From contig CALRFQ010000004.1 in assembly GCA_943356675.1 (NCBI GenBank), positions 1-52,317 of the forward strand: a stretch of DNA of 52,317 nt, in the 5' to 3' direction. Both the position numbers and the translations under genes were made by a program. This document shows positions 1 through 52,317 of the stretch, in pieces (positions within the stretch are counted from its first letter, which is position 1; each line of letters begins with the position of its first letter). The notes beneath the pieces were generated by a model. The model was not told where the DNA came from and ran no database searches. It saw only the letters and a program-made list of their open reading frames with translations. The stretch comes from Candidatus Nomurabacteria bacterium (GTDB lineage Bacteria; Patescibacteriota; Minisyncoccia; Phycocordibacterales; UBA9973).

Positions 1-591
1 AGTACTTTATTAATAATAATTCTTAAATATAAGTATTTAATAATATTTCCACTTGCGGTAGTAGAAGGTCCATTCCTTGCGATTCTTATTGGATATTTAA
101 TTTTTGCTGGCCACCTCAACTTATATATTACTTTTTTAATATTACTAATTGCGGACATAGGTCCGGATATTTTGTATTACAGGCTTGGACGCTACGGGAG
201 TAAGAAAATTCTCGAAAAGAAGTATTTTTCACAATCTGAAAGAGCAGTTACAAATATGAATAATCTTGAGCATATGTGGCATAACCACACAAATAAAACT
301 ATGTTCTTTGGCAAGCTTGCTTATGGTATAAGCCTACCTATTATCATTTCTGCTGGTGTGGCTAAACTCCCAATCCGTAAATTTATCATTACTAGTTTAC
401 CTGTAGGGATTTTCCAGATCGGACTCTTCCTATTTTTAGGATTTCATTTAGGAGCTTCGTATGAAATTGCAATACAGTATGTGAAGTATCCTGCTATAAT
501 ACTAGCAGTTCTAATAATCATAGCGATTTCTATTTATTTCTTATTCTCGAAATATTTTGCAAAATTATTTACAATAACAGCTAAAGAATAA
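1..591 (+). CDS. DedA/VTT family membrane protein (5' partial, runs off window)
   Basis: Frame 1 is open from base 1 (…KYLIIFPLAVVEGPFLAILIGYL…ADIGPDILYYRLGRYG…). The hydrophobic helices, the 'D..yY.lGR' pattern and 'IISAGVAKLPIRKF' fit DedA. Confidence 0.8.
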   Translation, partial: STLLIIILKYKYLIIFPLAVVEGPFLAILIGYLIFAGHLNLYITFLILLIADIGPDILYYRLGRYGSKKILEKKYFSQSERAVTNMNNLEHMWHNHTNKTMFFGKLAYGISLPIIISAGVAKLPIRKFIITSLPVGIFQIGLFLFLGFHLGASYEIAIQYVKYPAIILAVLIIIAISIYFLFSKYFAKLFTITAKE

Positions 592-594
592 TGT

Positions 595-1317
595 ATGAAA
601 AAAATTAGTGTAGTGGTTCCAGCACATAATGAAGAGAAGTGTATACGAGATGTGATATCAGCTGTCCTTCGTCAGGACTATCCTGATTTCGAGATGATTG
701 TTGTGGATAATGCTAGTAAGGATCACACATATGAATACGCAAAAGAATTTCCGATAACCGTTGCAAAAGAGGAGAGGAAGGGCACGCAGTGGGCCCGTGA
801 ATGTGGTAGGAATTTGGCAAAAGGAGAGATAATAGCATACCTCGATTCTGACTGTATTCCAGATAAAGATTGGCTCTCAAAAGCTTCAAAGATATTTGAT
901 GATGAAAAAGTTGTGGCAGTTACCGGGCCTTATGATTATTATGATTCCTCATTTAGTTTTAGATTAATTTCGCTCTGGATTCAAAAATACATTTATAGTG
1001 TGAATAATGTAATACTGCAATTTTTCAAAAAAGGGGCAGTGCTGATAGGAGGGAATATGCTGATACGAGCATCATCACTTAGGGATATTGGAGGCCTTGA
1101 TACTTCCATAGTTTTTTATGGCGATGACACAGACACAGCCAAGAGGCTAAGTGCTGTGGGGCAAATTTATTTTGAAAAGAATTTAATTATGAAGACTTCA
1201 GATCGGCGCTTTAAAGGCCACGGAATTTTTAAAACTATGATGAGCTATTTTATTACATTTTACTCAACAACTTTCTTTGGAAAATCTGCAGTTAAAAACC
1301 ATAAGGATTTTAGATAA
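595..1317 (+). CDS. Glycosyltransferase family 2
   Basis: N-terminal SVVVPAHNEE, VVDNASKD, the DxD motif (YLDSD) and GGNMLIR…GDDTD. Confidence 0.92.
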   Translation: MKKISVVVPAHNEEKCIRDVISAVLRQDYPDFEMIVVDNASKDHTYEYAKEFPITVAKEERKGTQWARECGRNLAKGEIIAYLDSDCIPDKDWLSKASKIFDDEKVVAVTGPYDYYDSSFSFRLISLWIQKYIYSVNNVILQFFKKGAVLIGGNMLIRASSLRDIGGLDTSIVFYGDDTDTAKRLSAVGQIYFEKNLIMKTSDRRFKGHGIFKTMMSYFITFYSTTFFGKSAVKNHKDFR

Positions 1318-1321
1318 ATAT

Positions 1322-1978
1322 ATGAAAAAGTTTTTATTAGCAAATGCACTGCATTTTAAAAAAAGAAGTTTTGTTGTTACATTTTCTGTTGCAGTTTTTA
1401 TGCTGGCGGCGGCGTGTATTATAAACTTCTATGCAGGCACTTATGCGACTGAAAATGCAAGTAGCTCAGTGACAGACATAGTGCTTTCAAATATCCGAAT
1501 TTATGATGTGGATGGTATGTTTAAGTATGGCACTCTAGCATTCTGGGGCTTCCTTATACTTCTTTGCTTATATGATGCGAAGAAATTCCCATTTACTGTG
1601 AAGACCTTGAGTATTTTTATTGTAATACGATCTATATTTATTAGTCTTACTCACCTAGGTCCTTTCCCGGGGCAAGTAAGTTTTGCCGCGACAGACATAA
1701 TAAGCAAATTCTCTTTTGGCGGAGATTTGTTCTTCTCAGGCCATACAGGGATACCATTTCTATTTGCGCTTATCTTTTGGGAGACTAAAAAGCTCCGATA
1801 TTTATTCATAGCTTCATCACTCTTCTTTGGCACCATAGTTCTCCTAGGACACTTCCATTATTCCATTGATGTGCTCGCAGCATTCTTTATCACATACACC
1901 ATCTACCATATAGCCACCATCTTCTTTAAAGATGATTTGAAAATGTTTATAGAAGACAAAACTAAATTTTTAGATTAA
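1322..1978 (+). CDS. PAP2-superfamily membrane phosphotransferase, sphingomyelin-synthase-like
   Basis: GGDLFFSGHT and HFHYSIDV match the SMS/IPC-synthase catalytic motifs (GDxxFSGHT, HYxxDV). About 6 TM helices. Start moved to ATG 1322, just after the GT2 stop. Confidence 0.8.
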   Translation: MKKFLLANALHFKKRSFVVTFSVAVFMLAAACIINFYAGTYATENASSSVTDIVLSNIRIYDVDGMFKYGTLAFWGFLILLCLYDAKKFPFTVKTLSIFIVIRSIFISLTHLGPFPGQVSFAATDIISKFSFGGDLFFSGHTGIPFLFALIFWETKKLRYLFIASSLFFGTIVLLGHFHYSIDVLAAFFITYTIYHIATIFFKDDLKMFIEDKTKFLD

Positions 1979-2898
1979 ATGGAATTCTTTGCGTGCTTGT
2001 ATGACTTCCATAGGAAGTAGCCGATGATGCTAAATGTAGCGACAGGGGAGACCCACTGTGGTATGTGTACTCCAAATGCATCTGTTACCATTATTATTCC
2101 AAGAGCAAGGATGGAATACATTGCACCATTTTTCAGATAAACATATTTCTTAATTCTATCTATGTTTCCTATTGTGAGTTTGCGGAGTACATATGCACCA
2201 AGCCCGTTACCTAAAAGTATGAGGGGGACTGAGAGTGTAAATGCGAATGCACCGAGCACTCCGTCGATAGAGAATGTGGCATCGATTATTTCAAGATAAA
2301 GAATTTTTGAAAGGTCACTCATAGTAGAGCTTCCTGAAAGAAGTGCCTTTTCACCCTTCTCAGCATTTTCTTTAAAGCCGTGTGTGATAAAGAATGCAGT
2401 GGAACCTACAACTGCGCCAAATGCAATCATAGGATTTATTTTCATTGCATACCAAACTATGACTGTGAGGAGTATTGATACTGTCGCGAAGAACCAAACA
2501 CTGTGGAGTACGAAGAACTTCTCAATTCGTAGGCCAAACTTTTTTGATTCAAGGAAAAGCCAGTGAAAGAATAAGAACACAAGAAAGACTCCACCACCCA
2601 TAAGCAGGATTGGGGAAGCAGTTTCGATAGCAGTGTGCACAGATGGGTCGTTTGAGAATGTCGCAGTGAAAGCACTTATTGGCCCAAGGCCAGGGGTTGC
2701 TCCCCAGATGATAAGCCATGGCAAGAGCCCACGTACAGCAAAGACGGCGATGATAAGGCCCCATAACAGGAACCACTTTTTCGCCTTTGCACTCATCGTG
2801 CCCAGGACCTCAGCGTTAATTACGGCGTTATCAATACTACTAATAATTTCAAATACACAAAGACCCAAAACTGTTAAAATCATAGACATTATATTCAT
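1975..2898 (-). CDS. DUF475 / TerC-like integral membrane protein
   Basis: FEIISSIDNAVINA and LEIIDATFSIDGVLGAFA motifs. Start placed at ATG 2898, 7 nt after a TATAAT on the minus strand. Confidence 0.85.
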   Translation of the reverse strand: MNIMSMILTVLGLCVFEIISSIDNAVINAEVLGTMSAKAKKWFLLWGLIIAVFAVRGLLPWLIIWGATPGLGPISAFTATFSNDPSVHTAIETASPILLMGGGVFLVFLFFHWLFLESKKFGLRIEKFFVLHSVWFFATVSILLTVIVWYAMKINPMIAFGAVVGSTAFFITHGFKENAEKGEKALLSGSSTMSDLSKILYLEIIDATFSIDGVLGAFAFTLSVPLILLGNGLGAYVLRKLTIGNIDRIKKYVYLKNGAMYSILALGIIMVTDAFGVHIPQWVSPVATFSIIGYFLWKSYKHAKNSI

Positions 2899-2955
2899 AC
2901 GCTCCATTATATGGGTTTTTCATTCTATCCGCAAATAATATGATATAGTAAATAA

Positions 2956-4182
2956 ATGTTTAAAAATAAAATTTTAGTCACTATATTCATTACTGTATTT
3001 ATCGACTTAATTGGAATCGGAATTCTTATACCTGTTATTCCGCAACTTTTCGCAAATCCTTACTCAGCTGAGTATATGCTACCTTTCGGCACTTCGATAA
3101 AAACAGGCTACCTCCTACTTGGTGCACTTATTGCTCTATACCCGATAGGACAGTTTATGGCGACTCCGATTCTTGGCCAGCTTTCAGATAGATATGGAAG
3201 AAAGAAAATTCTTGCTATATCATTACTCGGCACATCGCTTTCTTATATAGTTTTTGCAATAGGAATTATTACGAAGAATATTCCACTTCTTTTCTTTGCA
3301 AGATTCTTCGATGGGCTGACAGGAGGGAACATCTCCGTTGCTCAGGCGATGATATCAGACACATCAGCGCCTGAGAATCGCGCAAGGAACTTCGGTATGA
3401 TAGGTGCGGCTTTCGGACTTGGGTTTATATTCGGTCCATATATTGGTGGCAGACTTTCAGACCCACTCACCGTGTCATGGTTCAATGCTGCGACACCGTT
3501 TTTCTTTGCAGGTATCCTCGCATTCCTCAATATGCTTTCTGTATGGTTCTTACTTAAAGAGACTAATATGAATCCTAGGAATGATAAAATCACTTGGAAT
3601 AAATCTATAAGCAATGTGATTCGTGCATTTAAAATGCCCGGAGTTAATGTAATATTTCTGACCAGCTTTTTATTCTTCGGTGGATTTACATTTTTTAATT
3701 CATTCTTCTCAGTATTTCTAATCGACAAATTCCATTTCAATCAGGGGAATATTGGTGACTTCTTTGCATATATAGGTATCTGGGCAGCATTCACTCAAGC
3801 TGTACTTACGAAGCAATTTGCAAAAAGATTTGAACAATCAAATATTATAAAGTTTGCACTCGCAGGCGCAGCCACGATGATGCTCTGCTATTTCTTGCCA
3901 CGCCTTTCTTGGCAGCTATTGCTTATCCCACCATTCTTCTCTATATGTACTGGACTCATAATGGCGAACCTCACAAGCCTCCTTTCGAAGTCCGCACCAC
4001 GCGATTCACAAGGGGAGATCCTTGGCATCAATGCTTCCGTGCAAGCTCTCGCTCAGGCTATCCCAGCACTCCTTTCAGGCTTCATAGCTGCATCACTCGC
4101 TCCGACGACTCCAATCCTTGTCGCTTCATTCTTCATATTCCTCTCAGCTCTCGCATTCTCAAGGTTGTATAAAAAGTCCTAA
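2956..4182 (+). CDS. MFS transporter, TetA/DHA1-like efflux pump
   Basis: Motif A (GQLSDRYGRK), FARFFDGLTGG, and antiporter motif C (GAAFGLGFIFGPYIGG). About 12 TM helices. Confidence 0.9.
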   Translation: MFKNKILVTIFITVFIDLIGIGILIPVIPQLFANPYSAEYMLPFGTSIKTGYLLLGALIALYPIGQFMATPILGQLSDRYGRKKILAISLLGTSLSYIVFAIGIITKNIPLLFFARFFDGLTGGNISVAQAMISDTSAPENRARNFGMIGAAFGLGFIFGPYIGGRLSDPLTVSWFNAATPFFFAGILAFLNMLSVWFLLKETNMNPRNDKITWNKSISNVIRAFKMPGVNVIFLTSFLFFGGFTFFNSFFSVFLIDKFHFNQGNIGDFFAYIGIWAAFTQAVLTKQFAKRFEQSNIIKFALAGAATMMLCYFLPRLSWQLLLIPPFFSICTGLIMANLTSLLSKSAPRDSQGEILGINASVQALAQAIPALLSGFIAASLAPTTPILVASFFIFLSALAFSRLYKKS

Positions 4183-4200
4183 AGTGTATACTTTTAGCAT

Positions 4201-5958
4201 ATGCTAGAAGAAGTAAAAGCCTGCCAGAATTGCCACCAAAATTTCATCATCCTCCCAGATGACTTTTCTTTCTATGAAAAGATGAGTGTACCTGCTCCAA
4301 CATTTTGTCCTGATTGTAGGTTACAAAGAAGACTAGCTTGGAGAAATGAGAGAAGTTTATTTAAAAGAGCAAACAATGCACCTGGATCAGAGGGAAGTAT
4401 TATAATTTCAACATATCCACCATCCTTACCTCTAGTTGTTTACGACAATGAATATTGGTGGAGTGATTCATGGGATGCTATGGATTATGGAATTGATTAT
4501 GATTTTTCCTCAAACTTTTTTACTCAATTCAATATATTATTAAAATCTACTCCACTCATCAGTTTTTTTGATAGTAAGGGTGTAAATAATAGATATTGTA
4601 ACTACATAACTGAAGGCAAGAATAATTATATGCTTTCAGCTATTTGGAGTTGTGAAGATTGTTTGTATAGCAACAGGAATTCATTTTGTAAAAATTGTGT
4701 TGATCAGTATGTTTGCCATAAGAATGAATTTAGTTATAGTAATGTGTATTGCGGGGAATCAAATAAGTTATTTTATTCCGAACATTCGTACAATTGTGTG
4801 GACAGTTACTTTCTTTATGATTGCAGAGGTTGCACAGATTGCTTTATGTCTTACGGACTCCGAAATAAATCTTATTATATTCAGAATGTTCGACACACAA
4901 AGGAAGAGTATAAAGAAAAGATGAGTAAAATTAATTTAGGAGATTATTCGACAATATTGGAACTTAAAAAATATTTTAAAGAATTTAAAAAAGATGCAAT
5001 CAGAAAATATGCAAATAATATAAATTGTGTGAATGTAACAGGGGATAATATCGAAAATGCCAAAGATGTAAAGTACTCTTTTGATTTACCTGGAGAATAT
5101 GAAAATGTTAAATATTGTAACTGGGGAACCTATGGTCTCAGAGATTCATATGATACAGGTCCAGGGACTGGTGGTAAATCAGAGCTTACTTACGAGGCGG
5201 TAAGTACTGGTGTTGCTGATTCAAATTGTGCGTTTACTACTGTGGTCTGGAACTCAAGAAACGTACAGTATTCTTTTAATTGTTATTCTTGTAATGATTG
5301 CTTTGGGTGTGTGAGTTTAAGAAATAAATCGTACTGTATTTTTAATAAGCAATATACTAAAGAAGAATACATAGAACTTCTCGATAAGCTTAAAAAGCAT
5401 ATGGATAATATGCCATATATGGATAAAGCAGGTAATATATATAAATATGGTGAATTTTTCCCAATCGAGATTTCTCCTTACGCATACAACGGCTCGACAG
5501 CTCAGGATTACTTCACTTTAACAAAAAGACAATCTGAAGATTTAGGCTATTTTTGGCAAGATGATTTAGATAGGAATTATTTAATTAGTATAAAGTCTAA
5601 TGACTTACCGAATAATATAAATGATATAAATAGTAGTCTTTTACAAGAAACTATTGAGTGTGCTAATGCAAACAATAATTTATATTGTTGCACGAAAGCA
5701 TATAAACTTATACCTGAAGAATTTGATTTTTATAAAAGAATGAATTTACCTATACCAAGACTCTGTCCAAATTGTAGACATGTAGAGAGAATCTCAGAGC
5801 GTAATCCTATGAAGCTTTGGCACAGAAACTGTATGTGTGATAAATTAAATCATCACCATGGAGAGGGTAAGTGTGATGTAGAATTCGAGACCTCATACGC
5901 CCCAAATCGCCCTGAGAAGGTATACTGTGAGAAGTGCTACCAGCAAGAAGTATTATAA
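4201..5958 (+). CDS. Cysteine-rich protein of a type typical of CPR, with Zn-ribbon termini; unknown function (paralog 1)
   Basis: N-terminal CxxC…CPxC (CQNC, CPDC), many short-period Cys repeats, C-terminal CPNC…CEKC. Confidence 0.8.
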   Translation: MLEEVKACQNCHQNFIILPDDFSFYEKMSVPAPTFCPDCRLQRRLAWRNERSLFKRANNAPGSEGSIIISTYPPSLPLVVYDNEYWWSDSWDAMDYGIDYDFSSNFFTQFNILLKSTPLISFFDSKGVNNRYCNYITEGKNNYMLSAIWSCEDCLYSNRNSFCKNCVDQYVCHKNEFSYSNVYCGESNKLFYSEHSYNCVDSYFLYDCRGCTDCFMSYGLRNKSYYIQNVRHTKEEYKEKMSKINLGDYSTILELKKYFKEFKKDAIRKYANNINCVNVTGDNIENAKDVKYSFDLPGEYENVKYCNWGTYGLRDSYDTGPGTGGKSELTYEAVSTGVADSNCAFTTVVWNSRNVQYSFNCYSCNDCFGCVSLRNKSYCIFNKQYTKEEYIELLDKLKKHMDNMPYMDKAGNIYKYGEFFPIEISPYAYNGSTAQDYFTLTKRQSEDLGYFWQDDLDRNYLISIKSNDLPNNINDINSSLLQETIECANANNNLYCCTKAYKLIPEEFDFYKRMNLPIPRLCPNCRHVERISERNPMKLWHRNCMCDKLNHHHGEGKCDVEFETSYAPNRPEKVYCEKCYQQEVL

Positions 5959-6005
5959 TATACTCAATTCATGCTATAGCTTACATTGAGTATAAATAAA
6001 TTATT

Positions 6006-7739
6006 ATGGAAACAAGAAACTGCCAAAATTGCAAAAATAATTTCAACATCGAACCGGATGACTTTTCTTTCTATGAGAAGATAAAAGTTCCAGCGCCTAC
6101 ATTTTGCCCGGAGTGTAGATTAATCAGGAGGTTACAAAGCAGAAATGAGAGAGTTCTGTTTAGGGCTGAATGCGCATTGTGTAAAAATCCTACAATCACA
6201 GGTTATCATCCAGATAATCAATATGTAATTTATTGTACCAATTGCTTTGCCTCTGATAATTGGGATCCACTTTCTTATGGAGTAGATTATGATTTTTCTA
6301 AAACTTTTTTTGAACAATATAGTGACTTACAAAAGAAAGTGCCACATAAAGGACTCTATGAAATAATGTCACAAAATAGTACGTTTTCAAATTACGTGTT
6401 TAGTTCTAAAGATATATATCTTTCTTTCACTGTTGTTGATTCTGAATGGGTTTACTATACTCGTAGCGCAGATAGGTGTAAGGAAAGTATGGATTGTTAC
6501 AACATACTTGATTGTGAATCATGTTACGGGTGTATTCAGACAAGTAAAAGTTACGGATCAACTTATTTACTAGAAAGTAAGGACTGCGTAAGCTCTCATT
6601 TTCTTTTCGATTGTACAAATTGTACTGATTGTTTTATGTCATCAAACTTACGCAATAAGCAATACTATTTCCGTAATAAACAACTTTCAAGAGATGAATA
6701 TAAAAAGGCGATTGAATTAGTTAGCATGAATAGAATTTCTAATATAAATATTTTAAAAAATGAATTCAATTTGATGGTTCTAAGTTCTATTCACCGCTAC
6801 TCTTCAATAATTGGATCTGTAGATTCAACAGGGGATAATATTATTCGCTCCAAGAATACGAAAGATTCATTCCATTCAACAGAAACTGAAAATAGTCGTT
6901 TCGCAATGAGAACTGTAGGAATGAAAGATTCATATGATGTCATAGGAAGTTTGCAAAGTGAGCTTCTTTATGAAGTTCATGGTGGTGCGCGTGGCTCTAT
7001 GAATTCTCATTTCGTAAATGTTGGTACCTCCACAGTGGATTCTGAGTATACAGATTACTGTACAAACACTAAAGATGTTTTTGGATCTGTTAGTCTTAAT
7101 CAGCAATCATATTGTATTTTAAATAAAAAATATATAAAGGAAGAATATCATTCATTAATTTCTAAAATTAAAAAACATATGGTAGATATGCCGTATGTTG
7201 ACGAGAAGGGCAGAGTATATTCATTTGGAGAGTATTTCCCTCAAATCTGTGTACCATTCGCTTACAATGAATCAGCAGCGCAAGAATTTTTTCCTCTTTC
7301 TGGGGATGAAATTATTAACCAGGGCTATCTTTATCGTGAGCCTATTGTTCCAAGTTATGCACCTACTATTAGTAGGGGGACAATTCCAGATAATATAAAT
7401 AATGTAACAGATGGAATTATTAACGAAATTATTGAATGTGCTCATAATGGACATTGCGATAAACATAGATGTGTTGGAGCATTCAAAATTAACGTAGAAG
7501 AATTATCGTTTTATAAAAAATTTGGTTTACCTTTACCAGACCTTTGTCCTAATTGTCGTCACTACGATAGATTGGATTATGTGCACATGCCAGTTCTGTT
7601 TAAAAGAAAATGTAATTGTGTTTTGAATCATCAATTTCATGAAGGGGGTACATGTGAGGTAGAATTCGAAACATCATACGCTCCAAATCGCCCGGAGAAA
7701 GTCTATTGTGAGAAGTGCTATCAGCAAGAAGTGCTTTAG
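6006..7739 (+). CDS. Cysteine-rich protein of a type typical of CPR (paralog 2)
   Basis: Same architecture as 4201..5958, ending in the identical VEFETSYAPNRPEKVYCEKCYQQEVL. Confidence 0.8.
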   Translation: METRNCQNCKNNFNIEPDDFSFYEKIKVPAPTFCPECRLIRRLQSRNERVLFRAECALCKNPTITGYHPDNQYVIYCTNCFASDNWDPLSYGVDYDFSKTFFEQYSDLQKKVPHKGLYEIMSQNSTFSNYVFSSKDIYLSFTVVDSEWVYYTRSADRCKESMDCYNILDCESCYGCIQTSKSYGSTYLLESKDCVSSHFLFDCTNCTDCFMSSNLRNKQYYFRNKQLSRDEYKKAIELVSMNRISNINILKNEFNLMVLSSIHRYSSIIGSVDSTGDNIIRSKNTKDSFHSTETENSRFAMRTVGMKDSYDVIGSLQSELLYEVHGGARGSMNSHFVNVGTSTVDSEYTDYCTNTKDVFGSVSLNQQSYCILNKKYIKEEYHSLISKIKKHMVDMPYVDEKGRVYSFGEYFPQICVPFAYNESAAQEFFPLSGDEIINQGYLYREPIVPSYAPTISRGTIPDNINNVTDGIINEIIECAHNGHCDKHRCVGAFKINVEELSFYKKFGLPLPDLCPNCRHYDRLDYVHMPVLFKRKCNCVLNHQFHEGGTCEVEFETSYAPNRPEKVYCEKCYQQEVL

Positions 7740-7795
7740 AAATAGAGCTATATAGCATTCGCCAAAAGGGGAGGGATTTTGTATAATAGGAACAT

Positions 7796-8197
7796 ATGGA
7801 AAATACAAATAATCAAAAAATTAAAATATTCGTTGCGGCAATTATAGGCGCCCTTATTATCGTAATCGGTCTTGGTATGACAGTAAATAAGCCCGGAAGC
7901 ACAAAGCTCGATGGCTTCGCACAATGTATCACGGATTCTGGAGCGAAGTTCTACGGAGCTTTCTGGTGCCCTCACTGCCAAGCACAAAAGGCTCTTTTTG
8001 GAGCATCAGCAAAATTGCTTCCTTATATAGAGTGTTCAAATGCAGACCGTTCACAAAAGCAAGCTTGTATTGATGCAAAAGTAGAAAGCTACCCAACATG
8101 GGAAATGAAAGATGGCACAAGACTACCAGTCGAGAATGGTGCAGGTGTGTCTCTTGAGACATTAGCCGCAAAGACTCAGTGTGTACTCCCTAAGTAA
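7796..8197 (+). CDS. Membrane-anchored thioredoxin-like oxidoreductase (DsbA-role partner of DsbB/VKOR)
   Basis: N-terminal TM helix, FYGAFWCPHC active site, cis-Pro YPTW. Lies directly before dsbB. Confidence 0.85.
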   Translation: MENTNNQKIKIFVAAIIGALIIVIGLGMTVNKPGSTKLDGFAQCITDSGAKFYGAFWCPHCQAQKALFGASAKLLPYIECSNADRSQKQACIDAKVESYPTWEMKDGTRLPVENGAGVSLETLAAKTQCVLPK

Positions 8198-8198
8198 T

Positions 8199-8741
8199 AT
8201 GCCAGCATATTTAGAAAATTTTAATCAGTTGCTTGCGTACGGCACAATCTTGATACAGATTGCGATCTTGGTTCTTGCTGTGGCACTTATTTTTTTTCCA
8301 AAGACAAATCAAATCAGAGTTTTCTTTAAAGAATATACTTTTTCTTTTGGTTTTCTGCTTGCACTCGGGGGAGTACTGCTCTCACTATTTTATTCTGAAG
8401 TTATTGGTTTTCCACCATGTGAGCTCTGCTGGATAAACCGTATCTTTATTTACCCACAAGCAATACTTCTTGGTATGGAATTATATAAGCGTGATAAATC
8501 CATAGTGGATCACTCCATTGTGCTTGCACTTCTTAGTATCATCACATCAATCTTCCATGTATACACAGAGAATGGTGGTGAATCTGCTCTTCCTTGCTCG
8601 TCACCCACAGTGGTCACACAAGTTTCCTGCGCAACTCGCTATGTATACGAATTCGGCTACGTGACCATCCCAGTTATGGCTCTCACGATGTCTTTGTTTA
8701 TTTTACTCTTGCTTGTGAACTACAAGCATTCTACTCGCTAA
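8199..8741 (+). CDS. dsbB: Disulfide bond formation protein DsbB/BdbC family
   Basis: PPCELCWINR motif, a second Cys pair (PC…SC), GYVTIP. Start at ATG 8199, after the upstream stop. Confidence 0.85.
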   Translation: MPAYLENFNQLLAYGTILIQIAILVLAVALIFFPKTNQIRVFFKEYTFSFGFLLALGGVLLSLFYSEVIGFPPCELCWINRIFIYPQAILLGMELYKRDKSIVDHSIVLALLSIITSIFHVYTENGGESALPCSSPTVVTQVSCATRYVYEFGYVTIPVMALTMSLFILLLLVNYKHSTR

Positions 8742-8781
8742 TGTGTTATAGAATTTTAATATTAAGTAGTATAATTATTAT

Positions 8782-9210
8782 ATGCTAGTAGAATCAATCG
8801 ATAAAACTAATAAGAATATTGTTTTCGTATATACGACTTGCCAAGATTTGGCCGAGGCTAAGTATTTGAGCCTTTCAGCAATAGAGGAGAGGCTTGCTAT
8901 CTGCTCAGACTTTTGGGAAGTAAGTTCACTTTATCCATGGCACGGTGTGATACAAGATGTCACTCAGTACATGGTAATGATGACTACAGAGAAGTCACTC
9001 GCTGAGAAGTTGGTTGCATTCATTGCCGGCTTACACTCATATAGTATCCCTATGGTATCTACGTGTGAATCACAATTTACAAATCCAGCTTATCTCACTT
9101 GGGCTGACAAAACTTTAAATAGTAATGAATTATACAAAAGTAGAGAAGAAGAAATTGCGACAGAAAGAAGTATAGCTGAAGATGGATATCATCCCGGTCA
9201 TCTAAAATAA
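8782..9210 (+). CDS. cutA: CutA divalent-cation tolerance family protein
   Basis: VYTTC…EERLAIC…SSLYPWHG…LHSYSIP…YLTW pattern. Confidence 0.8.
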   Translation: MLVESIDKTNKNIVFVYTTCQDLAEAKYLSLSAIEERLAICSDFWEVSSLYPWHGVIQDVTQYMVMMTTEKSLAEKLVAFIAGLHSYSIPMVSTCESQFTNPAYLTWADKTLNSNELYKSREEEIATERSIAEDGYHPGHLK

Positions 9211-9272
9211 TTTTTTCTCATTCGCTAAATGTGCTATAATATAAGATATATTATTAAATAATTATATTTTAT

Positions 9273-9719
9273 ATGGATTCTCAACCAACTGGAAATAAAA
9301 AGATTATATCAATCATTATCGCTATAGTACTAGTCTTACTTATAGCTTATGGATTATTACACACTAAGGCATCTGCACCTGAGAATGGAGCAATGTCCGA
9401 TAAAAAAGAAGTTAAACAAATGAAAGAAATAGCAGAGAAAGGGGATGTGGTTACCATGAATTATACTGGCAAGCTTACAGATGGGCAGGTGTTTGATTCA
9501 AACGTAGACCCAAAATTTAATCATGTAGAGCCTTTTGAGTTCACTCTTGGCATCGGGCAAGTCATAGCAGGATGGGATGAAGGTATTGTAGGGATGAAAA
9601 TTGGAGAGAAGAAGACACTTACTATCCCTGCAGAGAAAGCATATGGTGCACGTGGTCAAGGACCTATCCCCCCAAACTCAACTCTTGTTTTCGATGTAGA
9701 ACTTACTGGAATTAAATAA
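9273..9719 (+). CDS. FKBP-type peptidyl-prolyl isomerase with N-terminal membrane anchor
   Basis: [41 protein letters not shown]. Confidence 0.95.
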
Positions 9720-9728
9720 TAAATTATA

Positions 9729-11024
9729 ATGCAAAAAATAAAAGACATACTCTTAAATATAAAATCATGGTCACTTCGCCGAAAAATATTTTTTGGAGTG
9801 CTTTTATTTGTTGTAATACTTATTTTATATAAAGTTCTTGCTCCCGTGGATAATAGTGCCAATACTCTAACAGATATCGCTAAAAGAATAGATTTAAAAG
9901 AGACAGTCCTAGCTACAGGCCAAGTCACTTCTAAAACTGACCTCTCATTATCTTTCAATGCGACTGGAGTAGTAAAAAGTATGAAAGTAGTAGTGGGTGA
10001 TAATGTGAAGCAGGGTCAGATTCTAGCTACACTTGATCAAGGTTCACAACTAGCAAGCCTAACTTCTGCTAGGGGAGCAGTTGCTCAAGCAGAAGCTAAA
10101 TATACAAAAATTTTAGAGGGTAGTACAGATTCAGAAGTTGCACTCGCTAGGGTTTTGCTTCAAAATGCAAAAAATAATTATACCCAAACTAAATTGCAAC
10201 AAGATATTTTAGTAAGTGAGGCTGAAAATAAATACCAGTCAGATCTTGCTAGTCGCACATCAAATTTCATAACAGTAAAAAATGATTTCGAATATGCAAA
10301 GAAAACTCGTGACGCGACTCTAAGTGCTGCTCAGTCAGTGATAGATCAGCGTCAAGCAGAACTCGATATTAAACTTTCAAAAGCAAGAACCTCTGATATT
10401 AGTTTAGCTGAAGCAGATATCCTTTCTGCAAAAGGTCAGTATCAGGCAGCAAGTGCAAATTATGAAAATACAATACTTCGTGCGCCGGCAGACGGCACAA
10501 TCACAAAAGTGGATATAAAACTTGGTGAACTCGTGCAAGCACTTAAAGAAGTAATGGTTCTTCAAGATGTGAAGAACGTGTATCTTGAAGCAAATATAAA
10601 CGAAGCAAATATTGCTCGTGTTGCCGTGGGTTCTGTTGTGGATATTACATTTGATTCACTTGGCTCAGATAAAATATTTAAAGGTAATGTTTTGAAAATC
10701 GATCCTTCTTCTACTGTAGTATCTGGAGTGGTGAATTATAAAGTTACAGCAAGTGTAGACACTATCACCGATATTCGACCAGGTATGACTGCAAATATGA
10801 CCATACTAATAAATGAAAAGAGTGGTGTGGTTACTGTCCCAAGTCGTGCTGTGCTTACGGGGAAGGACGGAACAAGAACTATAAGAATCGTTACAGATAC
10901 AAAAAAGAAAAAGTTTATAGAAGTCCCAGTCACAGTCGGTATCACCGGTGATGGAGGCCTAGTAGAAGTGCTAAGCGGGGTGAAAGAAGGAGATGAAGTT
11001 GTGACTCTAATAAAGAAACCTTAA
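9729..11024 (+). CDS. Efflux periplasmic adaptor subunit (MacA/HlyD family)
   Basis: N-terminal TM helix, lipoyl half-motifs (GDNVKQGQILATLD; LRAPADGTIT), coiled hairpin, RPGMTAN. Confidence 0.9.
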   Translation: MQKIKDILLNIKSWSLRRKIFFGVLLFVVILILYKVLAPVDNSANTLTDIAKRIDLKETVLATGQVTSKTDLSLSFNATGVVKSMKVVVGDNVKQGQILATLDQGSQLASLTSARGAVAQAEAKYTKILEGSTDSEVALARVLLQNAKNNYTQTKLQQDILVSEAENKYQSDLASRTSNFITVKNDFEYAKKTRDATLSAAQSVIDQRQAELDIKLSKARTSDISLAEADILSAKGQYQAASANYENTILRAPADGTITKVDIKLGELVQALKEVMVLQDVKNVYLEANINEANIARVAVGSVVDITFDSLGSDKIFKGNVLKIDPSSTVVSGVVNYKVTASVDTITDIRPGMTANMTILINEKSGVVTVPSRAVLTGKDGTRTIRIVTDTKKKKFIEVPVTVGITGDGGLVEVLSGVKEGDEVVTLIKKP

Positions 11025-11026
11025 AT

Positions 11027-11737
11027 ATGTTAATAGATTTAAAAAATATCACAAAAGAGTATGACAATAGCGGAGTCGTTACTCGAGTTCTTCATGGTAT
11101 AAGCCTAGAAGTAGAAGAGGGAGAATTCCTATCTATAATGGGGCCATCTGGTTCAGGTAAGTCTACTCTTATGCACATCATCGGTTTCTTGGACAGGCCA
11201 AGTACTGGTATATATAATTTCAACAATGAAGACACGAAAGATTTTCCAGATGATGATTTAGCTCGTATTAGAAATGAGCGTATTGGCTTCGTGTTTCAGT
11301 CTTTCAATCTTCTTGCTCGCACCAGTGTGCTAGACAATGTGATCCTGCCACTTACGTATAGTAAATTAGAAAATCATATCGAAAGAGCCACAAAAGCTCT
11401 CGAGTCCGTCGGCCTTGGCCAAAGGCTTGGATTTATGTCCAATCAAATTTCTGGTGGTCAGAAGCAGCGTGTGGCTATAGCTCGCGCACTTGTGTGTGAT
11501 CCCAAAGTTATTTTCGCAGATGAGCCGACAGGAAACCTCGATTCTAAAAGTGGTGCGACAGTAATGAACATACTTCAGAAATTAAATGACGAAGGGCGCA
11601 CTATCATCCTAGTCACTCACGACAGAACCGTGGCTGAACATGCAAAAAGAATTATTACAATTCGTGATGGAATGATAGTTATGGATGAGAAAATAGCAAA
11701 CCAAATTCGTAATGTGCCTGTAGAGGATAGAGATTAA
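11027..11737 (+). CDS. ABC transporter ATP-binding protein (MacB/LolD type)
   Basis: Walker [10 protein letters not shown], signature [15 protein letters not shown], and [10 protein letters not shown]. Confidence 0.95.
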
Positions 11738-11738
11738 T

Positions 11739-13004
11739 ATGTCCCTTTTTGTGAAGAAAATTACAAATACTTTCAAGCAATTACTTTCAAGAAAAGGAAG
11801 GAGTTTGCTTACTATACTTGGAATCGTTATTGGTGTCGCTGGTGTGATCATAATAGTGTCGCTTGGCGCTGGTGCGCAAACTCTAGTCTTAGGTCAGATT
11901 ACAAAATTAGGCACAAATCTTATTGGAATTCTTCCTGGTAAAAGTAATGAGAAAGGCCCACCGGCCGCGGTCTTTGGTGTGCAGGTCACTACTCTCACCG
12001 CAAATGATGTAGAAGCTATAAAAGATACTTCAAAAGTTCCTCATGCTGTGGGTGTGGCATCTTTCGTAAGAGGGAATGCGACAGTAATTTCTGGGCGAGA
12101 ATCTGTCGACACTACTTTTTCTGCGACAGATGGGAGCTATCCTAGAGTGCAAGATGTGGAGATGGATCGCGGAGTATTCTTCTCTGATGAAGAGGGTAGA
12201 GCAGGGGCAAATGTAATTGTACTTGGATACGATGTTGCAGATCAGCTTTTCCCAAATGGTGACGAGCTCGGGCAGATTGTGAAAGTTCAAACTAACGGCA
12301 ACAATAGTACTGCTATTCCATTTCGAGTTATTGGAGTACAGAAAAAGTTGGGAAATGTATTTTTCCAAAATCAGGACGATCAAGTTTTCATTCCGTTCCC
12401 AATAGGTCAGAAGCAATTTCTTGGAATAAATTATATTCAATTCGTGAGAGTAAAAGCTGATAGCACAGATAATGTGAAAAGTACCATAGAAGATATCCAA
12501 AGAGTTCTGAGGGATCAGCACAGGATTAAAGATATAGAAAATGACGATTTCTCAGTGCGAGATTTGGCTGATGCAATTAAAATTCTGACTAGTATTACTG
12601 ATGGACTGCGAATGTTTCTAGGACTCATGGCGGGGATATCTCTTGTGGTAGGTGGAATAGGAATTATGAATATAATGCTTGTGACAGTGTCAGAGCGAAC
12701 TCGCGAAATAGGTCTTAGGAAAGCAATAGGCGCGACTAGCAAGCAAATCCGTGACCAATTCCTTTTTGAAGCTGTGATCCTCACTTCTCTCGGAGGTGTG
12801 TTTGGTATTATTGTCGGCAGTTTGATTTCTTATCTTATTGCAGTAGGTGCTAGGTATGCTGGGTATGATTGGTCGTTCGTGATTTCACCAACTGCTATAA
12901 TCCTTGCTGTGGGTGTGTCTGTGCTGACTGGAATTACATTTGGACTTTATCCAGCTATAAAAGCAGCGAAGCTTAATCCTATAGACGCACTTAGATACGA
13001 ATAA
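11739..13004 (+). CDS. ABC transporter permease (MacB/FtsX family)
   Basis: RSLLTILGIVIGV, GGIGIMNIMLVTVSERTREIGLRKAIGA, PIDALRYE. Confidence 0.95.
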   Translation: MSLFVKKITNTFKQLLSRKGRSLLTILGIVIGVAGVIIIVSLGAGAQTLVLGQITKLGTNLIGILPGKSNEKGPPAAVFGVQVTTLTANDVEAIKDTSKVPHAVGVASFVRGNATVISGRESVDTTFSATDGSYPRVQDVEMDRGVFFSDEEGRAGANVIVLGYDVADQLFPNGDELGQIVKVQTNGNNSTAIPFRVIGVQKKLGNVFFQNQDDQVFIPFPIGQKQFLGINYIQFVRVKADSTDNVKSTIEDIQRVLRDQHRIKDIENDDFSVRDLADAIKILTSITDGLRMFLGLMAGISLVVGGIGIMNIMLVTVSERTREIGLRKAIGATSKQIRDQFLFEAVILTSLGGVFGIIVGSLISYLIAVGARYAGYDWSFVISPTAIILAVGVSVLTGITFGLYPAIKAAKLNPIDALRYE

Positions 13005-13007
13005 TTT

Positions 13008-14267
13008 ATGAAAAAATATTTCAAACAAGCATGGCGTGGAATTTCTGCAAGTAAATCTCGCACTTTTCTTACTACGCTAGGGATAATGATAGGTATCGGT
13101 ACTGTTATCTTAGTGCTTTCAGCGGGGGAAGGATTTAAGAGTTATATTAATGCACAGATAGATGCCTTCGGATCAAATAGCGTAATAATTGAAACAGTTG
13201 TGCCAGCTTCTACGAAAGCTAGGAATAGCGGATCTGCACAGGATGGAGGAAGTAGCTCTGCAAATAATGCAGTGCCTATTAAAACTTTCAAAAATAAGGA
13301 TATCAATGATATTAAAAATTTAAATAATGTCCAAAATGCTTACGGAGCTGCTCTCGGTCAGCAAGTGGTGACATATGGAAATGTTTCGAAAAATATTTTT
13401 ATATTTGGAGCTGATGCTAGTCGTTTTGATATTGATAAAGGTGAGATCGCAAGCGGTCGCCCTTATACAGAGGAAGAGGATAGTGCACTTGCTCAAGTGG
13501 CTGTGCTCGGGCATGATATCGCCATAGATTTATTTGGGGAGAATGACCCACTCGGTAAATACGTGAGAGTTGGAAGTTATAATTTTGAAGTTATTGGCGT
13601 ATATGCCAGAAGAGGCAGTTTCGGATATTCAAACGATGATGAGCAAGTTTTCATACCTATCTCTACACTACAGAAAAAGATTCTGGGTATCGATTATCTG
13701 TTTTATGGAGTGGCAGAGCTCGTCGATAATAATAAATCAGAAACGACAGGGCTCGACATTGCGGACTTACTAAGACGCAACCACTTTATTACAGATATAA
13801 ATAAAGATGATTTTAAAGTGCAGACTCAAGCTCAGAGTATGGATACTTTCAATACGATTCTTTCAGCTGTGACATTCCTCCTAATTGCTATCGCTGCTAT
13901 ATCGCTCGTAGTCGGGGGAGTAGGAGTGATGAATATTATGTATGTGGTAGTCACAGAGCGCATTGCGGAGATAGGCCTCAAGAAAGCTCTCGGTGCAACA
14001 AATAAAGATATCCTTTATGAATTCCTAATAGAATCCATTCTGCTCACTTGTATCGGGGGAGTAGTGGGTATTATTGGTGGATCACTCTTTTCTTTCATTA
14101 TTGCGAAGGTAGTGCAAAGCCAGGGTATTACATGGGCGTTTTCTGTGCCGCTTTATGGTATTATACTTTCAGTGTCAGTATCGATGGTTATCGGAATTAT
14201 TTTCGGAGTATTCCCAGCTCGCAACGCTGCGAAATTAAATCCTATAGAAGCATTAAATAAAGAATAA
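13008..14267 (+). CDS. ABC transporter permease (MacB/FtsX family), second copy
   Basis: RTFLTTLGIMIGI, GVGVMNIMYVVVTERIAEIGLKKALGA, NPIEAL. Confidence 0.95.
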   Translation: MKKYFKQAWRGISASKSRTFLTTLGIMIGIGTVILVLSAGEGFKSYINAQIDAFGSNSVIIETVVPASTKARNSGSAQDGGSSSANNAVPIKTFKNKDINDIKNLNNVQNAYGAALGQQVVTYGNVSKNIFIFGADASRFDIDKGEIASGRPYTEEEDSALAQVAVLGHDIAIDLFGENDPLGKYVRVGSYNFEVIGVYARRGSFGYSNDDEQVFIPISTLQKKILGIDYLFYGVAELVDNNKSETTGLDIADLLRRNHFITDINKDDFKVQTQAQSMDTFNTILSAVTFLLIAIAAISLVVGGVGVMNIMYVVVTERIAEIGLKKALGATNKDILYEFLIESILLTCIGGVVGIIGGSLFSFIIAKVVQSQGITWAFSVPLYGIILSVSVSMVIGIIFGVFPARNAAKLNPIEALNKE

Positions 14268-14268
14268 T

Positions 14269-14991
14269 ATGGAATTTTTTGCAAATAAATCTAATAAAAA
14301 AGAACAACCAGTATTTAAAATCCTGCCCTCAGATGTAAGGTATGCTTTAGAATACAAGGAAGGTAAATTAAATAAAGATGATTTAGAAGTTCTTGTTATG
14401 AGTAATTTCGAAGATGAAGCATTTTACCTTACCTTAAAGAGTTTAAATAACAATAAAGAAGAACATAAAAATTTACTTAAAAAATATATCTCAAATCTAA
14501 TTAATCTAGATCACGGGGGAGTGGAGTATAAAAAATGTATTCAAGATATTGTAAATGAAGAATTAGATTTGAATAAGAACTTGGAAGTCGATGGCGTTAA
14601 GCTTGCGCAAATTTCACGCCAAGGTTTCGATACGTGGCAAGATAAATTTAAAACACTTTCAAATGAGCTTAGTAAAAGTGATAAGAATGTATTTTTAGTA
14701 GCACACTCTACTATTCTAGGCCTTGATTCTTTTTTAAAGAATTTTGCAAAAGAAGAAAAGGATTTAAATATTATCGTGCCCTCCTGGTTTAATGATAAAT
14801 GTGTGGGCTATAATATTTCATTCAAAGAAGGGAATCCAGAAATGAATGATTTATATAGTGATTTTAAGAAAATAAATGCAATTGTAGTAGATGATACTGT
14901 GAATACAGGTGGCACTATCGATAAGGTTAAAGATTTTTGGTTGGAATCAGGCGATGCTGAGCCAGAGGTGCGTACAGTAGTTGGGAAGTAG
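14269..14991 (+). CDS. Hypothetical protein with a C-terminal type I phosphoribosyltransferase (PRPP-binding) motif
   Basis: AIVVDDTVNTGGTI matches the PRPP-binding loop. The N-terminal part was not recognised. Confidence 0.6.
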   Translation: MEFFANKSNKKEQPVFKILPSDVRYALEYKEGKLNKDDLEVLVMSNFEDEAFYLTLKSLNNNKEEHKNLLKKYISNLINLDHGGVEYKKCIQDIVNEELDLNKNLEVDGVKLAQISRQGFDTWQDKFKTLSNELSKSDKNVFLVAHSTILGLDSFLKNFAKEEKDLNIIVPSWFNDKCVGYNISFKEGNPEMNDLYSDFKKINAIVVDDTVNTGGTIDKVKDFWLESGDAEPEVRTVVGK

Positions 14992-14992
14992 A

Positions 14993-15027
14993 AAAGCCTC
15001 GTAAAAATACGAGGCTTTCTTTTTTTT
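14993..15027. terminator. Intrinsic terminator between convergent genes
   Basis: AAAGCCTCGTA-aaaa-TACGAGGCTTT followed by a long T-tract. Confidence 0.85.
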
Positions 15028-15040
15028 GTTTTAACTTTCA

Positions 15041-15631
15041 CTATTTCACACCCCCTGCTTCTCCACTAATGGTTCTATTTCCAATATTATAGAGAGGCTC
15101 GAAAAGTAAAACGGCATAATTCGTTTGAGCTGTAACACTGAAAGTCATTTCAGTTTTAAGAGTAGGGTCTTTCCTTGTTATGGAGCCACCCTTGTGCATA
15201 ACCGTGTATTCACGGTTATGGTTCTTTTCAAACCACAGCATGTAAACATTTAGTGAAATCTCATCAAACCTTACGCAGACTTGGCTCCAATCAGAATTGT
15301 GTTTAACGATCAATCCTTTAGTGTAAATTGGAACTTTGTAGGTGTAGGTTATGACTGAATCAGTCATTGGGACTTTTCCATCTACTACATCTGAGAATTT
15401 CAAGCGCTGTACGGATGTCAGGAAAATATCAGCGTTATTATAATAATAAATGTTTAGCATTTGTGCCTCTGAAAAGGGCCGGCCAGTTCTCAACGAATCA
15501 TCCCAAGGTTGGAAATTTGGTCCCTTATCTTCAGCTTTTTTTACTGCTGCATTTTCGGTTGTTTTACAGCCGTTTAGTATTACCATCCCGGTAAGTACTA
15601 AAAATACGAGGTACTTATTTTTAAGTTTCAT
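15041..15631 (-). CDS. Hypothetical lipoprotein-like protein
   Basis: Basic N-terminus, hydrophobic stretch and lipobox-like ILNG-C. Has its own promoter and terminator. Confidence 0.65.
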   Translation of the reverse strand: MKLKNKYLVFLVLTGMVILNGCKTTENAAVKKAEDKGPNFQPWDDSLRTGRPFSEAQMLNIYYYNNADIFLTSVQRLKFSDVVDGKVPMTDSVITYTYKVPIYTKGLIVKHNSDWSQVCVRFDEISLNVYMLWFEKNHNREYTVMHKGGSITRKDPTLKTEMTFSVTAQTNYAVLLFEPLYNIGNRTISGEAGGVK

Positions 15632-15654
15632 ATAAATATAATTAGATTTCTCGC

Positions 15655-15683
15655 AGTATATAACATTTATAGTGAAAAGTCAA
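15655..15683 (-). promoter_or_regulatory. Sigma70-type promoter TTGACT-N17-TATACT for 15041..15631
   Basis: Minus strand reads ttgact tttcactataaatgtta tatact. Confidence 0.75.
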
Positions 15684-15750
15684 GTTGGTTTTCTTCTCAA
15701 TTTAAGTCGTTCTTAATGAAAAAGTCTCTAATTTTTGCTATAATATAAGG

Positions 15751-15885
15751 ATGGGAAAGAAAATCTTAAAAATAGCTTTTTACCTAGTCCTTCTTTCAGT
15801 CGTGCTTTGGGCAATTGGGGTAGTAATGAATGAGCCGAAATCTCAAAATAGCGGGTTAGAAAATATAGCAATAAATAAGAAGTAA
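15751..15885 (+). CDS. Small membrane protein, 44 aa (absent from the ORF track)
   Basis: MGKKILKIAFYLVLLSVVLWAIGVVMNEPKSQNSGLENIAINKK*. One TM helix. TGCTATAAT ends 6 nt before the ATG. Confidence 0.6.
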   Translation: MGKKILKIAFYLVLLSVVLWAIGVVMNEPKSQNSGLENIAINKK

Positions 15886-15915
15886 TAATTTATCATTAAG
15901 TCCGTCGTAAATAAT

Positions 15916-16707
15916 ATGGAAACAATAATTACAAGCAAAAAGTTTATAAATGCGAGTACAATATTAGTAGCACTATTATCATTGTTAGTATTCGTAATGT
16001 TTATTAATCAAGTGAAGGAGAGTAAGTATATCGGTCGCGGGGCAGCAGCCTCAAGTAGTATCTCAGTAACAGCTGATGGGGAAGTGACTGCAGTGCCAGA
16101 TATCGCAGTACTTACATTTACAAATGAAAAAGATGCAACAACAGCAAAGGAAGCTCAAGCACTTCTAAACAAAGAAGTAGCTGATACACTAGCATATCTA
16201 AAGAAGCAAAATATTGCAGATAAGGATATAAGTTCTGAGTACGGCGGAGTGACTCCAAAGTATATTAATAATACCGTTTACTGTATGACTGTGCCTTGCC
16301 CACAAGGAGATCCAAAGATTGTCGGTTACATTGCTACACAATCTGTAATTGTGAAGGTTCGTGCTGTGGATACTGCCAATGATGTGCGCACAGGCTTAGC
16401 TACTCTTGGTATAAAAAATATTTCCGGACCAACATTTAGTATAGATAGCCAAGATAAACTAAATGATGCTGCTCGCACAAAAGCTATAGAGAATGCTAGA
16501 GTTAAGGCAGAAGTATTAGCAAAAGAGCTTGGTGTGAAGCTAGGATCTGTTATCAGCTTTACTGAGAATGGCGGTGGGTACCCTATGATGTATGCAAGTA
16601 AGGCATCAATGGATTCTGCAGGAAGTATCTCTATGCCAGCTCCAGTCTTACCAAAGGGCGAGAATAAGATTACTACAAGTGTCACAATAACTTACGAAAT
16701 AAAGTAA
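15916..16707 (+). CDS. SIMPL (DUF541) domain protein
   Basis: ISVTADGEVTAVPDIA, ARTKAIENARVKAEVLAKELGVKLG, C-terminal VTITYEI. Confidence 0.9.
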   Translation: METIITSKKFINASTILVALLSLLVFVMFINQVKESKYIGRGAAASSSISVTADGEVTAVPDIAVLTFTNEKDATTAKEAQALLNKEVADTLAYLKKQNIADKDISSEYGGVTPKYINNTVYCMTVPCPQGDPKIVGYIATQSVIVKVRAVDTANDVRTGLATLGIKNISGPTFSIDSQDKLNDAARTKAIENARVKAEVLAKELGVKLGSVISFTENGGGYPMMYASKASMDSAGSISMPAPVLPKGENKITTSVTITYEIK

Positions 16708-16716
16708 CAAACAAGA

Positions 16717-16746
16717 GAAAACACCCCGTATTTACGGGGTGTTTTC
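16717..16746 (+). terminator. Intrinsic terminator after SIMPL
   Basis: GAAAACACCCCGTA-tt-TACGGGGTGTTTTC. Confidence 0.8.
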
Positions 16747-16751
16747 GTATA

Positions 16752-16780
16752 TTGACTTTCTTGTGAAATAAGAGTATTAT
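16752..16780 (+). promoter_or_regulatory. Promoter TTGACT-N17-TATTAT of secE-nusG-rplK
   Basis: Near-consensus boxes with 17-nt spacing. Confidence 0.7.
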
Positions 16781-16827
16781 CTATTTATATACACCCGCGG
16801 GGTGTTTTTTAATAAGAATTAAAATAT

Positions 16828-17013
16828 ATGGCAAAATTTATTGAATATTTAAAAGAAACTAGAGCTGAATTTAAGCACGTTACTTGGCCTACGAGAATGC
16901 AAACTATCTACTTCACTGCTACTGTTATAGTAGTATCAGTTTTCATTGCGTATTTCCTTGGTTTTTTTGATACTGTCTTTAAAGTTGGGCTTGAGCGTTT
17001 ACTTACTAGATAA
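16828..17013 (+). CDS. secE: Preprotein translocase subunit SecE
   Basis: EFKHVTWPT motif, one TM helix, directly upstream of nusG. Confidence 0.95.
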   Translation: MAKFIEYLKETRAEFKHVTWPTRMQTIYFTATVIVVSVFIAYFLGFFDTVFKVGLERLLTR

Positions 17014-17022
17014 TTAATTTTT

Positions 17023-17057
17023 CTAGAAACTAATCACTAGTTACTAGAACCTAATCA
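17023..17057 (+). repeat. Five degenerate 7-bp tandem units (CTAnnnA/C)
   Basis: ctagaaa ctaatca ctagtta ctagaac ctaatca fill the secE-nusG spacer. Confidence 0.75.
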
Positions 17058-17058
17058 T

Positions 17059-17607
17059 ATGGCAAAACAAGAACTAAGAGGAGAGCGAAATTGGTATGCG
17101 ATTCACACTTACGCAGGATATGAGAATGCGGTTCTTCGTAATCTTCGTCAGCGTATTGATTCACTAGGTATGAATGACAAGATTTTCAATGTCGTCGTTC
17201 CGACTGAAAAGAAAATAAAAATTAAGGGTAGTAAGCGTGCTGAAGTAGAAGAGAAGATATACCCAGGTTATGTACTTGTAGATATGATTGTGGATGACAA
17301 CTCTTGGTATGTAGTCCGTAATACTCCTCGTGTGACAGGGTTCGTCGGAGCTGGAGTAAACCCTGTGCCACTTGATAAAAAGGAGGTGGATGAACTCTTC
17401 GCGAAGATGGATGGCAATGAAAAAGCAAAACACCAGATTGACCTGTCGCTCGAAGAAATGGTTCGCATAGCTGATGGACCGTTTAAAGATTTGGAAGGAA
17501 AGGTTTCAGAGATTGATCAAGATCGTGGAAAGGTGAAGGTGCTCGTATCAATGTTCGGCCGTGAGACACCAGTAGAGCTTGATTTCCTTCAGATAAAGAA
17601 ATTGTAA
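17059..17607 (+). CDS. nusG: Transcription termination/antitermination factor NusG
   Basis: WYAIHTYAGYE, YPGYVLVDM, VRNTPRVTGFVG, and a KOW domain ending FGRETPVEL. Confidence 0.98.
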   Translation: MAKQELRGERNWYAIHTYAGYENAVLRNLRQRIDSLGMNDKIFNVVVPTEKKIKIKGSKRAEVEEKIYPGYVLVDMIVDDNSWYVVRNTPRVTGFVGAGVNPVPLDKKEVDELFAKMDGNEKAKHQIDLSLEEMVRIADGPFKDLEGKVSEIDQDRGKVKVLVSMFGRETPVELDFLQIKKL

Positions 17608-17689
17608 TTGGACATTTATTTATATATTGGGCGCTTCTCCCGAAATACAAATAAATATATGAAAAGTATTATTTAAATAAATTAATTAT

Positions 17690-18115
17690 ATGGCAAAGAA
17701 AATAACAAAAAAAGTAAAGTTACAAATTCAAGCTGCGAAGGCCACTCCTGCGCCACCACTAGGTCCTGCCCTCGGTCAGGCTGGAGTGAACATTGCGGAA
17801 TTCTGTCAGAAGTTTAACGCGGCAACGCAAGCTATGGCAGGGGACATTGTGGGAGTTCAGATTTCAGTTTACGAAGATCGTACTTATGATTTCGTAGTGA
17901 AGACTCCACCAGTAGCAGGTCTTATCTTTAAGGCTGCAGGTGTGGAGAGTGGTTCAGGTAAGCCAAATACTTCAAAAGTAGGCAAGATCACAAAGGCGCA
18001 AGTCCGTGCTATTGCTGAGAAGAAAATGCCAGACCTAAACGCAAAGAACATTGAAGGAGCAATGAAAATCATCGAAGGTTCTGCTCGTTCAGCTGGTATC
18101 ACAATAGTAGACTAA
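17690..18115 (+). CDS. rplK: 50S ribosomal protein L11
   Basis: [27 protein letters not shown]. Confidence 0.98.
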
Positions 18116-18124
18116 TACATAAAG

Positions 18125-18161
18125 ATTCCCCGCCAATTTAAAACATAGGCGGGGGATTTTT
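18125..18161 (+). terminator. Intrinsic terminator directly after rplK
   Basis: TCCCCGCC…GGCGGGGGA followed by a T-tract. Confidence 0.8.
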
Positions 18162-18168
18162 ATTTTAT

Positions 18169-19194
18169 ATGAAGAAAAATAATAAAAAGAAAATTCCATA
18201 CCTCACAGCTCTTGTAAAAAAGCTTGCTCCGAAAATCGGTGCGAAGGTAGTAGTGGAGCCAGAGTGGGGAATAACAGCTCAAATAAAATACAAGAATGGC
18301 GTAGTACGGTCACTTCGTATGTATACACTCGATCTCAATCCTATTGCTTCATCTGATATCGCTCGCGATAAAGACTATGCGAAATACTTTATGAAAGAGA
18401 GTGGCTATCCTGTGGCGGAAGGTGATACTGTGTATAGCGACGCTTGGGCAGATGCTATAGGTAGTAATAAGAAACTTTCTTATGGAATTAAATACGCGAA
18501 GAAGCTCAGCTACCCTGTTATAGTGAAGCCAAATAGTAAGAGTATGGGTGTGGGGGTGTGCGTAGCTCACTCTGAAAAGGAACTCACTTCAGCGCTTAAG
18601 GAAATATGGAAAGGCGACAAAATTGCAATCATTGAGCGATATATGCCAGGGCGAGATTATCGGATAGTTGTACTCGATGGGGAAATTATTTCTACATATG
18701 AACGCACACAGCTTTCTGTGGTAGGTGACGGCAAGAATACAATTTTGAAATTACTTGAAATAAAGCAAAAGAATTTCATAAAAGAGAATCGGGATACAAA
18801 AATAAATTTCAAGGACAGGAGAATAAAATTGAAATTAAAAAAACAGAGATACACACTTTCAAGTGTGATTTCAAAAGGGGAGAAAGTATACTTGCTCGAC
18901 AATGCGAATCTTTCGACCGGTGGCGATGCTTCTGATGTGACGCAAACAATTTCAAATAGCTTCAAGAAGATAGCTACAAACCTCACTCGTGATATGGGCC
19001 TACGAATAGCAGGGGTGGATATTATGGTCACGAAGGGGGATATTACAAAAAATGTGAAGAATTGTGAATACTATATTATCGAAATCAATGCTGCTCCAGG
19101 GCTTGATCACTATGTGACTACAGGTCCTGCGCAAAAGAAGATCGTGGAAGCAATGTATCTTAAGGTCCTAAAGGCTCTTGGGAAAAATAAATAA
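18169..19194 (+). CDS. ATP-grasp ligase (similar to the cyanophycin-synthetase N-half / GshF ATP-grasp domain)
   Basis: PVIVKPN…GVGV, IERYMPGRDYRIVV, GDGKNTI, NANLSTGG, AGVDI, EINAAPGL. Confidence 0.85.
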   Translation: MKKNNKKKIPYLTALVKKLAPKIGAKVVVEPEWGITAQIKYKNGVVRSLRMYTLDLNPIASSDIARDKDYAKYFMKESGYPVAEGDTVYSDAWADAIGSNKKLSYGIKYAKKLSYPVIVKPNSKSMGVGVCVAHSEKELTSALKEIWKGDKIAIIERYMPGRDYRIVVLDGEIISTYERTQLSVVGDGKNTILKLLEIKQKNFIKENRDTKINFKDRRIKLKLKKQRYTLSSVISKGEKVYLLDNANLSTGGDASDVTQTISNSFKKIATNLTRDMGLRIAGVDIMVTKGDITKNVKNCEYYIIEINAAPGLDHYVTTGPAQKKIVEAMYLKVLKALGKNK

Positions 19195-19212
19195 AAGGAA
19201 TATAATATACAT

Positions 19213-19542
19213 ATGGTAGATTTAAAGGAATTACAAAAGGAAGTAATAAGAAATAAAATCGAAAAAGGCTTCAATACTAGTGATATGGCGCTTGAATTTT
19301 GCCGTGCTCATGAGGAACTCTCAGAAGCATTCTCAAAGTACAACAAGAATCAGGATGGTGTTGCGGAAGAGTTTGCTGATGTGGCGATATTTCTTCTCGG
19401 CATGTGTGAATCACTTGGCTACGACATGGAGAAAGAATTAGTTAGAAAGATTGAGATAAATAAAAATCGTAAATACATCAAGAGTAAATCTCCAGATGGT
19501 AAAGATGTTTTCATAAGAGTGAAGAGCGATATAGATCCCTGA
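19213..19542 (+). CDS. MazG-like nucleotide pyrophosphohydrolase
   Basis: HEELSE…EEFADV helix motif and KIEINKNR. Confidence 0.8.
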   Translation: MVDLKELQKEVIRNKIEKGFNTSDMALEFCRAHEELSEAFSKYNKNQDGVAEEFADVAIFLLGMCESLGYDMEKELVRKIEINKNRKYIKSKSPDGKDVFIRVKSDIDP

Positions 19543-19544
19543 AT

Positions 19545-19571
19545 AAAAAACAGCCTAACGGCTGTTTTTTT
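19545..19571. terminator. Bidirectional terminator overlapping the folA stop codon
   Basis: AAAAAACAGCC-taac-GGCTGTTTTTT. Confidence 0.8.
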
Positions 19572-20052
19572 CATAGAGTACAAAATCGCAATTGAAATTA
19601 TTTTTCTCATCATGTGTGTGTTGTTCGTGCGAGACTTCTTTCCAGAAGGCAGGGTCTATAATAGGGAAGAATGCATCGGCATCGAAGTTGCCATCCACAT
19701 GTGTGATATAGAGTCTGTCTGCATGGTCCATAGCTTGCTTGTATATCTCTGCGCCACCAATTATGAAGACTTCGTCATTTATATCGTATCTAAATAGATC
19801 TATCGCTTCTGTGAGAGAGTGCACTACTTCTACTCCTTCTGCCACATAGGAAACGTCACGAGTGATTACAATGTTTCTTCTGTTTGGCAGTGGTTTCCCA
19901 ATAGACTCGAAAGTTTTGCGTCCCATTATTACAGGGTGGCCACTTGTCGTATCACGGAAGTGCTTCATATCTATCGGCAAATCCCAAAGAAGTTCATTAT
20001 TCTTCCCGATGGCATTATTTTTACCGATAGCTACGATTATTGAAAGTATCAT
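19555..20052 (-). CDS. folA: Dihydrofolate reductase
   Basis: IGKNNELLWDLPIDMKHF, IMGRKTFESI, LPNRRNIV, IIGGAEIY, DAFFP. Confidence 0.97.
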   Translation of the reverse strand: MILSIIVAIGKNNAIGKNNELLWDLPIDMKHFRDTTSGHPVIMGRKTFESIGKPLPNRRNIVITRDVSYVAEGVEVVHSLTEAIDLFRYDINDEVFIIGGAEIYKQAMDHADRLYITHVDGNFDADAFFPIIDPAFWKEVSHEQHTHDEKNNFNCDFVLYEKNSR

Positions 20053-20053
20053 A

Positions 20054-20335
20054 TTATTTCTTATACATCTTATTTAAAACTTTCGCAAAGCCACCATTCT
20101 TGTCTTGAAGCTCTTTAGAACCTCTGGTAATTGTGCCGATACCAATCTTAAGATCTTCAGCAATAGCCCACTGTTTCTCACCTTTATAAAGCCTATGCAT
20201 TATCTCCCAGCGCTTCGGTAGGGCATTGTATTCGCGGGCAGTAAGTATATCTTCAAGGAATGAGTTAAGTAGTGTAGTGTCCTTCGCAGCCACCATAAAT
20301 GCTTTTATGAGTTCCTCTTTGTAAGTATTTTTCAT
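20054..20335 (-). CDS. TrpR/YerC family transcriptional repressor
   Basis: LTAREYNALPKRWEI…Q..IAEDLKIGIGTITRGSKEL. The 'TITRGS' recognition helix is identical to that of TrpR. 1 nt from folA, so likely co-transcribed. Confidence 0.85.
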   Translation of the reverse strand: MKNTYKEELIKAFMVAAKDTTLLNSFLEDILTAREYNALPKRWEIMHRLYKGEKQWAIAEDLKIGIGTITRGSKELQDKNGGFAKVLNKMYKK

Positions 20336-20374
20336 GTACCCAAATTATACTCCAAAAACCCAGAATTTAAAATA

Positions 20375-20392
20375 CTGCGTACTAGTACGCAG
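20375..20392. promoter_or_regulatory. Perfect 18-bp palindrome CTGCGTACTAGTACGCAG, candidate TrpR-family operator
   Basis: Lies just upstream of the promoter of the TrpR-like gene (-10 at 20344-20349, minus strand). Has an ACTAGT core. Confidence 0.6.
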
Positions 20393-20399
20393 GTATAAA

Positions 20400-20430
20400 A
20401 ATCCCCCGCTTGTTTAGGCCAGCAGGGGAC
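20400..20430 (-). terminator. Probable terminator of 20449..20781
   Basis: Imperfect TCCCCCGCT…AGCAGGGGA stem with a minus-strand T-run. Confidence 0.5.
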
Positions 20431-20448
20431 TCTATTTTTTAGAGAAAA

Positions 20449-20781
20449 TTAAATTTTCACTAGTACACCTTCGGCAATCCATCTATCGATAAATTCCTTC
20501 TCGAAAAAAAGTTTGAGTTCGAATATGAAATATCCGTCTTTTCTTTCTTCAAGATGGTATTCTTGACTGTAATTGATTTTGCCCTCTTCTGTGGATACAT
20601 GCCAGCCGGACCCAGTGTAATAATTAAATTTGGCATCTATTGTTGCCTTATATTTTTTGAAAGAACTAATATCAGGTAGTTCTTGTACCTGGTTTGAAGT
20701 TTTGATTTGGGAGCCTTCATTTACTCCTTCGAAACTTTGATCACCCTGACCTTCAGCTCCTGATATATGATTGATGCACAT
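20449..20781 (-). CDS. Hypothetical protein (110 aa)
   Basis: ORF from ATG 20781 (MCINHISG…), with its own promoter and terminator. No recognised motif. Confidence 0.55.
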   Translation of the reverse strand: MCINHISGAEGQGDQSFEGVNEGSQIKTSNQVQELPDISSFKKYKATIDAKFNYYTGSGWHVSTEEGKINYSQEYHLEERKDGYFIFELKLFFEKEFIDRWIAEGVLVKI

Positions 20782-20804
20782 GTACTTTTTAGGTAGCAAG
20801 TAAA

Positions 20805-20850
20805 TATACTTGCATACTAGTATACTAGTATGCAAGTATAAAAAATGCAA
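20805..20850 (-). promoter_or_regulatory. Promoter TTGCAT-N17-TAGTAT overlapped by a perfect 36-bp palindrome (20805-20840)
   Basis: TATACTTGCATACTAGTA|TACTAGTATGCAAGTATA, containing ACTAGT-AT-ACTAGT. Confidence 0.7.
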
Positions 20851-20855
20851 GGGGA

Positions 20856-20893
20856 TATAGAAAACAGCACATTGTATTGTGCTGTTTTCTATA
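20856..20893 (-). terminator. Terminator downstream of thyA
   Basis: TATAGAAAACAGCACA-ttgtat-TGTGCTGTTTTCTATA. Confidence 0.75.
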
Positions 20894-20914
20894 AGTAGGT
20901 TTGTCTGTATATTT

Positions 20915-21748
20915 TTATAGTGCTATTTCTAGGCCGTCGATAGGAGGGAGGGGATTGTATTGAGCTTGGAGGTCTCTTAGGATTTCGCCGACCAGTTCTT
21001 CATCTTTTGCCTCAGCACGCTTGAAGGTGTTCTCTGGTAAGTGCAGCTCTATATTCTTGTGGTCATTTGTGCGAGAGATTATTTCATTGGCACCTGCATA
21101 GTGGTTGTCGTAAATGTGAGCGTTTGAAATGGAATGTGTGTATATTCCAGGTTTCACTCCGAGGCGTTGCGCAATCATACATTGAAGAAGTGCGAAGCCG
21201 AAGGTGTCGAAAGGGCAACCGAGTATCATATCGTTTGAGCGGACGATGTTGTGCATATTGAGTCTGCCGCCGATTATGTTTATGGTGTATGTGTATGGGC
21301 AAGGCACGTTCTTCTTGGGTGTGCCTCCGTAGCCATCATCCTTTGGATCCCAAGTTACTATCACTCCATGTCGTGAGCTCGGTTCCTTCTCAAGGAGTTC
21401 TATCGCTTTGCCGAGTTGGTCACGACCGAAGTGGTTACGCCAGCGCCAGCCGTAAGCGGAAGAGAGTGTGCCATCTGGTTCTAGAAATGGGTCCCACATT
21501 TTTGTGAATTTACGAAGGAATGTAGTGTCTTTCTCGCCTTGCACAAACCACACTTGTTCCGCGATTGGGGACTTGAGCGGATTCTTTCTTAGAGTGAGCA
21601 CTGGGAAACCGTCCTTCTCTATGTCGAATTGGAAGGTGAGCCCTGGGATTGCTTTCGTCTTGTGCCCAGTGCGTTCATTGAGTTCTTCCACACCTTCTTC
21701 CATTATTCTCTTAATAATATTTTGGTAGATTGCATCAAATGTTGTCAT
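20915..21748 (-). CDS. thyA: Thymidylate synthase ThyA
   Basis: ERTGHKT, AYGWRWR, DQL, SRH, catalytic PC (NVPCPY), RSNDMILG.PF, NAHIYDNH. The real start is MTTFD at 21748, not 22057. Confidence 0.95.
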   Translation of the reverse strand: MTTFDAIYQNIIKRIMEEGVEELNERTGHKTKAIPGLTFQFDIEKDGFPVLTLRKNPLKSPIAEQVWFVQGEKDTTFLRKFTKMWDPFLEPDGTLSSAYGWRWRNHFGRDQLGKAIELLEKEPSSRHGVIVTWDPKDDGYGGTPKKNVPCPYTYTINIIGGRLNMHNIVRSNDMILGCPFDTFGFALLQCMIAQRLGVKPGIYTHSISNAHIYDNHYAGANEIISRTNDHKNIELHLPENTFKRAEAKDEELVGEILRDLQAQYNPLPPIDGLEIAL

Positions 21749-21778
21749 ATGTTCGATTATACAATAGAATATAAATAT
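21749..21778. promoter_or_regulatory. Back-to-back divergent -10 boxes in a 30-bp spacer
   Basis: Minus-strand TATAAT (21756-21761) lies 7 nt before the thyA ATG. Plus-strand TAGAAT (21765-21770) lies 8 nt before the deaminase ATG. Confidence 0.65.
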
Positions 21779-22267
21779 ATGGAAAACATTAAATACCCGT
21801 ATTTGCCGGAAGGGAAGACTATATTGTATGTGCCGATCTCGAATGTTTTCATGGCGGAAGCAAAGGAGTTTGCTCGGAATAATTCTCTTGATAAAGTAAT
21901 GCCCAATGCAAGTATCTTGGTGAAGGATGGTGTAGTTGCTGGCCGTGGTGCCAATGGAAGCACATATCACGAGACGCATGAGTGTGAGAGGGTGAAGCTC
22001 AAGATGCCAACTGGTGTGGGCTATGAACTCTGCGAAGGTTGCCACCCGAAGAATCATGGAGAGCCAAAGGCAATAAAAAATGCGATAGATAATGGATACG
22101 ATTCAAAAGGTGGAGACATATATCTATGGGGGCACTGGTGGTGCTGTGAGCCATGCTGGAATACTATGATAGAGAATGGGATTAAAGATGTGTATTTGCT
22201 CGAGGATAGTGAGGTGCTATTTAATCGTGAAAATCCTGAGAATGTGATAGGTCATCAATTTGAATAA
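21779..22267 (+). CDS. dCMP deaminase-like zinc-dependent deaminase
   Basis: GANG, CER…GYELC, HGE (HxE) and CEPC (CxxC). Start at MENIK 21779. Confidence 0.8.
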   Translation: MENIKYPYLPEGKTILYVPISNVFMAEAKEFARNNSLDKVMPNASILVKDGVVAGRGANGSTYHETHECERVKLKMPTGVGYELCEGCHPKNHGEPKAIKNAIDNGYDSKGGDIYLWGHWWCCEPCWNTMIENGIKDVYLLEDSEVLFNRENPENVIGHQFE

Positions 22268-22277
22268 AATTAGATGA

Positions 22278-22306
22278 AAAAGCTAGCTCATTGAGCTAGC
22301 TTTTTT
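22278..22306 (+). terminator. Intrinsic terminator
   Basis: AAAAGCTAGCTC-att-GAGCTAGCTTTTTT. Confidence 0.85.
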
Positions 22307-22359
22307 GTTTACTAGCCGTGTGCTAAAATGAGGCTATTATAAAATAACTTACAATTATT

Positions 22360-23610
22360 ATGAGTACACGAGATAACGAAGTTTTTGATGCAATTGCAGG
22401 GGAGGCTATTAGACAAAGAGATGGACTAGAACTTATTCCTTCTGAGAACTACGTGTCCAAGGCTGTGCTTGAGGCCAATGGTTCGATAATGACAAATAAA
22501 TATTCTGAAGGTTACCCAGGCCGCAGATACTATGGTGGTCAAGAATACACAGACATAGTGGAGAGAATAGCAATTGAAAGAATTTGTAAGTTATTTGATT
22601 GTAAGTTTGCAAATGTTCAGCCTCACTCTGGTGCTCCTGCGAACCTCGCAGTATACGCTGCTCTCCTTGAGCCGGGTGATACAGTGATGGGTATGGATCT
22701 ATCCCACGGAGGCCACCTCACTCACGGCCATCCGATGACTCTTCCTGCGAAGATATACAAATTCGTGACTTACAAAATGAAAGACCCAGAGACTGGCGAG
22801 ATTGATTACGATGATATGCTACGCGTGGCTCGTGAAGAAAAGCCAAAATTAATTATTGCTGGATTTTCTGCATACCCTCGAACTCTCAATTACAAAAAGT
22901 TTGTGGAGATTGCAAAAGAAGTGGGAGCTATCACCATGGCAGACATGGCGCACATAGCAGGGCTCATTGCTGGAAAGGCAGCACGCAATCCATTTGAAGA
23001 TGGATTCGACATCATCACTTCCACTACTCACAAGACTCTTCGTGGTCCACGCGGAGGAATAATCCTTACTCGTGAGAGTGAAGAGATTGCTAAGAAGATC
23101 GACAAATCTATCTTCCCAGGAATTCAAGGAGGTCCACATATGCACACGATAGCTGCGAAGGCAGTGGCATTTGGCGAAGCAATGACGCCGGCATATCAAG
23201 AATACGCACAGCAAATTCTTAAAAATGCTAAAGCAATGGAAGAAGTTCTCAAGAAGAATGGTGTGCGCATGATTGGAGGGGGGACAGACAATCATCTAAT
23301 TCTCGCTGATGTTTTCGGCTCACTCGGAGTTACTGGCAAGGAAGCGCAGACAGTGCTTGATGAAGTGGGAATTACTCTCAATATGAATTCCATCGCTGGG
23401 GACACTCGTAAACCTCTTGACCCATCCGGAATCCGCTTCGGCACTCCTGCTATCACAACTCGCGGATTTAAAGAAGCTGATTGTGCGGAAGTTGCTCAGC
23501 TACTCATCGACACTCTCAAGAATAAAGACAATGCTGATATGAAAGTTGAAATTAAAGCCAAGGTGAAAGCCATGGCACAGAAATTCCCAATACCAGAGAG
23601 TTTCGTATAA
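22360..23610 (+). CDS. glyA: Serine hydroxymethyltransferase
   Basis: LIPSENY, NKYSEGYPGRRYYGG, GGHLTHG, and the PLP lysine motif TTHKTLRGPRGG. Confidence 0.98.
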   Translation: MSTRDNEVFDAIAGEAIRQRDGLELIPSENYVSKAVLEANGSIMTNKYSEGYPGRRYYGGQEYTDIVERIAIERICKLFDCKFANVQPHSGAPANLAVYAALLEPGDTVMGMDLSHGGHLTHGHPMTLPAKIYKFVTYKMKDPETGEIDYDDMLRVAREEKPKLIIAGFSAYPRTLNYKKFVEIAKEVGAITMADMAHIAGLIAGKAARNPFEDGFDIITSTTHKTLRGPRGGIILTRESEEIAKKIDKSIFPGIQGGPHMHTIAAKAVAFGEAMTPAYQEYAQQILKNAKAMEEVLKKNGVRMIGGGTDNHLILADVFGSLGVTGKEAQTVLDEVGITLNMNSIAGDTRKPLDPSGIRFGTPAITTRGFKEADCAEVAQLLIDTLKNKDNADMKVEIKAKVKAMAQKFPIPESFV

Positions 23611-23620
23611 TAACATTTAA

Positions 23621-24490
23621 ATGAAAATCCCGACAAAGAAATTAAAAGATGGTTTTGAAATGCCTATATATGGTCTTGGTACTTGGCAGATGGGAGGGAG
23701 AAATGAACGTGATCTTAATAATGATGACGAGGCTGATATTTTAGCAATTAGGAATGCTATAGATGCCGGGATTGCTCATATCGACACGGCAGAACTTTAT
23801 GCAAATGGTTACACTGAAATTCTAGTCGGTAAAGCCTTAGTGGGTTATGACAGATCAAAAATTTTCTTAGTTTCTAAGGTCCAGCAAAAAAACTTGAGTT
23901 ATGAAAATATTTTAAATTCATGTAAACAAAGTCTTGAAAGATTAGGTACAAACTATTTAGACCTCTATCTTCTTCATAGATACAATAAGGATATCCCACT
24001 TCAGGATTCTATTAGAGCTCTCGATAAGCTTGTTGAGGATGGGCTGGTTAAACATATAGGAGTATGTAATTTTAACAAAGAACATTTAGCTGAAGCTCAG
24101 AGTTATACTAAAAACAAAATTGTTTGCGATCAAGTGCATTTAAATTTAATGTTTCGAGAACCAGAAAAGACTGGACTACTTGAATATTGCCAGAATAACG
24201 ATATTTTCTTAAATGCATGGAGACCTGTGGGTAAGGGTAATTTACTAGAGAATATTCCTTCAGTATTGCAGGAAATGTGTGATAAATACAATAAGACTCC
24301 TTCCCAGATTGCTATAAATTGGTTAATAGCACAACCTAATGTAATTACACTTTCTAAAACACGCAACTCCGCTCATTTAGAAGAGAATCTAGGTGCTTTA
24401 GAATTTGAAATGGATACTGGTGATATTGAGCGCTTGCGAACTGAATACCCAAACCAAAAGTACATATCAGACGCTGTTCCTCTTGAATAA
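23621..24490 (+). CDS. Aldo/keto reductase
   Basis: GLGTWQMG, IDTAELY, SK, LDLYLLH, GVCNF. Confidence 0.95.
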   Translation: MKIPTKKLKDGFEMPIYGLGTWQMGGRNERDLNNDDEADILAIRNAIDAGIAHIDTAELYANGYTEILVGKALVGYDRSKIFLVSKVQQKNLSYENILNSCKQSLERLGTNYLDLYLLHRYNKDIPLQDSIRALDKLVEDGLVKHIGVCNFNKEHLAEAQSYTKNKIVCDQVHLNLMFREPEKTGLLEYCQNNDIFLNAWRPVGKGNLLENIPSVLQEMCDKYNKTPSQIAINWLIAQPNVITLSKTRNSAHLEENLGALEFEMDTGDIERLRTEYPNQKYISDAVPLE

Positions 24491-24493
24491 TAT

Positions 24494-24904
24494 ATGAAAA
24501 TCTTTATTTGCTCATCTAAATATTTCTATAAGGACATACCGCCTATTAAGGAATTCTTAGAGAGTAAGGGTCATATAATTACGCTTCCGAATAGCTATGA
24601 TAATCCTGGTATGGAAGACAAGATGAGGAATATCAGCCAAGAGGAGCATTCAGCTTGGAAAGGTGAAATGCTTAGACTTCAAAAAGAGAAGGTTCGAGAT
24701 TGTGATGCTATTCTAGTTTTAAATTTGGAGAAAAATGGGCAGAAGAATTATGTTGGTGGCGCAACCTTCCTTGAGGTTTACATGGCTTTTGATTTTCAGA
24801 AGAAGATTTTCCTATACAATGACTTCCCAGACAATATTTTGCGTGATGAGCTTGTGGGAATGAATCCAACAATAATTAATGGAAATTTAGAATTAATACA
24901 ATAA
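24494..24904 (+). CDS. Nucleoside 2-deoxyribosyltransferase-like fold protein
   Basis: CDAILVLN…YVGGATFLEVYMAF pattern (D…G.T..E…A), resembling NDT/nucleotide N-glycosidases. Confidence 0.55.
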   Translation: MKIFICSSKYFYKDIPPIKEFLESKGHIITLPNSYDNPGMEDKMRNISQEEHSAWKGEMLRLQKEKVRDCDAILVLNLEKNGQKNYVGGATFLEVYMAFDFQKKIFLYNDFPDNILRDELVGMNPTIINGNLELIQ

Positions 24905-24907
24905 TTT

Positions 24908-25474
24908 ATGATTGAAGTTGAGAAAAATTTCCAGCCGACAGAGGATCAGCTTGCGAAGATGCTTGCTGATTCTGAGTTTGTTAGTAATAAAATTCTGCAT
25001 GATATTTATTATGACTTTGAAGATGCTCGACTTTTTCGAGGGTATGTGAAATTTAGATCAAGAAATGGAGTTTATGAATTAAAAATTAAAAATCAAGAAG
25101 GTGGTAATATAGAAGCAAAGTCAGAAACTGAGATTGAAGATGTAGAAGAAATAAAGAAATATTTTAATACTAAAAAAGACTTGAAGGAATTCGTCGAGAC
25201 TGAAATGGTTTTATGGAGTAACTACGAAAACGATCGAACTGAATATCATAATGGTGATTTCGTGATTGATATAGATAAATTAAGCTATGGCTACGGTATG
25301 GTGGAGATAGAGCTTATGGTGGATAGTATTGATAAAGTTGCAGATGCTGAAGATAAAATTATAAATTTTGCCAAGAAATATGATTTCGAAATTAAAGATG
25401 TCCCATCCAAAGGTATCTCTTATTTTAAAATGGTGAAACCAGAGCTGTATAAGAAATATTATCTAAAAGAATAA
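24908..25474 (+). CDS. CYTH (triphosphate tunnel metalloenzyme) domain protein
   Basis: N-terminal EVEKNF (ExExK), DIYYD, R.R…ELK, VEIE. Confidence 0.85.
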   Translation: MIEVEKNFQPTEDQLAKMLADSEFVSNKILHDIYYDFEDARLFRGYVKFRSRNGVYELKIKNQEGGNIEAKSETEIEDVEEIKKYFNTKKDLKEFVETEMVLWSNYENDRTEYHNGDFVIDIDKLSYGYGMVEIELMVDSIDKVADAEDKIINFAKKYDFEIKDVPSKGISYFKMVKPELYKKYYLKE

Positions 25475-25477
25475 AAT

Positions 25478-25957
25478 ATGGCACACATTCATGAAAAAAT
25501 AGATTATTGCGCAGAGGCATTCATTGTTTATAAGAATAAAGTTCTTCTTCGTATGCATGACAAATACAAATTTTGGCTTTCTGTAGGAGGGCACATAGAG
25601 CTTGATGAAGATCCAGTGGAAGCTGTGATAAGAGAAGCAAAAGAAGAAGTGGGTTTAGATATAGAAATAGTGGGTGATTGCCCAGCACAAGATAATACAC
25701 CAGAGAACAGAGGTTATCAATATATAACTGCACCTCGCTACCTAGGCAGGCATCCAGTAAAGGAAAATCATGAGCACGTTGTTTTCGTATATTTTGCTAA
25801 ATCTTCAACGGACTTAGTTTCCGACTCAGTCCTTGATCATGAGAAGGGTGTGGAGACGAAGTGGTTCTCTATGGAAGACCTTGAGAATACAGAGCTCGTG
25901 CCAAATGTAAAATTTTATGCGACTGAAGCCTTAAAAGCGCTTGGTGATACAGAATAA
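25478..25957 (+). CDS. NUDIX hydrolase
   Basis: Nudix box GGHIELDEDPVEAVIREAKEEVGL. Confidence 0.93.
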   Translation: MAHIHEKIDYCAEAFIVYKNKVLLRMHDKYKFWLSVGGHIELDEDPVEAVIREAKEEVGLDIEIVGDCPAQDNTPENRGYQYITAPRYLGRHPVKENHEHVVFVYFAKSSTDLVSDSVLDHEKGVETKWFSMEDLENTELVPNVKFYATEALKALGDTE

Positions 25958-25990
25958 GACAATAGAACCTTATTGTGATAAAGTTAGTAT

Positions 25991-26641
25991 ATGAAAGAAA
26001 TGCTACATATTCCTAGGCAAATACTTATACTCTTTGTAGTTATAGCGCTACTTATTTTCGGCAGGATAATATTCTCTGGCTCACAATATTATTTATTTCT
26101 ATTTTGGAATATATTCTTGGCATTTGTGCCATTTGTGATTAGTCGAATCGTGTCCCTCATATCGAAGAAGGATGATTCTAAATACATAGGGGTGCTTATA
26201 GCTGGAGCTTTCCTTTGGCTTATCACTTTCCCAAATGCGCCATACTTGGTGACGGACGTTATACACTTGGGTCATAATCGCCTGATGCCTGTGTGGTACG
26301 ATGCGATCCTACTTTTCCTCACAGCTTGGGTTGGAATGCTTTTTACTTTCTATTCACTCTCTAATATCGAAAAGTCACTCCGAACTAAATTCTCACAAAT
26401 AAAAACAGAGGTGATACTAGGCCTCGCTATCTTACTATCTAGTTTTGGTATATATTTAGGTAGATTCCTAAGATGGAATAGCTGGGATGTGATAACGAAT
26501 CCGACTGAGCTCACTTTTGATATCTTAGACATATTCATGCATCCAAGTCGTCATGGGGAAGCGTTTGGCTTTACTATCGTAATGCTCATATTTATATCTG
26601 TGTCGTATTATGCATGGAAAAGTGGGCATGAAAATAAATAA
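25991..26641 (+). CDS. DUF1361 family membrane protein
   Basis: WNIFLAFVP, FPNAPYLVTD.IHL, GIYLGRFLRWNSWD. Confidence 0.9.
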   Translation: MKEMLHIPRQILILFVVIALLIFGRIIFSGSQYYLFLFWNIFLAFVPFVISRIVSLISKKDDSKYIGVLIAGAFLWLITFPNAPYLVTDVIHLGHNRLMPVWYDAILLFLTAWVGMLFTFYSLSNIEKSLRTKFSQIKTEVILGLAILLSSFGIYLGRFLRWNSWDVITNPTELTFDILDIFMHPSRHGEAFGFTIVMLIFISVSYYAWKSGHENK

Positions 26642-26645
26642 ATAT

Positions 26646-27344
26646 ATGATAAAAAATAAAAAAGGAAAACTAATTGTAATAGATGGCACGGATGGAAGTG
26701 GGAAGAAGACACAAGTGGATTTACTAATGAAGCATTTGTCTAGCGAGGGGTATAAGGTGAAGATGGTAGACTTTCCGGATTACTCTTCAAATTTCTTTGG
26801 AGAATTCATCGGGCACTGCCTCTCTGAGCAATACTTCAACTTCGTAAATGTGCATCCGAAGATTGCTTCGGTCCTATACGCGGCAGATAGATTTGAAACG
26901 AAAGAGAAGATGGAGAAATGGCTAAATGACGGATTTATAATTATTGCGAACCGCTATGTGAGTGCAAACCAGATCCACCAAGGAGGAAAGATAAAGAATG
27001 CGAAAAAGCGCCAAGCATTTATCGAGTGGCTCGATGAGATGGAATACAAAGTTTTTAAAATTCCAAGACCAAATGTAGTTTTCTATTTAGATATTCCGAT
27101 TAATATTACAAAAAGGCTTCTTAAAGAGAGAAATAAAAGTACTTCACGATCCTACTTAGGGAAGAAGAAGGATGTTCACGAGAAAGATTTCTCATTTCTA
27201 GAAAATTCTAGAAAGAGCGCGGTTTGGCTCGCAAAGACTCAAAAGAATTATGTGCAAATCGATTGCGTTTCGAAAAATGTTCTCCGCACTCGCGAGGACA
27301 TACATGAAGAACTGTATAAAAAAGTAGGGAAGCTTTTAAAGTAA
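26646..27344 (+). CDS. tmk: Thymidylate kinase
   Basis: IDGTDGSGKKTQ P-loop, YAADR, NRYVSANQIHQG. The start could also be 26628. Confidence 0.88.
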   Translation: MIKNKKGKLIVIDGTDGSGKKTQVDLLMKHLSSEGYKVKMVDFPDYSSNFFGEFIGHCLSEQYFNFVNVHPKIASVLYAADRFETKEKMEKWLNDGFIIIANRYVSANQIHQGGKIKNAKKRQAFIEWLDEMEYKVFKIPRPNVVFYLDIPINITKRLLKERNKSTSRSYLGKKKDVHEKDFSFLENSRKSAVWLAKTQKNYVQIDCVSKNVLRTREDIHEELYKKVGKLLK

Positions 27345-27350
27345 CTTCTG

Positions 27351-27378
27351 TTGACAAAATTCAAAATAAGCGTAGTAT
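27351..27378 (+). promoter_or_regulatory. Promoter TTGACA-N16-TAGTAT
   Basis: Consensus -35 box just after the tmk stop. Confidence 0.55.
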
Positions 27379-27405
27379 GAGGGTAAATTTTTAACCCCAA
27401 ATAGT

Positions 27406-27750
27406 ATGACTAGCATTGATTCAACCCTGCTCCCATTAAGGAACTTTTTCCTTTATTTGCTTATTAATAATAAATTACAGATTGAGGAGATCTACAGCAT
27501 CCTCTATAATCGGAAATTTATTAAAGAGAGCGAGTTCGAGGAATTCCAGCGCATAGATATATTGCCAAAATATACCGATATCGCTGAGGCTGCTATGCAC
27601 CCTGAGAATTTCTTATTAGTTCAAAAGATTTTTACAAAATTTTCAGAGTTATTGGGTAATGACACCCTCTATCATGGCTTTGTGAATTATCAGAAAATTC
27701 ACGATGTCATATTCACTAAAGATTACTTTAATCCAGTAATCGAAAAATAA
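27406..27750 (+). CDS. Hypothetical protein (114 aa)
   Basis: ORF flanked by its own promoter and terminator. No recognised motif. Confidence 0.6.
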   Translation: MTSIDSTLLPLRNFFLYLLINNKLQIEEIYSILYNRKFIKESEFEEFQRIDILPKYTDIAEAAMHPENFLLVQKIFTKFSELLGNDTLYHGFVNYQKIHDVIFTKDYFNPVIEK

Positions 27751-27775
27751 AAGACAATTTATATTGTCGCAATAG

Positions 27776-27797
27776 AAGGCTTACCTAAGCCTTTTTT
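27776..27797 (+). terminator. Intrinsic terminator
   Basis: AAGGCTTA-cc-TAAGCCTT followed by a T-run. Confidence 0.7.
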
Positions 27798-27830
27798 GTT
27801 TGCCTGCCATAAATGCTATAATCACCACAT

Positions 27831-28337
27831 ATGAGAATTCCGATAGTAAATGAACAGGATGAAGTTTTATATTATAAAGAACGTGAAGAGACTACCCGTG
27901 AAGAAATACGGCGTATTATTGGACTCAATGTTTTTAATGAAAAAGGTGAAGTCCTTATTGCAAAACGCCAATCCAATAAAAAAATTGATCCTAATTTATG
28001 GGGTCCGTCTGTGGCTGGCACAGTGGATGAAGGTTGTGATTATGATGATACTGTAGTTAAAGAAGCTGAAGAAGAAATAGGATTAAAAAATATAAAACCA
28101 ATATTTTTAAAAAAATATTTTTACGAAACTCCTAAAACAAGGCGCTACACACAGCTTTATTACGTCACAATAGATTCTGGTACAAAACTAACTTTGCAAG
28201 ATGAAGAAGTAGCTGAAATCAAATGGATTAGTATTATTGACTTAGAAAATTGGTTTAAAGAAAAGCCAAAAGATTTTATTCCATCATTCCAAAGGACAAT
28301 GAATAATATCAAAGAAATTAATGAAAATAAAAATTAG
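27831..28337 (+). CDS. NUDIX hydrolase (Idi/YfcD-like)
   Basis: IVNEQDE…IAKRQ.K…P.LW..SVAGTV…KEAEEEIGL, QDEEV. Confidence 0.85.
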   Translation: MRIPIVNEQDEVLYYKEREETTREEIRRIIGLNVFNEKGEVLIAKRQSNKKIDPNLWGPSVAGTVDEGCDYDDTVVKEAEEEIGLKNIKPIFLKKYFYETPKTRRYTQLYYVTIDSGTKLTLQDEEVAEIKWISIIDLENWFKEKPKDFIPSFQRTMNNIKEINENKN

Positions 28338-28743
28338 AAAATTAAAAGAAGATGCGAAGTTGCCTACATATGCAAACCCGGGGGATGTGGGTATGGATAT
28401 GTATGCGATGGAGACAGTGACTATTCCTCCTATGGGGCACCACAGATTTTGGCATGGATTTGCACTGGAGTTTGAGAATGGCTATGCGGCTATAGTGAAG
28501 GATAAATCGAGCATTTCTAAAGCGGGGCTTCACACTATGGGAGGAGTTTTCGACGCGGGATTTAGAGGAGAATATAATACGCACGTAGTAAACCTTGGAA
28601 GCGAAGCGTATACTGTGGAAGCTGGCGACAAGGTGGCACAGCTCATCATTTACCCTGTGGCTATTGCGGAACTTGAGGAATCTGATACATTAAGTGAGTC
28701 AGTGCGTGGGGAAGGAAGCTTCGGCAGTACAGGCAAAAAGTAA
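28321..28743 (+). CDS. dut: dUTP diphosphatase (trimeric)
   Basis: GMDM, KSS, GGVFDAGFRGE, AQL, RGEGSFGSTG. Confidence 0.95.
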   Translation: MKIKIRKLKEDAKLPTYANPGDVGMDMYAMETVTIPPMGHHRFWHGFALEFENGYAAIVKDKSSISKAGLHTMGGVFDAGFRGEYNTHVVNLGSEAYTVEAGDKVAQLIIYPVAIAELEESDTLSESVRGEGSFGSTGKK

Positions 28744-28744
28744 T

Positions 28745-30469
28745 ATGGAAACACAGATAAAGAATTTAATTAAAGATGCACTTAAGAACCTCGGCATAGA
28801 AGCGAAGGCTATAGTGCTCGAGCACCCAGCGGATATAAAGATGGGGGATTATTCTACGAACGTTGCCATGGCTTATGCAAAAGCTCTCAAGATGAACCCA
28901 AAGGAATTGGCAGAGAAAATCGTGGGAGGAATAAATAAAATATCAGAAATTGAAAAAATCGAAGTTGCTGGTCCTGGCTTTATAAACTTCTATCTATCTC
29001 GCGAATTTTTTGCAAATTCTATAAAAGAAATTTTAAATAATAAAGAAAATTGGGGTAAAAATAATATTTCAAAAGGAAAGAAGATTATGGTGGAGTATAC
29101 AGACCCAAATCCTTTCAAACCATTCCATATTGGTCACCTTATGACGAATGCCATAGGAGAGTCACTTGCTCGTATTACAGAATTCTCTGGTGCGGATACT
29201 GTGCGTGCAAACTATCAAGGTGATGTAGGTATGCATGTGGCGAAGTCTATGTACGGGATTTTCAATTCTAAAGAATATAAAGAAAGTGGAATTCCAAAAT
29301 TAGGAAGTTCTGAGGCAGCTGTGTGGATAGGTGAATGCTATTCGAAAGGTAGTGATGCATATGACAATGATGCTGACGCTAAAAAGGAAATAGAAAGTTT
29401 TAATAAAAAAGTTTATGACAAGAGCGATGAAAAGGTAAATGAAGTTTATGATTGGGGTAGAAGTGTTACCCTAGAAGCCTTTGAAGAAATTTACAAAACT
29501 TTAGGAACAAAGTTCAAGCATTACTTTTTTGAAAGTGTAATGGCACCAATTGGCGAGAAGATAGTTCGAGAAAATATGGGAAATGTGTTTGAAGAATCCG
29601 AAGGCGCCATAGTATTTCATGCTGAGAATTATGACCCCAAGCTTCATACTCGTGTATTTATTACGTCCCTCGGAATTCCACTTTATGAGACGAAAGAAAT
29701 TGGACTTACCGTTACAAAATTTGAAAAAGAACAAAACCTCGACCTTTCTATAGTAGTTACTGCTATCGAGCAAGGTGAATATATGAAAGTAGTTGCGAAA
29801 GCTATGTCACTGCTTCATCCAGAGCTCGAAATGAAGATGAAGCATATTACTCACGGAATGATGCGTCTTACAACAGGGAAGATGAGTTCAAGAAAAGGGA
29901 ATGTAATTACTGGAGAGTCACTACTTCGTGATTCTATTTCCACAATTTTAGAAAAAGTACAAGAGAGGGATATGAGCGAGGATGAGAAGAAAGAGGTGGC
30001 AGAAATTGTGGGAGTATCTGCGCTCAAATATTCAATCTTAAAATCTTCGATGGGATCAGACATTATTTATGACTTCGATAAGTCTATATCTTTCGAAGGG
30101 GATTCAGGTCCGTACCTTCAGTACACAGTTGTGCGTGCAAGTGCGATACTCCGAAAGGCAGAGGAAGCAGGCCTATCACCTGTAACCTTTGACCTATTAC
30201 CTGTTCCAAACGAGATTACGAGTTTGGAACACATGCTCTATCAATTCCCTGAAGTCGTCGCTCGCGCATATGAATCACTTGAACCTCACCATATAGCCAC
30301 ATACCTTACTGAGCTTGCGAGCGCCTTTAACTCATTTTATGGCAATACTCAAATAATAAACAAAGAAGACCCAAATTCAGGTTACCGCGTAGCCCTCGTG
30401 GAAGCTTTCTATAATACTATGAAAAACGGCTTATACCTTTTAGGTATCAAAACTCCTGAAAAGATGTAG
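28745..30469 (+). CDS. argS: Arginine--tRNA ligase
   Basis: GDYSTN, AGPGFINF, PNPFKPFHIGH, KMSSRKG, GPYLQY, C-terminal PEKM. Start at METQ 28745. Confidence 0.97.
   Translation: METQIKNLIKDALKNLGIEAKAIVLEHPADIKMGDYSTNVAMAYAKALKMNPKELAEKIVGGINKISEIEKIEVAGPGFINFYLSREFFANSIKEILNNKENWGKNNISKGKKIMVEYTDPNPFKPFHIGHLMTNAIGESLARITEFSGADTVRANYQGDVGMHVAKSMYGIFNSKEYKESGIPKLGSSEAAVWIGECYSKGSDAYDNDADAKKEIESFNKKVYDKSDEKVNEVYDWGRSVTLEAFEEIYKTLGTKFKHYFFESVMAPIGEKIVRENMGNVFEESEGAIVFHAENYDPKLHTRVFITSLGIPLYETKEIGLTVTKFEKEQNLDLSIVVTAIEQGEYMKVVAKAMSLLHPELEMKMKHITHGMMRLTTGKMSSRKGNVITGESLLRDSISTILEKVQERDMSEDEKKEVAEIVGVSALKYSILKSSMGSDIIYDFDKSISFEGDSGPYLQYTVVRASAILRKAEEAGLSPVTFDLLPVPNEITSLEHMLYQFPEVVARAYESLEPHHIATYLTELASAFNSFYGNTQIINKEDPNSGYRVALVEAFYNTMKNGLYLLGIKTPEKM
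30173..30207 (+). repeat. Five degenerate 7-bp units (CTnnnAC) inside argS
   Basis: ctatcac ctgtaac ctttgac ctattac ctgttcc, encoding LSPVTFDLLPVP. Confidence 0.65.
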
Positions 30470-30482
30470 GATACTACTTTTT

Positions 30483-30608
30483 TTATGCTATAATATTAAA
30501 ACTTAATAGTTGACTTTTTATTATGATGAAAAAATATTTATCAATTTTTGTTTTATCTTTTTTGTTCCTAAGCACTAATAGTGCCTTGGCTGTTTATAAT
30601 GCGTCAGA
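30483..30608 (+). repeat. Near-identical duplicate of 32431..32554 (promoter, 5' UTR and signal peptide)
   Basis: Direct comparison of the two stretches. Confidence 0.9.
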
Positions 30609-32376
30609 CGTGATAGGGCAACGTGATTCTTCAAATAATGCTGTTTTTACAACAAGTGCTGCAAATAACGGTAGTACGGTAAGTGCACGAGGGCTTTCTA
30701 GTGAAGTTCGTGCTGTAAAATTAGACACAGTACATCACCGATTGTTCGTTGTGGATAGAAATAACAATCGTGTACTTGTGTACAACCTTGATTCCAGTAA
30801 TAATCTTCTTGATACAGATGCTGATAATGTATTTGGACAAGTTGATTTAACTGCTACTGCATCATCTTGTACTACCGCGACAGGTTTAAATTCACCTACT
30901 GGCGCAGAATATGATTCTGCAAATAATCGTCTATTTGTTGCTATGACCAATAGTGGAAGTGCTTATAGTCGTATTGTTGTTTATGATTTATCTTCTGGTA
31001 TTACAGATGGGATGGCTGCAGTAAATGTACTTGGTCAAGCAAATCTTACAACATGTAATTCTAGAGTAAGTACGGCGAGTAACGTATATTTCCCATTTGA
31101 TATGAAGTACGACACTACTACAGGGTTATTGTATGTAGCAGATTTGTCTCGTAACCGTGCACTTGTTTTTGATGCTCGTCCAGCAAGTTCTGCTCCTATG
31201 ACTGTGTGTGGTGCTACTACAACAGGTATAGTAGACAATATGGATGCATCATGTGTTCTTGGTCAACCAAACTTTTCTACAGTTAGTTCAGGTAATACAA
31301 TAGCAAAAATGAATGGTACATTTGGTTTTGAAATCGATACGACTAATCATCGTTTATATGTATCTGAATATGCTTCCAATCGTATTAAGGTTTATGACAC
31401 ATCAGCATTAGCAACAAGCATGGATGCTTCATATGTTTTAGGTCAGACTGATTTTTCTGGAGCTACATCAGGTGTAACACAATCGAAATTTAATTCTCCG
31501 ACTGCGATGGCGTTTGATGCCACTACTGGACTACTTTATGTAACTGATGAAAACAACCACCGTGTAATGGTTTTTGATGTATCAGGAACTATATCTAACG
31601 GAATGTCTGCATCGTATATTCTTGGTGCAGATGATTTTACAACAATAAATAGTGGACCTACAGCATCTTTAATGGGAGTAGTTTTTGGTGTTGCTATTGA
31701 TACAAACAACAAGAATTTATTTGTGGTGGATAAAACTAATGACCGTGTTCTTCTTTTTAAACCAACTATTGCAATTCAATCAAGCACATTGAATTCAGGT
31801 AAAGTAACTAGAACATATTCAGAAAGTATATCGATAAGTGATAATCAACAGACTCCTTCTCTTGAGCTAGTTAGTGGAACGTTACCAACTGGAATTTCAA
31901 TTTCAGGTACATCATTAGTGGGTAGAGCTACAGAATTTGGAACTTACAATTTTGTATTAAAGGCAGTTGATACTGGCATACACGGAATTTTCTCTTCAGA
32001 TGACACTAATTTCAGCATAGACATTCAATACCTACCTAGTACTTCTGGATCTACTGCTTCAAGCTTTGGTTCAAAAGTAAACAATAATACTCAAAGTTCA
32101 ATTCCTGTAAGTACTGAAAATGATACATCTATTAAGGTGTGTGCCGCATTTGGTAAGCCAGTTAAGTTTGGTAGAAATAATGATAAAGATGAGGTAAAGC
32201 TATGGCAACAATTCTTAAACAATAGTGAAGGTGAGAAATTAGCTGTTGATGGAGGATACGGATTAAAGAGCAAGCTAGCTGTTGCTAGATTCCAAAAGAA
32301 GCACAACCTAGGATCAGATGGAATTATAGGTCCAAAAACAGAAGAAGAGGGTAATAAAACAAAGACTTGTTATTAA
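30523..32376 (+). CDS. Secreted NHL-repeat (beta-propeller) protein with Ig-like domain and C-terminal peptidoglycan-binding domain
   Basis: Signal peptide (…SALA), repeated RLFVxDxxNxRVLV and VLGQxDF units, Ig-like SGTLPTGISI…GTYNFVLKA, and VKLWQQFLN…DGGYG..S..AV..FQKK..L..DGIIGP. Confidence 0.85.
   Translation: MMKKYLSIFVLSFLFLSTNSALAVYNASDVIGQRDSSNNAVFTTSAANNGSTVSARGLSSEVRAVKLDTVHHRLFVVDRNNNRVLVYNLDSSNNLLDTDADNVFGQVDLTATASSCTTATGLNSPTGAEYDSANNRLFVAMTNSGSAYSRIVVYDLSSGITDGMAAVNVLGQANLTTCNSRVSTASNVYFPFDMKYDTTTGLLYVADLSRNRALVFDARPASSAPMTVCGATTTGIVDNMDASCVLGQPNFSTVSSGNTIAKMNGTFGFEIDTTNHRLYVSEYASNRIKVYDTSALATSMDASYVLGQTDFSGATSGVTQSKFNSPTAMAFDATTGLLYVTDENNHRVMVFDVSGTISNGMSASYILGADDFTTINSGPTASLMGVVFGVAIDTNNKNLFVVDKTNDRVLLFKPTIAIQSSTLNSGKVTRTYSESISISDNQQTPSLELVSGTLPTGISISGTSLVGRATEFGTYNFVLKAVDTGIHGIFSSDDTNFSIDIQYLPSTSGSTASSFGSKVNNNTQSSIPVSTENDTSIKVCAAFGKPVKFGRNNDKDEVKLWQQFLNNSEGEKLAVDGGYGLKSKLAVARFQKKHNLGSDGIIGPKTEEEGNKTKTCY
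31762..32054 (+). repeat. 293-bp high-identity duplicate of 33708..34000 (Ig-like domain)
   Basis: Same length and colinear, encoding PTIAIQSSTLNSGKVTR…QYLPSTSGS in both. Confidence 0.9.
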
Positions 32377-32383
32377 TTATGCT

Positions 32384-32415
32384 CATAAAAACACCACATA
32401 TGTGGTGTTTTTATG
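32384..32415. terminator. Perfect 32-bp palindrome, probable terminator
   Basis: CATAAAAACACCACAT|ATGTGGTGTTTTTATG. Confidence 0.75.
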
Positions 32416-32471
32416 TAATATCTTTTAAACTTATGATATAATATTAAAACTTAATAGTTAACTTTTATATT

Positions 32472-34292
32472 ATGAAAAAATATTTATCAATTTTTGTTTT
32501 ATCTTTTTTGTTCCTAAGCACTAATAGTGCCTTGGCTGTTTATAATGCGTCAGATGTTATAGGGCAGCGTGACGGGTCTAATAATGCGTCTTATACTACA
32601 AACACCGCAGCTGTAACAGCAAGTGGTTTGTCTGCTTATATACGAGGTATTGCCCTAGACGAAGTACATCATCGTCTGTTTATATCTGACGGATCAAACA
32701 ACCGTGTTTTGGTTTACAATCTTGACTCAGCAAATAAACTTATAGACACTACCGCTGACAATGTTCTAGGTCAACCAGATATGACATCAAACACGTCTTT
32801 ATGTACCAGTATGTCTGGTTTAGCTGGCCCCAGAGGTTTGTCTTATGACCCATTAAACAATCGCCTTTTTGTTACGATGGATGGTATGACTGATTACAGA
32901 ACAGGGCATGGTGTTTTTGTATACGACGTAGCTTCAATTACAGACGGTGAAGCGGCTGTGAATGTGCTAGGCAGGTCAACTATGGCATCTTGTGCAAACA
33001 CAAGTGTATACAATGCTGTAAATATTATGTTTCCGTACGGTGTTGCCTTTGATGTAGAAACAGGCCTATTATATGTTTCTGACCTATCTCATAGCCGTGT
33101 TGTCGCTTTTGATGCACGACCAGCTGGTAGTGCATCTACTTCATTTTGTGGCGCCAGTGCCACCACAGGTATTGCAGACTTTATGTCAGCTTCATGTGTG
33201 ATAGGTAAAGCAAACTTTACTTCGTCTACTTCAGCTCCTTTATCTGATACTGTTATGGGTAACAATTCAGGTGTAACTATAGATTATGTACACCACAGGC
33301 TTTTTGTTAGTCAGTATGCTTCAAATAGAATTACAGTATATGACATATCAAGTTTGGCAAACGGAATGGCTGCATCATATGTTATCGGGCAGGCAGACTT
33401 TTCTACATCTGCAGCTGGATTAACCGCATCTACTGTAAACAATGTCAGCTCTACAAGTTATGACTCTGTAAATAATTACCTTTATGCATCAGATGAATTA
33501 AATAGACGCGTTCTAGTATATAAATTAGACAATATAGCAAACGGCATGTCTGCTTCATACATACTTGGCCAAGACGATTTTACTACAAACACAGCAAGTC
33601 TGACACAGCATGGTTTCGGAGACAAGCCAGGTGAATCTTATTATGATACAACAAATCAACGCCTGTATGTTTTAGAACAAGCTGGTGCACGCGCATTAGT
33701 TTTCCAGCCAACAATCGCAATCCAATCAAGCACATTAAATTCAGGTAAAGTGACTAGGTCATATTCAGAAAGTATAACGATAAGTGATAATCAACAGACT
33801 CCTTCCCTTGAACTAGTTAGTGGAACGTTACCAAGTGGAATTTCAATTTCAGGTACGTCACTAGTGGGTAGAGCTATAGAATTTGGAACTTACAATTTTG
33901 TACTAAAAGCAATAGATACTGGTATTCATGGTATTTTCTCCTCAGATAATACTAATTTTAGTATTGATATTCAGTATCTACCTAGTACTTCTGGTTCTAC
34001 AATTATGGGTTCAATACCCATAGAGATTAATAATAATGATTCATCAAGTAAAGTTTGTGTAGCATTTAGTAAAACTATAAAAGCTGGTCAAAAGAATGAT
34101 AAAGATGAAGTTAAGTTATGGCAGCAATTTTTAAACAATAGTGAAAATGAGAACTTAGTGATCGACGGGGGGTATGGTGCGAAGAGTAAAGCTGCAATTG
34201 TTAAATTTCAAAAGAAAAATAATTTGGGTTCTGATGGTATCATAGGACCGGTTACTCGTCTTCCAGCAAATATGATCCTTGGATGTAAGTAA
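32472..34292 (+). CDS. Secreted NHL-repeat/Ig/peptidoglycan-binding protein (paralog)
   Basis: Same architecture as 30523..32376. Confidence 0.85.
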   Translation: MKKYLSIFVLSFLFLSTNSALAVYNASDVIGQRDGSNNASYTTNTAAVTASGLSAYIRGIALDEVHHRLFISDGSNNRVLVYNLDSANKLIDTTADNVLGQPDMTSNTSLCTSMSGLAGPRGLSYDPLNNRLFVTMDGMTDYRTGHGVFVYDVASITDGEAAVNVLGRSTMASCANTSVYNAVNIMFPYGVAFDVETGLLYVSDLSHSRVVAFDARPAGSASTSFCGASATTGIADFMSASCVIGKANFTSSTSAPLSDTVMGNNSGVTIDYVHHRLFVSQYASNRITVYDISSLANGMAASYVIGQADFSTSAAGLTASTVNNVSSTSYDSVNNYLYASDELNRRVLVYKLDNIANGMSASYILGQDDFTTNTASLTQHGFGDKPGESYYDTTNQRLYVLEQAGARALVFQPTIAIQSSTLNSGKVTRSYSESITISDNQQTPSLELVSGTLPSGISISGTSLVGRAIEFGTYNFVLKAIDTGIHGIFSSDNTNFSIDIQYLPSTSGSTIMGSIPIEINNNDSSSKVCVAFSKTIKAGQKNDKDEVKLWQQFLNNSENENLVIDGGYGAKSKAAIVKFQKKNNLGSDGIIGPVTRLPANMILGCK

Positions 34293-34351
34293 ATCTATTT
34301 CTCTCAAAAAAGTGCTTTTTTTACACAGTATTTACTGTATAATATAAACAC

Positions 34352-36304
34352 ATGAAACGGAAGTTAATATTTAAGGTAATATCTGTATTTATAATAATTT
34401 CAGTATTTTTTATTGCTTATAAAAACTACTCACACGCTGCATTTAGTACAGTAGACTGTACAAACGGCGCACACCTCACAACACTAGGGGGTATATCTCA
34501 GGCTGAATGTCAGGCATTAGAAGATTTATATACAGATACAGCCGGTGCATCGTGGACCACTAAGACAAACTGGGATACTGTTTCTGATGTTGGTACATGG
34601 TACGGGGTAACTCGTACTGGTACACATGTTACAACTATTCTATTAAATAGTAATAATCTGGTTGGGACTTTACCCTCATCTATCTCTAGTTTAACAGGGT
34701 TAGTAAGTTTCAATGTGCAAAATAATACACTTTCTGGTCCTATACCATCTTTTACTTCAAATACTGCTCTGATTAATCTTATTATGAGCTATAATCAATT
34801 CACTGGATCAATTCCATCATTAAGTACAAATACATTATTAGAATATGTTTATTTTAATAATAATCAACTCACTGGGTCTATTCCATCTTTATCAACCAAT
34901 ACCGTATTGGTTGATTTATATATTAATAATAATCAACTCACTGGGTCTATTCCATCACTAAGTACAAATACATTATTGAGATATGTTGATTTAGGATACA
35001 ATCAACTCACTGGGTCTATTCCATCCCTAACAACCAATACTACATTAGTTTATTTTTATGTTAATAATAATCAACTCACTGGGTCTATTCCATCATTAAC
35101 ACCAAATACATTATTGAAATATGTTGAGTTAAATAACAATCAGCTTACTGGATCTATTCCATCATTAACAGCAAATACAGTCCTAGAAGAATTTTATGTT
35201 AATAAAAATAATCTAAGTGGAGATATTCCAGATCTAACATCTTTTGCTTCACTTTTAGGTTCATTTGCTGAAAATGCTTTATATACCAGTTCTAGTACCA
35301 TAGATACAGCTGCAGATACTAAATTTTCTGAAAACTGGTCTGCTACGCAAACCATAGCTCCTACTGGAGTTGCTGCCACAGTATCAGGAACTGATATTAT
35401 TATTTCATGGAATCCTATAGAATATGCATCCATTGGGTCTTATAAAGTTTACTCAAGTACAGTTTCAGGTGGGCCGTACAGTACATTACAAGGCACCGTA
35501 GCTAGGACTGGTAGTCAAACACTTACTATTTCTGGTCTGAGTACTAATACGAATTATTATTTTATAGTTCAGTCGTATACACCAGACAACGGAACACAAC
35601 AAAATGTAGTAACTGCAGATTCAGCAGAAGTTTTAGGAAGAATTGCGAGGCGCTCAAGTTCTAGTGGAAGTTCTGGAAGAGTAATTCATACATATCCAAC
35701 AAGTGCGGATGCTTCTAAAATGAATATATCTTTAACCAATATTCCAACTTTAGTAAATAATATTGCCAAATTAAAGTGGAGCCCTATTGTTAATGCGGTC
35801 AGCATGGTGTTTTCTTTGGACTCAAATTTTATAAATGCAATAAGTATGCCATTCAAACAGGAATCAAATTTTATTTTACCAAGCGTTATTGGGACATATA
35901 ATATATACGCAAAACTCACTTCTTCTACTGGTGATTCATTGTATTTTAATCCAATCTTAGTAAAAATTGATAACATTTCAAAAATTAAGCTAGTGGAAAA
36001 GCCAATCGTTCCAAAAGTGATTAATAAAAAACCAACAGTAACTCCAATTAAAACTATAAAGACATGTGGACCGCTTAATAAATACTTAGAACCAGGAAGA
36101 GTAAATAATGATAAAAATGAAGTTAAGCTTTGGCAGAATTTCTTGAATAAATACGAGGGGGAGGAACTTGATGTAAATGGTAATTATGATTTACTAACTC
36201 AAGAAGCTGTCTTTCGGTATCAAGCTGTAAATAATATGAAAGTTGACGGAGTAATAGGATCCGCTACACGCCTACCAGCAAACAGAATCCTTGGCTGTAA
36301 GTAA
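34352..36304 (+). CDS. Secreted LRR + fibronectin type III + peptidoglycan-binding protein
   Basis: Signal peptide, LRR cap (ECQALEDLY…W…WYGVT), NNQLTGSIPSL repeats, FN3 (ISWN…YKVY…LSTNTNYYF.V), and a PG-binding tail. Confidence 0.85.
   Translation: MKRKLIFKVISVFIIISVFFIAYKNYSHAAFSTVDCTNGAHLTTLGGISQAECQALEDLYTDTAGASWTTKTNWDTVSDVGTWYGVTRTGTHVTTILLNSNNLVGTLPSSISSLTGLVSFNVQNNTLSGPIPSFTSNTALINLIMSYNQFTGSIPSLSTNTLLEYVYFNNNQLTGSIPSLSTNTVLVDLYINNNQLTGSIPSLSTNTLLRYVDLGYNQLTGSIPSLTTNTTLVYFYVNNNQLTGSIPSLTPNTLLKYVELNNNQLTGSIPSLTANTVLEEFYVNKNNLSGDIPDLTSFASLLGSFAENALYTSSSTIDTAADTKFSENWSATQTIAPTGVAATVSGTDIIISWNPIEYASIGSYKVYSSTVSGGPYSTLQGTVARTGSQTLTISGLSTNTNYYFIVQSYTPDNGTQQNVVTADSAEVLGRIARRSSSSGSSGRVIHTYPTSADASKMNISLTNIPTLVNNIAKLKWSPIVNAVSMVFSLDSNFINAISMPFKQESNFILPSVIGTYNIYAKLTSSTGDSLYFNPILVKIDNISKIKLVEKPIVPKVINKKPTVTPIKTIKTCGPLNKYLEPGRVNNDKNEVKLWQNFLNKYEGEELDVNGNYDLLTQEAVFRYQAVNNMKVDGVIGSATRLPANRILGCK
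34793..35206 (+). repeat. Six 69-bp (23-aa) LRR tandem repeats
   Basis: Units start at 34793, 34862, 34931, 35000, 35069 and 35138. The core AATCAACTCACTGGGTCTATTCCATC is identical in the four middle copies. Confidence 0.9.
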
Positions 36305-36351
36305 ATCTATTTCTTTCAAAAAAGCTTATTTTTTGGTAGTATTTACTGTAT

Positions 36352-39300
36352 ATGGATGAAACAGTTAAGAAATCAAATAATGCAGAAAGGGAAGAGAAGA
36401 TACTGAAATTCTGGCAGGAGAATGATACTTTTCAAAAAAGTTTAAAAAAGGATGCTCCAAAAGGGAACTATGTGTTTTATGATGGGCCACCTTTCGCTAC
36501 AGGGCTCCCTCACTATGGGCATATCTTGGGCTCTACTGCTAAAGACGCCATAGGCCGCTACAAGACCATGCAGGGCTTTACTGTGCCACGTAAGTGGGGC
36601 TGGGATTGCCATGGGCTTCCTATTGAGAACATTGTAGAGAAAGATCTTGGGATTTCTGGAAAGAAGGGCATTGAAGAATACGGGCTAGAGAAATTCTCAG
36701 AGCATGCTCGAAGTAAGGTCCTCACATATGTGGGTGATTGGAAGAGGACAGTGGATCGTATGGGGCGCTGGGTGGACTTCGATAATTCATACAAGACTAT
36801 GGACAACACTTTCATCGAAAGTGTGTGGTGGGCTCTCGGTGAACTAAACAAAAAAGAATTACTTTACGAAGGAGTGCGCGTGCTTGCATATTGCCCACGT
36901 TGTGAGACTCCAATTGCCAATTCTGAAATAGCGATGGACAACAGTTATAAGGATATAACTGATATTTCTGTTTATGTGAAGTTTGAATTAGTGAGTGAAC
37001 CAAAAACATACCTACTTGCATGGACGACAACTCCTTGGACTCTACCGGGGAACACTGCTGTAGCAGTGAATAAAGATTTCACCTATGTATATGTAAAAAA
37101 TAATAAAGAAGATGTGAATGAGACTTTAATTCTTGAAAAGGGTAGATTTGAAATACTGAAAGATAAATTTACAAATCCTGAAATATTAAAAGAGGTTTCC
37201 GGTAGTGACCTTATCGGACTCTCATACTTGCCAGTATTTAGTTACTACAAGGATACAGATATGCCAAATAAAGAAAATATTTGGAAAGTTTGGCATGCTG
37301 ATTTTATAACATCGGATTCAGGTACTGGTATCGCTCACGAAGCTCCAGCCTTCGGAGAGGATGATATGAATTTAGCAAAAGCAAACAATATTCCTTTTAT
37401 TCGCCATGTGGAGCCAAACGGAACTTTCGTAAGCATGGTTACGGATTTCGCTGGAGAGAAAGCGAAACCAAAAGAGGATCACCAGTCCGGCGACGTGCTC
37501 ATCATAAAGTACCTTGCGAAAGAGGGCGCACTTTTTGCAAAAGAAAAAATCATCCACTCATATCCTCACTGCTACCGCTGTGAGACACCACTACTATACT
37601 ATGCACTTCCTTCTTGGTTTGTGAACATCCAAAAGGTGAAGGCGAAGGCTCTCGAAGAGGCTAAATCTATGAATTGGATCCCTTCGCACCTTAAAGATGG
37701 ACGCTTCAACAATATACTCGAGAATGCACCAGACTGGACCATCTCTCGCAATCGCTTCTGGGCGAGCCCACTTCCTATTTGGAAAAACAAAGATGGGAAA
37801 ATACTTTTTGTAAATTCACTTGAAGATTTGAAAAATAAAACTAAAAAAAGTGGGAATAAATATTTCGGAATGCGACATGGTTATGGTCAGCATATGGAGA
37901 AGGGGGTAGTGTCATCACTCGACCATGATTCATATCACCTTACAGAAGAAGGCAGAAACGAGGTAGTAAAAAGCGCTACAGATTTGAAGAATAAAGGTAT
38001 TACAAAAATCTTTACTTCACCACTAATTCGCACGAAAGAAACTGCAAAGATCGCTGCAGGAATTTTAGGTATTAATCCAAGTGAGATAGTAGTAGATGAC
38101 AGGATTCGTGAGTATGAATTCGGAGAATTTAATGGCAAGCCTTGGCAAGAGTATATCGATTATCGTGATCAACATATCGCCACTTATGATGAGCCACTAG
38201 GAGGGTCAAGCTTACTTGAAACGAAAAAGCGTTTCGCTGATTTTATTTATGAAATTGAAAATAATTTCCAGAATGAAAATATTTTAATTGTGACTCACGG
38301 TGTTTTCTTCGAAACAATACCAGCGATAATTGAAGGAGCAAATAATGAAAGATCACTTGAAATAGTTTTTGAGGTCTTTAACAATGCACGAATACAACCA
38401 GCAGAAGTAAGAGAATATGATTTTACTCCAATCCCTCACAATGCAAAATACGAGCTTGATATGCATCGCCCGTATATTGATAGGATTACACTAGTGGATG
38501 AAAATGTAGATGAATACAAGAGAATTCCTGAGGTGATAGACTGCTGGTTTGAATCTGGCTCAATGCCATTTGCTCAGGATCACTATCCGTTTGAGCGCCC
38601 AAACTGGCAGAAAGAGAATTTCCCAGCTGGCTTTGTGGCAGAATATATTGCTCAGACTCGCACATGGTTCTACTACTCACATATTATTTCTACTATTTTA
38701 TTCGGGCAAGCTCCATTTCAGAATATTATTTCTACAGGTACGGTACTCGCAGAAGATGGAGAGAAGATGAGTAAGTCCAAGAATAATTTCACAGACCCTT
38801 GGATAATGTTTAATAAAGTGGGCGTGGATCCTATACGCTTCTATCTTATGAGTTCACAGGTAATGCGTGGGGAGGATTTGAACTTCTCAGATAAGGCAGT
38901 GCAAGATGTGGCAAGTAAAATCGTAGGACGCTTGGATAATGTGGTAGCATTTTATGAACTATATCGTGATAAAAATCTAGAACCTAGAACCTCTAACCTA
39001 GAACCTAGTTCAAATGCTTTAGATATCTGGATACTTGCAAGATTAAGTGAGACTATAAATGAAGTAACTCTCAATATGGATGCATATGATTTAGCGCTTG
39101 CTTCTAGACCTTTTGAAAGCTTCATAGAAGACCTTTCCACTTGGTATCTTCGCCGTTCACGCGACCGAATAAAGGATGGCGACAAAGAAGCAAAATCCAC
39201 AATGTATTTCGTGCTCAAAAATTTGGTGAAGGTTATGGCTCCATTTACACCTTTCATAGCAGAAGATGTATGGCAGAGGCTCAAGACTGAAGGGGATGCT

Positions 39301-39834
39301 GAAAGTGTGCATTTAGCTAAATGGCCTGAAGGGCAGGTTCTAGTTTCTAGTGATAAGGTTCTAGTAGAAATGCAACAAGTTAGAGATGTAGTTACACTTG
39401 GACTCGAAGCTCGTCAAAAAATGGGTATTAAGGTTCGTCAACCTCTAAATAGCTTAAAGGTTGTAGGTAGTAGGTTACAGGATGAGTATATAGAAATTTT
39501 GAAAGATGAGTTGAATATTAAAAATATTGAGATAGTAGAAGGGGAGGCACTAAATGTGGAGCTGGATACAAATATCACATTAGAATTAAAACAAGAAGGG
39601 GACTACCGTGAATTACTTCGTGCTGTGCAGGACCTAAGAAAGACAGAAGGACTTAACCCAAGTGATGTTGTGACTCTCGTTATTTATACAGATGAAAATG
39701 GGAAAAATATTGTGGAAATGTTTAAGAATGATTTTATGAAAACTGCCGGACTTAAAGAAATAAAAATGGAAGAGTTCGATGGGCTTGAAGTGAAAGTAGG
39801 GGAACTAGTATTTAAAATAAAAATTCTCAAATAA
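36352..39834 (+). CDS. ileS: Isoleucine--tRNA ligase (type 2) with an inserted histidine-phosphatase domain
   Basis: DGPPFATGLPHYGH, GWDCHGLP, WTTTPWTLP, DWTISRNRFW, KMSKS. The insert carries RHG, SPLIRTKETA and VTHG. Confidence 0.95.
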   Translation: MDETVKKSNNAEREEKILKFWQENDTFQKSLKKDAPKGNYVFYDGPPFATGLPHYGHILGSTAKDAIGRYKTMQGFTVPRKWGWDCHGLPIENIVEKDLGISGKKGIEEYGLEKFSEHARSKVLTYVGDWKRTVDRMGRWVDFDNSYKTMDNTFIESVWWALGELNKKELLYEGVRVLAYCPRCETPIANSEIAMDNSYKDITDISVYVKFELVSEPKTYLLAWTTTPWTLPGNTAVAVNKDFTYVYVKNNKEDVNETLILEKGRFEILKDKFTNPEILKEVSGSDLIGLSYLPVFSYYKDTDMPNKENIWKVWHADFITSDSGTGIAHEAPAFGEDDMNLAKANNIPFIRHVEPNGTFVSMVTDFAGEKAKPKEDHQSGDVLIIKYLAKEGALFAKEKIIHSYPHCYRCETPLLYYALPSWFVNIQKVKAKALEEAKSMNWIPSHLKDGRFNNILENAPDWTISRNRFWASPLPIWKNKDGKILFVNSLEDLKNKTKKSGNKYFGMRHGYGQHMEKGVVSSLDHDSYHLTEEGRNEVVKSATDLKNKGITKIFTSPLIRTKETAKIAAGILGINPSEIVVDDRIREYEFGEFNGKPWQEYIDYRDQHIATYDEPLGGSSLLETKKRFADFIYEIENNFQNENILIVTHGVFFETIPAIIEGANNERSLEIVFEVFNNARIQPAEVREYDFTPIPHNAKYELDMHRPYIDRITLVDENVDEYKRIPEVIDCWFESGSMPFAQDHYPFERPNWQKENFPAGFVAEYIAQTRTWFYYSHIISTILFGQAPFQNIISTGTVLAEDGEKMSKSKNNFTDPWIMFNKVGVDPIRFYLMSSQVMRGEDLNFSDKAVQDVASKIVGRLDNVVAFYELYRDKNLEPRTSNLEPSSNALDIWILARLSETINEVTLNMDAYDLALASRPFESFIEDLSTWYLRRSRDRIKDGDKEAKSTMYFVLKNLVKVMAPFTPFIAEDVWQRLKTEGDAESVHLAKWPEGQVLVSSDKVLVEMQQVRDVVTLGLEARQKMGIKVRQPLNSLKVVGSRLQDEYIEILKDELNIKNIEIVEGEALNVELDTNITLELKQEGDYRELLRAVQDLRKTEGLNPSDVVTLVIYTDENGKNIVEMFKNDFMKTAGLKEIKMEEFDGLEVKVGELVFKIKILK
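38977..39011 (+). repeat. Five 7-bp units (CTAGAAC consensus) inside ileS
   Basis: ctagaac ctagaac ctctaac ctagaac ctagttc, encoding LEPRTSNLEPSS. Confidence 0.8.
39337..39364 (-). repeat. Four 7-bp units in inverted orientation (GTTCTAG) inside ileS
   Basis: gttctag tttctag tgataag gttctag. Confidence 0.65.
39460..39480 (-). repeat. Three 7-bp units (GTnnnAG) inside ileS
   Basis: gttgtag gtagtag gttacag, whose reverse complement is CTnnnAC. Confidence 0.55.
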
Positions 39835-40262
39835 TGAATACAGAGCAGTGCTACGGAATAATAGTGGTAAACAAGGATGAAGACTTAAAATTTCTGATAG
39901 TTCAGCTTGTGGATTCTGAAGGAAGCTGGGGCTTCCCGAAAGGGCACCATGAAGGCACTGAGACAAAGCTCGAGACCGCAAAGAGGGAAGCTTTCGAAGA
40001 AGTGGGCATTTCAGATATTAAAATCCTAGAAACAGAACTCATTCACGAAGAATACTTTATAAATAGGAACGGAGAGCAGGTTCTTAAAAATAATGATTAT
40101 TTTATTGGATTTGTGGATACAAAGGATGTAGTAATTCAAGAAGAAGAGATTAATGACTATAAATGGGCAACATACGAAGAAGCTCTAAACCTTCTCCAGT
40201 ATGACACTCGCAAAGTCGTGCTAACGAAAGCAAAAAATATTTTAGTAGATATGGTAAAATAA
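39834..40262 (+). CDS. NUDIX hydrolase (Ap4A hydrolase-like)
   Basis: WGFPKGHHEGTETKLETAKREAFEEVGI. Confidence 0.9.
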   Translation: MNTEQCYGIIVVNKDEDLKFLIVQLVDSEGSWGFPKGHHEGTETKLETAKREAFEEVGISDIKILETELIHEEYFINRNGEQVLKNNDYFIGFVDTKDVVIQEEEINDYKWATYEEALNLLQYDTRKVVLTKAKNILVDMVK

Positions 40263-40266
40263 ATTT

Positions 40267-40836
40267 ATGAAAAAAGTATTTATGGTCCATGGTTTTAATG
40301 GAGAGCCAAACGGTGGATGGAGACCTTGGCTTATGGGAAAGCTTGCAAGTGATGATATATGGGCTTGCTCACTTCCAATGCCTACACCAAGTGACCCAAA
40401 GAAGGACGAGTGGGTAAATATGATTTCGGATTCAGTCGGAGACCCTAATGAAGAAATATTTCTTATGGGTCATTCACTTGGTGTGCCAAGTGTACTTAGG
40501 TATTTAGAAAGCCTACCAGAAGGTAAAAGGATTGGTGGCGCGGTATTAGTTTCTGGAATTATTGAAGTTATTCCTGGAAAAGAAAAGTACTCAAAAATTA
40601 ATCATTTTTTTGAAAATCCATTTGATTTTAATCATATAAAGAATGTGTGCCCAAATATTATTGTAATTCATGGAGAAGATGATCCTGCTGTGCCATTTAC
40701 TCAAGCACAAAAATTGTCACATGATTTAAGTTGCGAATTAATACCTGTCAAAAATGGAGGTCACCTGAATGGTTCATCTGGCTGGTATGAATTACCCGAG
40801 GCATATGATGCTTTAATAAAAATGATAAATAAGTAA
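40267..40836 (+). CDS. RBBP9/YdeN family alpha/beta hydrolase
   Basis: VHGF, W.PWL, GHSLG, DDPAVP, GGHLN. Confidence 0.9.
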   Translation: MKKVFMVHGFNGEPNGGWRPWLMGKLASDDIWACSLPMPTPSDPKKDEWVNMISDSVGDPNEEIFLMGHSLGVPSVLRYLESLPEGKRIGGAVLVSGIIEVIPGKEKYSKINHFFENPFDFNHIKNVCPNIIVIHGEDDPAVPFTQAQKLSHDLSCELIPVKNGGHLNGSSGWYELPEAYDALIKMINK

Positions 40837-40859
40837 ACTATTAATATTACAAAGTTCTA

Positions 40860-41444
40860 ATGCATCATATCTTTCACACACATGGATTTATACTGGGCTC
40901 GGTGGGGCATGGCGAGGCGAATAAAACGCTCGTGATTTACACGAGGGAGCTCGGGCTTGTGAGAGCAAGAGCACAGGGGATAAGGCTTGCGAAGTCGAAG
41001 CTCCGCTTCGGCCTCCAAGATTTTTCTTATGCTAAAATCGATTTAGTGCGAGGTAAGGAGATTTGGCGAGTTACTTCTGCGACTACTATAGATTCTTTCC
41101 CATATGCTAGAGCAAATAAAAATACAATCTTGCTCATTGCGCAAATTTCTAAACTAATAGAAAGACTTTGTAATGGGGAAGAGGCGAATAATAGAATTTT
41201 TGATGAAATTATCCAAGCATTTTATTTACTAGATAATCCCGAAATCAAAAAGGAGACTTGTGAATCCATAGAGATATATCTAGTGCTTCGTATTGTGCAC
41301 AACCTGGGATACGTAGGGGAATCCGAGTTACTGACGAAGTACCTAGGAGACGAATTTAGTCAGGATCACCTCAATTCTGTGCTCACAGAAAAAACTAATA
41401 TATTGGGTCATATAAATAAAGCATTGCGGGAAAGTCAGCTTTAG
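40860..41444 (+). CDS. recO: DNA repair protein RecO
   Basis: GEANK…YTRELGLVRARAQGIR..KSKL OB-fold N-terminus. Located near glyQS. Confidence 0.88.
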   Translation: MHHIFHTHGFILGSVGHGEANKTLVIYTRELGLVRARAQGIRLAKSKLRFGLQDFSYAKIDLVRGKEIWRVTSATTIDSFPYARANKNTILLIAQISKLIERLCNGEEANNRIFDEIIQAFYLLDNPEIKKETCESIEIYLVLRIVHNLGYVGESELLTKYLGDEFSQDHLNSVLTEKTNILGHINKALRESQL

Positions 41445-41473
41445 TAAGGATATATTTATGGTATAATAATTCT

Positions 41474-43372
41474 ATGTCAGAATCTGATGAAAATTTACAT
41501 AAAATCGAAGACATAAAGCGCAAGCTTTATGATCCAGCATATCCTAATGCCAAGCATCGCACTGAAGGGACTCTCCACACTGTGAGTCATGATGTGTCAC
41601 ACCATTGGACAGATGAGAATAATGTTCATGAAGGTAAACCAATGAAAGCACCCACAAAAATATTTAAGAAATTTTTTATAGGAGCAGTATTATTTTTTAT
41701 ATTCGCCATTATTTTTGGCGTTTTTATGTATTACCGCGGTGCCGATACAGTCACTAGTGAAAAGATAGACATCACAGTACTCGGGAATTCATTTACAGAA
41801 GGTGGAGCAGATTTGCCACTACAGATAGAAATTGTGAATCGTAACAATGCCAATCTAGAACTTGCGAATATGCTCATAGAGTATCCTCGCGGAGCATCAG
41901 CCGATAATAAGACAGACATGGTGAGACTTCCACGTGACCAGATAGGCACAATACTGCCCGGAGGAAGAGTAGAGAGAAATATTAAAGTATCTTTATTTGG
42001 TGATCAGGGGACAGTGCGCCAGATCACTGTGCACTTCGAGTACCACCCACAGGGTTCTAATGCAATTTTCACAAAAGAAGTAACTTACCCTGTTACTATA
42101 AGCACATCACCGCTTGCCCTTCGAGTGGATGGACCTGTGGATTCTAGCTCAAATCAAGCTGTGACACTTACTGTAACTGCTTCACTAAATACCACGCTCC
42201 CAAGTGCTGCTCTACTTAAAGTGGGTTATCCATCTGGATTCGTATTTGAGAGCGCAGACCCAGCTCCGCTTGCAGATAAGTCTCTATGGAGCTTGGCGAC
42301 ACTTACTCAACAGAACCCAGCAGTGATTACAATACACGGCAGGATTAATGGCCAAGATGGTGATGAGCAAGCATTCCACGTGTATGCAGGGACAGCAAGC
42401 CCTCTTGATCCAAACTTGGTTGATGTAGTTTACAATTCACTGCTTCACACTATTACACTAGCGAAGCCATTTCTGAATGCGAACCTATCAATAAATGGAA
42501 ACACTGCTGACCAATTCTCCGTGCCTGATGGCCAGCCTGTGACAATGGACATAGATTGGACCAATAATTTAACAACACAAGTTTCTGATGCTGAAATACG
42601 CGTGCAGTTTTCTGGTAACGTCTTCAACAAAAGTTTAGTTACTGTTTCAAATGGATTTTATAATTCTGGAACGAATGAGATCATCTTCAATAAGAGTACT
42701 GCACCAGTTTTCTCATCTATAGATCCAGGGCAGAAAGGGAAACTATCATTTACATTTACACCACTCCCAGTTTCAGGAAGTGACACAAGTATGAAGGATC
42801 CACAAGTAGTAGTGGAAGTAAGTATAAAAGGGCGTGAGACATCTTCAGGTCAAGGATTTTCTGAAGTGAAAAATTTTGAGAAAAAGGTGGTGAGAGTCAT
42901 GTCTGATTTCCAGATATCTCCACTAGCTAGATATGTAAGTGGAGCATTTCCACCAACAGCTGAGAAGGACACTGTATATAATGCGACTCTTACACTTTCA
43001 AATTCTGTTAACACAATAGCAAATGCTGAAGCACGCACTACTCTTCCTATATATGTGAAGTGGGGAGGGCTCGTAGGTACTACAGCTGAGAATGTGATTT
43101 ACAACGATGTAACTCGCGAGATTACTTGGAAGATTGGGTCAGTGCGCCCTCATACTGGATTCGGACCTATAAATAGAGAAGTTTCCTTTAAATTAATTCT
43201 TACACCTTCAATATCTCAAGTAGGTAGCGTGCCTCAACTTCTAAAGGATGTGTCTCTCGTGGGTCAGGATACATTTGCAGGGAACAGTATCAAAACAAGT
43301 GTGACAGGATTAAATACTAGAATCGAGAATGATCCGGCTTTCAAATTTGGCTATGAACGTGTTATAAAGTAA
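41474..43372 (+). CDS. Membrane-anchored protein with multiple Ig-like beta-sandwich domains
   Basis: Cytoplasmic N-terminus, one TM helix (FFIGAVLFFIFAIIFGVFMYY), then beta-rich repeats (YP.G, IGTI.PG, W.IG). Confidence 0.7.
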   Translation: MSESDENLHKIEDIKRKLYDPAYPNAKHRTEGTLHTVSHDVSHHWTDENNVHEGKPMKAPTKIFKKFFIGAVLFFIFAIIFGVFMYYRGADTVTSEKIDITVLGNSFTEGGADLPLQIEIVNRNNANLELANMLIEYPRGASADNKTDMVRLPRDQIGTILPGGRVERNIKVSLFGDQGTVRQITVHFEYHPQGSNAIFTKEVTYPVTISTSPLALRVDGPVDSSSNQAVTLTVTASLNTTLPSAALLKVGYPSGFVFESADPAPLADKSLWSLATLTQQNPAVITIHGRINGQDGDEQAFHVYAGTASPLDPNLVDVVYNSLLHTITLAKPFLNANLSINGNTADQFSVPDGQPVTMDIDWTNNLTTQVSDAEIRVQFSGNVFNKSLVTVSNGFYNSGTNEIIFNKSTAPVFSSIDPGQKGKLSFTFTPLPVSGSDTSMKDPQVVVEVSIKGRETSSGQGFSEVKNFEKKVVRVMSDFQISPLARYVSGAFPPTAEKDTVYNATLTLSNSVNTIANAEARTTLPIYVKWGGLVGTTAENVIYNDVTREITWKIGSVRPHTGFGPINREVSFKLILTPSISQVGSVPQLLKDVSLVGQDTFAGNSIKTSVTGLNTRIENDPAFKFGYERVIK

Positions 43373-43376
43373 CTAT

Positions 43377-44675
43377 ATGGAAAACAACGACGACAAGCTA
43401 ATGGAGAAGATAATAAGCCTTTGTAAGCGCAGGGGATTCGTTTACCCTGGATCTGAGATCTATGGAGGGCTCGCCGGCACATGGGATTACGGTCCGCTTG
43501 GTGTCGCACTCAAGAATAACATAAAGGATGCATGGAGAAAGAAATTCGTATCTTCCAGGAATGATATGTATGAAGTGGATGCTGCAATACTCATGAATGG
43601 GGAAGTTTGGAAAGCGTCAGGGCACGTGGATACTTTTACAGACCCACTCGTGGAATGTACTAAATGTAAAAAAAGATTCCGTGAGGATACACTTAAGGTG
43701 AAAGGTAAGTGTGATGATTGCGGTGGGGTGACGGGTGAAGCTCGCCAATTCAACATGATGTTCTCAACAAAGATCGGAGCGGTGGAGGATAGTGCGGCGA
43801 CTGTGTACCTAAGGCCCGAGACAGCCCAAGGAATATTTGTGAACTTCAAGAATATTGTGGATTCATTTCACCCAAAGCTACCATTCGGAATTGCACAAAT
43901 TGGAAAAGCTTTCAGAAATGAAATTACTCCAAGAGATTTTATTTTTCGAGTGAGAGAAATAGAACAAATGGAAGTTGAATATTTTATTCGTGAAGATGAT
44001 GCAGACAAATCATTTACATATTGGCATGAGGAGATAGTGAGCTTTGCTGAAGAGCTTGGTCTTGATATGGCTAGTTTCCATGAGGTGATAGTTGGTGACG
44101 GAGATCGTGCTCACTATTCTAAGCGCACTACTGATTTCGAATTTGATTTTCCTTTTGGTCAAAAAGAATTATTTGGTCTCGCATACAGAGGAAGCTTCGA
44201 TCTAAATAATCACAAACTTGAATACATAGATGAAGAAGCTAAAGAAAAGATAACGCCCCACGTGATAGAGCCTTCTATGGGTGTGGACCGCTTGGTTCTA
44301 GCACTTATGCTTTCAGCTTATGCTGAAGATACACAAGGAGAAGAAGTCCGTTCATATCTTAAATTTAAGCCAAGTATGGCGCCTGTAGTATGTGCTGTTT
44401 CTCCACTACTTAAGAATAAGCCAGAGCTCGTAGAGAAGGCGAGGGTGGTGTATGGAATGCTTAAATCTGAATTCGGAAGAGTGATGTGGGATGACAATGG
44501 CAACATCGGCAAGCGCTACAGACGCCAGGATGAGATAGGAACTCCATGGTGCATAGTTATAGACTTCGATACACTCACAGATGATACTGTCACTATTCGT
44601 GACCGCGATACAGGTTCTCAGGAAAGAATCGCTAAGCTAGAACTTGTTGATTATATAAAAGAAAGACTTTCCTAA
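43377..44675 (+). CDS. glyQS: Glycine--tRNA ligase (alpha2, homodimeric type)
   Basis: EIYGG…DYGPLG, LRPETAQGIF, GKAFRNEITPR, IEPSMGVDR, IGKRYRRQDEIGTP. Confidence 0.97.
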   Translation: MENNDDKLMEKIISLCKRRGFVYPGSEIYGGLAGTWDYGPLGVALKNNIKDAWRKKFVSSRNDMYEVDAAILMNGEVWKASGHVDTFTDPLVECTKCKKRFREDTLKVKGKCDDCGGVTGEARQFNMMFSTKIGAVEDSAATVYLRPETAQGIFVNFKNIVDSFHPKLPFGIAQIGKAFRNEITPRDFIFRVREIEQMEVEYFIREDDADKSFTYWHEEIVSFAEELGLDMASFHEVIVGDGDRAHYSKRTTDFEFDFPFGQKELFGLAYRGSFDLNNHKLEYIDEEAKEKITPHVIEPSMGVDRLVLALMLSAYAEDTQGEEVRSYLKFKPSMAPVVCAVSPLLKNKPELVEKARVVYGMLKSEFGRVMWDDNGNIGKRYRRQDEIGTPWCIVIDFDTLTDDTVTIRDRDTGSQERIAKLELVDYIKERLS

Positions 44676-45946
44676 TGACAAAACCTAAAAAGATAATATT
44701 AAAAAATGGCCTTACTGTAGTGACAGTACCCATGAAAGATACTCCGACTGTCACAGCGCTTGTGCTTGTGGGCACAGGGAGCGACTATGAGGATAAGAGT
44801 GTGAATGGAATCTCACACTTCCTAGAGCATATGTGCTTTAAGGGGACAGAGAAGAGGCCTTCGGCTCATGCGATCTCCCATGAGCTTGATGCTCTTGGCT
44901 CACAGTATAATGCCTTCACAGACCATGAGCTCACTGGCTACTATGCGAAAGCAGATGCGAAAAAGTTTAAGAAAGTTTTTGAAATTATTTCTGACATTTA
45001 TCTAAATTCTACTTTCCCTGAAGCTGAGATTGAAAAAGAGAAAGGTGTGATAGTTGAAGAGATAAATATGTATGAAGATATGCCACACCGCCATGTGCAA
45101 GATATATTTGGTGAGCTTCTTTATGGTGATCAGCCAGCAGGGCGAAACATCGCAGGCACGAAAGAGAATGTAAGAAAGATGACTCGCAATGATTTCGTAA
45201 AATATAAAACTTCACACTATGTGCCGAAGGCTACTACTATTGTGATAGCCGGAAATGTTTCAAGTAAGGATGCATTAGTGGAAGTAAAAAAGCATTTCGG
45301 TAATATGAGCGGGGGAGTAAAAGGAAAGAAAATAAAAACGATAGATAAGCAGGATGCTCCCAAGGTTATGCTTAAATTCAAAGCTACAGATCAAACACAT
45401 TTCGTACTAGGATTCAGAAGCTTCGATATGTTTTCGAAAAAGAATACAACACTCTCACTACTTTCTGGAGTGCTTGGTGCGGGTATGAGTAGTAGGCTAT
45501 TCATTAAGCTCCGCGAGGATTTGGGTGCTGCTTACTACGTGAATGCTTACAACAATCTCTCTCTCGATCATGGAGTTTTCCAAATATCTGCAGGTGTTAC
45601 AAATGAACGAACACAGGAGGTGATTACAGAAATTTTAAAAGAATGCAAAAGATTAAAGGATGAGCTAGTCGGGGAAAGTGAACTTCAAAAAGTGAAATCT
45701 TTCATAATTGGTAATAGCAAAATGTCGCTTGAAGCATCTGACGATGTGGCGAATTTCTACGGCACCCAACAGCTTCTAAAGGGTGAGATGAAAACTATTG
45801 ATGAAAAAGCTAAGGAAATAAATAAAATCACAAGCCGTGATATACAGAAAATGGCACGTGAGATATTCACAGAAAAACACTTAAATATGAGTCTTATTGG
45901 TCCACACAAAGAAGAGGCTAAATTCATTAAAATACTCACTTTATAA
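44675..45946 (+). CDS. M16 family (pitrilysin-like) zinc peptidase
   Basis: HFLEHMCFKGT inverted zinc motif, NAFT, GMSSRLF..LRE. Confidence 0.95.
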   Translation: MTKPKKIILKNGLTVVTVPMKDTPTVTALVLVGTGSDYEDKSVNGISHFLEHMCFKGTEKRPSAHAISHELDALGSQYNAFTDHELTGYYAKADAKKFKKVFEIISDIYLNSTFPEAEIEKEKGVIVEEINMYEDMPHRHVQDIFGELLYGDQPAGRNIAGTKENVRKMTRNDFVKYKTSHYVPKATTIVIAGNVSSKDALVEVKKHFGNMSGGVKGKKIKTIDKQDAPKVMLKFKATDQTHFVLGFRSFDMFSKKNTTLSLLSGVLGAGMSSRLFIKLREDLGAAYYVNAYNNLSLDHGVFQISAGVTNERTQEVITEILKECKRLKDELVGESELQKVKSFIIGNSKMSLEASDDVANFYGTQQLLKGEMKTIDEKAKEINKITSRDIQKMAREIFTEKHLNMSLIGPHKEEAKFIKILTL

Positions 45947-45967
45947 GAGATGTGGTATTATTGAAAT

Positions 45968-47035
45968 ATGGGAGAAAATCATACAAAAACTACTATTTCA
46001 ATATCTACAGGGACCCTATTTCGGGTGCTACTTATTGGTGTGCTTGTGCTCGCTGTGTATAAGCTAAGGTCTCTTGTGCTCGTGCTTTTCACTGCTATAG
46101 TAATAGCTTCATTTATGCAGTCGGCACTTGCTAGGGTGAAGAAATATGTGCCAAACAGATCACTTGCTGCATTTATAATTTATTTTATTTCAATATCAAT
46201 ATTCGCAGGATTATTCTCTGTATTCATTCCAGTATTCCTCGAAGAAATGTCCGCACTTGTAGCACAGCTCGGACCATACATACCAAGCAATAGTATTCTG
46301 AATACTTTCCAGAGTTCTTCACTTACTGGTGCAAAAGATGTGGCTACAAGTATTGCTGGCAACGCATCGCTCGGTGATGTGATCAATAATGCGAAGAATT
46401 TAGCCGGAACTTTCTCTGGTGGATTTCTTGCGATCTTCAGTTCAGCATTCGATGGATTGTTTAATATGGCACTAATTGTAATTATTTCTTTTTATCTATC
46501 AGTGAATGAGAAGGGAATAGAAAATTTCCTACGCATAATTATCCCTGCGAAATTTGAAGAGTATGTGATAGGTCTTTGGCAGAGGACAGAGCGCAAGATT
46601 GGCTTATGGATCCAAGGTCAAATGCTTCTTGGTATTATTATTGGCGTGCTCTCATATCTAGGGCTCACAATCCTCGGGGTAAAGTATTCTCTAGTTCTCG
46701 CTCTTATTACAGCTTGTTTTGAGCTCATACCATTTGGAATGCTTCTTTCAATTTTGCCTGTTATATTATTCTCTTACTTAGATGGTGGCATATCATTGAC
46801 CGCGAAAGTTTCTGTGCTTTATTTTATGCTTCATCAATTTGAGAATTATTTGATTTATCCACTCATAGTGAAAAAGGTTATCGGTATATCTCCACTCATT
46901 GTAATCGTATCTCTTCTTGCTGGTGCAGAGCTAGCTGGGTTCTGGGGAGTAATACTTGCTATACCATGTGCAGTGCTCCTTCTCGAATTCCTAGATGACG
47001 TCGAAAAGAAAAAGATATTTTCTGAAACTAATTAA
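45968..47035 (+). CDS. AI-2E family transporter
   Basis: W..GQ, ELIP.G, Q.EN..I.P…GISP, G.WG.ILAIP. Confidence 0.92.
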   Translation: MGENHTKTTISISTGTLFRVLLIGVLVLAVYKLRSLVLVLFTAIVIASFMQSALARVKKYVPNRSLAAFIIYFISISIFAGLFSVFIPVFLEEMSALVAQLGPYIPSNSILNTFQSSSLTGAKDVATSIAGNASLGDVINNAKNLAGTFSGGFLAIFSSAFDGLFNMALIVIISFYLSVNEKGIENFLRIIIPAKFEEYVIGLWQRTERKIGLWIQGQMLLGIIIGVLSYLGLTILGVKYSLVLALITACFELIPFGMLLSILPVILFSYLDGGISLTAKVSVLYFMLHQFENYLIYPLIVKKVIGISPLIVIVSLLAGAELAGFWGVILAIPCAVLLLEFLDDVEKKKIFSETN

Positions 47036-47038
47036 TAT

Positions 47039-48490
47039 ATGAATAAAACATTTTACATTACAACTACACTTCCATATGTGAATGCACCACTGCATATGGG
47101 GCATGCACTTGAGTTTATTCGCACAGACGCTATAGCTCGCTACAAGATGGTTCAAGGATACGACGTGTATTTCAATACGGGTACTGATGAGCATGGAGTG
47201 AAGATATATGAGAAGGCAAATGAACAGGGTATGACAGCTCAAGAATTCGTAGACAAAGGCTTTGCAGTATTTAAAGAACAGCTTGAGATGTTTGGTGTAT
47301 CAAAAGATGTGCATTTTATACGCACTACAGATAAGCACCACGAGGAGGCCGCTCAAGAACTATGGAGAAGAGTGGAGAAGAATGGCTACATTTACAAGAA
47401 GAATTATGAAGCGAAGTATTGTGTGGGCTGTGAAAGTGAAAAGACTGATTCCGAGCTTGATGAAAAAGGGGAATGTAAGGATCACCCAGGCAGAGCACTC
47501 CAAATAATAAATGAAGAAAATTATTTCTTCAAGTATTCTGCATTTCAAGATAAACTTCTTGATTTTTATAGTAAGAATACAAAATTCGTAATTCCAGAAT
47601 TTCGCTTTAATGAAATGAAATCTTTTGTGGAAGGAGGACTTCAAGACTTTTCTATCTCACGTATCAAGTTAAAAATGCCTTGGGGAGTGACGGTGCCAGG
47701 AGATGAGAACCAAGTAATGTATGTGTGGTTTGATGCACTTACAAATTATATATCTACACTCGGCTGGCCAGAGAATAATGAGCAATTTGAGAAGTATTGG
47801 CTAAACGGAACACCCACACAGTATTGTGGCAAGGATAATACTCGCTTTCAGTCTGCAATGTGGCAAGCTATGCTTATGGCCGCAGAACTTCCAAATTCAC
47901 ACCAAGTGGTAGTGAATGGTTTCATTACTGCAGATGGTGGACTCAAGATGTCGAAGACACTTGGAAATGTAGTGGACCCTCGCGACATTGTAAATGAATA
48001 CGGTACAGATGCACTAAGATACTTTTTACTTGCCGAAGTTTCCTCTTTTGAAGATTCACCATTTACGATTGAGCGATTTAAAGATTCATATAATTCCGGA
48101 CTTGCAAATGGGATAGGGAATTTAACGAACCGTATTATGAAAATGGCAGAGACTAACCTCGAAGTTTGGCCAGAAATTCCTCAAATGACAATGACAGAAG
48201 ATTGGGTGCCTGCCATAACTGCTATGGAGAATTTCAATATTCAAGAAGCGATGGGTGTGCTAATGAAGCACGTGTCAGAGCTCGATGAGCTTATCCAGAG
48301 CAAACAACCTTTCAAACTCGTAAAGACAAATAAAGAAGAGGCAATCGAAATCATAAAAGACTTGGTAATTAAATTAAATAATATTGGCATAATGCTTGCT
48401 CCAGCACTCCCAGAAACAAGTAAAAAGATTTTGGAGATTGTAGCATCGAAGAAAATGCCAGAGGCACCGCTATTTCTTAGAAAAGATTAG
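47039..48490 (+). CDS. metG: Methionine--tRNA ligase (short form)
   Basis: LPYVNAPLHMGH, GTDEHG, YVWFDAL, KMSKT. Confidence 0.97.
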   Translation: MNKTFYITTTLPYVNAPLHMGHALEFIRTDAIARYKMVQGYDVYFNTGTDEHGVKIYEKANEQGMTAQEFVDKGFAVFKEQLEMFGVSKDVHFIRTTDKHHEEAAQELWRRVEKNGYIYKKNYEAKYCVGCESEKTDSELDEKGECKDHPGRALQIINEENYFFKYSAFQDKLLDFYSKNTKFVIPEFRFNEMKSFVEGGLQDFSISRIKLKMPWGVTVPGDENQVMYVWFDALTNYISTLGWPENNEQFEKYWLNGTPTQYCGKDNTRFQSAMWQAMLMAAELPNSHQVVVNGFITADGGLKMSKTLGNVVDPRDIVNEYGTDALRYFLLAEVSSFEDSPFTIERFKDSYNSGLANGIGNLTNRIMKMAETNLEVWPEIPQMTMTEDWVPAITAMENFNIQEAMGVLMKHVSELDELIQSKQPFKLVKTNKEEAIEIIKDLVIKLNNIGIMLAPALPETSKKILEIVASKKMPEAPLFLRKD

Positions 48491-48523
48491 CTTCATTTTA
48501 TCTTCACGAAATGGGTATATAAT
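48491..48523 (+). promoter_or_regulatory. CTTCA-N6-CTTCA direct repeat plus -10 box (putative response-regulator site)
   Basis: cttca ttttat cttca, then 11 nt, then TATAAT. The same geometry occurs at 50170-50202. Confidence 0.65.
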
Positions 48524-48529
48524 GAGTGT

Positions 48530-49195
48530 ATGAAGATACTTTTAGTGGAAGACAATGTAAAACTATCGAAGTCTATCAAGCAGGGGCTTGAGCAGGAGGG
48601 CTTTGCTGTGGACTGCCTTTTCGACGGTTTACTTGCTGAAAGCAGGCTTAAAATGAGCTCTGATGAGTATGATGTGGTTATCCTAGACAGAATGCTCCCT
48701 GGGAAAGATGGCGTATTGGTGTGCCGGTCCGTTCGTGATTCTGGCGTAACCGTGCCTATAATAATGCTTACAGCTCTTGATACAACTGGGGATAAGGTGG
48801 AAGGGCTTGATTCTGGAGCGGACGATTACTTGGCCAAACCTTTTGAATTCAGTGAGCTCGTAGCAAGACTGCACGCACTGCTTCGCCGCCCGAAGAACTT
48901 AGCACCTGATAAGGTAGAGCTAGGAGACATAGAGCTAGATACTACAAATAAAATCGTGAAGTATAAAGGTAAGGAAATTACTCTCACACTCAAGGAATTT
49001 ATGGTGCTGGAATATTTGATAAAAAATAGAGGTAAGGTGATCTCGAGAGACACTCTGTATTCACACGCTTGGGATTTCGCTGATTCATTATTTAGTAACA
49101 CTGTCGATGTGCATATTAAAAATTTACGTAAGAAGTTAAAAGACAATGGAAAAATTATTCAAACAGTACGAGGGTTGGGTTACAAAATTCAGTAA
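48530..49195 (+). CDS. OmpR/PhoB family response regulator
   Basis: LLVED, ILDRMLPG.DG, GADDYLAKPF, winged helix VDVHIKNLRKK…TVRGLGY. Confidence 0.97.
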   Translation: MKILLVEDNVKLSKSIKQGLEQEGFAVDCLFDGLLAESRLKMSSDEYDVVILDRMLPGKDGVLVCRSVRDSGVTVPIIMLTALDTTGDKVEGLDSGADDYLAKPFEFSELVARLHALLRRPKNLAPDKVELGDIELDTTNKIVKYKGKEITLTLKEFMVLEYLIKNRGKVISRDTLYSHAWDFADSLFSNTVDVHIKNLRKKLKDNGKIIQTVRGLGYKIQ

Positions 49196-50177
49196 TAAAT
49201 TAGAGAAAGACGCTTTTCTTAAAGCGCGTATTCGTCTTACATTAATTTATACAGGTACTGCTGCATTTATCCTTGGAGTTTTCAGTTATATATTGTACGG
49301 TTCACTCGTAGCTCAGCTTTATGACTCTATTCAAGATAAAATATTTGATCCAAAGCTTAGGCATTTATTTTTAGATCGTGCGCAAGACATAATTCAAAGC
49401 CGTATAATTTTCGATGACATAATCGTCCTATCGTTTGTGTTAGTCTTAGGATTTCTTCTTACGAAGTGGACACTAAAGCCTATAAAGGAAAGTATGGATA
49501 GGCAGAAAAGGTTTATAGCGGATGCATCACATGAGCTTCGCACACCTATCGCAATACTGAAAACTCAAGTGGAGGTAGCTATGAGGAAAAAGCAGATTTC
49601 AAATGGTGAAGCTCAAGAAATCCTAAATGATGTATTAGGTGAAGTGAATGTGCTTGCGAACCTCGCAAATAATTTGCTCAGTCTTTCCAAGCAAACTTCA
49701 GATATTTCTAAAAAAGGATTTACAAAAATTTCAGTAAACAAAATTTTAAATGAATCAATACTGAAAATGAATGTGATTGCGGAAGAGAAGAAGATTGCAT
49801 TAGTAAATAAGGTTGAGAGTATGGAGAGTTATGTAAACGGCGATTCTGTAATGCTTACTCAGCTATTCTTCAATATTTTAAACAATGCTATTAACTACAC
49901 ACCTGTGGGTGGAGTGATTACAATATCAAATAAAGTAAAGAATAATAATACTGTAATAAATATAGAGGATAATGGTAAAGGCATATCTCACGACAAGCTA
50001 CCTTATATTTTTGAACCATTTTATAGGTCACTTGATAGTGATACTGTGCAAGATGGGGCGGGTCTTGGGCTCACTATAGCGAAATCTATTGTGGATATAC
50101 ATAGTGGAGAGATATCTATAAAAAGTGAGGAAAATAAGGGCACAAATGTGGAGATAACTTTGCCTCTTACTTCATAA
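49146..50177 (+). CDS. Sensor histidine kinase (2 TM helices, short extracellular loop)
   Basis: H-box ADASHELRTP, N-box NILNNAINY, DNGKG, FEPFYR, GAGLGL. Confidence 0.95.
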   Translation: MEKLFKQYEGWVTKFSNKLEKDAFLKARIRLTLIYTGTAAFILGVFSYILYGSLVAQLYDSIQDKIFDPKLRHLFLDRAQDIIQSRIIFDDIIVLSFVLVLGFLLTKWTLKPIKESMDRQKRFIADASHELRTPIAILKTQVEVAMRKKQISNGEAQEILNDVLGEVNVLANLANNLLSLSKQTSDISKKGFTKISVNKILNESILKMNVIAEEKKIALVNKVESMESYVNGDSVMLTQLFFNILNNAINYTPVGGVITISNKVKNNNTVINIEDNGKGISHDKLPYIFEPFYRSLDSDTVQDGAGLGLTIAKSIVDIHSGEISIKSEENKGTNVEITLPLTS

Positions 50178-50202
50178 TACCTTCATGTAGCTTTGGTATA
50201 GT
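50170..50202 (+). promoter_or_regulatory. Second CTTCA-N6-CTTCA box plus extended -10 (TGGTATAGT)
   Basis: cttca taatac cttca, then 11 nt, then TATAGT. Confidence 0.65.
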
Positions 50203-50247
50203 TTACATACTTCAAAAGTCGTCGAAGTATTAATAAAAATAAATTTT

Positions 50248-50562
50248 ATGAATATCGAACTAAGTAAGAGTGAACCGCAGACAATAAGCGTGAGTAAGAA
50301 TAAAGTAATAGTTGCATTGTGTTTCGGAATACTTATTATGATTGCGATGAATCTGTGTATGGCGATGCAATTGCATCATGTAAGGGGTTTTGAAAGAGGT
50401 GGTGAGCGTTTTGGAAGAGGCAGTATGATGTATGGTAAGCAATTTAATAACCAGTATCCTACTATGATGCAGGGTTATAAATTAAATAGTCAGGCATCAG
50501 AAGGAGCTGCAACTATAAATTCTGGAGCTACTTCCGCGACCAAAGTAGCCCCAGCTCAATAA
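50248..50562 (+). CDS. Small membrane-anchored Gly/Met/Arg-rich hypothetical protein
   Basis: One TM helix followed by HHVRGFERGGERFGRGSMMYG. Confidence 0.7.
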   Translation: MNIELSKSEPQTISVSKNKVIVALCFGILIMIAMNLCMAMQLHHVRGFERGGERFGRGSMMYGKQFNNQYPTMMQGYKLNSQASEGAATINSGATSATKVAPAQ

Positions 50563-50591
50563 TAAATAAAAGAGTAATAGCTTCGATTAAT

Positions 50592-50620
50592 AAACAGCAC
50601 ACGCTCCCCGTGTGCTGTTT
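50592..50620 (+). terminator. Hairpin, probable terminator
   Basis: AAACAGCACACG-ctccc-CGTGTGCTGTTT. Confidence 0.7.
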
Positions 50621-50644
50621 GCTATTTTGTGCTAAATTATAGTT

Positions 50645-51487
50645 ATGGAATTCAAATACATAGACATACATGCACATACGAACTTCAAGGCCTTCGATGA
50701 GGACAGGAAGGAGACTATAGAGCGGGCACTAAATGCTGGGGTGATGGTGATGAACGTGGGCACACAGATAGATACCTCTAGGAAAGCCGTGGAAATGGCA
50801 AATGAATTTAATGAGGGAGTGTATGCCATTATAGGGCTCCACCCGATACATACTGGAGCGTCGTATCACGACGTGAAAGAGCTTGGTGAAGAGGGGAAGG
50901 CTTTCACTTCTCGCGGGGAAGAGTTCAATGCGGATGCATACCGAGCACTCCTTAGAGATCCAAAAGTTGTGGCTATTGGTGAATGCGGGCTAGATTACTA
51001 CAGATGCACAGAGGAAACTATTGCGAAGCAGAAGGAAGCTTTCATCGGGCAAATAAAACTTGCGAATGAATTTAAGAAGCCACTAATGCTCCATATTCGA
51101 AATAATCCTGAAGATAAAACTCATGATGCATACTCTGATTCACTAGAACTTTTGAAACAATATGCAGAAGTGAAAGGGGATGTGCACTTCTTCGCAGGTA
51201 GCTTAGAAATTGCGAAAGCATTCGTGGATTTCGGATTTACGATTTCATTTACTGGAGTGCTCACTTTCACTCATGACTATGATGAAGTAGTGAAAGCAAT
51301 CCCGCTTGAGATGATAATGACAGAAACAGATTCGCCATACATCACTCCTGTGCCATACCGCGGCAAGCGCAATGAGCCAATGCACGTGCGTGAAGTAGTA
51401 AAAAGAATCGCCGAAATAAAAGGACTCTCTGAAGAAGAAACAGCTAAGATCCTATTTGCTAATGCTAAGCGAGTATTTGGAATTTAA
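50645..51487 (+). CDS. tatD: TatD family DNase
   Basis: DIHAH, GLHP, AIGECGLDY, H.R, ETDSPY..P.PYRGKRNEP. Confidence 0.95.
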   Translation: MEFKYIDIHAHTNFKAFDEDRKETIERALNAGVMVMNVGTQIDTSRKAVEMANEFNEGVYAIIGLHPIHTGASYHDVKELGEEGKAFTSRGEEFNADAYRALLRDPKVVAIGECGLDYYRCTEETIAKQKEAFIGQIKLANEFKKPLMLHIRNNPEDKTHDAYSDSLELLKQYAEVKGDVHFFAGSLEIAKAFVDFGFTISFTGVLTFTHDYDEVVKAIPLEMIMTETDSPYITPVPYRGKRNEPMHVREVVKRIAEIKGLSEEETAKILFANAKRVFGI

Positions 51488-51519
51488 ATTACAAATTTTT
51501 TTGTTTAGTATTTTAAATA

Positions 51520-52317
51520 CTAGTTAATATTTTGATACCAAATATCATTGATTTTTACAAATTTGATTGTATATTTGGAAGTATTTCCATATTCATTTTG
51601 TTTATTAATTTTGACTGTGGCAAATGTTTCTTTAATATCCCATATTGTGTTTTTAGATGCAAAATCTTCTGGAACTATATCTCCGATTAAAAATGCATCT
51701 ACCATATTCATCATTTCTGTCAGTGCCTCATTATTGATAATATCATCAGTTGGCCCAAGAGGAGTAAGAATTAATATATATTTCGTAAATTCTTCAATAT
51801 CTCTAGCTATGATGATTTTTCTAAATAACGAAAATGATTCTTGAATTTTAATCTGTGTGGGACTTAATGAAACTATATCGTTTCTAATTACTGTAGGAGT
51901 TGTCTGGTGTTGTGCTAAGGTAAAAGGAAAATCCCTTACTACGAAATCAGTTGAGGTTAGTTCACCTACTGGCAATTTTAATCGCAATATTCCTTCGATT
52001 TTTACAATATCAGTATCTGAACCACTAGAAAGTTCACCAGAGGCAAATGCTAAAATATTTGGTGATGGATATTCCAAGTACTTTGTATTAATAATAGGCT
52101 CAAAGCTATCGTCAAAACTATCATTTAGTCTAATTAAATTTTTGCCAGATTGGTCAAAAGCCCCAGTAATTTTTATATTTACAGAATCTATGTCATTGTT
52201 TTTTACAATATTTGGTATTGGCACCATCCGTATTTCTAGACCAAAGTCACCTAGAATTATGGGTGACTTTGATTTATCATGAACTTTTATCATAGCAAAA
52301 CCAATATTTTGGGATAT
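51520..52317 (-). CDS. Hypothetical protein (probably 5' partial, frame open to the window end)
   Basis: There is no stop between ATG 52293 and base 52317. AT-rich; no recognised motif. Confidence 0.6.
   Translation of the reverse strand: MSQNIGFAMIKVHDKSKSPIILGDFGLEIRMVPIPNIVKNNDIDSVNIKITGAFDQSGKNLIRLNDSFDDSFEPIINTKYLEYPSPNILAFASGELSSGSDTDIVKIEGILRLKLPVGELTSTDFVVRDFPFTLAQHQTTPTVIRNDIVSLSPTQIKIQESFSLFRKIIIARDIEEFTKYILILTPLGPTDDIINNEALTEMMNMVDAFLIGDIVPEDFASKNTIWDIKETFATVKINKQNEYGNTSKYTIKFVKINDIWYQNIN

Follow-up and report, generated by a model that had tools for sequence, protein, structure and literature searches.

The known systems closest to the repeats described here are the cyanobacterial STRR heptamers and the TAACTGA heptamers that lie near start codons in Beggiatoaceae. 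STRR, or short tandemly repeated repetitive heptamers, were reportedly described in heterocyst-forming cyanobacteria by Mazel in 1990, and copies within the RNase P RNA gene are said to have been found by Vioque in 1997. Each host genome has several types of these tandem heptamers, which are dispersed in both orientations, lie mostly between genes and are also tolerated where essential genes are variable; the present arrays share these traits, and the comparison with STRR made in the original prediction was judged apt. The sequences and the lineage differ, and STRR arrays are said to be usually longer and more regular. To our knowledge, neither stop-to-start placement nor a fixed hairpin polarity has been described for STRR. 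The small dispersed repeats (SDR) of Nostoc punctiforme, reportedly the subject of a study by Elhai in 2008, are also similar, being mobile elements of tens of nucleotides that lie between genes and in frame within them and are associated with heptamer arrays.

The TAACTGA direct repeats occur in marine Beggiatoaceae and in some Cyanobacteria and Bacteroidetes (MacGregor 2015, PMC4679880). According to that paper, they resemble the present arrays in many respects: 2–6 tandem 7-nt units with some sets broken by related 7-mers; a mostly intergenic position, pointing at a start codon and ending a few nucleotides short of it; association with genes without Shine-Dalgarno sites, including ribosomal-protein operons; stop codons in every frame of the forward strand, with possible overlap of the stop of the preceding gene; a small number of copies within ORFs, in the stop-free orientation; and a suspected mobility without known mechanism. 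In contrast, the arrays studied here have other unit sequences, several core types and far more degenerate units, they form inverted pairs of fixed polarity running from stop to start, whereas the same source gives one inverted repeat in 170 TAACTGA sets, and some copies run in frame through internal linkers of essential synthetases, edited so as to avoid stops. The host also differs, being a small-genome freshwater bacterium of a genus with genomes of 0.4–1.0 Mb.

Two further systems are comparable in part. The GGGAATC and GGGGA(T/C)T heptamer repeats of Xanthomonas and Nostoc (Rehm 2015, PMC4692102, which also mentions Calothrix heptanucleotides) are likewise intergenic, some of them inverted to give stem-loops, and close relatives differ at the same junction, but those repeats are G-rich and form quadruplexes, whereas no G runs are present here. 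The REP/REPIN sequences with RAYT transposases (see PMC3116915) are also short hairpin-prone extragenic repeats, often in inverted pairs between co-directional genes, and the genus studied here has relatives of Y1 transposases among its genes. However, REPs have no 7-nt periodicity, flank their own RAYT gene and number hundreds, against about 20 array copies per genome here; the Y1-transposase-like genes of this genus are flanked by other palindromes, and heptamer arrays were not found beside them.

The window, by which we mean the whole stretch of 52,317 nucleotides that was analysed, carries five arrays on the + strand, all of which read as had been predicted. A C/A-rich CTAG-type element (17019..17057; units CTAGAAA, CTAATCA, CTAGTTA, CTAGAAC and CTAATCA at 17023–17057) fills the spacer between secE (16828..17013, + strand; Pfam SecE, 1.8e-16) and nusG (17059..17607, + strand; Pfam NusG and KOW), and stops 1 nt short of the nusG ATG; its core is a 27-mer at 17023–17049. 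An ACCT-type array (30168..30208; CTATCAC, CTGTAAC, CTTTGAC, CTATTAC and CTGTTCC at 30173–30207) lies in frame in argS (28694..30469, + strand; Pfam tRNA-synt_1d, DALR_1 and Arg_tRNA_synt_N), giving the peptide LSPVTFDLLPVP. Three more are in frame in ileS (36352..39834, + strand; Pfam tRNA-synt_1 and Anticodon_1), the product of which has 8c8u as its best PDB relative: a CTAGAAC-type array (38971..39011, peptide NLEPRTSNLEPSS; CTAGAAC, CTAGAAC, CTCTAAC, CTAGAAC and CTAGTTC at 38977–39011), a GTTCTAG-type array (39337..39364, peptide VLVSSDKVLV; GTTCTAG, TTTCTAG, TGATAAG and GTTCTAG) and an AGGT-type array (39454..39481, peptide KVVGSRLQ; GTTGTAG, GTAGTAG and GTTACAG at 39460–39480). The earlier reading that the frame is kept in the coding peptides LSPVTFDLLPVP, LEPRTSNLEPSS and VLVSSDKVLV was also correct.

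Arrays were scored by at least three invariant columns in five successive units, after filtering out AT-rich and single-base-rich windows. The secE–nusG, argS and first ileS arrays were detected in this way and 39454..39481 by a 4-unit version, whereas 39337–39364 alone was detected by neither, although it has a near unit-for-unit match in the ortholog of G068. Bases equal to the base 7 nt ahead numbered 16/28 at 17023–17057, 20/28 at 30173–30207, 22/28 at 38977–39011, 11/21 at 39337–39364 and 10/14 at 39460–39480. Tandem Repeats Finder (score ≥30) reported only 38977–39008 among the five, the other four being too degenerate for that program.

In the whole 719-kb genome, 14 period-7 arrays were found, whereas three Markov shuffles yielded 2, 2 and 0. 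Periods 5, 8, 10 and 11 gave 0, 0, 3 and 5 arrays in the same genome, none above their own shuffles. Recurrence at a distance of 7 nt was 22 for CTAG (background mean 4.6), 22 for ACCT (background 6.5) and 13 for AGGT (background 5.0). A second genome of the genus, G077, had 9 arrays compared to 0–2 in shuffles, and 58 unselected genus loci (220 kb) had 18, with 1, 0, 0 and 3 at periods 5, 8, 10 and 11. Four tandem CTAG units were present in 12 of 24 other genus genomes (reversed control, 0), and the reversed pattern was also absent from sets of 41, 93 and 301 genomes, with the proviso that related genomes in such cross-genome counts are not independent samples. Taken singly, 39337–39364 and 39460–39480 are weak and could be read as chance periodicity in AT-rich sequence, but the controls with shuffles and other periods, run on three data sets, and the empty reversed-pattern controls speak otherwise; such an origin is hardly credible for the arrays and is ruled out for the family as a whole. 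Therefore, the five arrays are not chance but members of a genus-wide heptamer family, dispersed and in both orientations as had been proposed. A single element spans about 25–45 nt, in 7-nt units each with a conserved core of 4–5 nt, and the core types in this genome are CTAG-nnn, AGGT/ACCT-nnn and AGTA/TACT-nnn.

The family had been described as inserted into aminoacyl-tRNA synthetase genes, but only 5 of roughly 20 arrays in this genome are coding and the others fill intergenic spacers. By crude, longest-ORF gene calls, all non-coding arrays lie in spacers, with co-directional neighbours wherever both are long open frames; their 5' end overlaps the upstream stop codon or lies 0–9 nt past it, and their 3' end falls within 0–12 nt of the next start codon. 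The junctions occupied include secE–nusG, rpsF–ssb, ssb–IVS protein–rpsR, rpsU–ybeY, atpE–atpF and alaS–next gene. The family thus resides mainly in short spacers between genes of the same strand, which it fills from the stop of one gene to the ATG of the next.

The 27-mer of the secE–nusG element was found exactly in 5/93 genomes, preceding nusG, rplK and other genes; the four other species with it (G015, G050, G053 and G060) have it at other, non-orthologous junctions. With up to three mismatches it was present in 19/93 genomes (reversed control, 0). The element has no counterpart in the closest relative, G052, and a related form in G072, G063 and G058. A 107-nt inverted pair in the rpsF–ssb spacer was skipped exactly in a contig of run X9, which has 30 different letters instead and flanks that differ at only 2/189 and 13/305 bases; it was also missing in G052, despite a 98% identical SSB. 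No full-length copy of this pair was found among 92 other genomes, where the arms alone recur. Its units vary within the arms (4/4 different in one, 3/4 in the other) around intact cores. The argS array matches the 3' arm of this pair at 85% identity over 33 nt, and the ileS array 39454–39481 matches the rpsF–ssb array at 89% identity over 27 nt.

Arrays therefore arrive at new sites already degenerate. In-place polymerase slippage on a 7-nt unit, followed by erosion through point mutation as in microsatellites, does have points in its favour: heptameric repeats are over-represented in bacteria and attributed to slippage (PMC4692102), the 5' end of the rpsF–ssb pair resembles, in our reading, a seed AGGTAT of a short ancestral spacer, and relatives carry perfect arrays, (TTAGTGA) ×14 in L003 of G015, (TACTACT) ×3 in L231 of G049 and (GAATTAC) ×4 in ileS of several species, which indicate that unit slippage also occurs. 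However, the cores are invariant while the remaining positions vary, and because identical degenerate 27-mers stand at unrelated junctions and a whole pair with varied arm units is present or absent between contigs with few flanking differences, slippage in situ is not sufficient. Plain slippage is weakened as sole cause of the arrays, and we regard it as improbable; the proposal of a propagating repeat beyond simple slippage is borne out by the same observations.

The coding copies occupy permissive sites. In argS, the array falls within the DALR anticodon-binding domain (Pfam DALR_1, residues 475–591), at a loop that is variable and, in comparison with PDB 2zue, gap-rich; the ArgS of this genome (G000) is here 3–4 residues longer than the short form found in 18/30 orthologs, and 7 other species carry other heptamer types at this site. 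The three IleS sites are variable linkers that gain 0–2 residues and have about the same length as in orthologs. Ortholog alignment therefore agreed with the idea of inserted arrays for ArgS but not for the three IleS copies. The array 38971–39011, in the linker ahead of the anticodon-binding domain, is common to G052 and in part to G057, with different heptamer types in G013, G041 and G054; 39337–39364 is common to G068 and absent from G052, which has the same IleS length there; and the site of 39454–39481, between Anticodon_1 and DUF5915, holds GAATTAC, CAATTAC or TAATTAC arrays in 9/29 relatives. The unit that would create an in-frame TAG was altered in every case: the third unit of 38977–39011 is CTCTAAC, where CTAGAAC would give TAG, and that of 39337–39364 is TGATAAG in place of TGACTAG, changed differently (TAGCGAG) in G068. 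These data establish in part that genic copies are retained only where long proteins (ArgS, IleS) have variable linkers, and only with the TAG-forming unit altered.

The first two ileS arrays had been proposed to pair across about 330 nt of mRNA. Their complementarity is real: the duplex of 38971–39014 with 39337–39364 was calculated at −30.3 kcal/mol, compared to −17.0 ± 3.1 in shuffles, and within the ileS mRNA array 1 pairs best with arrays 2 and 3, 39337–39364 being the best partner of 38977–39011. The pairing is not conserved, as G052 has only array 1, G068 only array 2, and the majority of 29 relatives have neither or other types; moreover, its polarity is reversed relative to the intergenic pairs of this genome, and translating ribosomes would melt the duplex. 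A regulation of ileS by this pairing is thus very improbable.

In longer spacers, arrays form inverted pairs with a G/T-rich, TAG-rich arm first and a C/A-rich arm second. The reverse-complement partner was downstream in 17/17 partnered G-skewed arrays and upstream in 17/18 partnered C-skewed arrays, so polarity was kept in 34/35, the one exception being doubtful. These pairs fold to hairpins of −23 to −46 kcal/mol (z −2.6 to −4.7), and the secE–nusG element by itself gives a small hairpin (−9.1 kcal/mol, z −3.65). Shine-Dalgarno sites are almost absent from this genome, GGAG or GAGG preceding 22 of 733 crude gene calls.

Purely selfish or neutral elements, which would lack a cis function, multiply through copying and slippage and be seen only where harmless (spacers, variable linkers), are an unlikely yet serious explanation, in which hairpin form and polarity would follow from the mode of origin or from tolerance beside stop and start codons. 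Close relatives differ in array presence at the same junction, arrays occupy no more than about 12 of the roughly 700 spacers of this genome, the same permissive IleS and ArgS sites hold differing heptamer types, and coding copies show nothing beyond damage limitation, the avoidance of in-frame stops. Against it stand the polarity of the partnered arrays, the near-fixed distance to the ATG (6–14 nt downstream of the 27-mer in 15/20 places, even after a long upstream non-coding stretch) and one orthologous array that is 34–35/35 identical across four species with upstream 300 nt of coding DNA only 72–79% identical; coding constraint may account for some of this identity, as the first 18 nt specify the upstream protein's last five residues and stop.

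HutP and TRAP are families that read spaced UAG/GAG triplets. A periodic binding code, in which each 7-nt step of RNA or DNA offers one core to be read by a protein or a ring-shaped oligomer and the array junctions form a regulon, would account for conserved cores, variable spacer positions and the proximity to start codons, and is like the proposal made for TAACTGA repeats, with S1, Csp or CsrA as candidates (PMC4679880). We give it little credence. HutP and TRAP were searched for in this genome and not found; the search for a co-occurring gene family found no gene that co-varies with CTAG arrays in the genus genomes, Y1_Tnp genes being present with and without them; and a single reader protein does not fit the finding that corresponding sites are occupied by at least five or six core types, depending on the species.

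An action of the element on mRNA at junctions, taken alone, is a tentative reading of the sequence pattern, held at slightly less than even confidence. The TAACTGA heptamers ending 1 nt before start codons without Shine-Dalgarno sites provide a precedent (PMC4679880). Set against this role are the few occupied spacers, the both orientations of single arrays that fill an entire spacer (rpsU–ybeY and ssb–IVS protein are G-rich in sense), and several 3' arms that end at a TATAAT box 6–8 nt before the ATG, where the arm may precede the transcript start and so could not be leader. The arrays are dispensable, as few spacers are occupied and close relatives lack them at the corresponding junctions.

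Taken as a whole, the explanation that we favour, at about even confidence, is a genus-wide junction element that is copied ready-made and acts on mRNA, the coding copies being secondary and probably by-products. Arrays would be copied from one another through template switching or gene conversion, and within quasi-palindromes one arm would correct the other. The G-poor arm would offer an unstructured landing site ahead of the ATG, and the complementary arm after the stop codon may link termination in the preceding gene to initiation in the next, or mark where the transcript is processed.

The five heptamer arrays of the window were re-read in the sequence, and all of them were exactly as the original prediction had written them: at 17023-17057 in the secE-nusG spacer, at 30173-30207 in argS, and at 38977-39011, 39337-39364 and 39460-39480 in ileS (ileS arrays 1, 2 and 3). 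The observation of the arrays is confirmed. The window is the entire contig C4 (52,317 bp), one of 25 in the 719,351-bp assembly under study (G000), in which G+C is 34-40% per contig, and Pfam supported the names secE, nusG, argS and ileS for the window genes that carry or adjoin the arrays. A base equalled the base seven positions ahead in 16/28, 20/28, 22/28, 11/21 and 10/14 comparisons for the five arrays in order. Tandem Repeats Finder detected 38977-39008 alone among them, the other four being missed because they are too degenerate.

To count arrays across the whole of G000, at least three of the p columns had to be invariant over five successive units, with a composition filter applied. 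The genome had 14 arrays at period 7, whereas three Markov shuffles had 2, 2 and 0. Periods 5, 8, 10 and 11 yielded 0, 0, 3 and 5, not above their own shuffles, and periods 6 and 9 were elevated, as coding DNA would predict. The same core recurred at distance 7 well above background for CTAG (22 vs 4.6), ACCT (22 vs 6.5) and AGGT (13 vs 5.0). The genus member G077, which is a single contig and was picked for its completeness and not for arrays, had 9 period-7 arrays, compared to 0, 1, 2, 1 and 2 in shuffles; the ileS and nusG regions of other species, 58 loci with 220,473 bases, had 18 arrays at period 7 and 1, 0, 0 and 3 at periods 5, 8, 10 and 11. The period-7 excess of the genome-wide scan (14 vs 0-2 in shuffles) was thus repeated in both of these sets. 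Of the other genomes of the genus, 12 of 24 contained a CTAG core repeated four times at period 7, as did 20 of 300 further ones from the order, and the reversed control of this pattern gave 0 in all genomes searched.

The G000 arrays fell into three core types: CTAG-nnn, AGGT-nnn (complement ACCT-nnn) and AAGTA-nn (together with its complement). The 3-6 units of each array are exemplified by CTAGAAC, CTAGAAA, ACCTGTA and AAGTAGT; further types occur in relatives, and the CTAG and AGGT types intergrade, as in AGGTTCTAGGTTATAG of locus L255. Every G000 array except five coding ones lies in a short spacer, and the family is not aimed at synthetase genes. Wherever both flanking genes were long open frames they were co-directional, one doubtful flank being a questionable 73-residue frame at one side of the spacer C10 21033-21178. 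With gene boundaries taken from crude longest-ORF calls, arrays started 0-9 nt beyond the upstream stop codon or overlapped it, and ended about 0-10 nt from the next start codon (0-12 nt with G077 included).

In addition to secE-nusG, the array-bearing junctions of G000 comprised rpsF-ssb, the passage from alaS to its next gene, and both spacers around the gene for a 23S-rRNA-intervening-sequence protein that stands between ssb and rpsR (C10 28102-28461, equal to L224:1102-1461). The junctions rpsU-ybeY and atpE-atpF, named solely by reading the translations, also carried arrays, as did four spacers of a secretion-like cluster (contig C5).

Other repeats were noticed in the window. A palindrome of 34 nt, nearly perfect and with period-8 CTAG cores (ATACTTGCATACTAG TAT ACTAGTATGCAAGTAT), lies in 20805-20890, and a terminator-like hairpin comes next. 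A 14-nt doublet, TTTATCATTTTTGT, is found at 30537-30566 and 32483-32512, near the starts of two adjoining ORFs of ~610 residues each (30523-32376 and 32472-34292), which are probably paralogues. Within the 650-residue ORF 34352-36304, a 69-nt (23-residue) tandem repeat is present in six copies at 34791-35209 and, judged on its DNA consensus only, may be leucine-rich-repeat-like.

Longer spacers were occupied by inverted pairs of arrays, with folds of -23 to -46 kcal/mol and z values of -2.6 to -4.7. Taken alone, the CTAG element at 17014-17062 folded at -9.1 kcal/mol (z -3.65), and the ACCT array before rpsR did not fold (-2.1 kcal/mol, z 0.13). Polarity was scored on 97 arrays of the genus loci and of the genomes G000 and G077, a partner being a reverse complement within 150 nt; some of these loci are orthologous and the counts are therefore not independent. 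The partner lay downstream of the G-skewed array in 17 of 17 cases and upstream of the C-skewed array in 17 of 18, the lone exception being direct AATTAC arrays within ileS of L038, where the palindromic AATT makes the match doubtful. As an inverted pair reads identically on both strands, the rule is to be stated in gene sense: a TAG-rich G/T arm follows the stop codon and a G-poor C/A arm precedes the ATG. A fixed phase of the G-rich arm with the upstream stop codon was also considered and rejected, as it was true by eye for alaS and for the G069 locus L255 and false for rpsF.

The coding copies were placed by an alignment of 29 IleS orthologs and by Pfam domain limits. Array 1 falls in the linker leading into the anticodon-binding domain, array 2 near the end of that domain and array 3 in the linker toward the C-terminal domain. 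At these three sites, the length of IleS equals that of the orthologs or exceeds it by 1-2 residues; therefore, the IleS arrays are not net insertions. The corresponding ArgS loop is short in 18 of 30 orthologs and 3-4 residues longer in G000, so that here the array is a genuine insertion, placed in a DALR-domain loop that is gap-rich when compared with PDB 2zue. Thus, insertion into synthetases, as first described, stands for ArgS with its extra residues but was not upheld for the three IleS copies.

The same sites carry other arrays in other species. At IleS site 1, (GCACACA) x3 was found in G013 and AGTA-type units in G041 and G054; at site 2, GTTCTAG in G068 and AATTACN in loci L034 and L038; and at site 3, 9 of the 29 relatives had arrays of GAATTAC, CAATTAC or TAATTAC, encoding ELRITNYELRK or QLLITNYQLPK. 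The ArgS site holds heptamer arrays of the AATTACN, CTAGAAA or nnnACAA type in seven other species and small palindromes in two. These site arrays use the codons CGA, ACG and TAC, for which no preference would be expected given the high A+T content; should this be so, the period of seven belongs to the DNA rather than to the protein. Units that would set TAG in frame are altered, giving CTCTAAC in array 1 and, in array 2, TGATAAG in G000 compared to TAGCGAG in G068; this is what would be expected of a process that acts on the DNA and is screened by the reading frame.

IleS array 1 is common to G000 and its closest relative G052 (89% identity), whereas array 2 is absent from G052 and common to G000 and G068 (67% identity); together with G068-like flanking residues, array 2 suggests recombination. 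The pairing of ileS arrays across the mRNA that had been envisaged is not conserved, G052 retaining array 1 without array 2. In the 220-kb locus set, ileS makes up an estimated one-third or so of the bases and contains all 13 of the coding arrays. Convincing coding arrays in G000 are confined to argS and ileS; a weak extra match at C5 43268-43295 resembles the usual repetition of coding sequence. The long, tolerant linkers of the synthetases may account for their copies.

Some further features of the two synthetases were recorded. A His_Phos_1 (histidine-phosphatase) domain (2e-25) occupies residues 507-681 of IleS (gene 36352-39834) and splits the halves of the catalytic domain, and the IleS orthologs of the genus form open frames of similar length, 1,150-1,241 residues where not cut short. 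Between G052 and G000, NusG and SSB are 98% identical and the IleS C-terminus 89%, but ArgS only 46% (G052:C3:16100-16972 compared with window 29570-30469). Seven other species are equally distant in ArgS, and the genus seems to have two ArgS types in circulation.

The 27-mer at 17023-17049, the core of the CTAG-type element just before nusG, occurs exactly in four other genomes (G015, G050, G053 and G060) and, with up to three mismatches, in 19 of 93 genomes of the genus, the reversed control giving 0. The exact copies stand at differing junctions: before nusG in G000, in the rpsF-ssb spacer in G050, upstream of a gene that starts MAKKITKK (rplK by position) in G060, and before two further genes. 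An ATG follows 6-14 nt downstream at 15 of 20 distinct places, four of the 15 being one orthologous junction.

A recent gain was seen at rpsF-ssb, where DNA contigs of four sequencing runs, X6, X8 and X9 among them, were compared with G000; a single one of the 20 runs listed was RNA, with 0.05 of the words. The 524-nt contig from X9 differs at 2 of 189 positions on the ssb side and at 13 of 305 on the rpsF side, yet omits precisely the 107-nt inverted pair and has instead 30 other letters similar to the short rpsF-ssb spacer of G052 and most relatives; the X6 and X8 contigs end without spanning the pair. Given these near-identical flanks, the pair was gained after the split from a very similar lineage. 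In the gained pair, four of four units are unlike in one arm and three of four in the other, with all 8 cores intact. Among the recurrences of its arms are the argS array (33 nt at 85%), ileS array 3 (27 nt at 89%) and a sequence in G069 (25/25).

That units slip too is shown by the perfect arrays seen in relatives, (TTAGTGA) x14 in L003, (TACTACT) x3 in L231 and (GAATTAC) x4 in ileS. A plain microsatellite would have units that are identical at birth and change by gain or loss of whole units at one site; such perfect arrays are in keeping with it, but the recently gained pair is degenerate already and identical degenerate copies stand at different loci. The family is dispersed and propagating and not the product of simple slippage, as had been proposed for it. 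The best reading of the arrays is a mobile, heptamer-built junction element, probably copied via template switching or conversion between arrays and probably acting on the mRNA at gene junctions. In L003:1375-1476 of G015, the perfect (TTAGTGA) x14 adjoins a degenerate CTAG-type arm, showing that the units of one arm expanded recently.

Known classes of small mobile DNA were compared with the family. A MITE, for example of the Correia-like kind, would be conserved over its full length, have terminal inverted repeats and exist in many copies; for the 117-nt rpsF-ssb module, G000 and 92 other genomes yielded no further full-length copy, its arms alone recurring, with unrelated loops. As for the imperfect palindrome of 20-40 nt that forms each REP unit, the CTAG element folds and the ACCT array before rpsR does not. 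A check for co-occurring gene families had also been proposed, and Y1_Tnp genes exceed the Pfam cut-off in 74 of 93 genomes of the genus, with up to 8 matches per genome, but they do not track the CTAG arrays, being present in genomes with and without them. The three Y1-like (IS200-type, RAYT-like) genes of G000 (C9:23438-24175, C16:14355-15002 and C19:5672-6355) and the seven of G077 each have their own 19-25-nt palindrome on both sides. None of these ten is flanked by a heptamer array, unlike in a REP/REPIN-RAYT system, and the RAYT link was rejected.

GC-rich small palindromes (CCTGCCGG..GGCAGG or CCAGGC..GCCTGG) were found in frame at the same ArgS/IleS linker sites, in L016 (G013 ileS), L207 (G013 argS) and L223 (G011 argS), and also in spacers (L044-L046, L069 and L236). 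That of L223 is similar to one flanking a Y1-like gene of G077. These palindromes are a second class of tiny mobile element.

The arrays can be lost and can also be held constant. The secE-nusG element is absent in G052, and a related form is recognisable in G072, G063 and G058. One orthologous array joins two genes in G081, G003, G057 and G021; it encodes the last five residues of the upstream protein (LETKN) and the stop codon, ends 5-7 nt before the next ATG and is identical at 34-35 of 35 positions in all six pairs, compared to 72-79% identity in the upstream 300 nt. Arrays that are dispensable yet sometimes held constant point either to selection acting on their sequence or to recurrent conversion by copies elsewhere. 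The main rival to the junction-element reading is a purely selfish element, which would spread by copying and slippage without a role at the junction.

The translation context of G000 was analysed on 733 crude gene calls. GGAG or GAGG stood upstream in 22 of them, that is, almost no Shine-Dalgarno signal. An exact TATAAT ended 6, 7 or 8 nt before the start in 54, 13 and 21 genes (88 of 733), compared to 0-6 genes at any other distance, and position -1 was T in 65%. This spacing is a leaderless-transcript signature, and leaderless transcripts seem to be common in G000; several 3' arms end at such a TATAAT box. No conserved motif near the 3' end of 16S rRNA was found in the assembly, so the anti-Shine-Dalgarno tail is unreadable. 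CTAAT, tried as a non-canonical ribosome-binding motif, showed no favoured distance from start codons genome-wide. HutP and TRAP bind spaced UAG/GAG triplets, but as readers of the arrays they were discarded, PF09021 and PF02081 giving no matches in G000 with a positive Bacillus subtilis control. Rfam 15 at gathering score gave no matches in the window or in loci L224 and L007.

Bacterial heptamer repeats have been known since the reports of STRR in heterocystous cyanobacteria, where STRR1-3 are defined by their unit sequences. The comparison with STRR made at the outset proved apt in that several dispersed tandem heptamer types, three in G000, share one genome; the STRR1-3 units are absent among the listed arrays, and the host is a 0.72-Mb non-cyanobacterial genome. 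CTAG-cored heptamers repeated five or more times, CTAG being the sole tetramer scanned, formed at least 123 stretches in records of many phyla, compared to ~0.5 expected by chance on our own arithmetic. The matches listed came from Proteobacteria, Acidobacteria, Planctomycetes, Bacteroidetes, Cyanobacteria and others, the genus not being among those named. In 80 loci inspected, 42 were classed as near-perfect and 38 as mixed; Aliivibrio fischeri ES114 reached 16 CTAG-cored units among the matches listed (L071-L150).

Among published cases, the TAACTGA repeat of marine Beggiatoaceae comes closest, with 170 sets of 2-6 units, some interrupted by related 7-mers (PMC4679880). Of these sets, 132 face a start codon that lacks a ribosome-binding site, and those that end 1 nt short of the start codon form the largest class; the forward strand has stops in all frames and may overlap upstream stop codons, a few reverse copies lie within ORFs, and a translation role via S1, cold-shock or CsrA-like proteins was proposed (PMC4679880). 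The G000 arrays likewise consist of 3-6 tandem 7-nt units in excess over control periods and end near start codons mostly without Shine-Dalgarno motifs, but their unit sequences differ, so that they are the same kind of element and not the same sequence family. Rehm 2015 describes G-rich heptamers of Xanthomonas and Nostoc, some of them inverted, that are variable among close relatives, and cites polymerase slippage for the heptamer over-representation of many genomes (PMC4692102). The genus family departs from known heptamers in that it has more than one core type, all degenerate, its inverted pairs keep a single polarity and reach from stop to start codon, junctions with no relation to each other share identical copies, and essential synthetase genes contain in-frame copies that have been edited. 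No report of heptamer or heptanucleotide repeats in the candidate phyla radiation, Patescibacteria or small-genome uncultured lineages was found in the open-access literature. The genus family is a known kind of element in a new lineage.

The position of the arms also allows a more specific reading, unlikely as a whole, in which the stop-hairpin-start modules would be translational coupling devices in a lineage without Shine-Dalgarno interaction. With the G/T-rich arm starting on the upstream stop codon and its C/A-rich partner finishing at the next ATG, the stem would set a terminating ribosome beside the following start codon; once the stem was unwound or bypassed, the ribosome would be handed on, as at a shunt or termination-reinitiation site, and the coding copies would be stray insertions. 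If so, the modules, being mobile, could rewire the coupling of neighbouring genes.

The genus offers a compact comparative system, with 93 species genomes of 0.4-1.0 Mb searched. The repeat follows clear rules, namely a stop-to-start span, a fixed hairpin polarity, identical copies at unrelated junctions and gain between closely similar sequences, and its in-frame copies in essential synthetase genes expose the reading-frame filter. With such rules, both the question of copying versus slippage and a role in translation without Shine-Dalgarno interaction become testable.

Follow-up and report, generated by a model that had tools for sequence, protein, structure and literature searches.

A probable TrpR-type repressor and its putative operators in a Patescibacteria genome predicted to be tryptophan-auxotrophic

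A 93-residue protein encoded between thyA and folA in a Candidatus Nomurabacteria genome is, with good confidence, a TrpR-type, corepressor-dependent dimeric repressor recognising arrays of RTACT-N8-AGTAY sites; this is the reading that best explains the data as a whole. The initial annotation of the window (the whole stretch of 52,317 nucleotides analysed) had ranked it as an undescribed system. The TrpR/operator system appears instead to be canonical: it matches classical TrpR in operator grammar, in promoter overlap and in its probable autoregulation, and homologues lie beside trpS, trpB and trpE/G/D. What is new is the lineage, and what is unusual is the set of putative targets.

The source genome (719 kb, 98.5% complete) was searched for tryptophan genes. 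No match was found to the trpA, trpB, trpC, trpD or trpE families or to the Mtr/TnaB-type permease family, which extends to the whole genome the absence of trp genes previously noted for the window. We call the regulon rewired because these families were not found. Judged from this gene content, the organism is a tryptophan-auxotrophic member of the Patescibacteria that must import tryptophan. The trpS gene lies on contig C1, with no ACTAGT near its upstream region. Apparent control of tryptophan biosynthesis, transport or charging genes is found in relatives, and not in this genome.

The repressor and its gene neighbourhood

The genes and terminators of the region are, in the direction of transcription:

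20915..21748, minus strand: thyA, thymidylate synthase, 277 residues, the upstream neighbour (PF00303, 192 bits)
20856..20893, minus strand: thyA terminator, a perfect stem of 16 bp closed by a 6-nt loop (RNA folding energy -22.3 kcal/mol, z = -10.8)
20449..20781, minus strand: orphan ORF (ORFan), 110 residues from the ATG at 20781, no family match
20398..20433, minus strand: ORFan intrinsic terminator, a G+C-rich stem with AUUUUUA behind it (RNA folding energy -20.2 kcal/mol, z = -3.3)
20054..20335, minus strand: trpR-family repressor gene, 93 residues (PF01371 and fold model)
19555..20052, minus strand: folA, dihydrofolate reductase, 165 residues (PF00186 DHFR_1, 216 bits)

In a Pfam search, residues 15-90 of the 93-residue protein matched PF01371 (Trp_repressor) with 57.5 bits, against a cut-off of 27. 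The top-scoring NCBIfam model was the tryptophan repressor equivalog TIGR01321, at 42.1 bits and under its cut-off of 67.25. The AlphaFold2 monomer model (pLDDT 93.5) has six helices. Foldseek aligned it, at a probability of 1.00, with the E. coli TrpR entries 6f7g, 2oz9, 1tro and 1trr (TM 0.75-0.79), which include operator complexes, and with 3g1c and 3frw (TM 0.82-0.83), the E-values of these TrpR-fold matches being only 3e-3 to 2e-2. The ORF contains GIGTITRGSKELQ. The protein shares with E. coli TrpR the Pfam family, the six-helix fold and the helix-turn-helix motif with TITRGS, and its residues at the E. coli positions are D41, T44, R54, W69, T81, R84, G85 and E88. Thus T44, R54, T81, R84 and G85 are kept, whereas Arg69 is replaced by Trp, L41 by Asp and S88 by Glu. 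Identity to E. coli TrpR is 28% in the fold alignment, and the score under the TIGR01321 cut-off is a further difference.

The protein might alternatively be HisR-like (YerC/YecD), or another non-tryptophan member of the family that senses histidine or another amino acid. HisR, a precedent for a change of ligand and regulon within the TrpR family (Ashniev et al. 2022, PMC9413887, in part), resembles it in family, fold, small size and a palindromic operator of roughly 20 bp. The best PDB sequence match is 3g1c (E = 1.3e-4), a Eubacterium eligens protein that the same source treats as HisR, and the HisR model TIGR02531 matches weakly, with 25.3 bits. This score is however below both the cut-off of 42.2 and the score of the TrpR model. 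The operators and the pocket also differ: the sites described below are of TrpR type and do not fit the HisR consensus cacTTTA-N6-TAAAgtg, and the five pocket residues named above are all kept, whereas HisR is described as keeping only two of nine Trp-contacting residues (PMC9413887). In addition, the neighbours in relatives are trp genes and not his genes. A HisR-like identity is therefore hardly credible.

A single nucleotide separates the trpR stop codon (20054-20056) from the ATG of folA at 20052. With the Pfam match, this bears out the proposed coupling of a TrpR-like gene to folA, and the two genes would be co-transcribed. The folA product scored far under the cut-offs of all trimethoprim-resistance Dfr models. 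It counts against the repressor reading that repression of folA under abundant tryptophan has no obvious physiological logic. The trpR-folA adjacency recurs in the related loci L043, L044, L045 and L046. A relative with thyX in place of thyA keeps trpR and its operators without an adjoining folA, which makes folA look like a passenger on an autoregulated trpR transcript and not like the purpose of the arrangement.

In the clade of this genome, trpR lies between thyA and folA and would control a changeable cargo slot. The slot is occupied by DUF6875 in L043, L044 and L046, by a 293-residue ORF and a racemase in genome G007, by a 255-residue ORF in G013, and by the ORFan here. The listed ORFan start at 20850 (TTG, 133 residues) falls in a putative -35 box, and the ATG at 20781, giving 110 residues, is the likely start. 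The ORFan has no Pfam or NCBIfam match, and tblastn found no relative of it in the genome or the related loci examined. All its ESM Atlas matches were below 0.85, none of them usable, and its own ESM Atlas model has a pLDDT of 0.59. Its assignment to DUF6875 was rejected, the best chance match, inside a DUF6875 gene, having E = 0.54 and the hhalign profile comparison giving a probability of 2%.

Putative operators and promoters in the window

Two putative operators were located, each together with a putative promoter:

20805..20840, no strand: putative operator O1, a perfect 36-bp palindrome with three tandem ATACT-N8-AGTAT sites in an 8-bp register
20822..20850, minus strand: putative ORFan promoter, -35 TTGCAT (20850-20845), 17-nt spacer, -10 TAGTAT (20827-20822), identified by eye
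20371..20397, no strand: putative operator O2, an 18-bp palindrome with imperfect outer half-sites, forming two overlapping RTACT-N8-AGTAY sites
20344..20371, minus strand: putative trpR-folA promoter, -35 TTTAAA (20371-20366), 16-nt spacer, -10 TATAAT (20349-20344)

Both palindromes reported in the initial annotation were confirmed in the sequence as perfect: CTGCGTACTAGTACGCAG over 18 bp at 20375-20392 in O2, and TATACTTGCATACTAGTATACTAGTATGCAAGTATA over 36 bp at 20805-20840, the latter including ACTAGT-AT-ACTAGT. The E. coli trp operator core reads ACTAGT-TA-ACTAGT (NC_000913.3), as the initial annotation had stated. Over ACTAGT..ACTAGT..GCAAGT, O1 and the E. coli operator are identical at 19 of 22 positions, and they share the ACTAGT boxes 8 bp apart and a third, degenerate GCAAGT box. 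The half-site rule given for TrpR is GNACT with an 8-bp spacer (PMC9413887, in part); half-site, spacer and tandem 8-bp register all recur in the sites of this genome. The reading of the palindromes as trp-operator-like sites on promoters is thus supported by their grammar and position.

O1 covers the spacer and the -10 of the putative ORFan promoter. With 7 of 12 consensus matches this promoter is weak, and the consensus scan did not flag it; in relatives, TTGACT-17-TAGTAT or TTGACA is positioned in the same way relative to the operator. O2 lies directly against the -35 of the putative trpR-folA promoter, which has 10 of 12 consensus matches in the scan and whose layout recurs upstream of trpR in L043, L044, L049 and L050. 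Since its -10 ends 8 nt ahead of the trpR ATG, the trpR-folA mRNA is probably leaderless or nearly so, a difference from E. coli. The region upstream of thyA (21749-21778), which would hold the gene's own promoter, contains no operator. An operator over a promoter and a site upstream of the repressor's own gene are the arrangement of the E. coli trp, aroH and trpR operators, and by position the same arrangement is found in the window and in relatives alike.

The palindromes could instead act at the RNA or structural level, as intrinsic terminators or a REP-like family whose likeness to the trp operator is coincidental. A terminator scan indeed flags both O1 and O2, both hairpins are stable when folded, and O1 can form a 16-pair stem (-22.4 kcal/mol). 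Two further copies described below also recall terminators in their placement, one lying between the stops of convergent genes, where it could serve as a terminator, and the other beginning immediately behind a stop codon. On contig C2, an unrelated family of palindromes looks like repeated terminators. However, each palindrome in the window is preceded by a separate and better terminator, and the U-tracts after the O1 and O2 hairpins are poor. The ORFan terminator sits between the ORFan stop and O2, so that O2 is not needed as a terminator there. The full O1 hairpin would not be made either, because the proposed -10 inside O1 would start transcription mid-palindrome. Two results from relatives presented in the next section also speak against such a scheme: the motif lies close to trpR, commonly between -35 and -10, and an operator base covaries with residue 69, which an RNA or REP role would leave unexplained. 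We thus regard an RNA-level or structural role as very improbable.

Sites across the genome and in related loci

The genome holds 100 perfect palindromes of at least 14 bp, and the core of the window palindromes recurs in two others, of 36 bp on contig C9 and of 30 bp on C13. ACTAGT alone shows no enrichment: the hexamer occurs 149 times, where about 140 copies are expected. We scanned the genome with a 26-mer consensus of 22 specified positions, using the reversed genome as control. In this extended form the motif brought out five loci above background: seven overlapping windows had at most 5 mismatches in the 719 kb, the next best were three windows at 6 mismatches, and the reversed genome gave no window at 6 or fewer. 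O1 has 1 mismatch in each of two windows; O2, in which one arm is shifted by 1 nt, has 5. The three loci outside the window are:

C9:2014-2049: site 8 nt upstream of the start codon (ATG) of a DUF218 gene
C5:4457-4482: site inside an alt-GlmU-like acetyltransferase gene
C13:12701-12730: site between two convergent genes, exactly between their stops, with no evident target

ATACT-type sites number three each at O1 and C9 and two each at O2, C13 and C5. The C9 site has no -35 recognisable by eye and begins right after a stop codon. We considered that the C5 site might lie upstream of a mis-called start and rejected this: alignments with the orthologues of G012, G010 and G007 begin at residues 3, 13 and 37, which places the site truly within the gene. 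None of these three orthologous genes, that of the trpR-positive G007 included, has the site at the corresponding position. Two of the five sites, C13 and C5, are thus without a promoter to act on. A small regulon of ORFan, repressor and folA had been proposed; all three do lie downstream of operator-bearing promoters, but with three more sites on other contigs the regulon would be wider.

We then turned to relatives. Each of the five clear orthologues (46-62% identity) is accompanied by RTACTAGTAY sites no more than about 2.2 kb away, although the neighbour genes differ, and in G013 four of the five 10-mers of the whole genome fall within 3.4 kb beside trpR. Bare RTACTAGTAY counts in 41 related genomes did not separate trpR-positive from trpR-negative ones, and reversed-pattern controls were similar; for the trpR-negative G010, the forward pattern gave 10 sites and the reversed one 7, and for G012 the two counts were 7 and 9. 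The motif is thus informative only in extended form or by position.

Position was assessed in a wider set of 80 related loci, mostly from Patescibacteria (582,058 bp). Of 91 TACTAGTA octamers, 75 lie within -250..+750 of trpR, an interval that makes up 13.5% of the bases; control octamers fell there in 0/11, 3/10, 1/7, 2/5 and 1/23 cases. The expected association of the operators with trpR in relatives held for 59 of the 80 loci and failed for the 21 that have no such octamer in the interval. Family sites typically lie between a TTGACA-, TTGACT- or TTGCAT-like -35 and the -10, overlapping the latter as the E. coli operator does.

The operators also covary with the protein. Where Arg occupies the position of E. 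coli Arg69, 73 of 76 half-sites have G as the outer operator base. Where the residue is a different one, only 10 of 74 half-sites have G and 57 have A. Arg69 is one of the DNA-contacting residues of TrpR (PMC9413887, in part). The protein studied here has Trp at this position, and the outer base of its operators is A or G.

Other Patescibacteria homologues, from Nomurabacteria, Paceibacterota, Microgenomates, Levybacteria and Roizmanbacteria MAGs, are 40-70% identical to the protein, share its pocket residues, and have operators centred on TACTAGTA on TTGACA-type promoters. Public annotation names them 'Trp operon repressor'. They differ in lying beside trp genes, whereas the clade of this genome has trpR between thyA and folA: the Patescibacteria homologues adjoin trpS in 30 of 63 loci, trpB in 10, trpE in 4, trpD in 4 and trpG in 3. 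Mukai et al. 2017 (PMC5370408, in part) mention a Patescibacteria TrpR in passing, at the head of a tRNA-Trp/TrpRS-A operon. In our literature search, with subscription journals outside its coverage, no paper turned up that describes operators or regulons of TrpR in CPR.

Corepressor, proposed mechanism and implications

The corepressor pocket of E. coli TrpR is formed by what we take to be L41, T44, R54, T81, R84, G85 and S88, of which R54, R84, T44 and T81 bind the amino-acid part of the ligand and clamp the indole ring between them. Among 79 aligned homologues, R54, R84 and G85 are kept in all, T81 in 78 and T44 in 73. Position 41 is changed in all 79 (D in 47, G in 29, S in 3), and E88 is present in 66. 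L41D and S88E also occur in homologues adjoining trp genes, upstream of trpE/G/D or trpB and downstream of trpS, so these changes would predate the loss of the trp genes. Because homologues beside trpS, trpB and trpE/G/D share the pocket residues of the protein, L-tryptophan is the most likely corepressor. The initial annotation had also suggested pABA, folate or thymidine as ligand; given the conserved residues and the changes common to trp-adjacent homologues, this found no support.

A real regulator-operator pair might nevertheless answer to another effector: a related indole or amine compound such as tryptamine or indole-3-propionate, or else pABA, a folate or a nucleotide of thymidine. 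In place of L and S, positions 41 and 88 carry the acidic residues D and E, and no tryptophan biosynthesis family was matched in the genome. According to PDB titles, E. coli TrpR binds 5-methyltryptamine and 3-indolepropionic acid, and TrpR variants at T44, T81, N87 and S88 bind indole-3-acetic acid, so that these positions tune specificity. A PLP-dependent decarboxylase moreover adjoins trpR in three related loci. On the other side, the changes at 41 and 88 extend to trp-adjacent homologues, the residues that hold tryptophan are kept, and no pocket feature points to a pterin, pABA or a nucleotide. A different effector is therefore unlikely.

With tryptophan as corepressor, we propose that the TrpR-type dimer binds overlapping RTACT-N8-AGTAY arrays with the tandem-binding grammar of E. 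coli. At O1, three phased dimer sites over the spacer and -10 of the ORFan promoter would give tight repression. At O2, two weaker sites at the -35 of trpR-folA would provide autoregulation, with control of folA as a by-product. The C5 site inside the alt-GlmU-like gene may act as a roadblock. Plentiful tryptophan would shut off the target genes, which include no tryptophan biosynthetic or transport gene, unlike those of E. coli, and the system would report tryptophan supply. Operator binding, repression rather than activation, and any role for the C5 and C13 sites are inferred, as are the ligand and the joint transcription of trpR and folA.

To our knowledge, hardly any work has addressed how Patescibacteria (CPR) regulate transcription, and the majority of their genes have no assigned function. 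Here the DNA code of a regulator could be read from E. coli knowledge, which makes regulons computable across the phylum and offers functional hints for operator-carrying families such as DUF6875, an Asp/Glu-type racemase and an AstE-like deacylase. The covariation series, Arg69 with G and other residues with A, tests a structural inference of the 1988 era on dozens of natural variants. In the clade of this genome, an amino-acid repressor appears to have outlived the pathway it once controlled, which bears on host-nutrient sensing by obligate symbionts. These results extend a textbook system and do not overturn current understanding.

A more tentative proposal, to which we give a rather low probability, is that in ultra-small, host-dependent Patescibacteria without tryptophan synthesis TrpR persists as a sensor of imported, host-derived tryptophan, or of a related indole amine given D41 and E88, and governs a fast-turnover accessory regulon instead of tryptophan metabolism. 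Such a regulon would comprise the cargo slot between thyA and trpR (orphan ORF, DUF6875, racemase, AstE-like deacylase), the alt-GlmU-like cell-envelope gene with its newly evolved perfect operator, folA and, in congeners, promoters preceding small genes that by eye resemble toxin-antitoxin pairs. If so, the supply of tryptophan would be coupled in an episymbiont to the envelope, to folate and to accessory functions.

The thyA-trpR-folA locus and its TrpR-like protein

The Nomurabacteria source genome comprises 719,351 bp in 25 contigs at about 38% G+C, and its completeness is rated at 98.5%; the locus is on contig C4. In a scan of species-representative genomes, its nearest public relatives are titled Patescibacteria, Paceibacterota or Nomurabacteria MAGs. 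The two palindromes O1 and O2, whose annotated coordinates and sequences proved correct when the sequence was read again, lie in the following locus.

Features of the thyA-folA locus in the window
20915-21748, minus strand: thyA (PF00303, 192 bits)
20856-20893, minus strand: thyA terminator (-22.3 kcal/mol)
20805-20840: O1, 36-bp perfect palindrome
20781 (ATG) to 20449 (stop), minus strand: orphan reading frame (ORFan), 110 aa from the ATG
20398-20433, minus strand: second terminator, between the ORFan and O2 (-20.2 kcal/mol)
20375-20392: O2, 18-bp perfect palindrome
Minus strand: trpR promoter, TTTAAA-16-TATAAT, the -10 ending 8 nt ahead of the start codon
20054-20335, minus strand: trpR-like gene, 93 aa
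19555-20052, minus strand: folA, 1 nt past trpR (PF00186, 216 bits)

A TTG start of the ORFan (133 aa) falls within the putative -35 box, and the ATG at 20781 is the likelier start. The -10 of the trpR promoter (within 20335-20349 of the window; also in the related loci L049, L050, L043 and L044) ends 6-8 nt ahead of the ATG in several species, so that the trpR mRNA is predicted to be leaderless or nearly so. Between L11 and folA, an ATP-grasp (RimK/Ddl-like) gene and a small MazG-like pyrophosphatase gene (18169-19542) form, together with thyA, dCMP deaminase (21779-22267) and glyA (22360-23610), a compact thymidylate/nucleotide-hygiene cluster that is also kept in the related genomes G007 and G013.

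The TrpR-like protein matches PF01371 at 57.5 bits (cut-off 27). Its best NCBIfam model is the TrpR equivalog TIGR01321, which scores 42.1 bits, under the cut-off of 67.25, and the YerC/YecD model scores lower still (25.3 bits). An AlphaFold2 model built with 40 homologues in the alignment has six helices and a pLDDT of 93.5. In a fold search, the model matched E. coli TrpR entries best (TM 0.75-0.79; among them 1tro and 1trr, both operator complexes), and the TrpR-like proteins 3g1c and 3frw were matched at TM 0.82-0.83. Alignment to E. coli TrpR, translated out of NC_000913.3, places D41, T44, R54, W69, I79, G80, T81, T83, R84, G85 and E88 at the E. coli positions.

The operator family and its placement

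A whole-genome palindrome scan located two additional perfect palindromes that share this core on other contigs, C9:2014-2049 (36 bp) and C13:12701-12730 (30 bp), and a further, near-perfect one lies at C5:4457-4482. All five loci fit ATACT-NN-C-RTACTAGTAY-G-NN-AGTAT, a consensus of overlapping RTACT-N8-AGTAY units, one every 8 bp; O1 and C9 contain three such units each, and O2, C13 and C5 contain two. The genome was scanned with this 26-mer, in which 22 positions are specified and the central CTAG is obligatory. Seven overlapping windows showed 0-5 mismatches, all of them at the five loci; the next best were three windows with 6 mismatches, every one within an ORF, while the reversed genome contained no window with 6 mismatches or fewer. 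The sites form a family with the grammar of the trp operator. ACTAGT alone is not enriched in this genome (149 observed versus about 140 expected).

The E. coli K-12 trp promoter-operator is arranged as TTGACA-17 nt-TTAACT, with ACTAGTTAACTAGTACGCAAGT spanning the -10. O1, ACTAGTATACTAGTATGCAAGT, is identical to the E. coli trp operator at 19 of 22 positions, and the two are alike in grammar and in spanning the promoter -10. Successive TrpR dimers bind the E. coli operator in an 8-bp register. The words 'tandem binding' in the title of PDB entry 1trr agree with this, and a passage in PMC9413887 gives the TrpR operator rule as GNACT half-sites spaced by 8 bp.

O1 spans the 17-nt spacer and the -10 (TAGTAT, 20827-20822) of a putative ORFan promoter with a -35 at TTGCAT (20850-20845), which is weak compared with the consensus and was not flagged by a consensus promoter scan. 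Relatives keep an O1-like register with better boxes (TTGACT-17-TAGTAT in G013, TTGACT in L043); in locus L095 the -10 of TTGACA-17-TATAAT is flanked by two ACTAGT-like boxes, exactly the E. coli layout. O2 adjoins the -35 box of the trpR promoter, and the order terminator, operator, TATAAT recurs in L043 and L044. In the related genomes G002 and G009, the operator occupies the spacer of TTTACA-16-TATAAT, 6 nt ahead of the ATG.

The C9 site runs from directly past a stop codon to 8 nt ahead of the ATG of a DUF218 gene, upstream of which no good -35 was seen by eye. Two convergent genes have their stop codons on either side of the C13 site. The C5 site (locus L003) is a perfect 26-bp consensus match inside an alt-GlmU-like hexapeptide acetyltransferase gene (TIGR03991, 233 bits, cut-off 225), and is truly coding because orthologues align through the region. 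Those of G007, G010 and G012 carry unrelated sequence and a different peptide at this position, so the site seems to have newly evolved in the source genome, changing the local peptide. There it may be a roadblock to transcription.

A cysteine-rich protein of 564 aa (C9:319-2013, locus L001), which has repeated C-x2-C motifs and no Pfam match, ends directly at the C9 operator; the contig begins with a partial ORF related to it, and a C-terminal peptide is common to both. Contig C2 carries three copies of a 34-42-bp perfect palindrome with the core AACATTCTGGTATTCTGCAGAATACCAGAATGTT (48753-48794, 50545-50580 and 51369-51408), unrelated to the TrpR sites. With A-/T-tracts on their flanks and downstream sequence common to two copies, these look like repeated bidirectional terminators amid small hypothetical genes.

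TrpR and its operators across the family

A profile search returned 584 proteins (E <=0.001), the few named ones being Trp repressor or transcriptional regulator of Nomurabacteria, Paceibacterota or Pacebacteria. The species-representative genome scan gave 147 stretches encoding a relative, of which 80 loci were kept. These 582,058 bp contain 91 TACTAGTA octamers; 75 of them, in 59 of the 80 loci, lie at -250 to +750 of the trpR match start, a region holding 13.5% of the bases. Control octamers fell in this region in 0/11, 3/10, 1/7, 2/5 and 1/23 cases. The motif and trpR co-occur across these relatives. Two modes were seen: just upstream of trpR (41 octamers at -250 to -1), and about 50 bp past the trpR stop, on the promoter of the next gene (31 octamers at +250 to +499).

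A trpR ORF was called in 63 of the 80 loci (17 were dropped), and three ORFs on each side were clustered, each cluster being named from one representative by Pfam or NCBIfam.

Genes neighbouring trpR
TrpS: 30 loci (TIGR00233, 274 bits, cut-off 177)
DnaB: 18 loci (Pfam)
RecR: 15 loci (Pfam)
TrpB: 10 loci (TIGR00263, 575 bits, cut-off 392)
Asp/Glu-type racemase: 9 loci (Pfam and NCBIfam)
TrpE: 4 loci (TIGR00564, 542 bits, cut-off 518)
TrpD: 4 loci (TIGR01245)
TrpG: 3 loci (Pfam)
folA: 3 loci, plus the source genome and L043 (G007 copy, L018, DHFR_1; L043 by eye; name not from the cluster scan)
AstE-like: 3 loci (Pfam)
PLP decarboxylase: 3 loci (Pfam)

By these counts, the family as a whole is a tryptophan-linked repressor. 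One sentence in Mukai et al. 2017 (PMC5370408) places a trp repressor gene at the head of a tRNA-Trp/TrpRS-A operon in some CPR bacteria. The Nomurabacteria-type loci L052-L089 have the conserved order RecR, DnaB, then trpS-trpR, with no TACTAGTA upstream of trpS-trpR; the gene that follows (trpB, trpE, racemase or ORFs of no known function) varies greatly from locus to locus and is driven by an operator-bearing promoter about 50 bp past the trpR stop.

In TrpR, Arg69 contacts the G of GNACT. We compared this residue with the base flanking TACTAGTA in 79 aligned loci, one locus of <70 aa being left out. Arg occupies position 69 in 41 of them, and the flanking base is G in 73 of 76 half-sites of these loci; with any other residue, 10 of 74 half-sites have G and 57 have A. 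Counted by locus, those with Arg69 comprise 27 in which most flanking bases are G, 2 in which half are, none in which most are non-G, and 12 without a site; for loci lacking Arg69 the corresponding numbers are 1, 6, 23 and 8. The counts come from related, non-independent genomes, and the pattern recurs in several named lineages. The source genome has Trp at position 69 and its sites mix A and G. The homologues probably read their sites in the TrpR docking mode, as the covariation is otherwise hard to explain. Arg69 is listed among the DNA-contacting residues of TrpR in a passage of PMC9413887.

Likely corepressor and targets

Among 79 homologues, the pocket residues R54, R84 and G85 are invariant; 78 have T81 and 73 have T44. 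At position 88, 66 carry E, and at position 41, 47 carry D and 29 carry G. The source genome shows the pattern that most of the trpS-linked group has. Its D41 and E88 departures from E. coli are thus old and common to homologues adjoining trp genes, which makes L-tryptophan a fairly likely corepressor. PDB titles name E. coli TrpR structures that contain tryptamine-type or indole-acid ligands, as well as TrpR variants changed at positions 44, 81, 87 and 88; such titles indicate that the pocket can be retuned, so a related indole compound is a possible alternative to tryptophan. Nothing supports pABA, folate or thymidine, the other ligands initially suggested.

The source genome has no match to the trpB, trpA, trpE, trpC or trpD families, nor to the Mtr/TnaB-type permease family, all of which were matched in control genomes; trpS is present without a site. 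The regulon therefore includes no recognisable tryptophan gene.

A TrpR homologue occurs in 9 of the 41 genomes searched, the source genome counted, and in 7 of 24 congeners. RTACTAGTAY lies near trpR in all five clear orthologues (identity 62% in G007, 54% in G013, 52% in G002, 51% in G009 and 46% in G016), despite differing neighbour genes.

Gene order around trpR in the clear orthologues
G007: thyA, site, 293-aa ORF, Asp/Glu-type racemase, 58-aa ORF, trpR, folA
G013: thyX, double site, 79-aa ORF, site, 325-aa ORF, M28-like, AstE-like, site, 255-aa ORF, trpR; no folA
G002 and G009: site, trpR, two sites, AstE-like, 93-aa ORF
G016: site, TrpD-like, BtpA, trpR; near PLP decarboxylase and two class-Ic tRNA synthetase genes

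Genome-wide, 4 of 5 such 10-mers lie beside trpR in G013 (within 3.4 kb), 1 of 2 in G007 and 1 of 5 in G016; the bare 10-mer count did not separate trpR-positive from trpR-negative genomes. In the closest clade (the source genome, L043, L044, L045 of G007 and L046), the order is thyA, operator, variable cargo, trpR, folA, and trpR-folA lies downstream of an operator-bearing promoter in 5/5 loci.

ThyX has no need of DHFR. In G013 (locus L019, contig C6, 10632-11978), a 448-aa ThyX-domain protein stands in place of thyA and no folA adjoins trpR, which fits this and also shows that the trpR island does not depend on folA. As trpR and its operators are kept there, we read folA as a probable passenger of an autoregulated trpR transcript, not the purpose of the system.

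The initial interpretation was half right: the TrpR-type repressor, its operators and targets away from tryptophan stand, while the undescribed system gives way to what appears to be a canonical TrpR/operator system, not a new kind. Comparative support for this reading is very good, and the target set seems to have drifted away from tryptophan metabolism; we infer binding, ligand and direction of regulation. TrpR operators in this phylum appear not to have been described in the literature searched.

In the closest relatives, the operator-controlled slot adjoining trpR is repeatedly taken by a DUF6875 protein of 227-247 aa in which a C-P-F motif is conserved, which makes DUF6875 a candidate for a tryptophan-related function. 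It was matched in four loci (L043:3179-3862, L044:3145-3888, L046:3204-3887 and L048:5230-5949) by scanning one protein at a time, apart from the clusters. G002 and G009 have more GTACTAGTAC sites, in repeated near-identical promoter cassettes ahead of small genes or gene pairs (L030, L032 and L034 in G002, L040 in G009). By eye, these genes resemble HicB/HicA (HicAB) and MazF/PemK-like modules; if the resemblance is true, TrpR in these species would also control toxin-antitoxin-like modules.

Follow-up and report, generated by a model that had tools for sequence, protein, structure and literature searches.

What kind of proteins are encoded by three consecutive genes that separate argS from ileS in a lake bacterium, and by what route did these genes come to share some of their parts closely while differing widely in others? 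The genome, of 719 kb, belongs to a freshwater patescibacterium of the Paceibacteria/Nomurabacteria type, and the window, by which we mean the whole stretch of 52,317 nucleotides that was analysed, carries argS at 28694-30469 and ileS at 36352-39834. Between these flanks, as the first-pass annotation had claimed and as the coordinates of the open reading frames bear out, lie gene 1 (30523-32376, 617 residues), gene 2 (32472-34292, 606 residues) and gene 3 (34352-36304, 650 residues), all on the forward strand, as are all features of the array given below. To our knowledge, little is known of how ultrasmall Patescibacteria recognize and hold their partners outside the Saccharibacteria. Our analysis demonstrates the architecture and folds of the three products, a recombination signal in their genes and the reassortment of their modules among relatives, and it is likely that genes 1-3 form a tandem cluster of secreted, modular cell-surface proteins that reassort by homologous recombination.

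The products of genes 1 and 2 have the same domain order. In gene 1, a signal peptide (aa 1-23, 30523-30591) precedes a six-bladed NHL propeller identified by both Pfam and AlphaFold2 (aa 25-415, 30595-31767), an Ig-like beta-sandwich seen in the AlphaFold2 model (aa 417-502, 31771-32028), a disordered linker (aa 503-539) and a three-helix PG_binding_1 domain (aa 540-617, 32140-32373). The model (pLDDT 88.1) comprises six four-stranded blades over residues 29-412, mostly at pLDDT above 90, followed by the sandwich, the disordered linker and helices at 555-568, 581-593 and 604-613 (pLDDT 89-96). By Foldseek, the propeller superimposes on the NHL domains of TRIM71, TRIM2, TRIM3 and Thin with TM scores of 0.78-0.86, TRIM71 giving 0.86. 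The Ig block by itself matches no Pfam family at E<=1, and the homologous position matches He_PIG (PF05345; cut-off 24 bits) in the relative P0008 (31.6 bits) and in a protein of genome G077 (40.1 bits). Gene 2 encodes a signal peptide (aa 1-22), an NHL propeller (aa about 24-411), an Ig-like domain (aa about 416-501, about 33717-33974) and PG_binding_1 (aa 529-606). Against a cut-off of 20 bits, the NHL family (PF01436) scores 61.4 in gene 1 and 30.8 in gene 2. The two propellers share 44-57% identity, and that of gene 2 has no close relative, its best match among 5.8 billion proteins standing at 52%.

Gene 3 carries a different head. Its signal peptide (aa 1-29) is followed by a helical N-cap with C36 and C53, a leucine-rich repeat (LRR) solenoid (aa 86-332) encoded by DNA repeats of 69-nt period (34655-35306, repeat family D1), an fn3 domain (aa 336-432, Pfam 30.0 bits), an unnamed beta-sandwich, "X", seen in the AlphaFold2 model (aa 456-541), a Lys/Pro-rich linker and PG_binding_1 (aa 572-650). 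The solenoid matches LRR_4 (PF12799) at 65.8 bits (cut-off 27) and LRR_1 (PF00560) at 50.3 bits, and AlphaFold2 renders it as a regular succession of one strand per 23 residues over 86-311. Overall pLDDT is 81.3, with 95-99 in the LRR, about 90 in fn3, 86-92 in X and low values in the PG domain. X is 33% identical to the C-terminus of the relative P0006 (E 2e-16).

All three proteins end in PG_binding_1 (PF01471; 34.3, 36.6 and 36.7 bits for genes 1, 2 and 3; cut-off 23), and each of these domains does lie between two cysteines, as had been noticed at first pass: C540/C616, C529/C605 and C572/C649. This bracket is clade-specific, occurring in 7 of 44 rows counted as PG-bearing by a filter that also passed PG-less rows such as P0006-P0009. 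A DsbB homologue is encoded in the window at 8181-8738. A sortase-anchored LPXTG ending was considered and rejected on reading the sequence, for RLPAN stands 11 residues short of the C-terminus, and no hydrophobic segment follows it. Each protein would thus run from an N-terminal Sec-type signal peptide through a ligand-binding head (the six-bladed NHL propeller in genes 1 and 2, the LRR solenoid with fn3 in gene 3), a beta-sandwich spacer and a disordered linker to PG_binding_1. The last most likely holds the protein to the peptidoglycan of its own cell by non-covalent contacts, leaving the head to face outward; it could, instead, bind the wall of another cell. We infer export, wall anchoring, disulfide closure and the binding of another cell or particle, and likewise host attachment, the episymbiotic lifestyle suggested at first pass being conjectural. 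In Paceibacteria, extracellular proteins that combine PG-binding and Ig-like domains are described as highly expressed, and a role in host attachment was proposed for them (PMC10936435), and some cells of freshwater Paceibacteria are described as observed unattached (PMC9166423).

How, then, are the genes related to one another? A 5' block is common to genes 1 and 2 (30483-30608 and 32431-32554; 120 of 126 columns identical) and takes in some 40 nt ahead of the start codon, the upstream part alone (30483-30522, copied at 32431-32471; repeat family D10, 94%) agreeing in 38 of 41 columns. The first-pass annotation had called this a near-identical promoter and signal peptide. The near-identity stands; the promoter remains putative, and a promoter consensus scan shows no enrichment (36 sites against 26.1 +/- 5.6 in shuffles). 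TGNTATAAT-like words occur at 30486-30494, where the upstream block of gene 1 has an extended -10-like TGCTATAAT, and at 32434-32442, where that of gene 2 has TGATATAAT. Farther on, the two genes have a 293-bp Ig block in common, again as first reported (31760-32052 and 33706-33998), which at 260 of 293 identical positions, ungapped (88.7%), is better described as similar than as near-identical. The propellers between these blocks are indeed diverged, with DNA identity of 40-73% per 60-nt window.

Synonymous divergence is likewise heterogeneous along the pair, not uniform. By the NG86 method, pS is 0.18 in the signal-peptide block, 0.375 in the Ig block (0.16 at its centre) and 0.89 in the PG domain; in the propeller it reaches 0.75, which is saturated and makes the propeller dN/dS uninterpretable. 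Within codons for identical residues, 27 of 126 third positions are changed in the two shared blocks and 135 of 254 outside them (Fisher p=2e-9), and a comparison of the Ig block with the propeller gives 23/92 against 105/195. The longest perfect run between the genes is 83 nt, the maximum across 2000 column shuffles being 37, and similarity continues into non-coding DNA on both sides. Low synonymous differences in the shared blocks and high ones elsewhere show recombination rather than protein constraint alone, in keeping with the mosaic proposed at first pass; homologous recombination has homogenised genes 1 and 2 in two places, the upstream/signal-peptide block and the Ig block. The 33 differences within the Ig block are mostly transitions, run in both directions and have no adenine bias; as Pfam detects no reverse transcriptase in any of the window's 49 flanking ORFs either, a diversity-generating retroelement target was rejected.

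At its other end, gene 2 turns to a different partner. From about 34250 its last 13 or so codons are of gene 3 type, and the block that they open (34250-34341: tail codons, stop and intergenic DNA) is a copy of the gene 3 counterpart with its 47-nt spacer before ileS (36262-36352). The two agree at 76 of 93 positions, whereas the equivalent gene 1 stretch, taken as a control, agrees at 43 of 93, and 45 of 50 are identical between 34263-34312 and 36275-36324. The 15-mer AGTATTTACTGTATA has exact copies in the 719-kb genome only at 34327-34341, where it closes the gene 2 block, and at 36338-36352, where its last base is the first of the ileS ATG (36352). The shared C-terminal codons and downstream DNA are accordingly real, and gene 2 is a recombinant, as had been suspected, with a 5' block, Ig and PG-domain body of gene 1 type, a propeller of its own and a tail and 3' flank of gene 3 type. 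Since the gene 3-type tail (RLPANxxLGC) recurs in the relatives G052, P0122 and P0123 and the gene 1-type tail in P0003, both are native variants. Downstream of gene 1 lies a hairpin resembling an intrinsic terminator (32384-32415, a 14-pair stem and then a T run), of which genes 2 and 3 have no strong equivalent.

The first-pass annotation had further supposed that export and anchor modules are constant and that the heads alone vary, which the closest relatives contradict: among them signal peptide, Ig and anchor reassort like the propeller. The signal peptides of genes 1 and 2 are identical to each other and 95-96% identical to that of P0004, the other six full-length proteins standing at 32-55%. 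The propeller of gene 1, by contrast, is nearest to that of P0002 (79-90%), while that of P0003 goes with P0006, P0008 and P0009 (80-90% over the first two thirds); the Ig domains form one type in genes 1, 2 and P0003 (92-96%) and another in P0002 and P0004 (97%), and the two types are 46-49% identical to each other. G052, P0122 and P0123 have a different NHL propeller fused to a gene 3-like body, L060, P0126 and P0127 join the gene 3 head to a different Cys-bracketed C-terminus, and certain relatives have a Cys-bracketed Lys-rich loop in place of PG_binding_1, or end in a hydrophobic stretch and basic residues. Because the closest database relatives combine the same modules differently, swapping extends beyond the heads to signal peptides and anchors. 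The recurrence of these modules in new combinations in related lineages points to reassortment within the array by gene conversion and probably also between lineages, the latter resting on protein identities, as P0002-P0004 were compared at the protein level only. Natural competence is reported for Saccharibacteria (PMC10633639).

Is the argS-ileS interval itself, as had also been proposed, a diversifying adhesin locus? We searched 60 genomes, in 43 of which argS and ileS share a contig. Within the genus the gap does range from about 60 bp to 12.6 kb, yet it is not generally an adhesin locus: it is shorter than 1.1 kb in 29 of the 43, eight of the nine gaps of at least 2 kb hold unrelated zinc-ribbon paralogs, and a related surface protein occupies it in G052 only. 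In G011, whose argS and ileS fall on different contigs, an unrelated PG_binding_1 protein adjoins argS, and the homologue in G077 sits at another locus. Of 92 other genomes of the genus, 3 have heads resembling those of genes 1 and 2, and 2 have the gene 3 body; genes 1-3 are sporadic accessory genes. More widely, 1714 of 7999 scored candidates are homologues at E<=1e-5, many combining PF01436, PF05345 and PF01471, and their source names include Paceibacterota, Uhrbacteria, Yanofskybacteria and Dojkabacteria.

Several other accounts of the shared blocks have to be weighed against recombination. One of them dispenses with recombination and invokes an old tandem duplication, after which the signal peptide and Ig were held under strong purifying selection; it would fit the fact that these blocks are the most conserved as protein (pN 0 and 0.027). 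We give it almost no credence: synonymous sites are two to four times less diverged in the blocks than elsewhere, the identity carries on into non-coding DNA, the PG domain, though conserved as protein (pN 0.15), has reached saturation at its synonymous sites, and segment-wise nearest neighbours are incongruent among relatives. Nor is it at all credible that the tandem repeat is an assembly artefact, the alleles of two co-existing strains stitched end to end. The genome is metagenome-assembled and De Bruijn contigs break at each shared block, but contigs from a second assembler (29600-30555, 30579-32413, 32386-32501, 32525-34235, 34217-34883 and 35066-37400) bridge argS-gene 1, gene 1-gene 2, gene 2-gene 3 and gene 3-ileS, break only inside repeats and fit a single linear order. 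The long contig pieces have similar depth (10.3-12.7, which is not a copy number), and run X1 may be the source sample, so that this is a check on the assembler rather than an independent sample. Metagenomic data had also been proposed as a check for allele variation: contig pieces from other lake samples are letter-identical to the window, with no ongoing strain-level variation seen.

That identity also bears on whether the array is programmed for high-frequency variation, expressed genes being rewritten from their neighbours by cassette switching of the antigenic or phase type within a population's life. Tandem paralogs that share recombination-prone blocks in the middle and at either end, and modules that reassort among relatives, are what such a system would offer. 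It is nonetheless very improbable here. A Pfam scan of the 49 flanking ORFs turned up neither an invertase nor an integrase, transposase or reverse transcriptase; silent promoterless cassettes are absent, each of the three genes being a full-length ORF that starts with a signal peptide; the Ig-block differences have no adenine bias; and the shared blocks are already 5-12% diverged, so that conversion was not very recent. A different doubt concerns function: the proteins may be wall-tethered secreted enzymes or nutrient scavengers rather than adhesins, with lactonase- or esterase-like propellers acting on own or foreign envelope polymers and a mosaic serving substrate range. NHL propellers occur in enzymes too, those here match Arylesterase (35.4 bits), SGL and MRJP in part, the Arylesterase and SGL matches being weak, and homologues bear database names such as "lactonase family protein" and "sugar lactone lactonase YvrE"; Kuroda et al. 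moreover speak of related Paceibacteria proteins as "extracellular enzymes", and PG_binding_1 is a domain characteristic of wall hydrolases (PMC10936435). We regard this as unlikely, though less so than the accounts above. The Arylesterase and SGL matches span one or two blades and look like repeat cross-matches, the best structural matches of the propeller (Foldseek) are the binding-type NHL domains of TRIM71, TRIM2 and Brat, the LRR head of gene 3 is a binding fold with no catalytic family match in Pfam, and all three proteins lack a hydrolase domain.

If the proteins are recombining binders, as we prefer, a broader idea may tentatively be entertained, although we lean against it: the signal peptide, the propeller (down to its single blades), the Ig stalk and the wall anchor would be independently circulating cassettes in freshwater Paceibacteria-type lineages, exchanged between lineages by DNA uptake and between tandem paralogs by gene conversion, and would set which partner cells or particles are held. 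Cassette exchange of this sort may be likened to that of phage tail-fibre genes. On the same idea, genes 2 and 3 could be the fission product of a G052-type NHL-LRR fusion gene, split by the insertion of a copied anchor, its 3' flank and a new signal peptide.

Among monoderm bacteria, tandem surface-protein genes that recombine are well known, and part-swapping by recombination is a familiar bacterial route to surface variation. The architecture of genes 1-3 is common in Patescibacteria; the locus is a further case of a known design and reveals no new mechanism. What it offers is a familiar mode of surface variation in a little-studied group, in which we found no description of such mosaicism in the open-access literature searched: a compact, well-resolved example of how the group's commonest predicted surface-protein design evolves through module exchange, with testable pieces in two propeller heads, one LRR head and a Cys-bracketed PG-binding anchor.

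The Listeria internalin clusters (inlGC2DE / inlGHE) are alike in design only and are not a homologous family. Internalins are anchored by LPXTG or GW modules, whereas the anchor here is PG_binding_1, two of the three heads are NHL propellers and the organism is not a pathogen; an internalin assignment for gene 3 was rejected, with no Internalin_N or LRR_adjacent Pfam match at E<=0.01. An archaeal S-layer protein (PDB 1L0Q, YVTN propeller and PKD; Foldseek E 1.4e-15) also places an Ig-like domain after a beta-propeller, one that we take to be of the seven-bladed YVTN type, but its TM score to gene 1 is low (0.33/0.49) and it has no PG-binding anchor. Far closer are the uncharacterised NHL/He_PIG/PG_binding_1 proteins of Patescibacteria ("NHL repeat-containing", "peptidoglycan-binding protein"), which have the same domain set and order and to which the PG-binding and Ig-like extracellular proteins described in Paceibacteria belong (Kuroda et al. 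2024, PMC10936435). Against these relatives, mostly of 750-1080 aa, genes 1 and 2 encode short single-propeller forms (606-617 aa), and differ in their tandem arrangement, a Cys-bracketed anchor that few relatives have and a demonstrable recombination mosaic. In Saccharibacteria, type IV pili and several predicted adhesins are reported to be essential (PMC11665869, PMC10633639). Finally, the order of head, stalk and anchor is that of the fibrillar adhesin-like proteins of monoderm bacteria, described for Gram-positives as an N-terminal binding domain, one or more stalk domains and a C-terminal surface anchor (Monzon et al. 2021, PMC8286594). Compared with that description, the present proteins have only one (genes 1 and 2) or two (gene 3) stalk-like domains, and would thus be short stubs rather than fibres.

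The mosaic formed by the three surface-protein genes, which lie in tandem on the same strand between argS (28694-30469) and ileS (36352-39834) as ORFs at 30523-32376 (gene 1), 32472-34292 (gene 2) and 34352-36304 (gene 3), is real and is due to recombination. Genes 1 and 2 share a 5' block that begins about 40 nt upstream of the start codon (120 of 126 positions identical) and an Ig block (260 of 293), and the propeller DNA between these blocks is 40-73% identical. Their Nei-Gojobori pS is 0.18 over the first 34 codons and 0.375 over the Ig block, with a central minimum of 0.16, against 0.75 in the propeller, where saturation makes dN/dS uninterpretable, and 0.89 in the PG-binding domain. Among codons for the same residue, third positions differ in 27 of 126 within the two blocks versus 135 of 254 elsewhere (Fisher p=2e-9), and the longest perfect run, 83 nt, compares with at most 37 nt in 2000 shuffles. 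The PG-binding domain provides an internal control, being conserved as protein (pN 0.15) yet saturated at silent sites; therefore, protein constraint alone does not yield the low pS of the blocks. Block identities, the synonymous-site test and the run-length shuffles uphold the shared blocks described in the first-pass annotation, and the observation on the three genes is well explained.

At the 3' end, genes 1 and 2 are the closer pair up to ~34240, from where gene 2 tracks gene 3 across the stop codon and into the spacer for 49 nt (76/93 identical positions vs 43/93 for gene 1). The gene 3-type tail, TRLPANxxLGC, also occurs with a gene 3-type PG domain in genome G052 and in the database homologues P0122 and P0123, and the gene 1-type tail occurs with a gene 1-type PG domain in homologue P0003. 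A gene 1-type PG body is combined with a gene 3-type tail in gene 2 only, and because of this the junction within gene 2 is the derived one; the earlier proposal that gene 2 is a recombinant is borne out by this pairing, which is unlike that of its relatives. The gene 2 propeller has no close relative in a collection of 5.8 billion proteins, its best identities being 52% to gene 1, 51% to P0004 and 50% to P0002 and P0007. The 15-mer that ends the block shared by genes 2 and 3 is exact at two genome sites and nowhere else, and is therefore a duplication relic rather than a common regulatory word. Its second copy ends on the first base of the ileS start codon, the spacer between gene 3 and ileS being 47 nt. 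Compared with this spacer (36305-36352), ileS of G052 is preceded by a leader of ~290 nt that is richer in G+C (interval L019, 150-480). A T-box-like reading of that long leader was dropped, as Rfam at gathering score finds no family in the ileS upstream DNA of either genome.

Could the repeats be artefacts of assembly, or the products of a dedicated diversification system? Words of the window were found in ten sequencing runs from three studies, five of these runs being a possible source, and the contigs of runs X1, X6, X7 and X9 were compared with the window. X1 is itself a possible source and so checks the assembler only; its contigs span the whole stretch with breaks at the shared blocks and LRR repeats only, bridge each gene junction, and, if every unique piece occurs once, leave the window order as the sole fitting one, which argues against an artefact. 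X6 and X7 come from another study, one sample of which is a possible source, and X9 from the third; together they cover the window in scattered pieces at depths of ~2.4-4.6. The pieces listed from these three runs contain no differences within the three genes (those from X9 being 31834-31996, 33232-33551 and 36304-36498), and because they are identical the same strain recurs across runs. One X7 contig across argS carries 17 differences and derives from a relative. Two contig joints (30563>34845 and 31777>37266), with 21-nt sides and 80% likeness, were set aside as matches to repeats or to foreign DNA. The contigs of X1, X6, X7 and X9 show no other arrangement or allele, which is weak evidence for invariance of the locus across runs, since it comes from contigs alone, with depths of 2-5 in X6, X7 and X9. 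As to a dedicated system, Pfam finds no integrase, transposase, invertase or reverse transcriptase in the 49 flanking ORFs scanned, and a diversity-generating retroelement was rejected on this last absence and on examination of the Ig-block differences. Rfam has no match over 30000-37000, and a promoter scan shows no enrichment of consensus sites relative to shuffles.

Above curated Pfam cut-offs, genes 1 and 2 contain NHL and PG_binding_1, and gene 3 contains LRR_4/LRR_1, fn3 and PG_binding_1; the isolated Ig block and the gene 3 X domain match no Pfam family at E<=1. In the AlphaFold2 model of the gene 1 protein (52 aligned sequences, pLDDT 88.1), an N-terminal helix of low confidence corresponds to the signal peptide; residues 29-412 form six four-stranded blades, 417-502 a beta-sandwich and 555-613 three helices, and 508-539 are disordered. 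Foldseek matches its propeller to solved NHL domains, led by TRIM71 (TM 0.86) and including TRIM2, TRIM3, Thin and Brat, and the model also to an archaeal S-layer protein with propeller and PKD domains. The gene 3 model (pLDDT 81.3) starts with an N-terminal helix and a helical cap, continues through an LRR solenoid at 86-311 (pLDDT 95-99), fn3 at 338-430 and another beta-sandwich at 459-539, and then runs into a long Lys/Pro-rich linker that is disordered; the PG-binding domain of this protein, where the alignment is shallow, is poorly modeled. In DNA, the LRR array (34655-35306) repeats with a period of 69 nt in seven registered copies, 61-79% identical, and short-read contigs are interrupted within it at 34858-35090. 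The predicted signal peptides, read by eye, have a KK n-region and a hydrophobic core followed by ALA|V or SHA|A; a sortase signal was rejected on reading of the tail sequence. In all three proteins, Cys residues stand on both sides of the PG-binding domain, and a disulfide closing it is plausible because a DsbB homologue is encoded at 8181-8738. The ORF belongs to the DsbB family (40.8 bits), and its presence in this 719-kb genome fits with disulfides forming outside the cytoplasm in the Cys-bracketed domains.

Modules are also found reassorted among relatives. The nearest full-length homologues of gene 1, P0002 (70% identity), P0003 (67%) and P0004 (66%), are all closer to it than is gene 2 (61%), and an alignment of 10 sequences (A1), one a 341-aa fragment, gives different groupings by segment. 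These comparisons are at the protein level, P0002-P0004 included. Signal peptides of gene 1, gene 2 and P0004 cluster at 95-100%, the others lying at 32-55%. In the propeller, gene 1 pairs with P0002 (79-90%) and P0003 with P0006, P0008 and P0009 (80-90% over the first two thirds), and P0004 changes partner, its first part being 81% identical to gene 1 and the remainder 87-89% to P0022. The Ig domain falls into one type in genes 1 and 2 and P0003 (92-96%) and another in P0002 and P0004 (97%), with 46-49% between types, and the PG domain groups likewise. In P0006-P0009, close relatives of gene 1, the PG domain is replaced by a copy of the gene 3 X sandwich (33% identity, E 2e-16) followed by a Lys-rich loop of 17-20 residues closed by two Cys (C...KKNSKGK...C-K/R), which may be an alternative surface anchor. 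In the G052, P0122 and P0123 proteins (1020-1056 aa), the gene 3-like body is preceded by an NHL propeller of another, canonical kind and by a Big_13-like domain, and L060, P0126 and P0127 retain the gene 3 head and end in a different Cys-bracketed domain. Since modules group differently across relatives, all of them reassort, export and anchor modules among them; the suggestion that the latter two are constant does not survive, as signal peptide, Ig domain and anchor vary by relative. A scan of metagenome contigs with gene 1 gave five loci at 23-47% identity, close relatives being absent.

The interval itself was examined by searching ArgS and IleS each in 60 other genomes of the genus. In 43, argS and ileS are adjacent and co-oriented on one contig, with gaps, read from coordinates, from ~60 bp to 12.6 kb (29 below 1.1 kb, five of 1.1-2 kb, nine of at least 2 kb). 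ORF lists of 20 excised intervals place an unrelated, Cys-rich protein of 556-589 aa, in one to five tandem copies, in eight of the nine large gaps (L018 560-9161; L020, L021, L022, L023, L024, L025 and L026; five copies in G022). This protein has a CxxC pair at either end and weak Pfam matches to treble-clef, LIM or zinc-ribbon families. The present genome has two copies ~23 kb upstream, at 4201-5955 and 6006-7736, which are 35-39% identical to a G022 copy. A related surface protein occupies the gap in G052 only, immediately after argS. In G011, where argS and ileS are on different contigs, an unrelated 250-aa PG_binding_1 protein adjoins argS. Of 92 other genomes of the genus, three have heads of the gene 1/gene 2 type and two the gene 3 body; the G077 homologue sits between a replicative-helicase-like gene and L21/cysS. 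Of the diversifying adhesin locus envisaged earlier, the variable gap content stands; the large gaps hold mostly unrelated arrays, so that arrays of tandem paralogs have landed in this interval repeatedly and it is not a locus reserved for adhesins. Smaller gaps contain assorted small genes, including a pilin-like ORF of 264 aa in G017 (L027 531-1325) with an N-terminal FTLIELLVV-type segment, which we take to resemble a type IV pilin. Within the genus, identity to the present genome falls into two deep classes for ArgS (~61-78% or ~39-50%) and for IleS (~71-85% or ~43-53%). Because these classes vary independently (G052, ArgS 50% and IleS 85%; G043, 74% and 47%), the sequences suggest that the flanking genes have also been replaced or recombined.

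To the folds, tandem arrangement, recombination and reassortment demonstrated here, what is known of the families would add a mechanism in which the proteins are exported by Sec, PG_binding_1 binds murein non-covalently, the heads are displayed on a flexible linker, and the NHL and LRR folds bind ligand. The same order of N-terminal binding head, stalk and C-terminal anchor is reported for fibrillar adhesins of Gram-positives (PMC8286594). Excerpts of other studies report extracellular PG-binding and Ig-like proteins among the highest-expressed genes of archaea-attached Paceibacteria, with an attachment role proposed (Kuroda et al., PMC10936435), and several essential predicted adhesins in Saccharibacteria (PMC11665869, PMC10633639). 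Freshwater Paceibacteria, in the excerpted account, include host-associated as well as unattached cells (PMC9166423). Caution toward host attachment is warranted because some are unattached and because the propellers may instead be enzymatic. By the homologue search made here, the combination of NHL, He_PIG and PG_binding_1 is common in Patescibacteria. Among well-studied systems, the closest analogue in both design and evolution, and not a relative, is the internalin gene cluster of Listeria; its inlH is described as a recombinant of inlC2 and inlD (PMC3977354). We found no prior account of such mosaicism in Patescibacteria in the open-access literature searched.

The genome, of 98.5% completeness and with source reads from lake-water metagenomes, has the window as its contig 4, and beyond the array the genes of the window are housekeeping ones (nucleotide metabolism, aminoacyl-tRNA synthetases, an ABC exporter, RecO and a two-component system). 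Genome-wide, the three genes match only one another, and PG_binding_1 is present in two further ORFs, both large and secreted-looking: one of 650 aa on contig C10 (match at 20244-20342, minus strand) and one of 995 aa on contig C17 (11966-12070, minus strand). One of the two has a C-terminal PG_binding_1 at 18.5 bits, below cut-off, and the other an N-terminal PG_binding_1, after which comes a long beta region rich in Thr and Ser.
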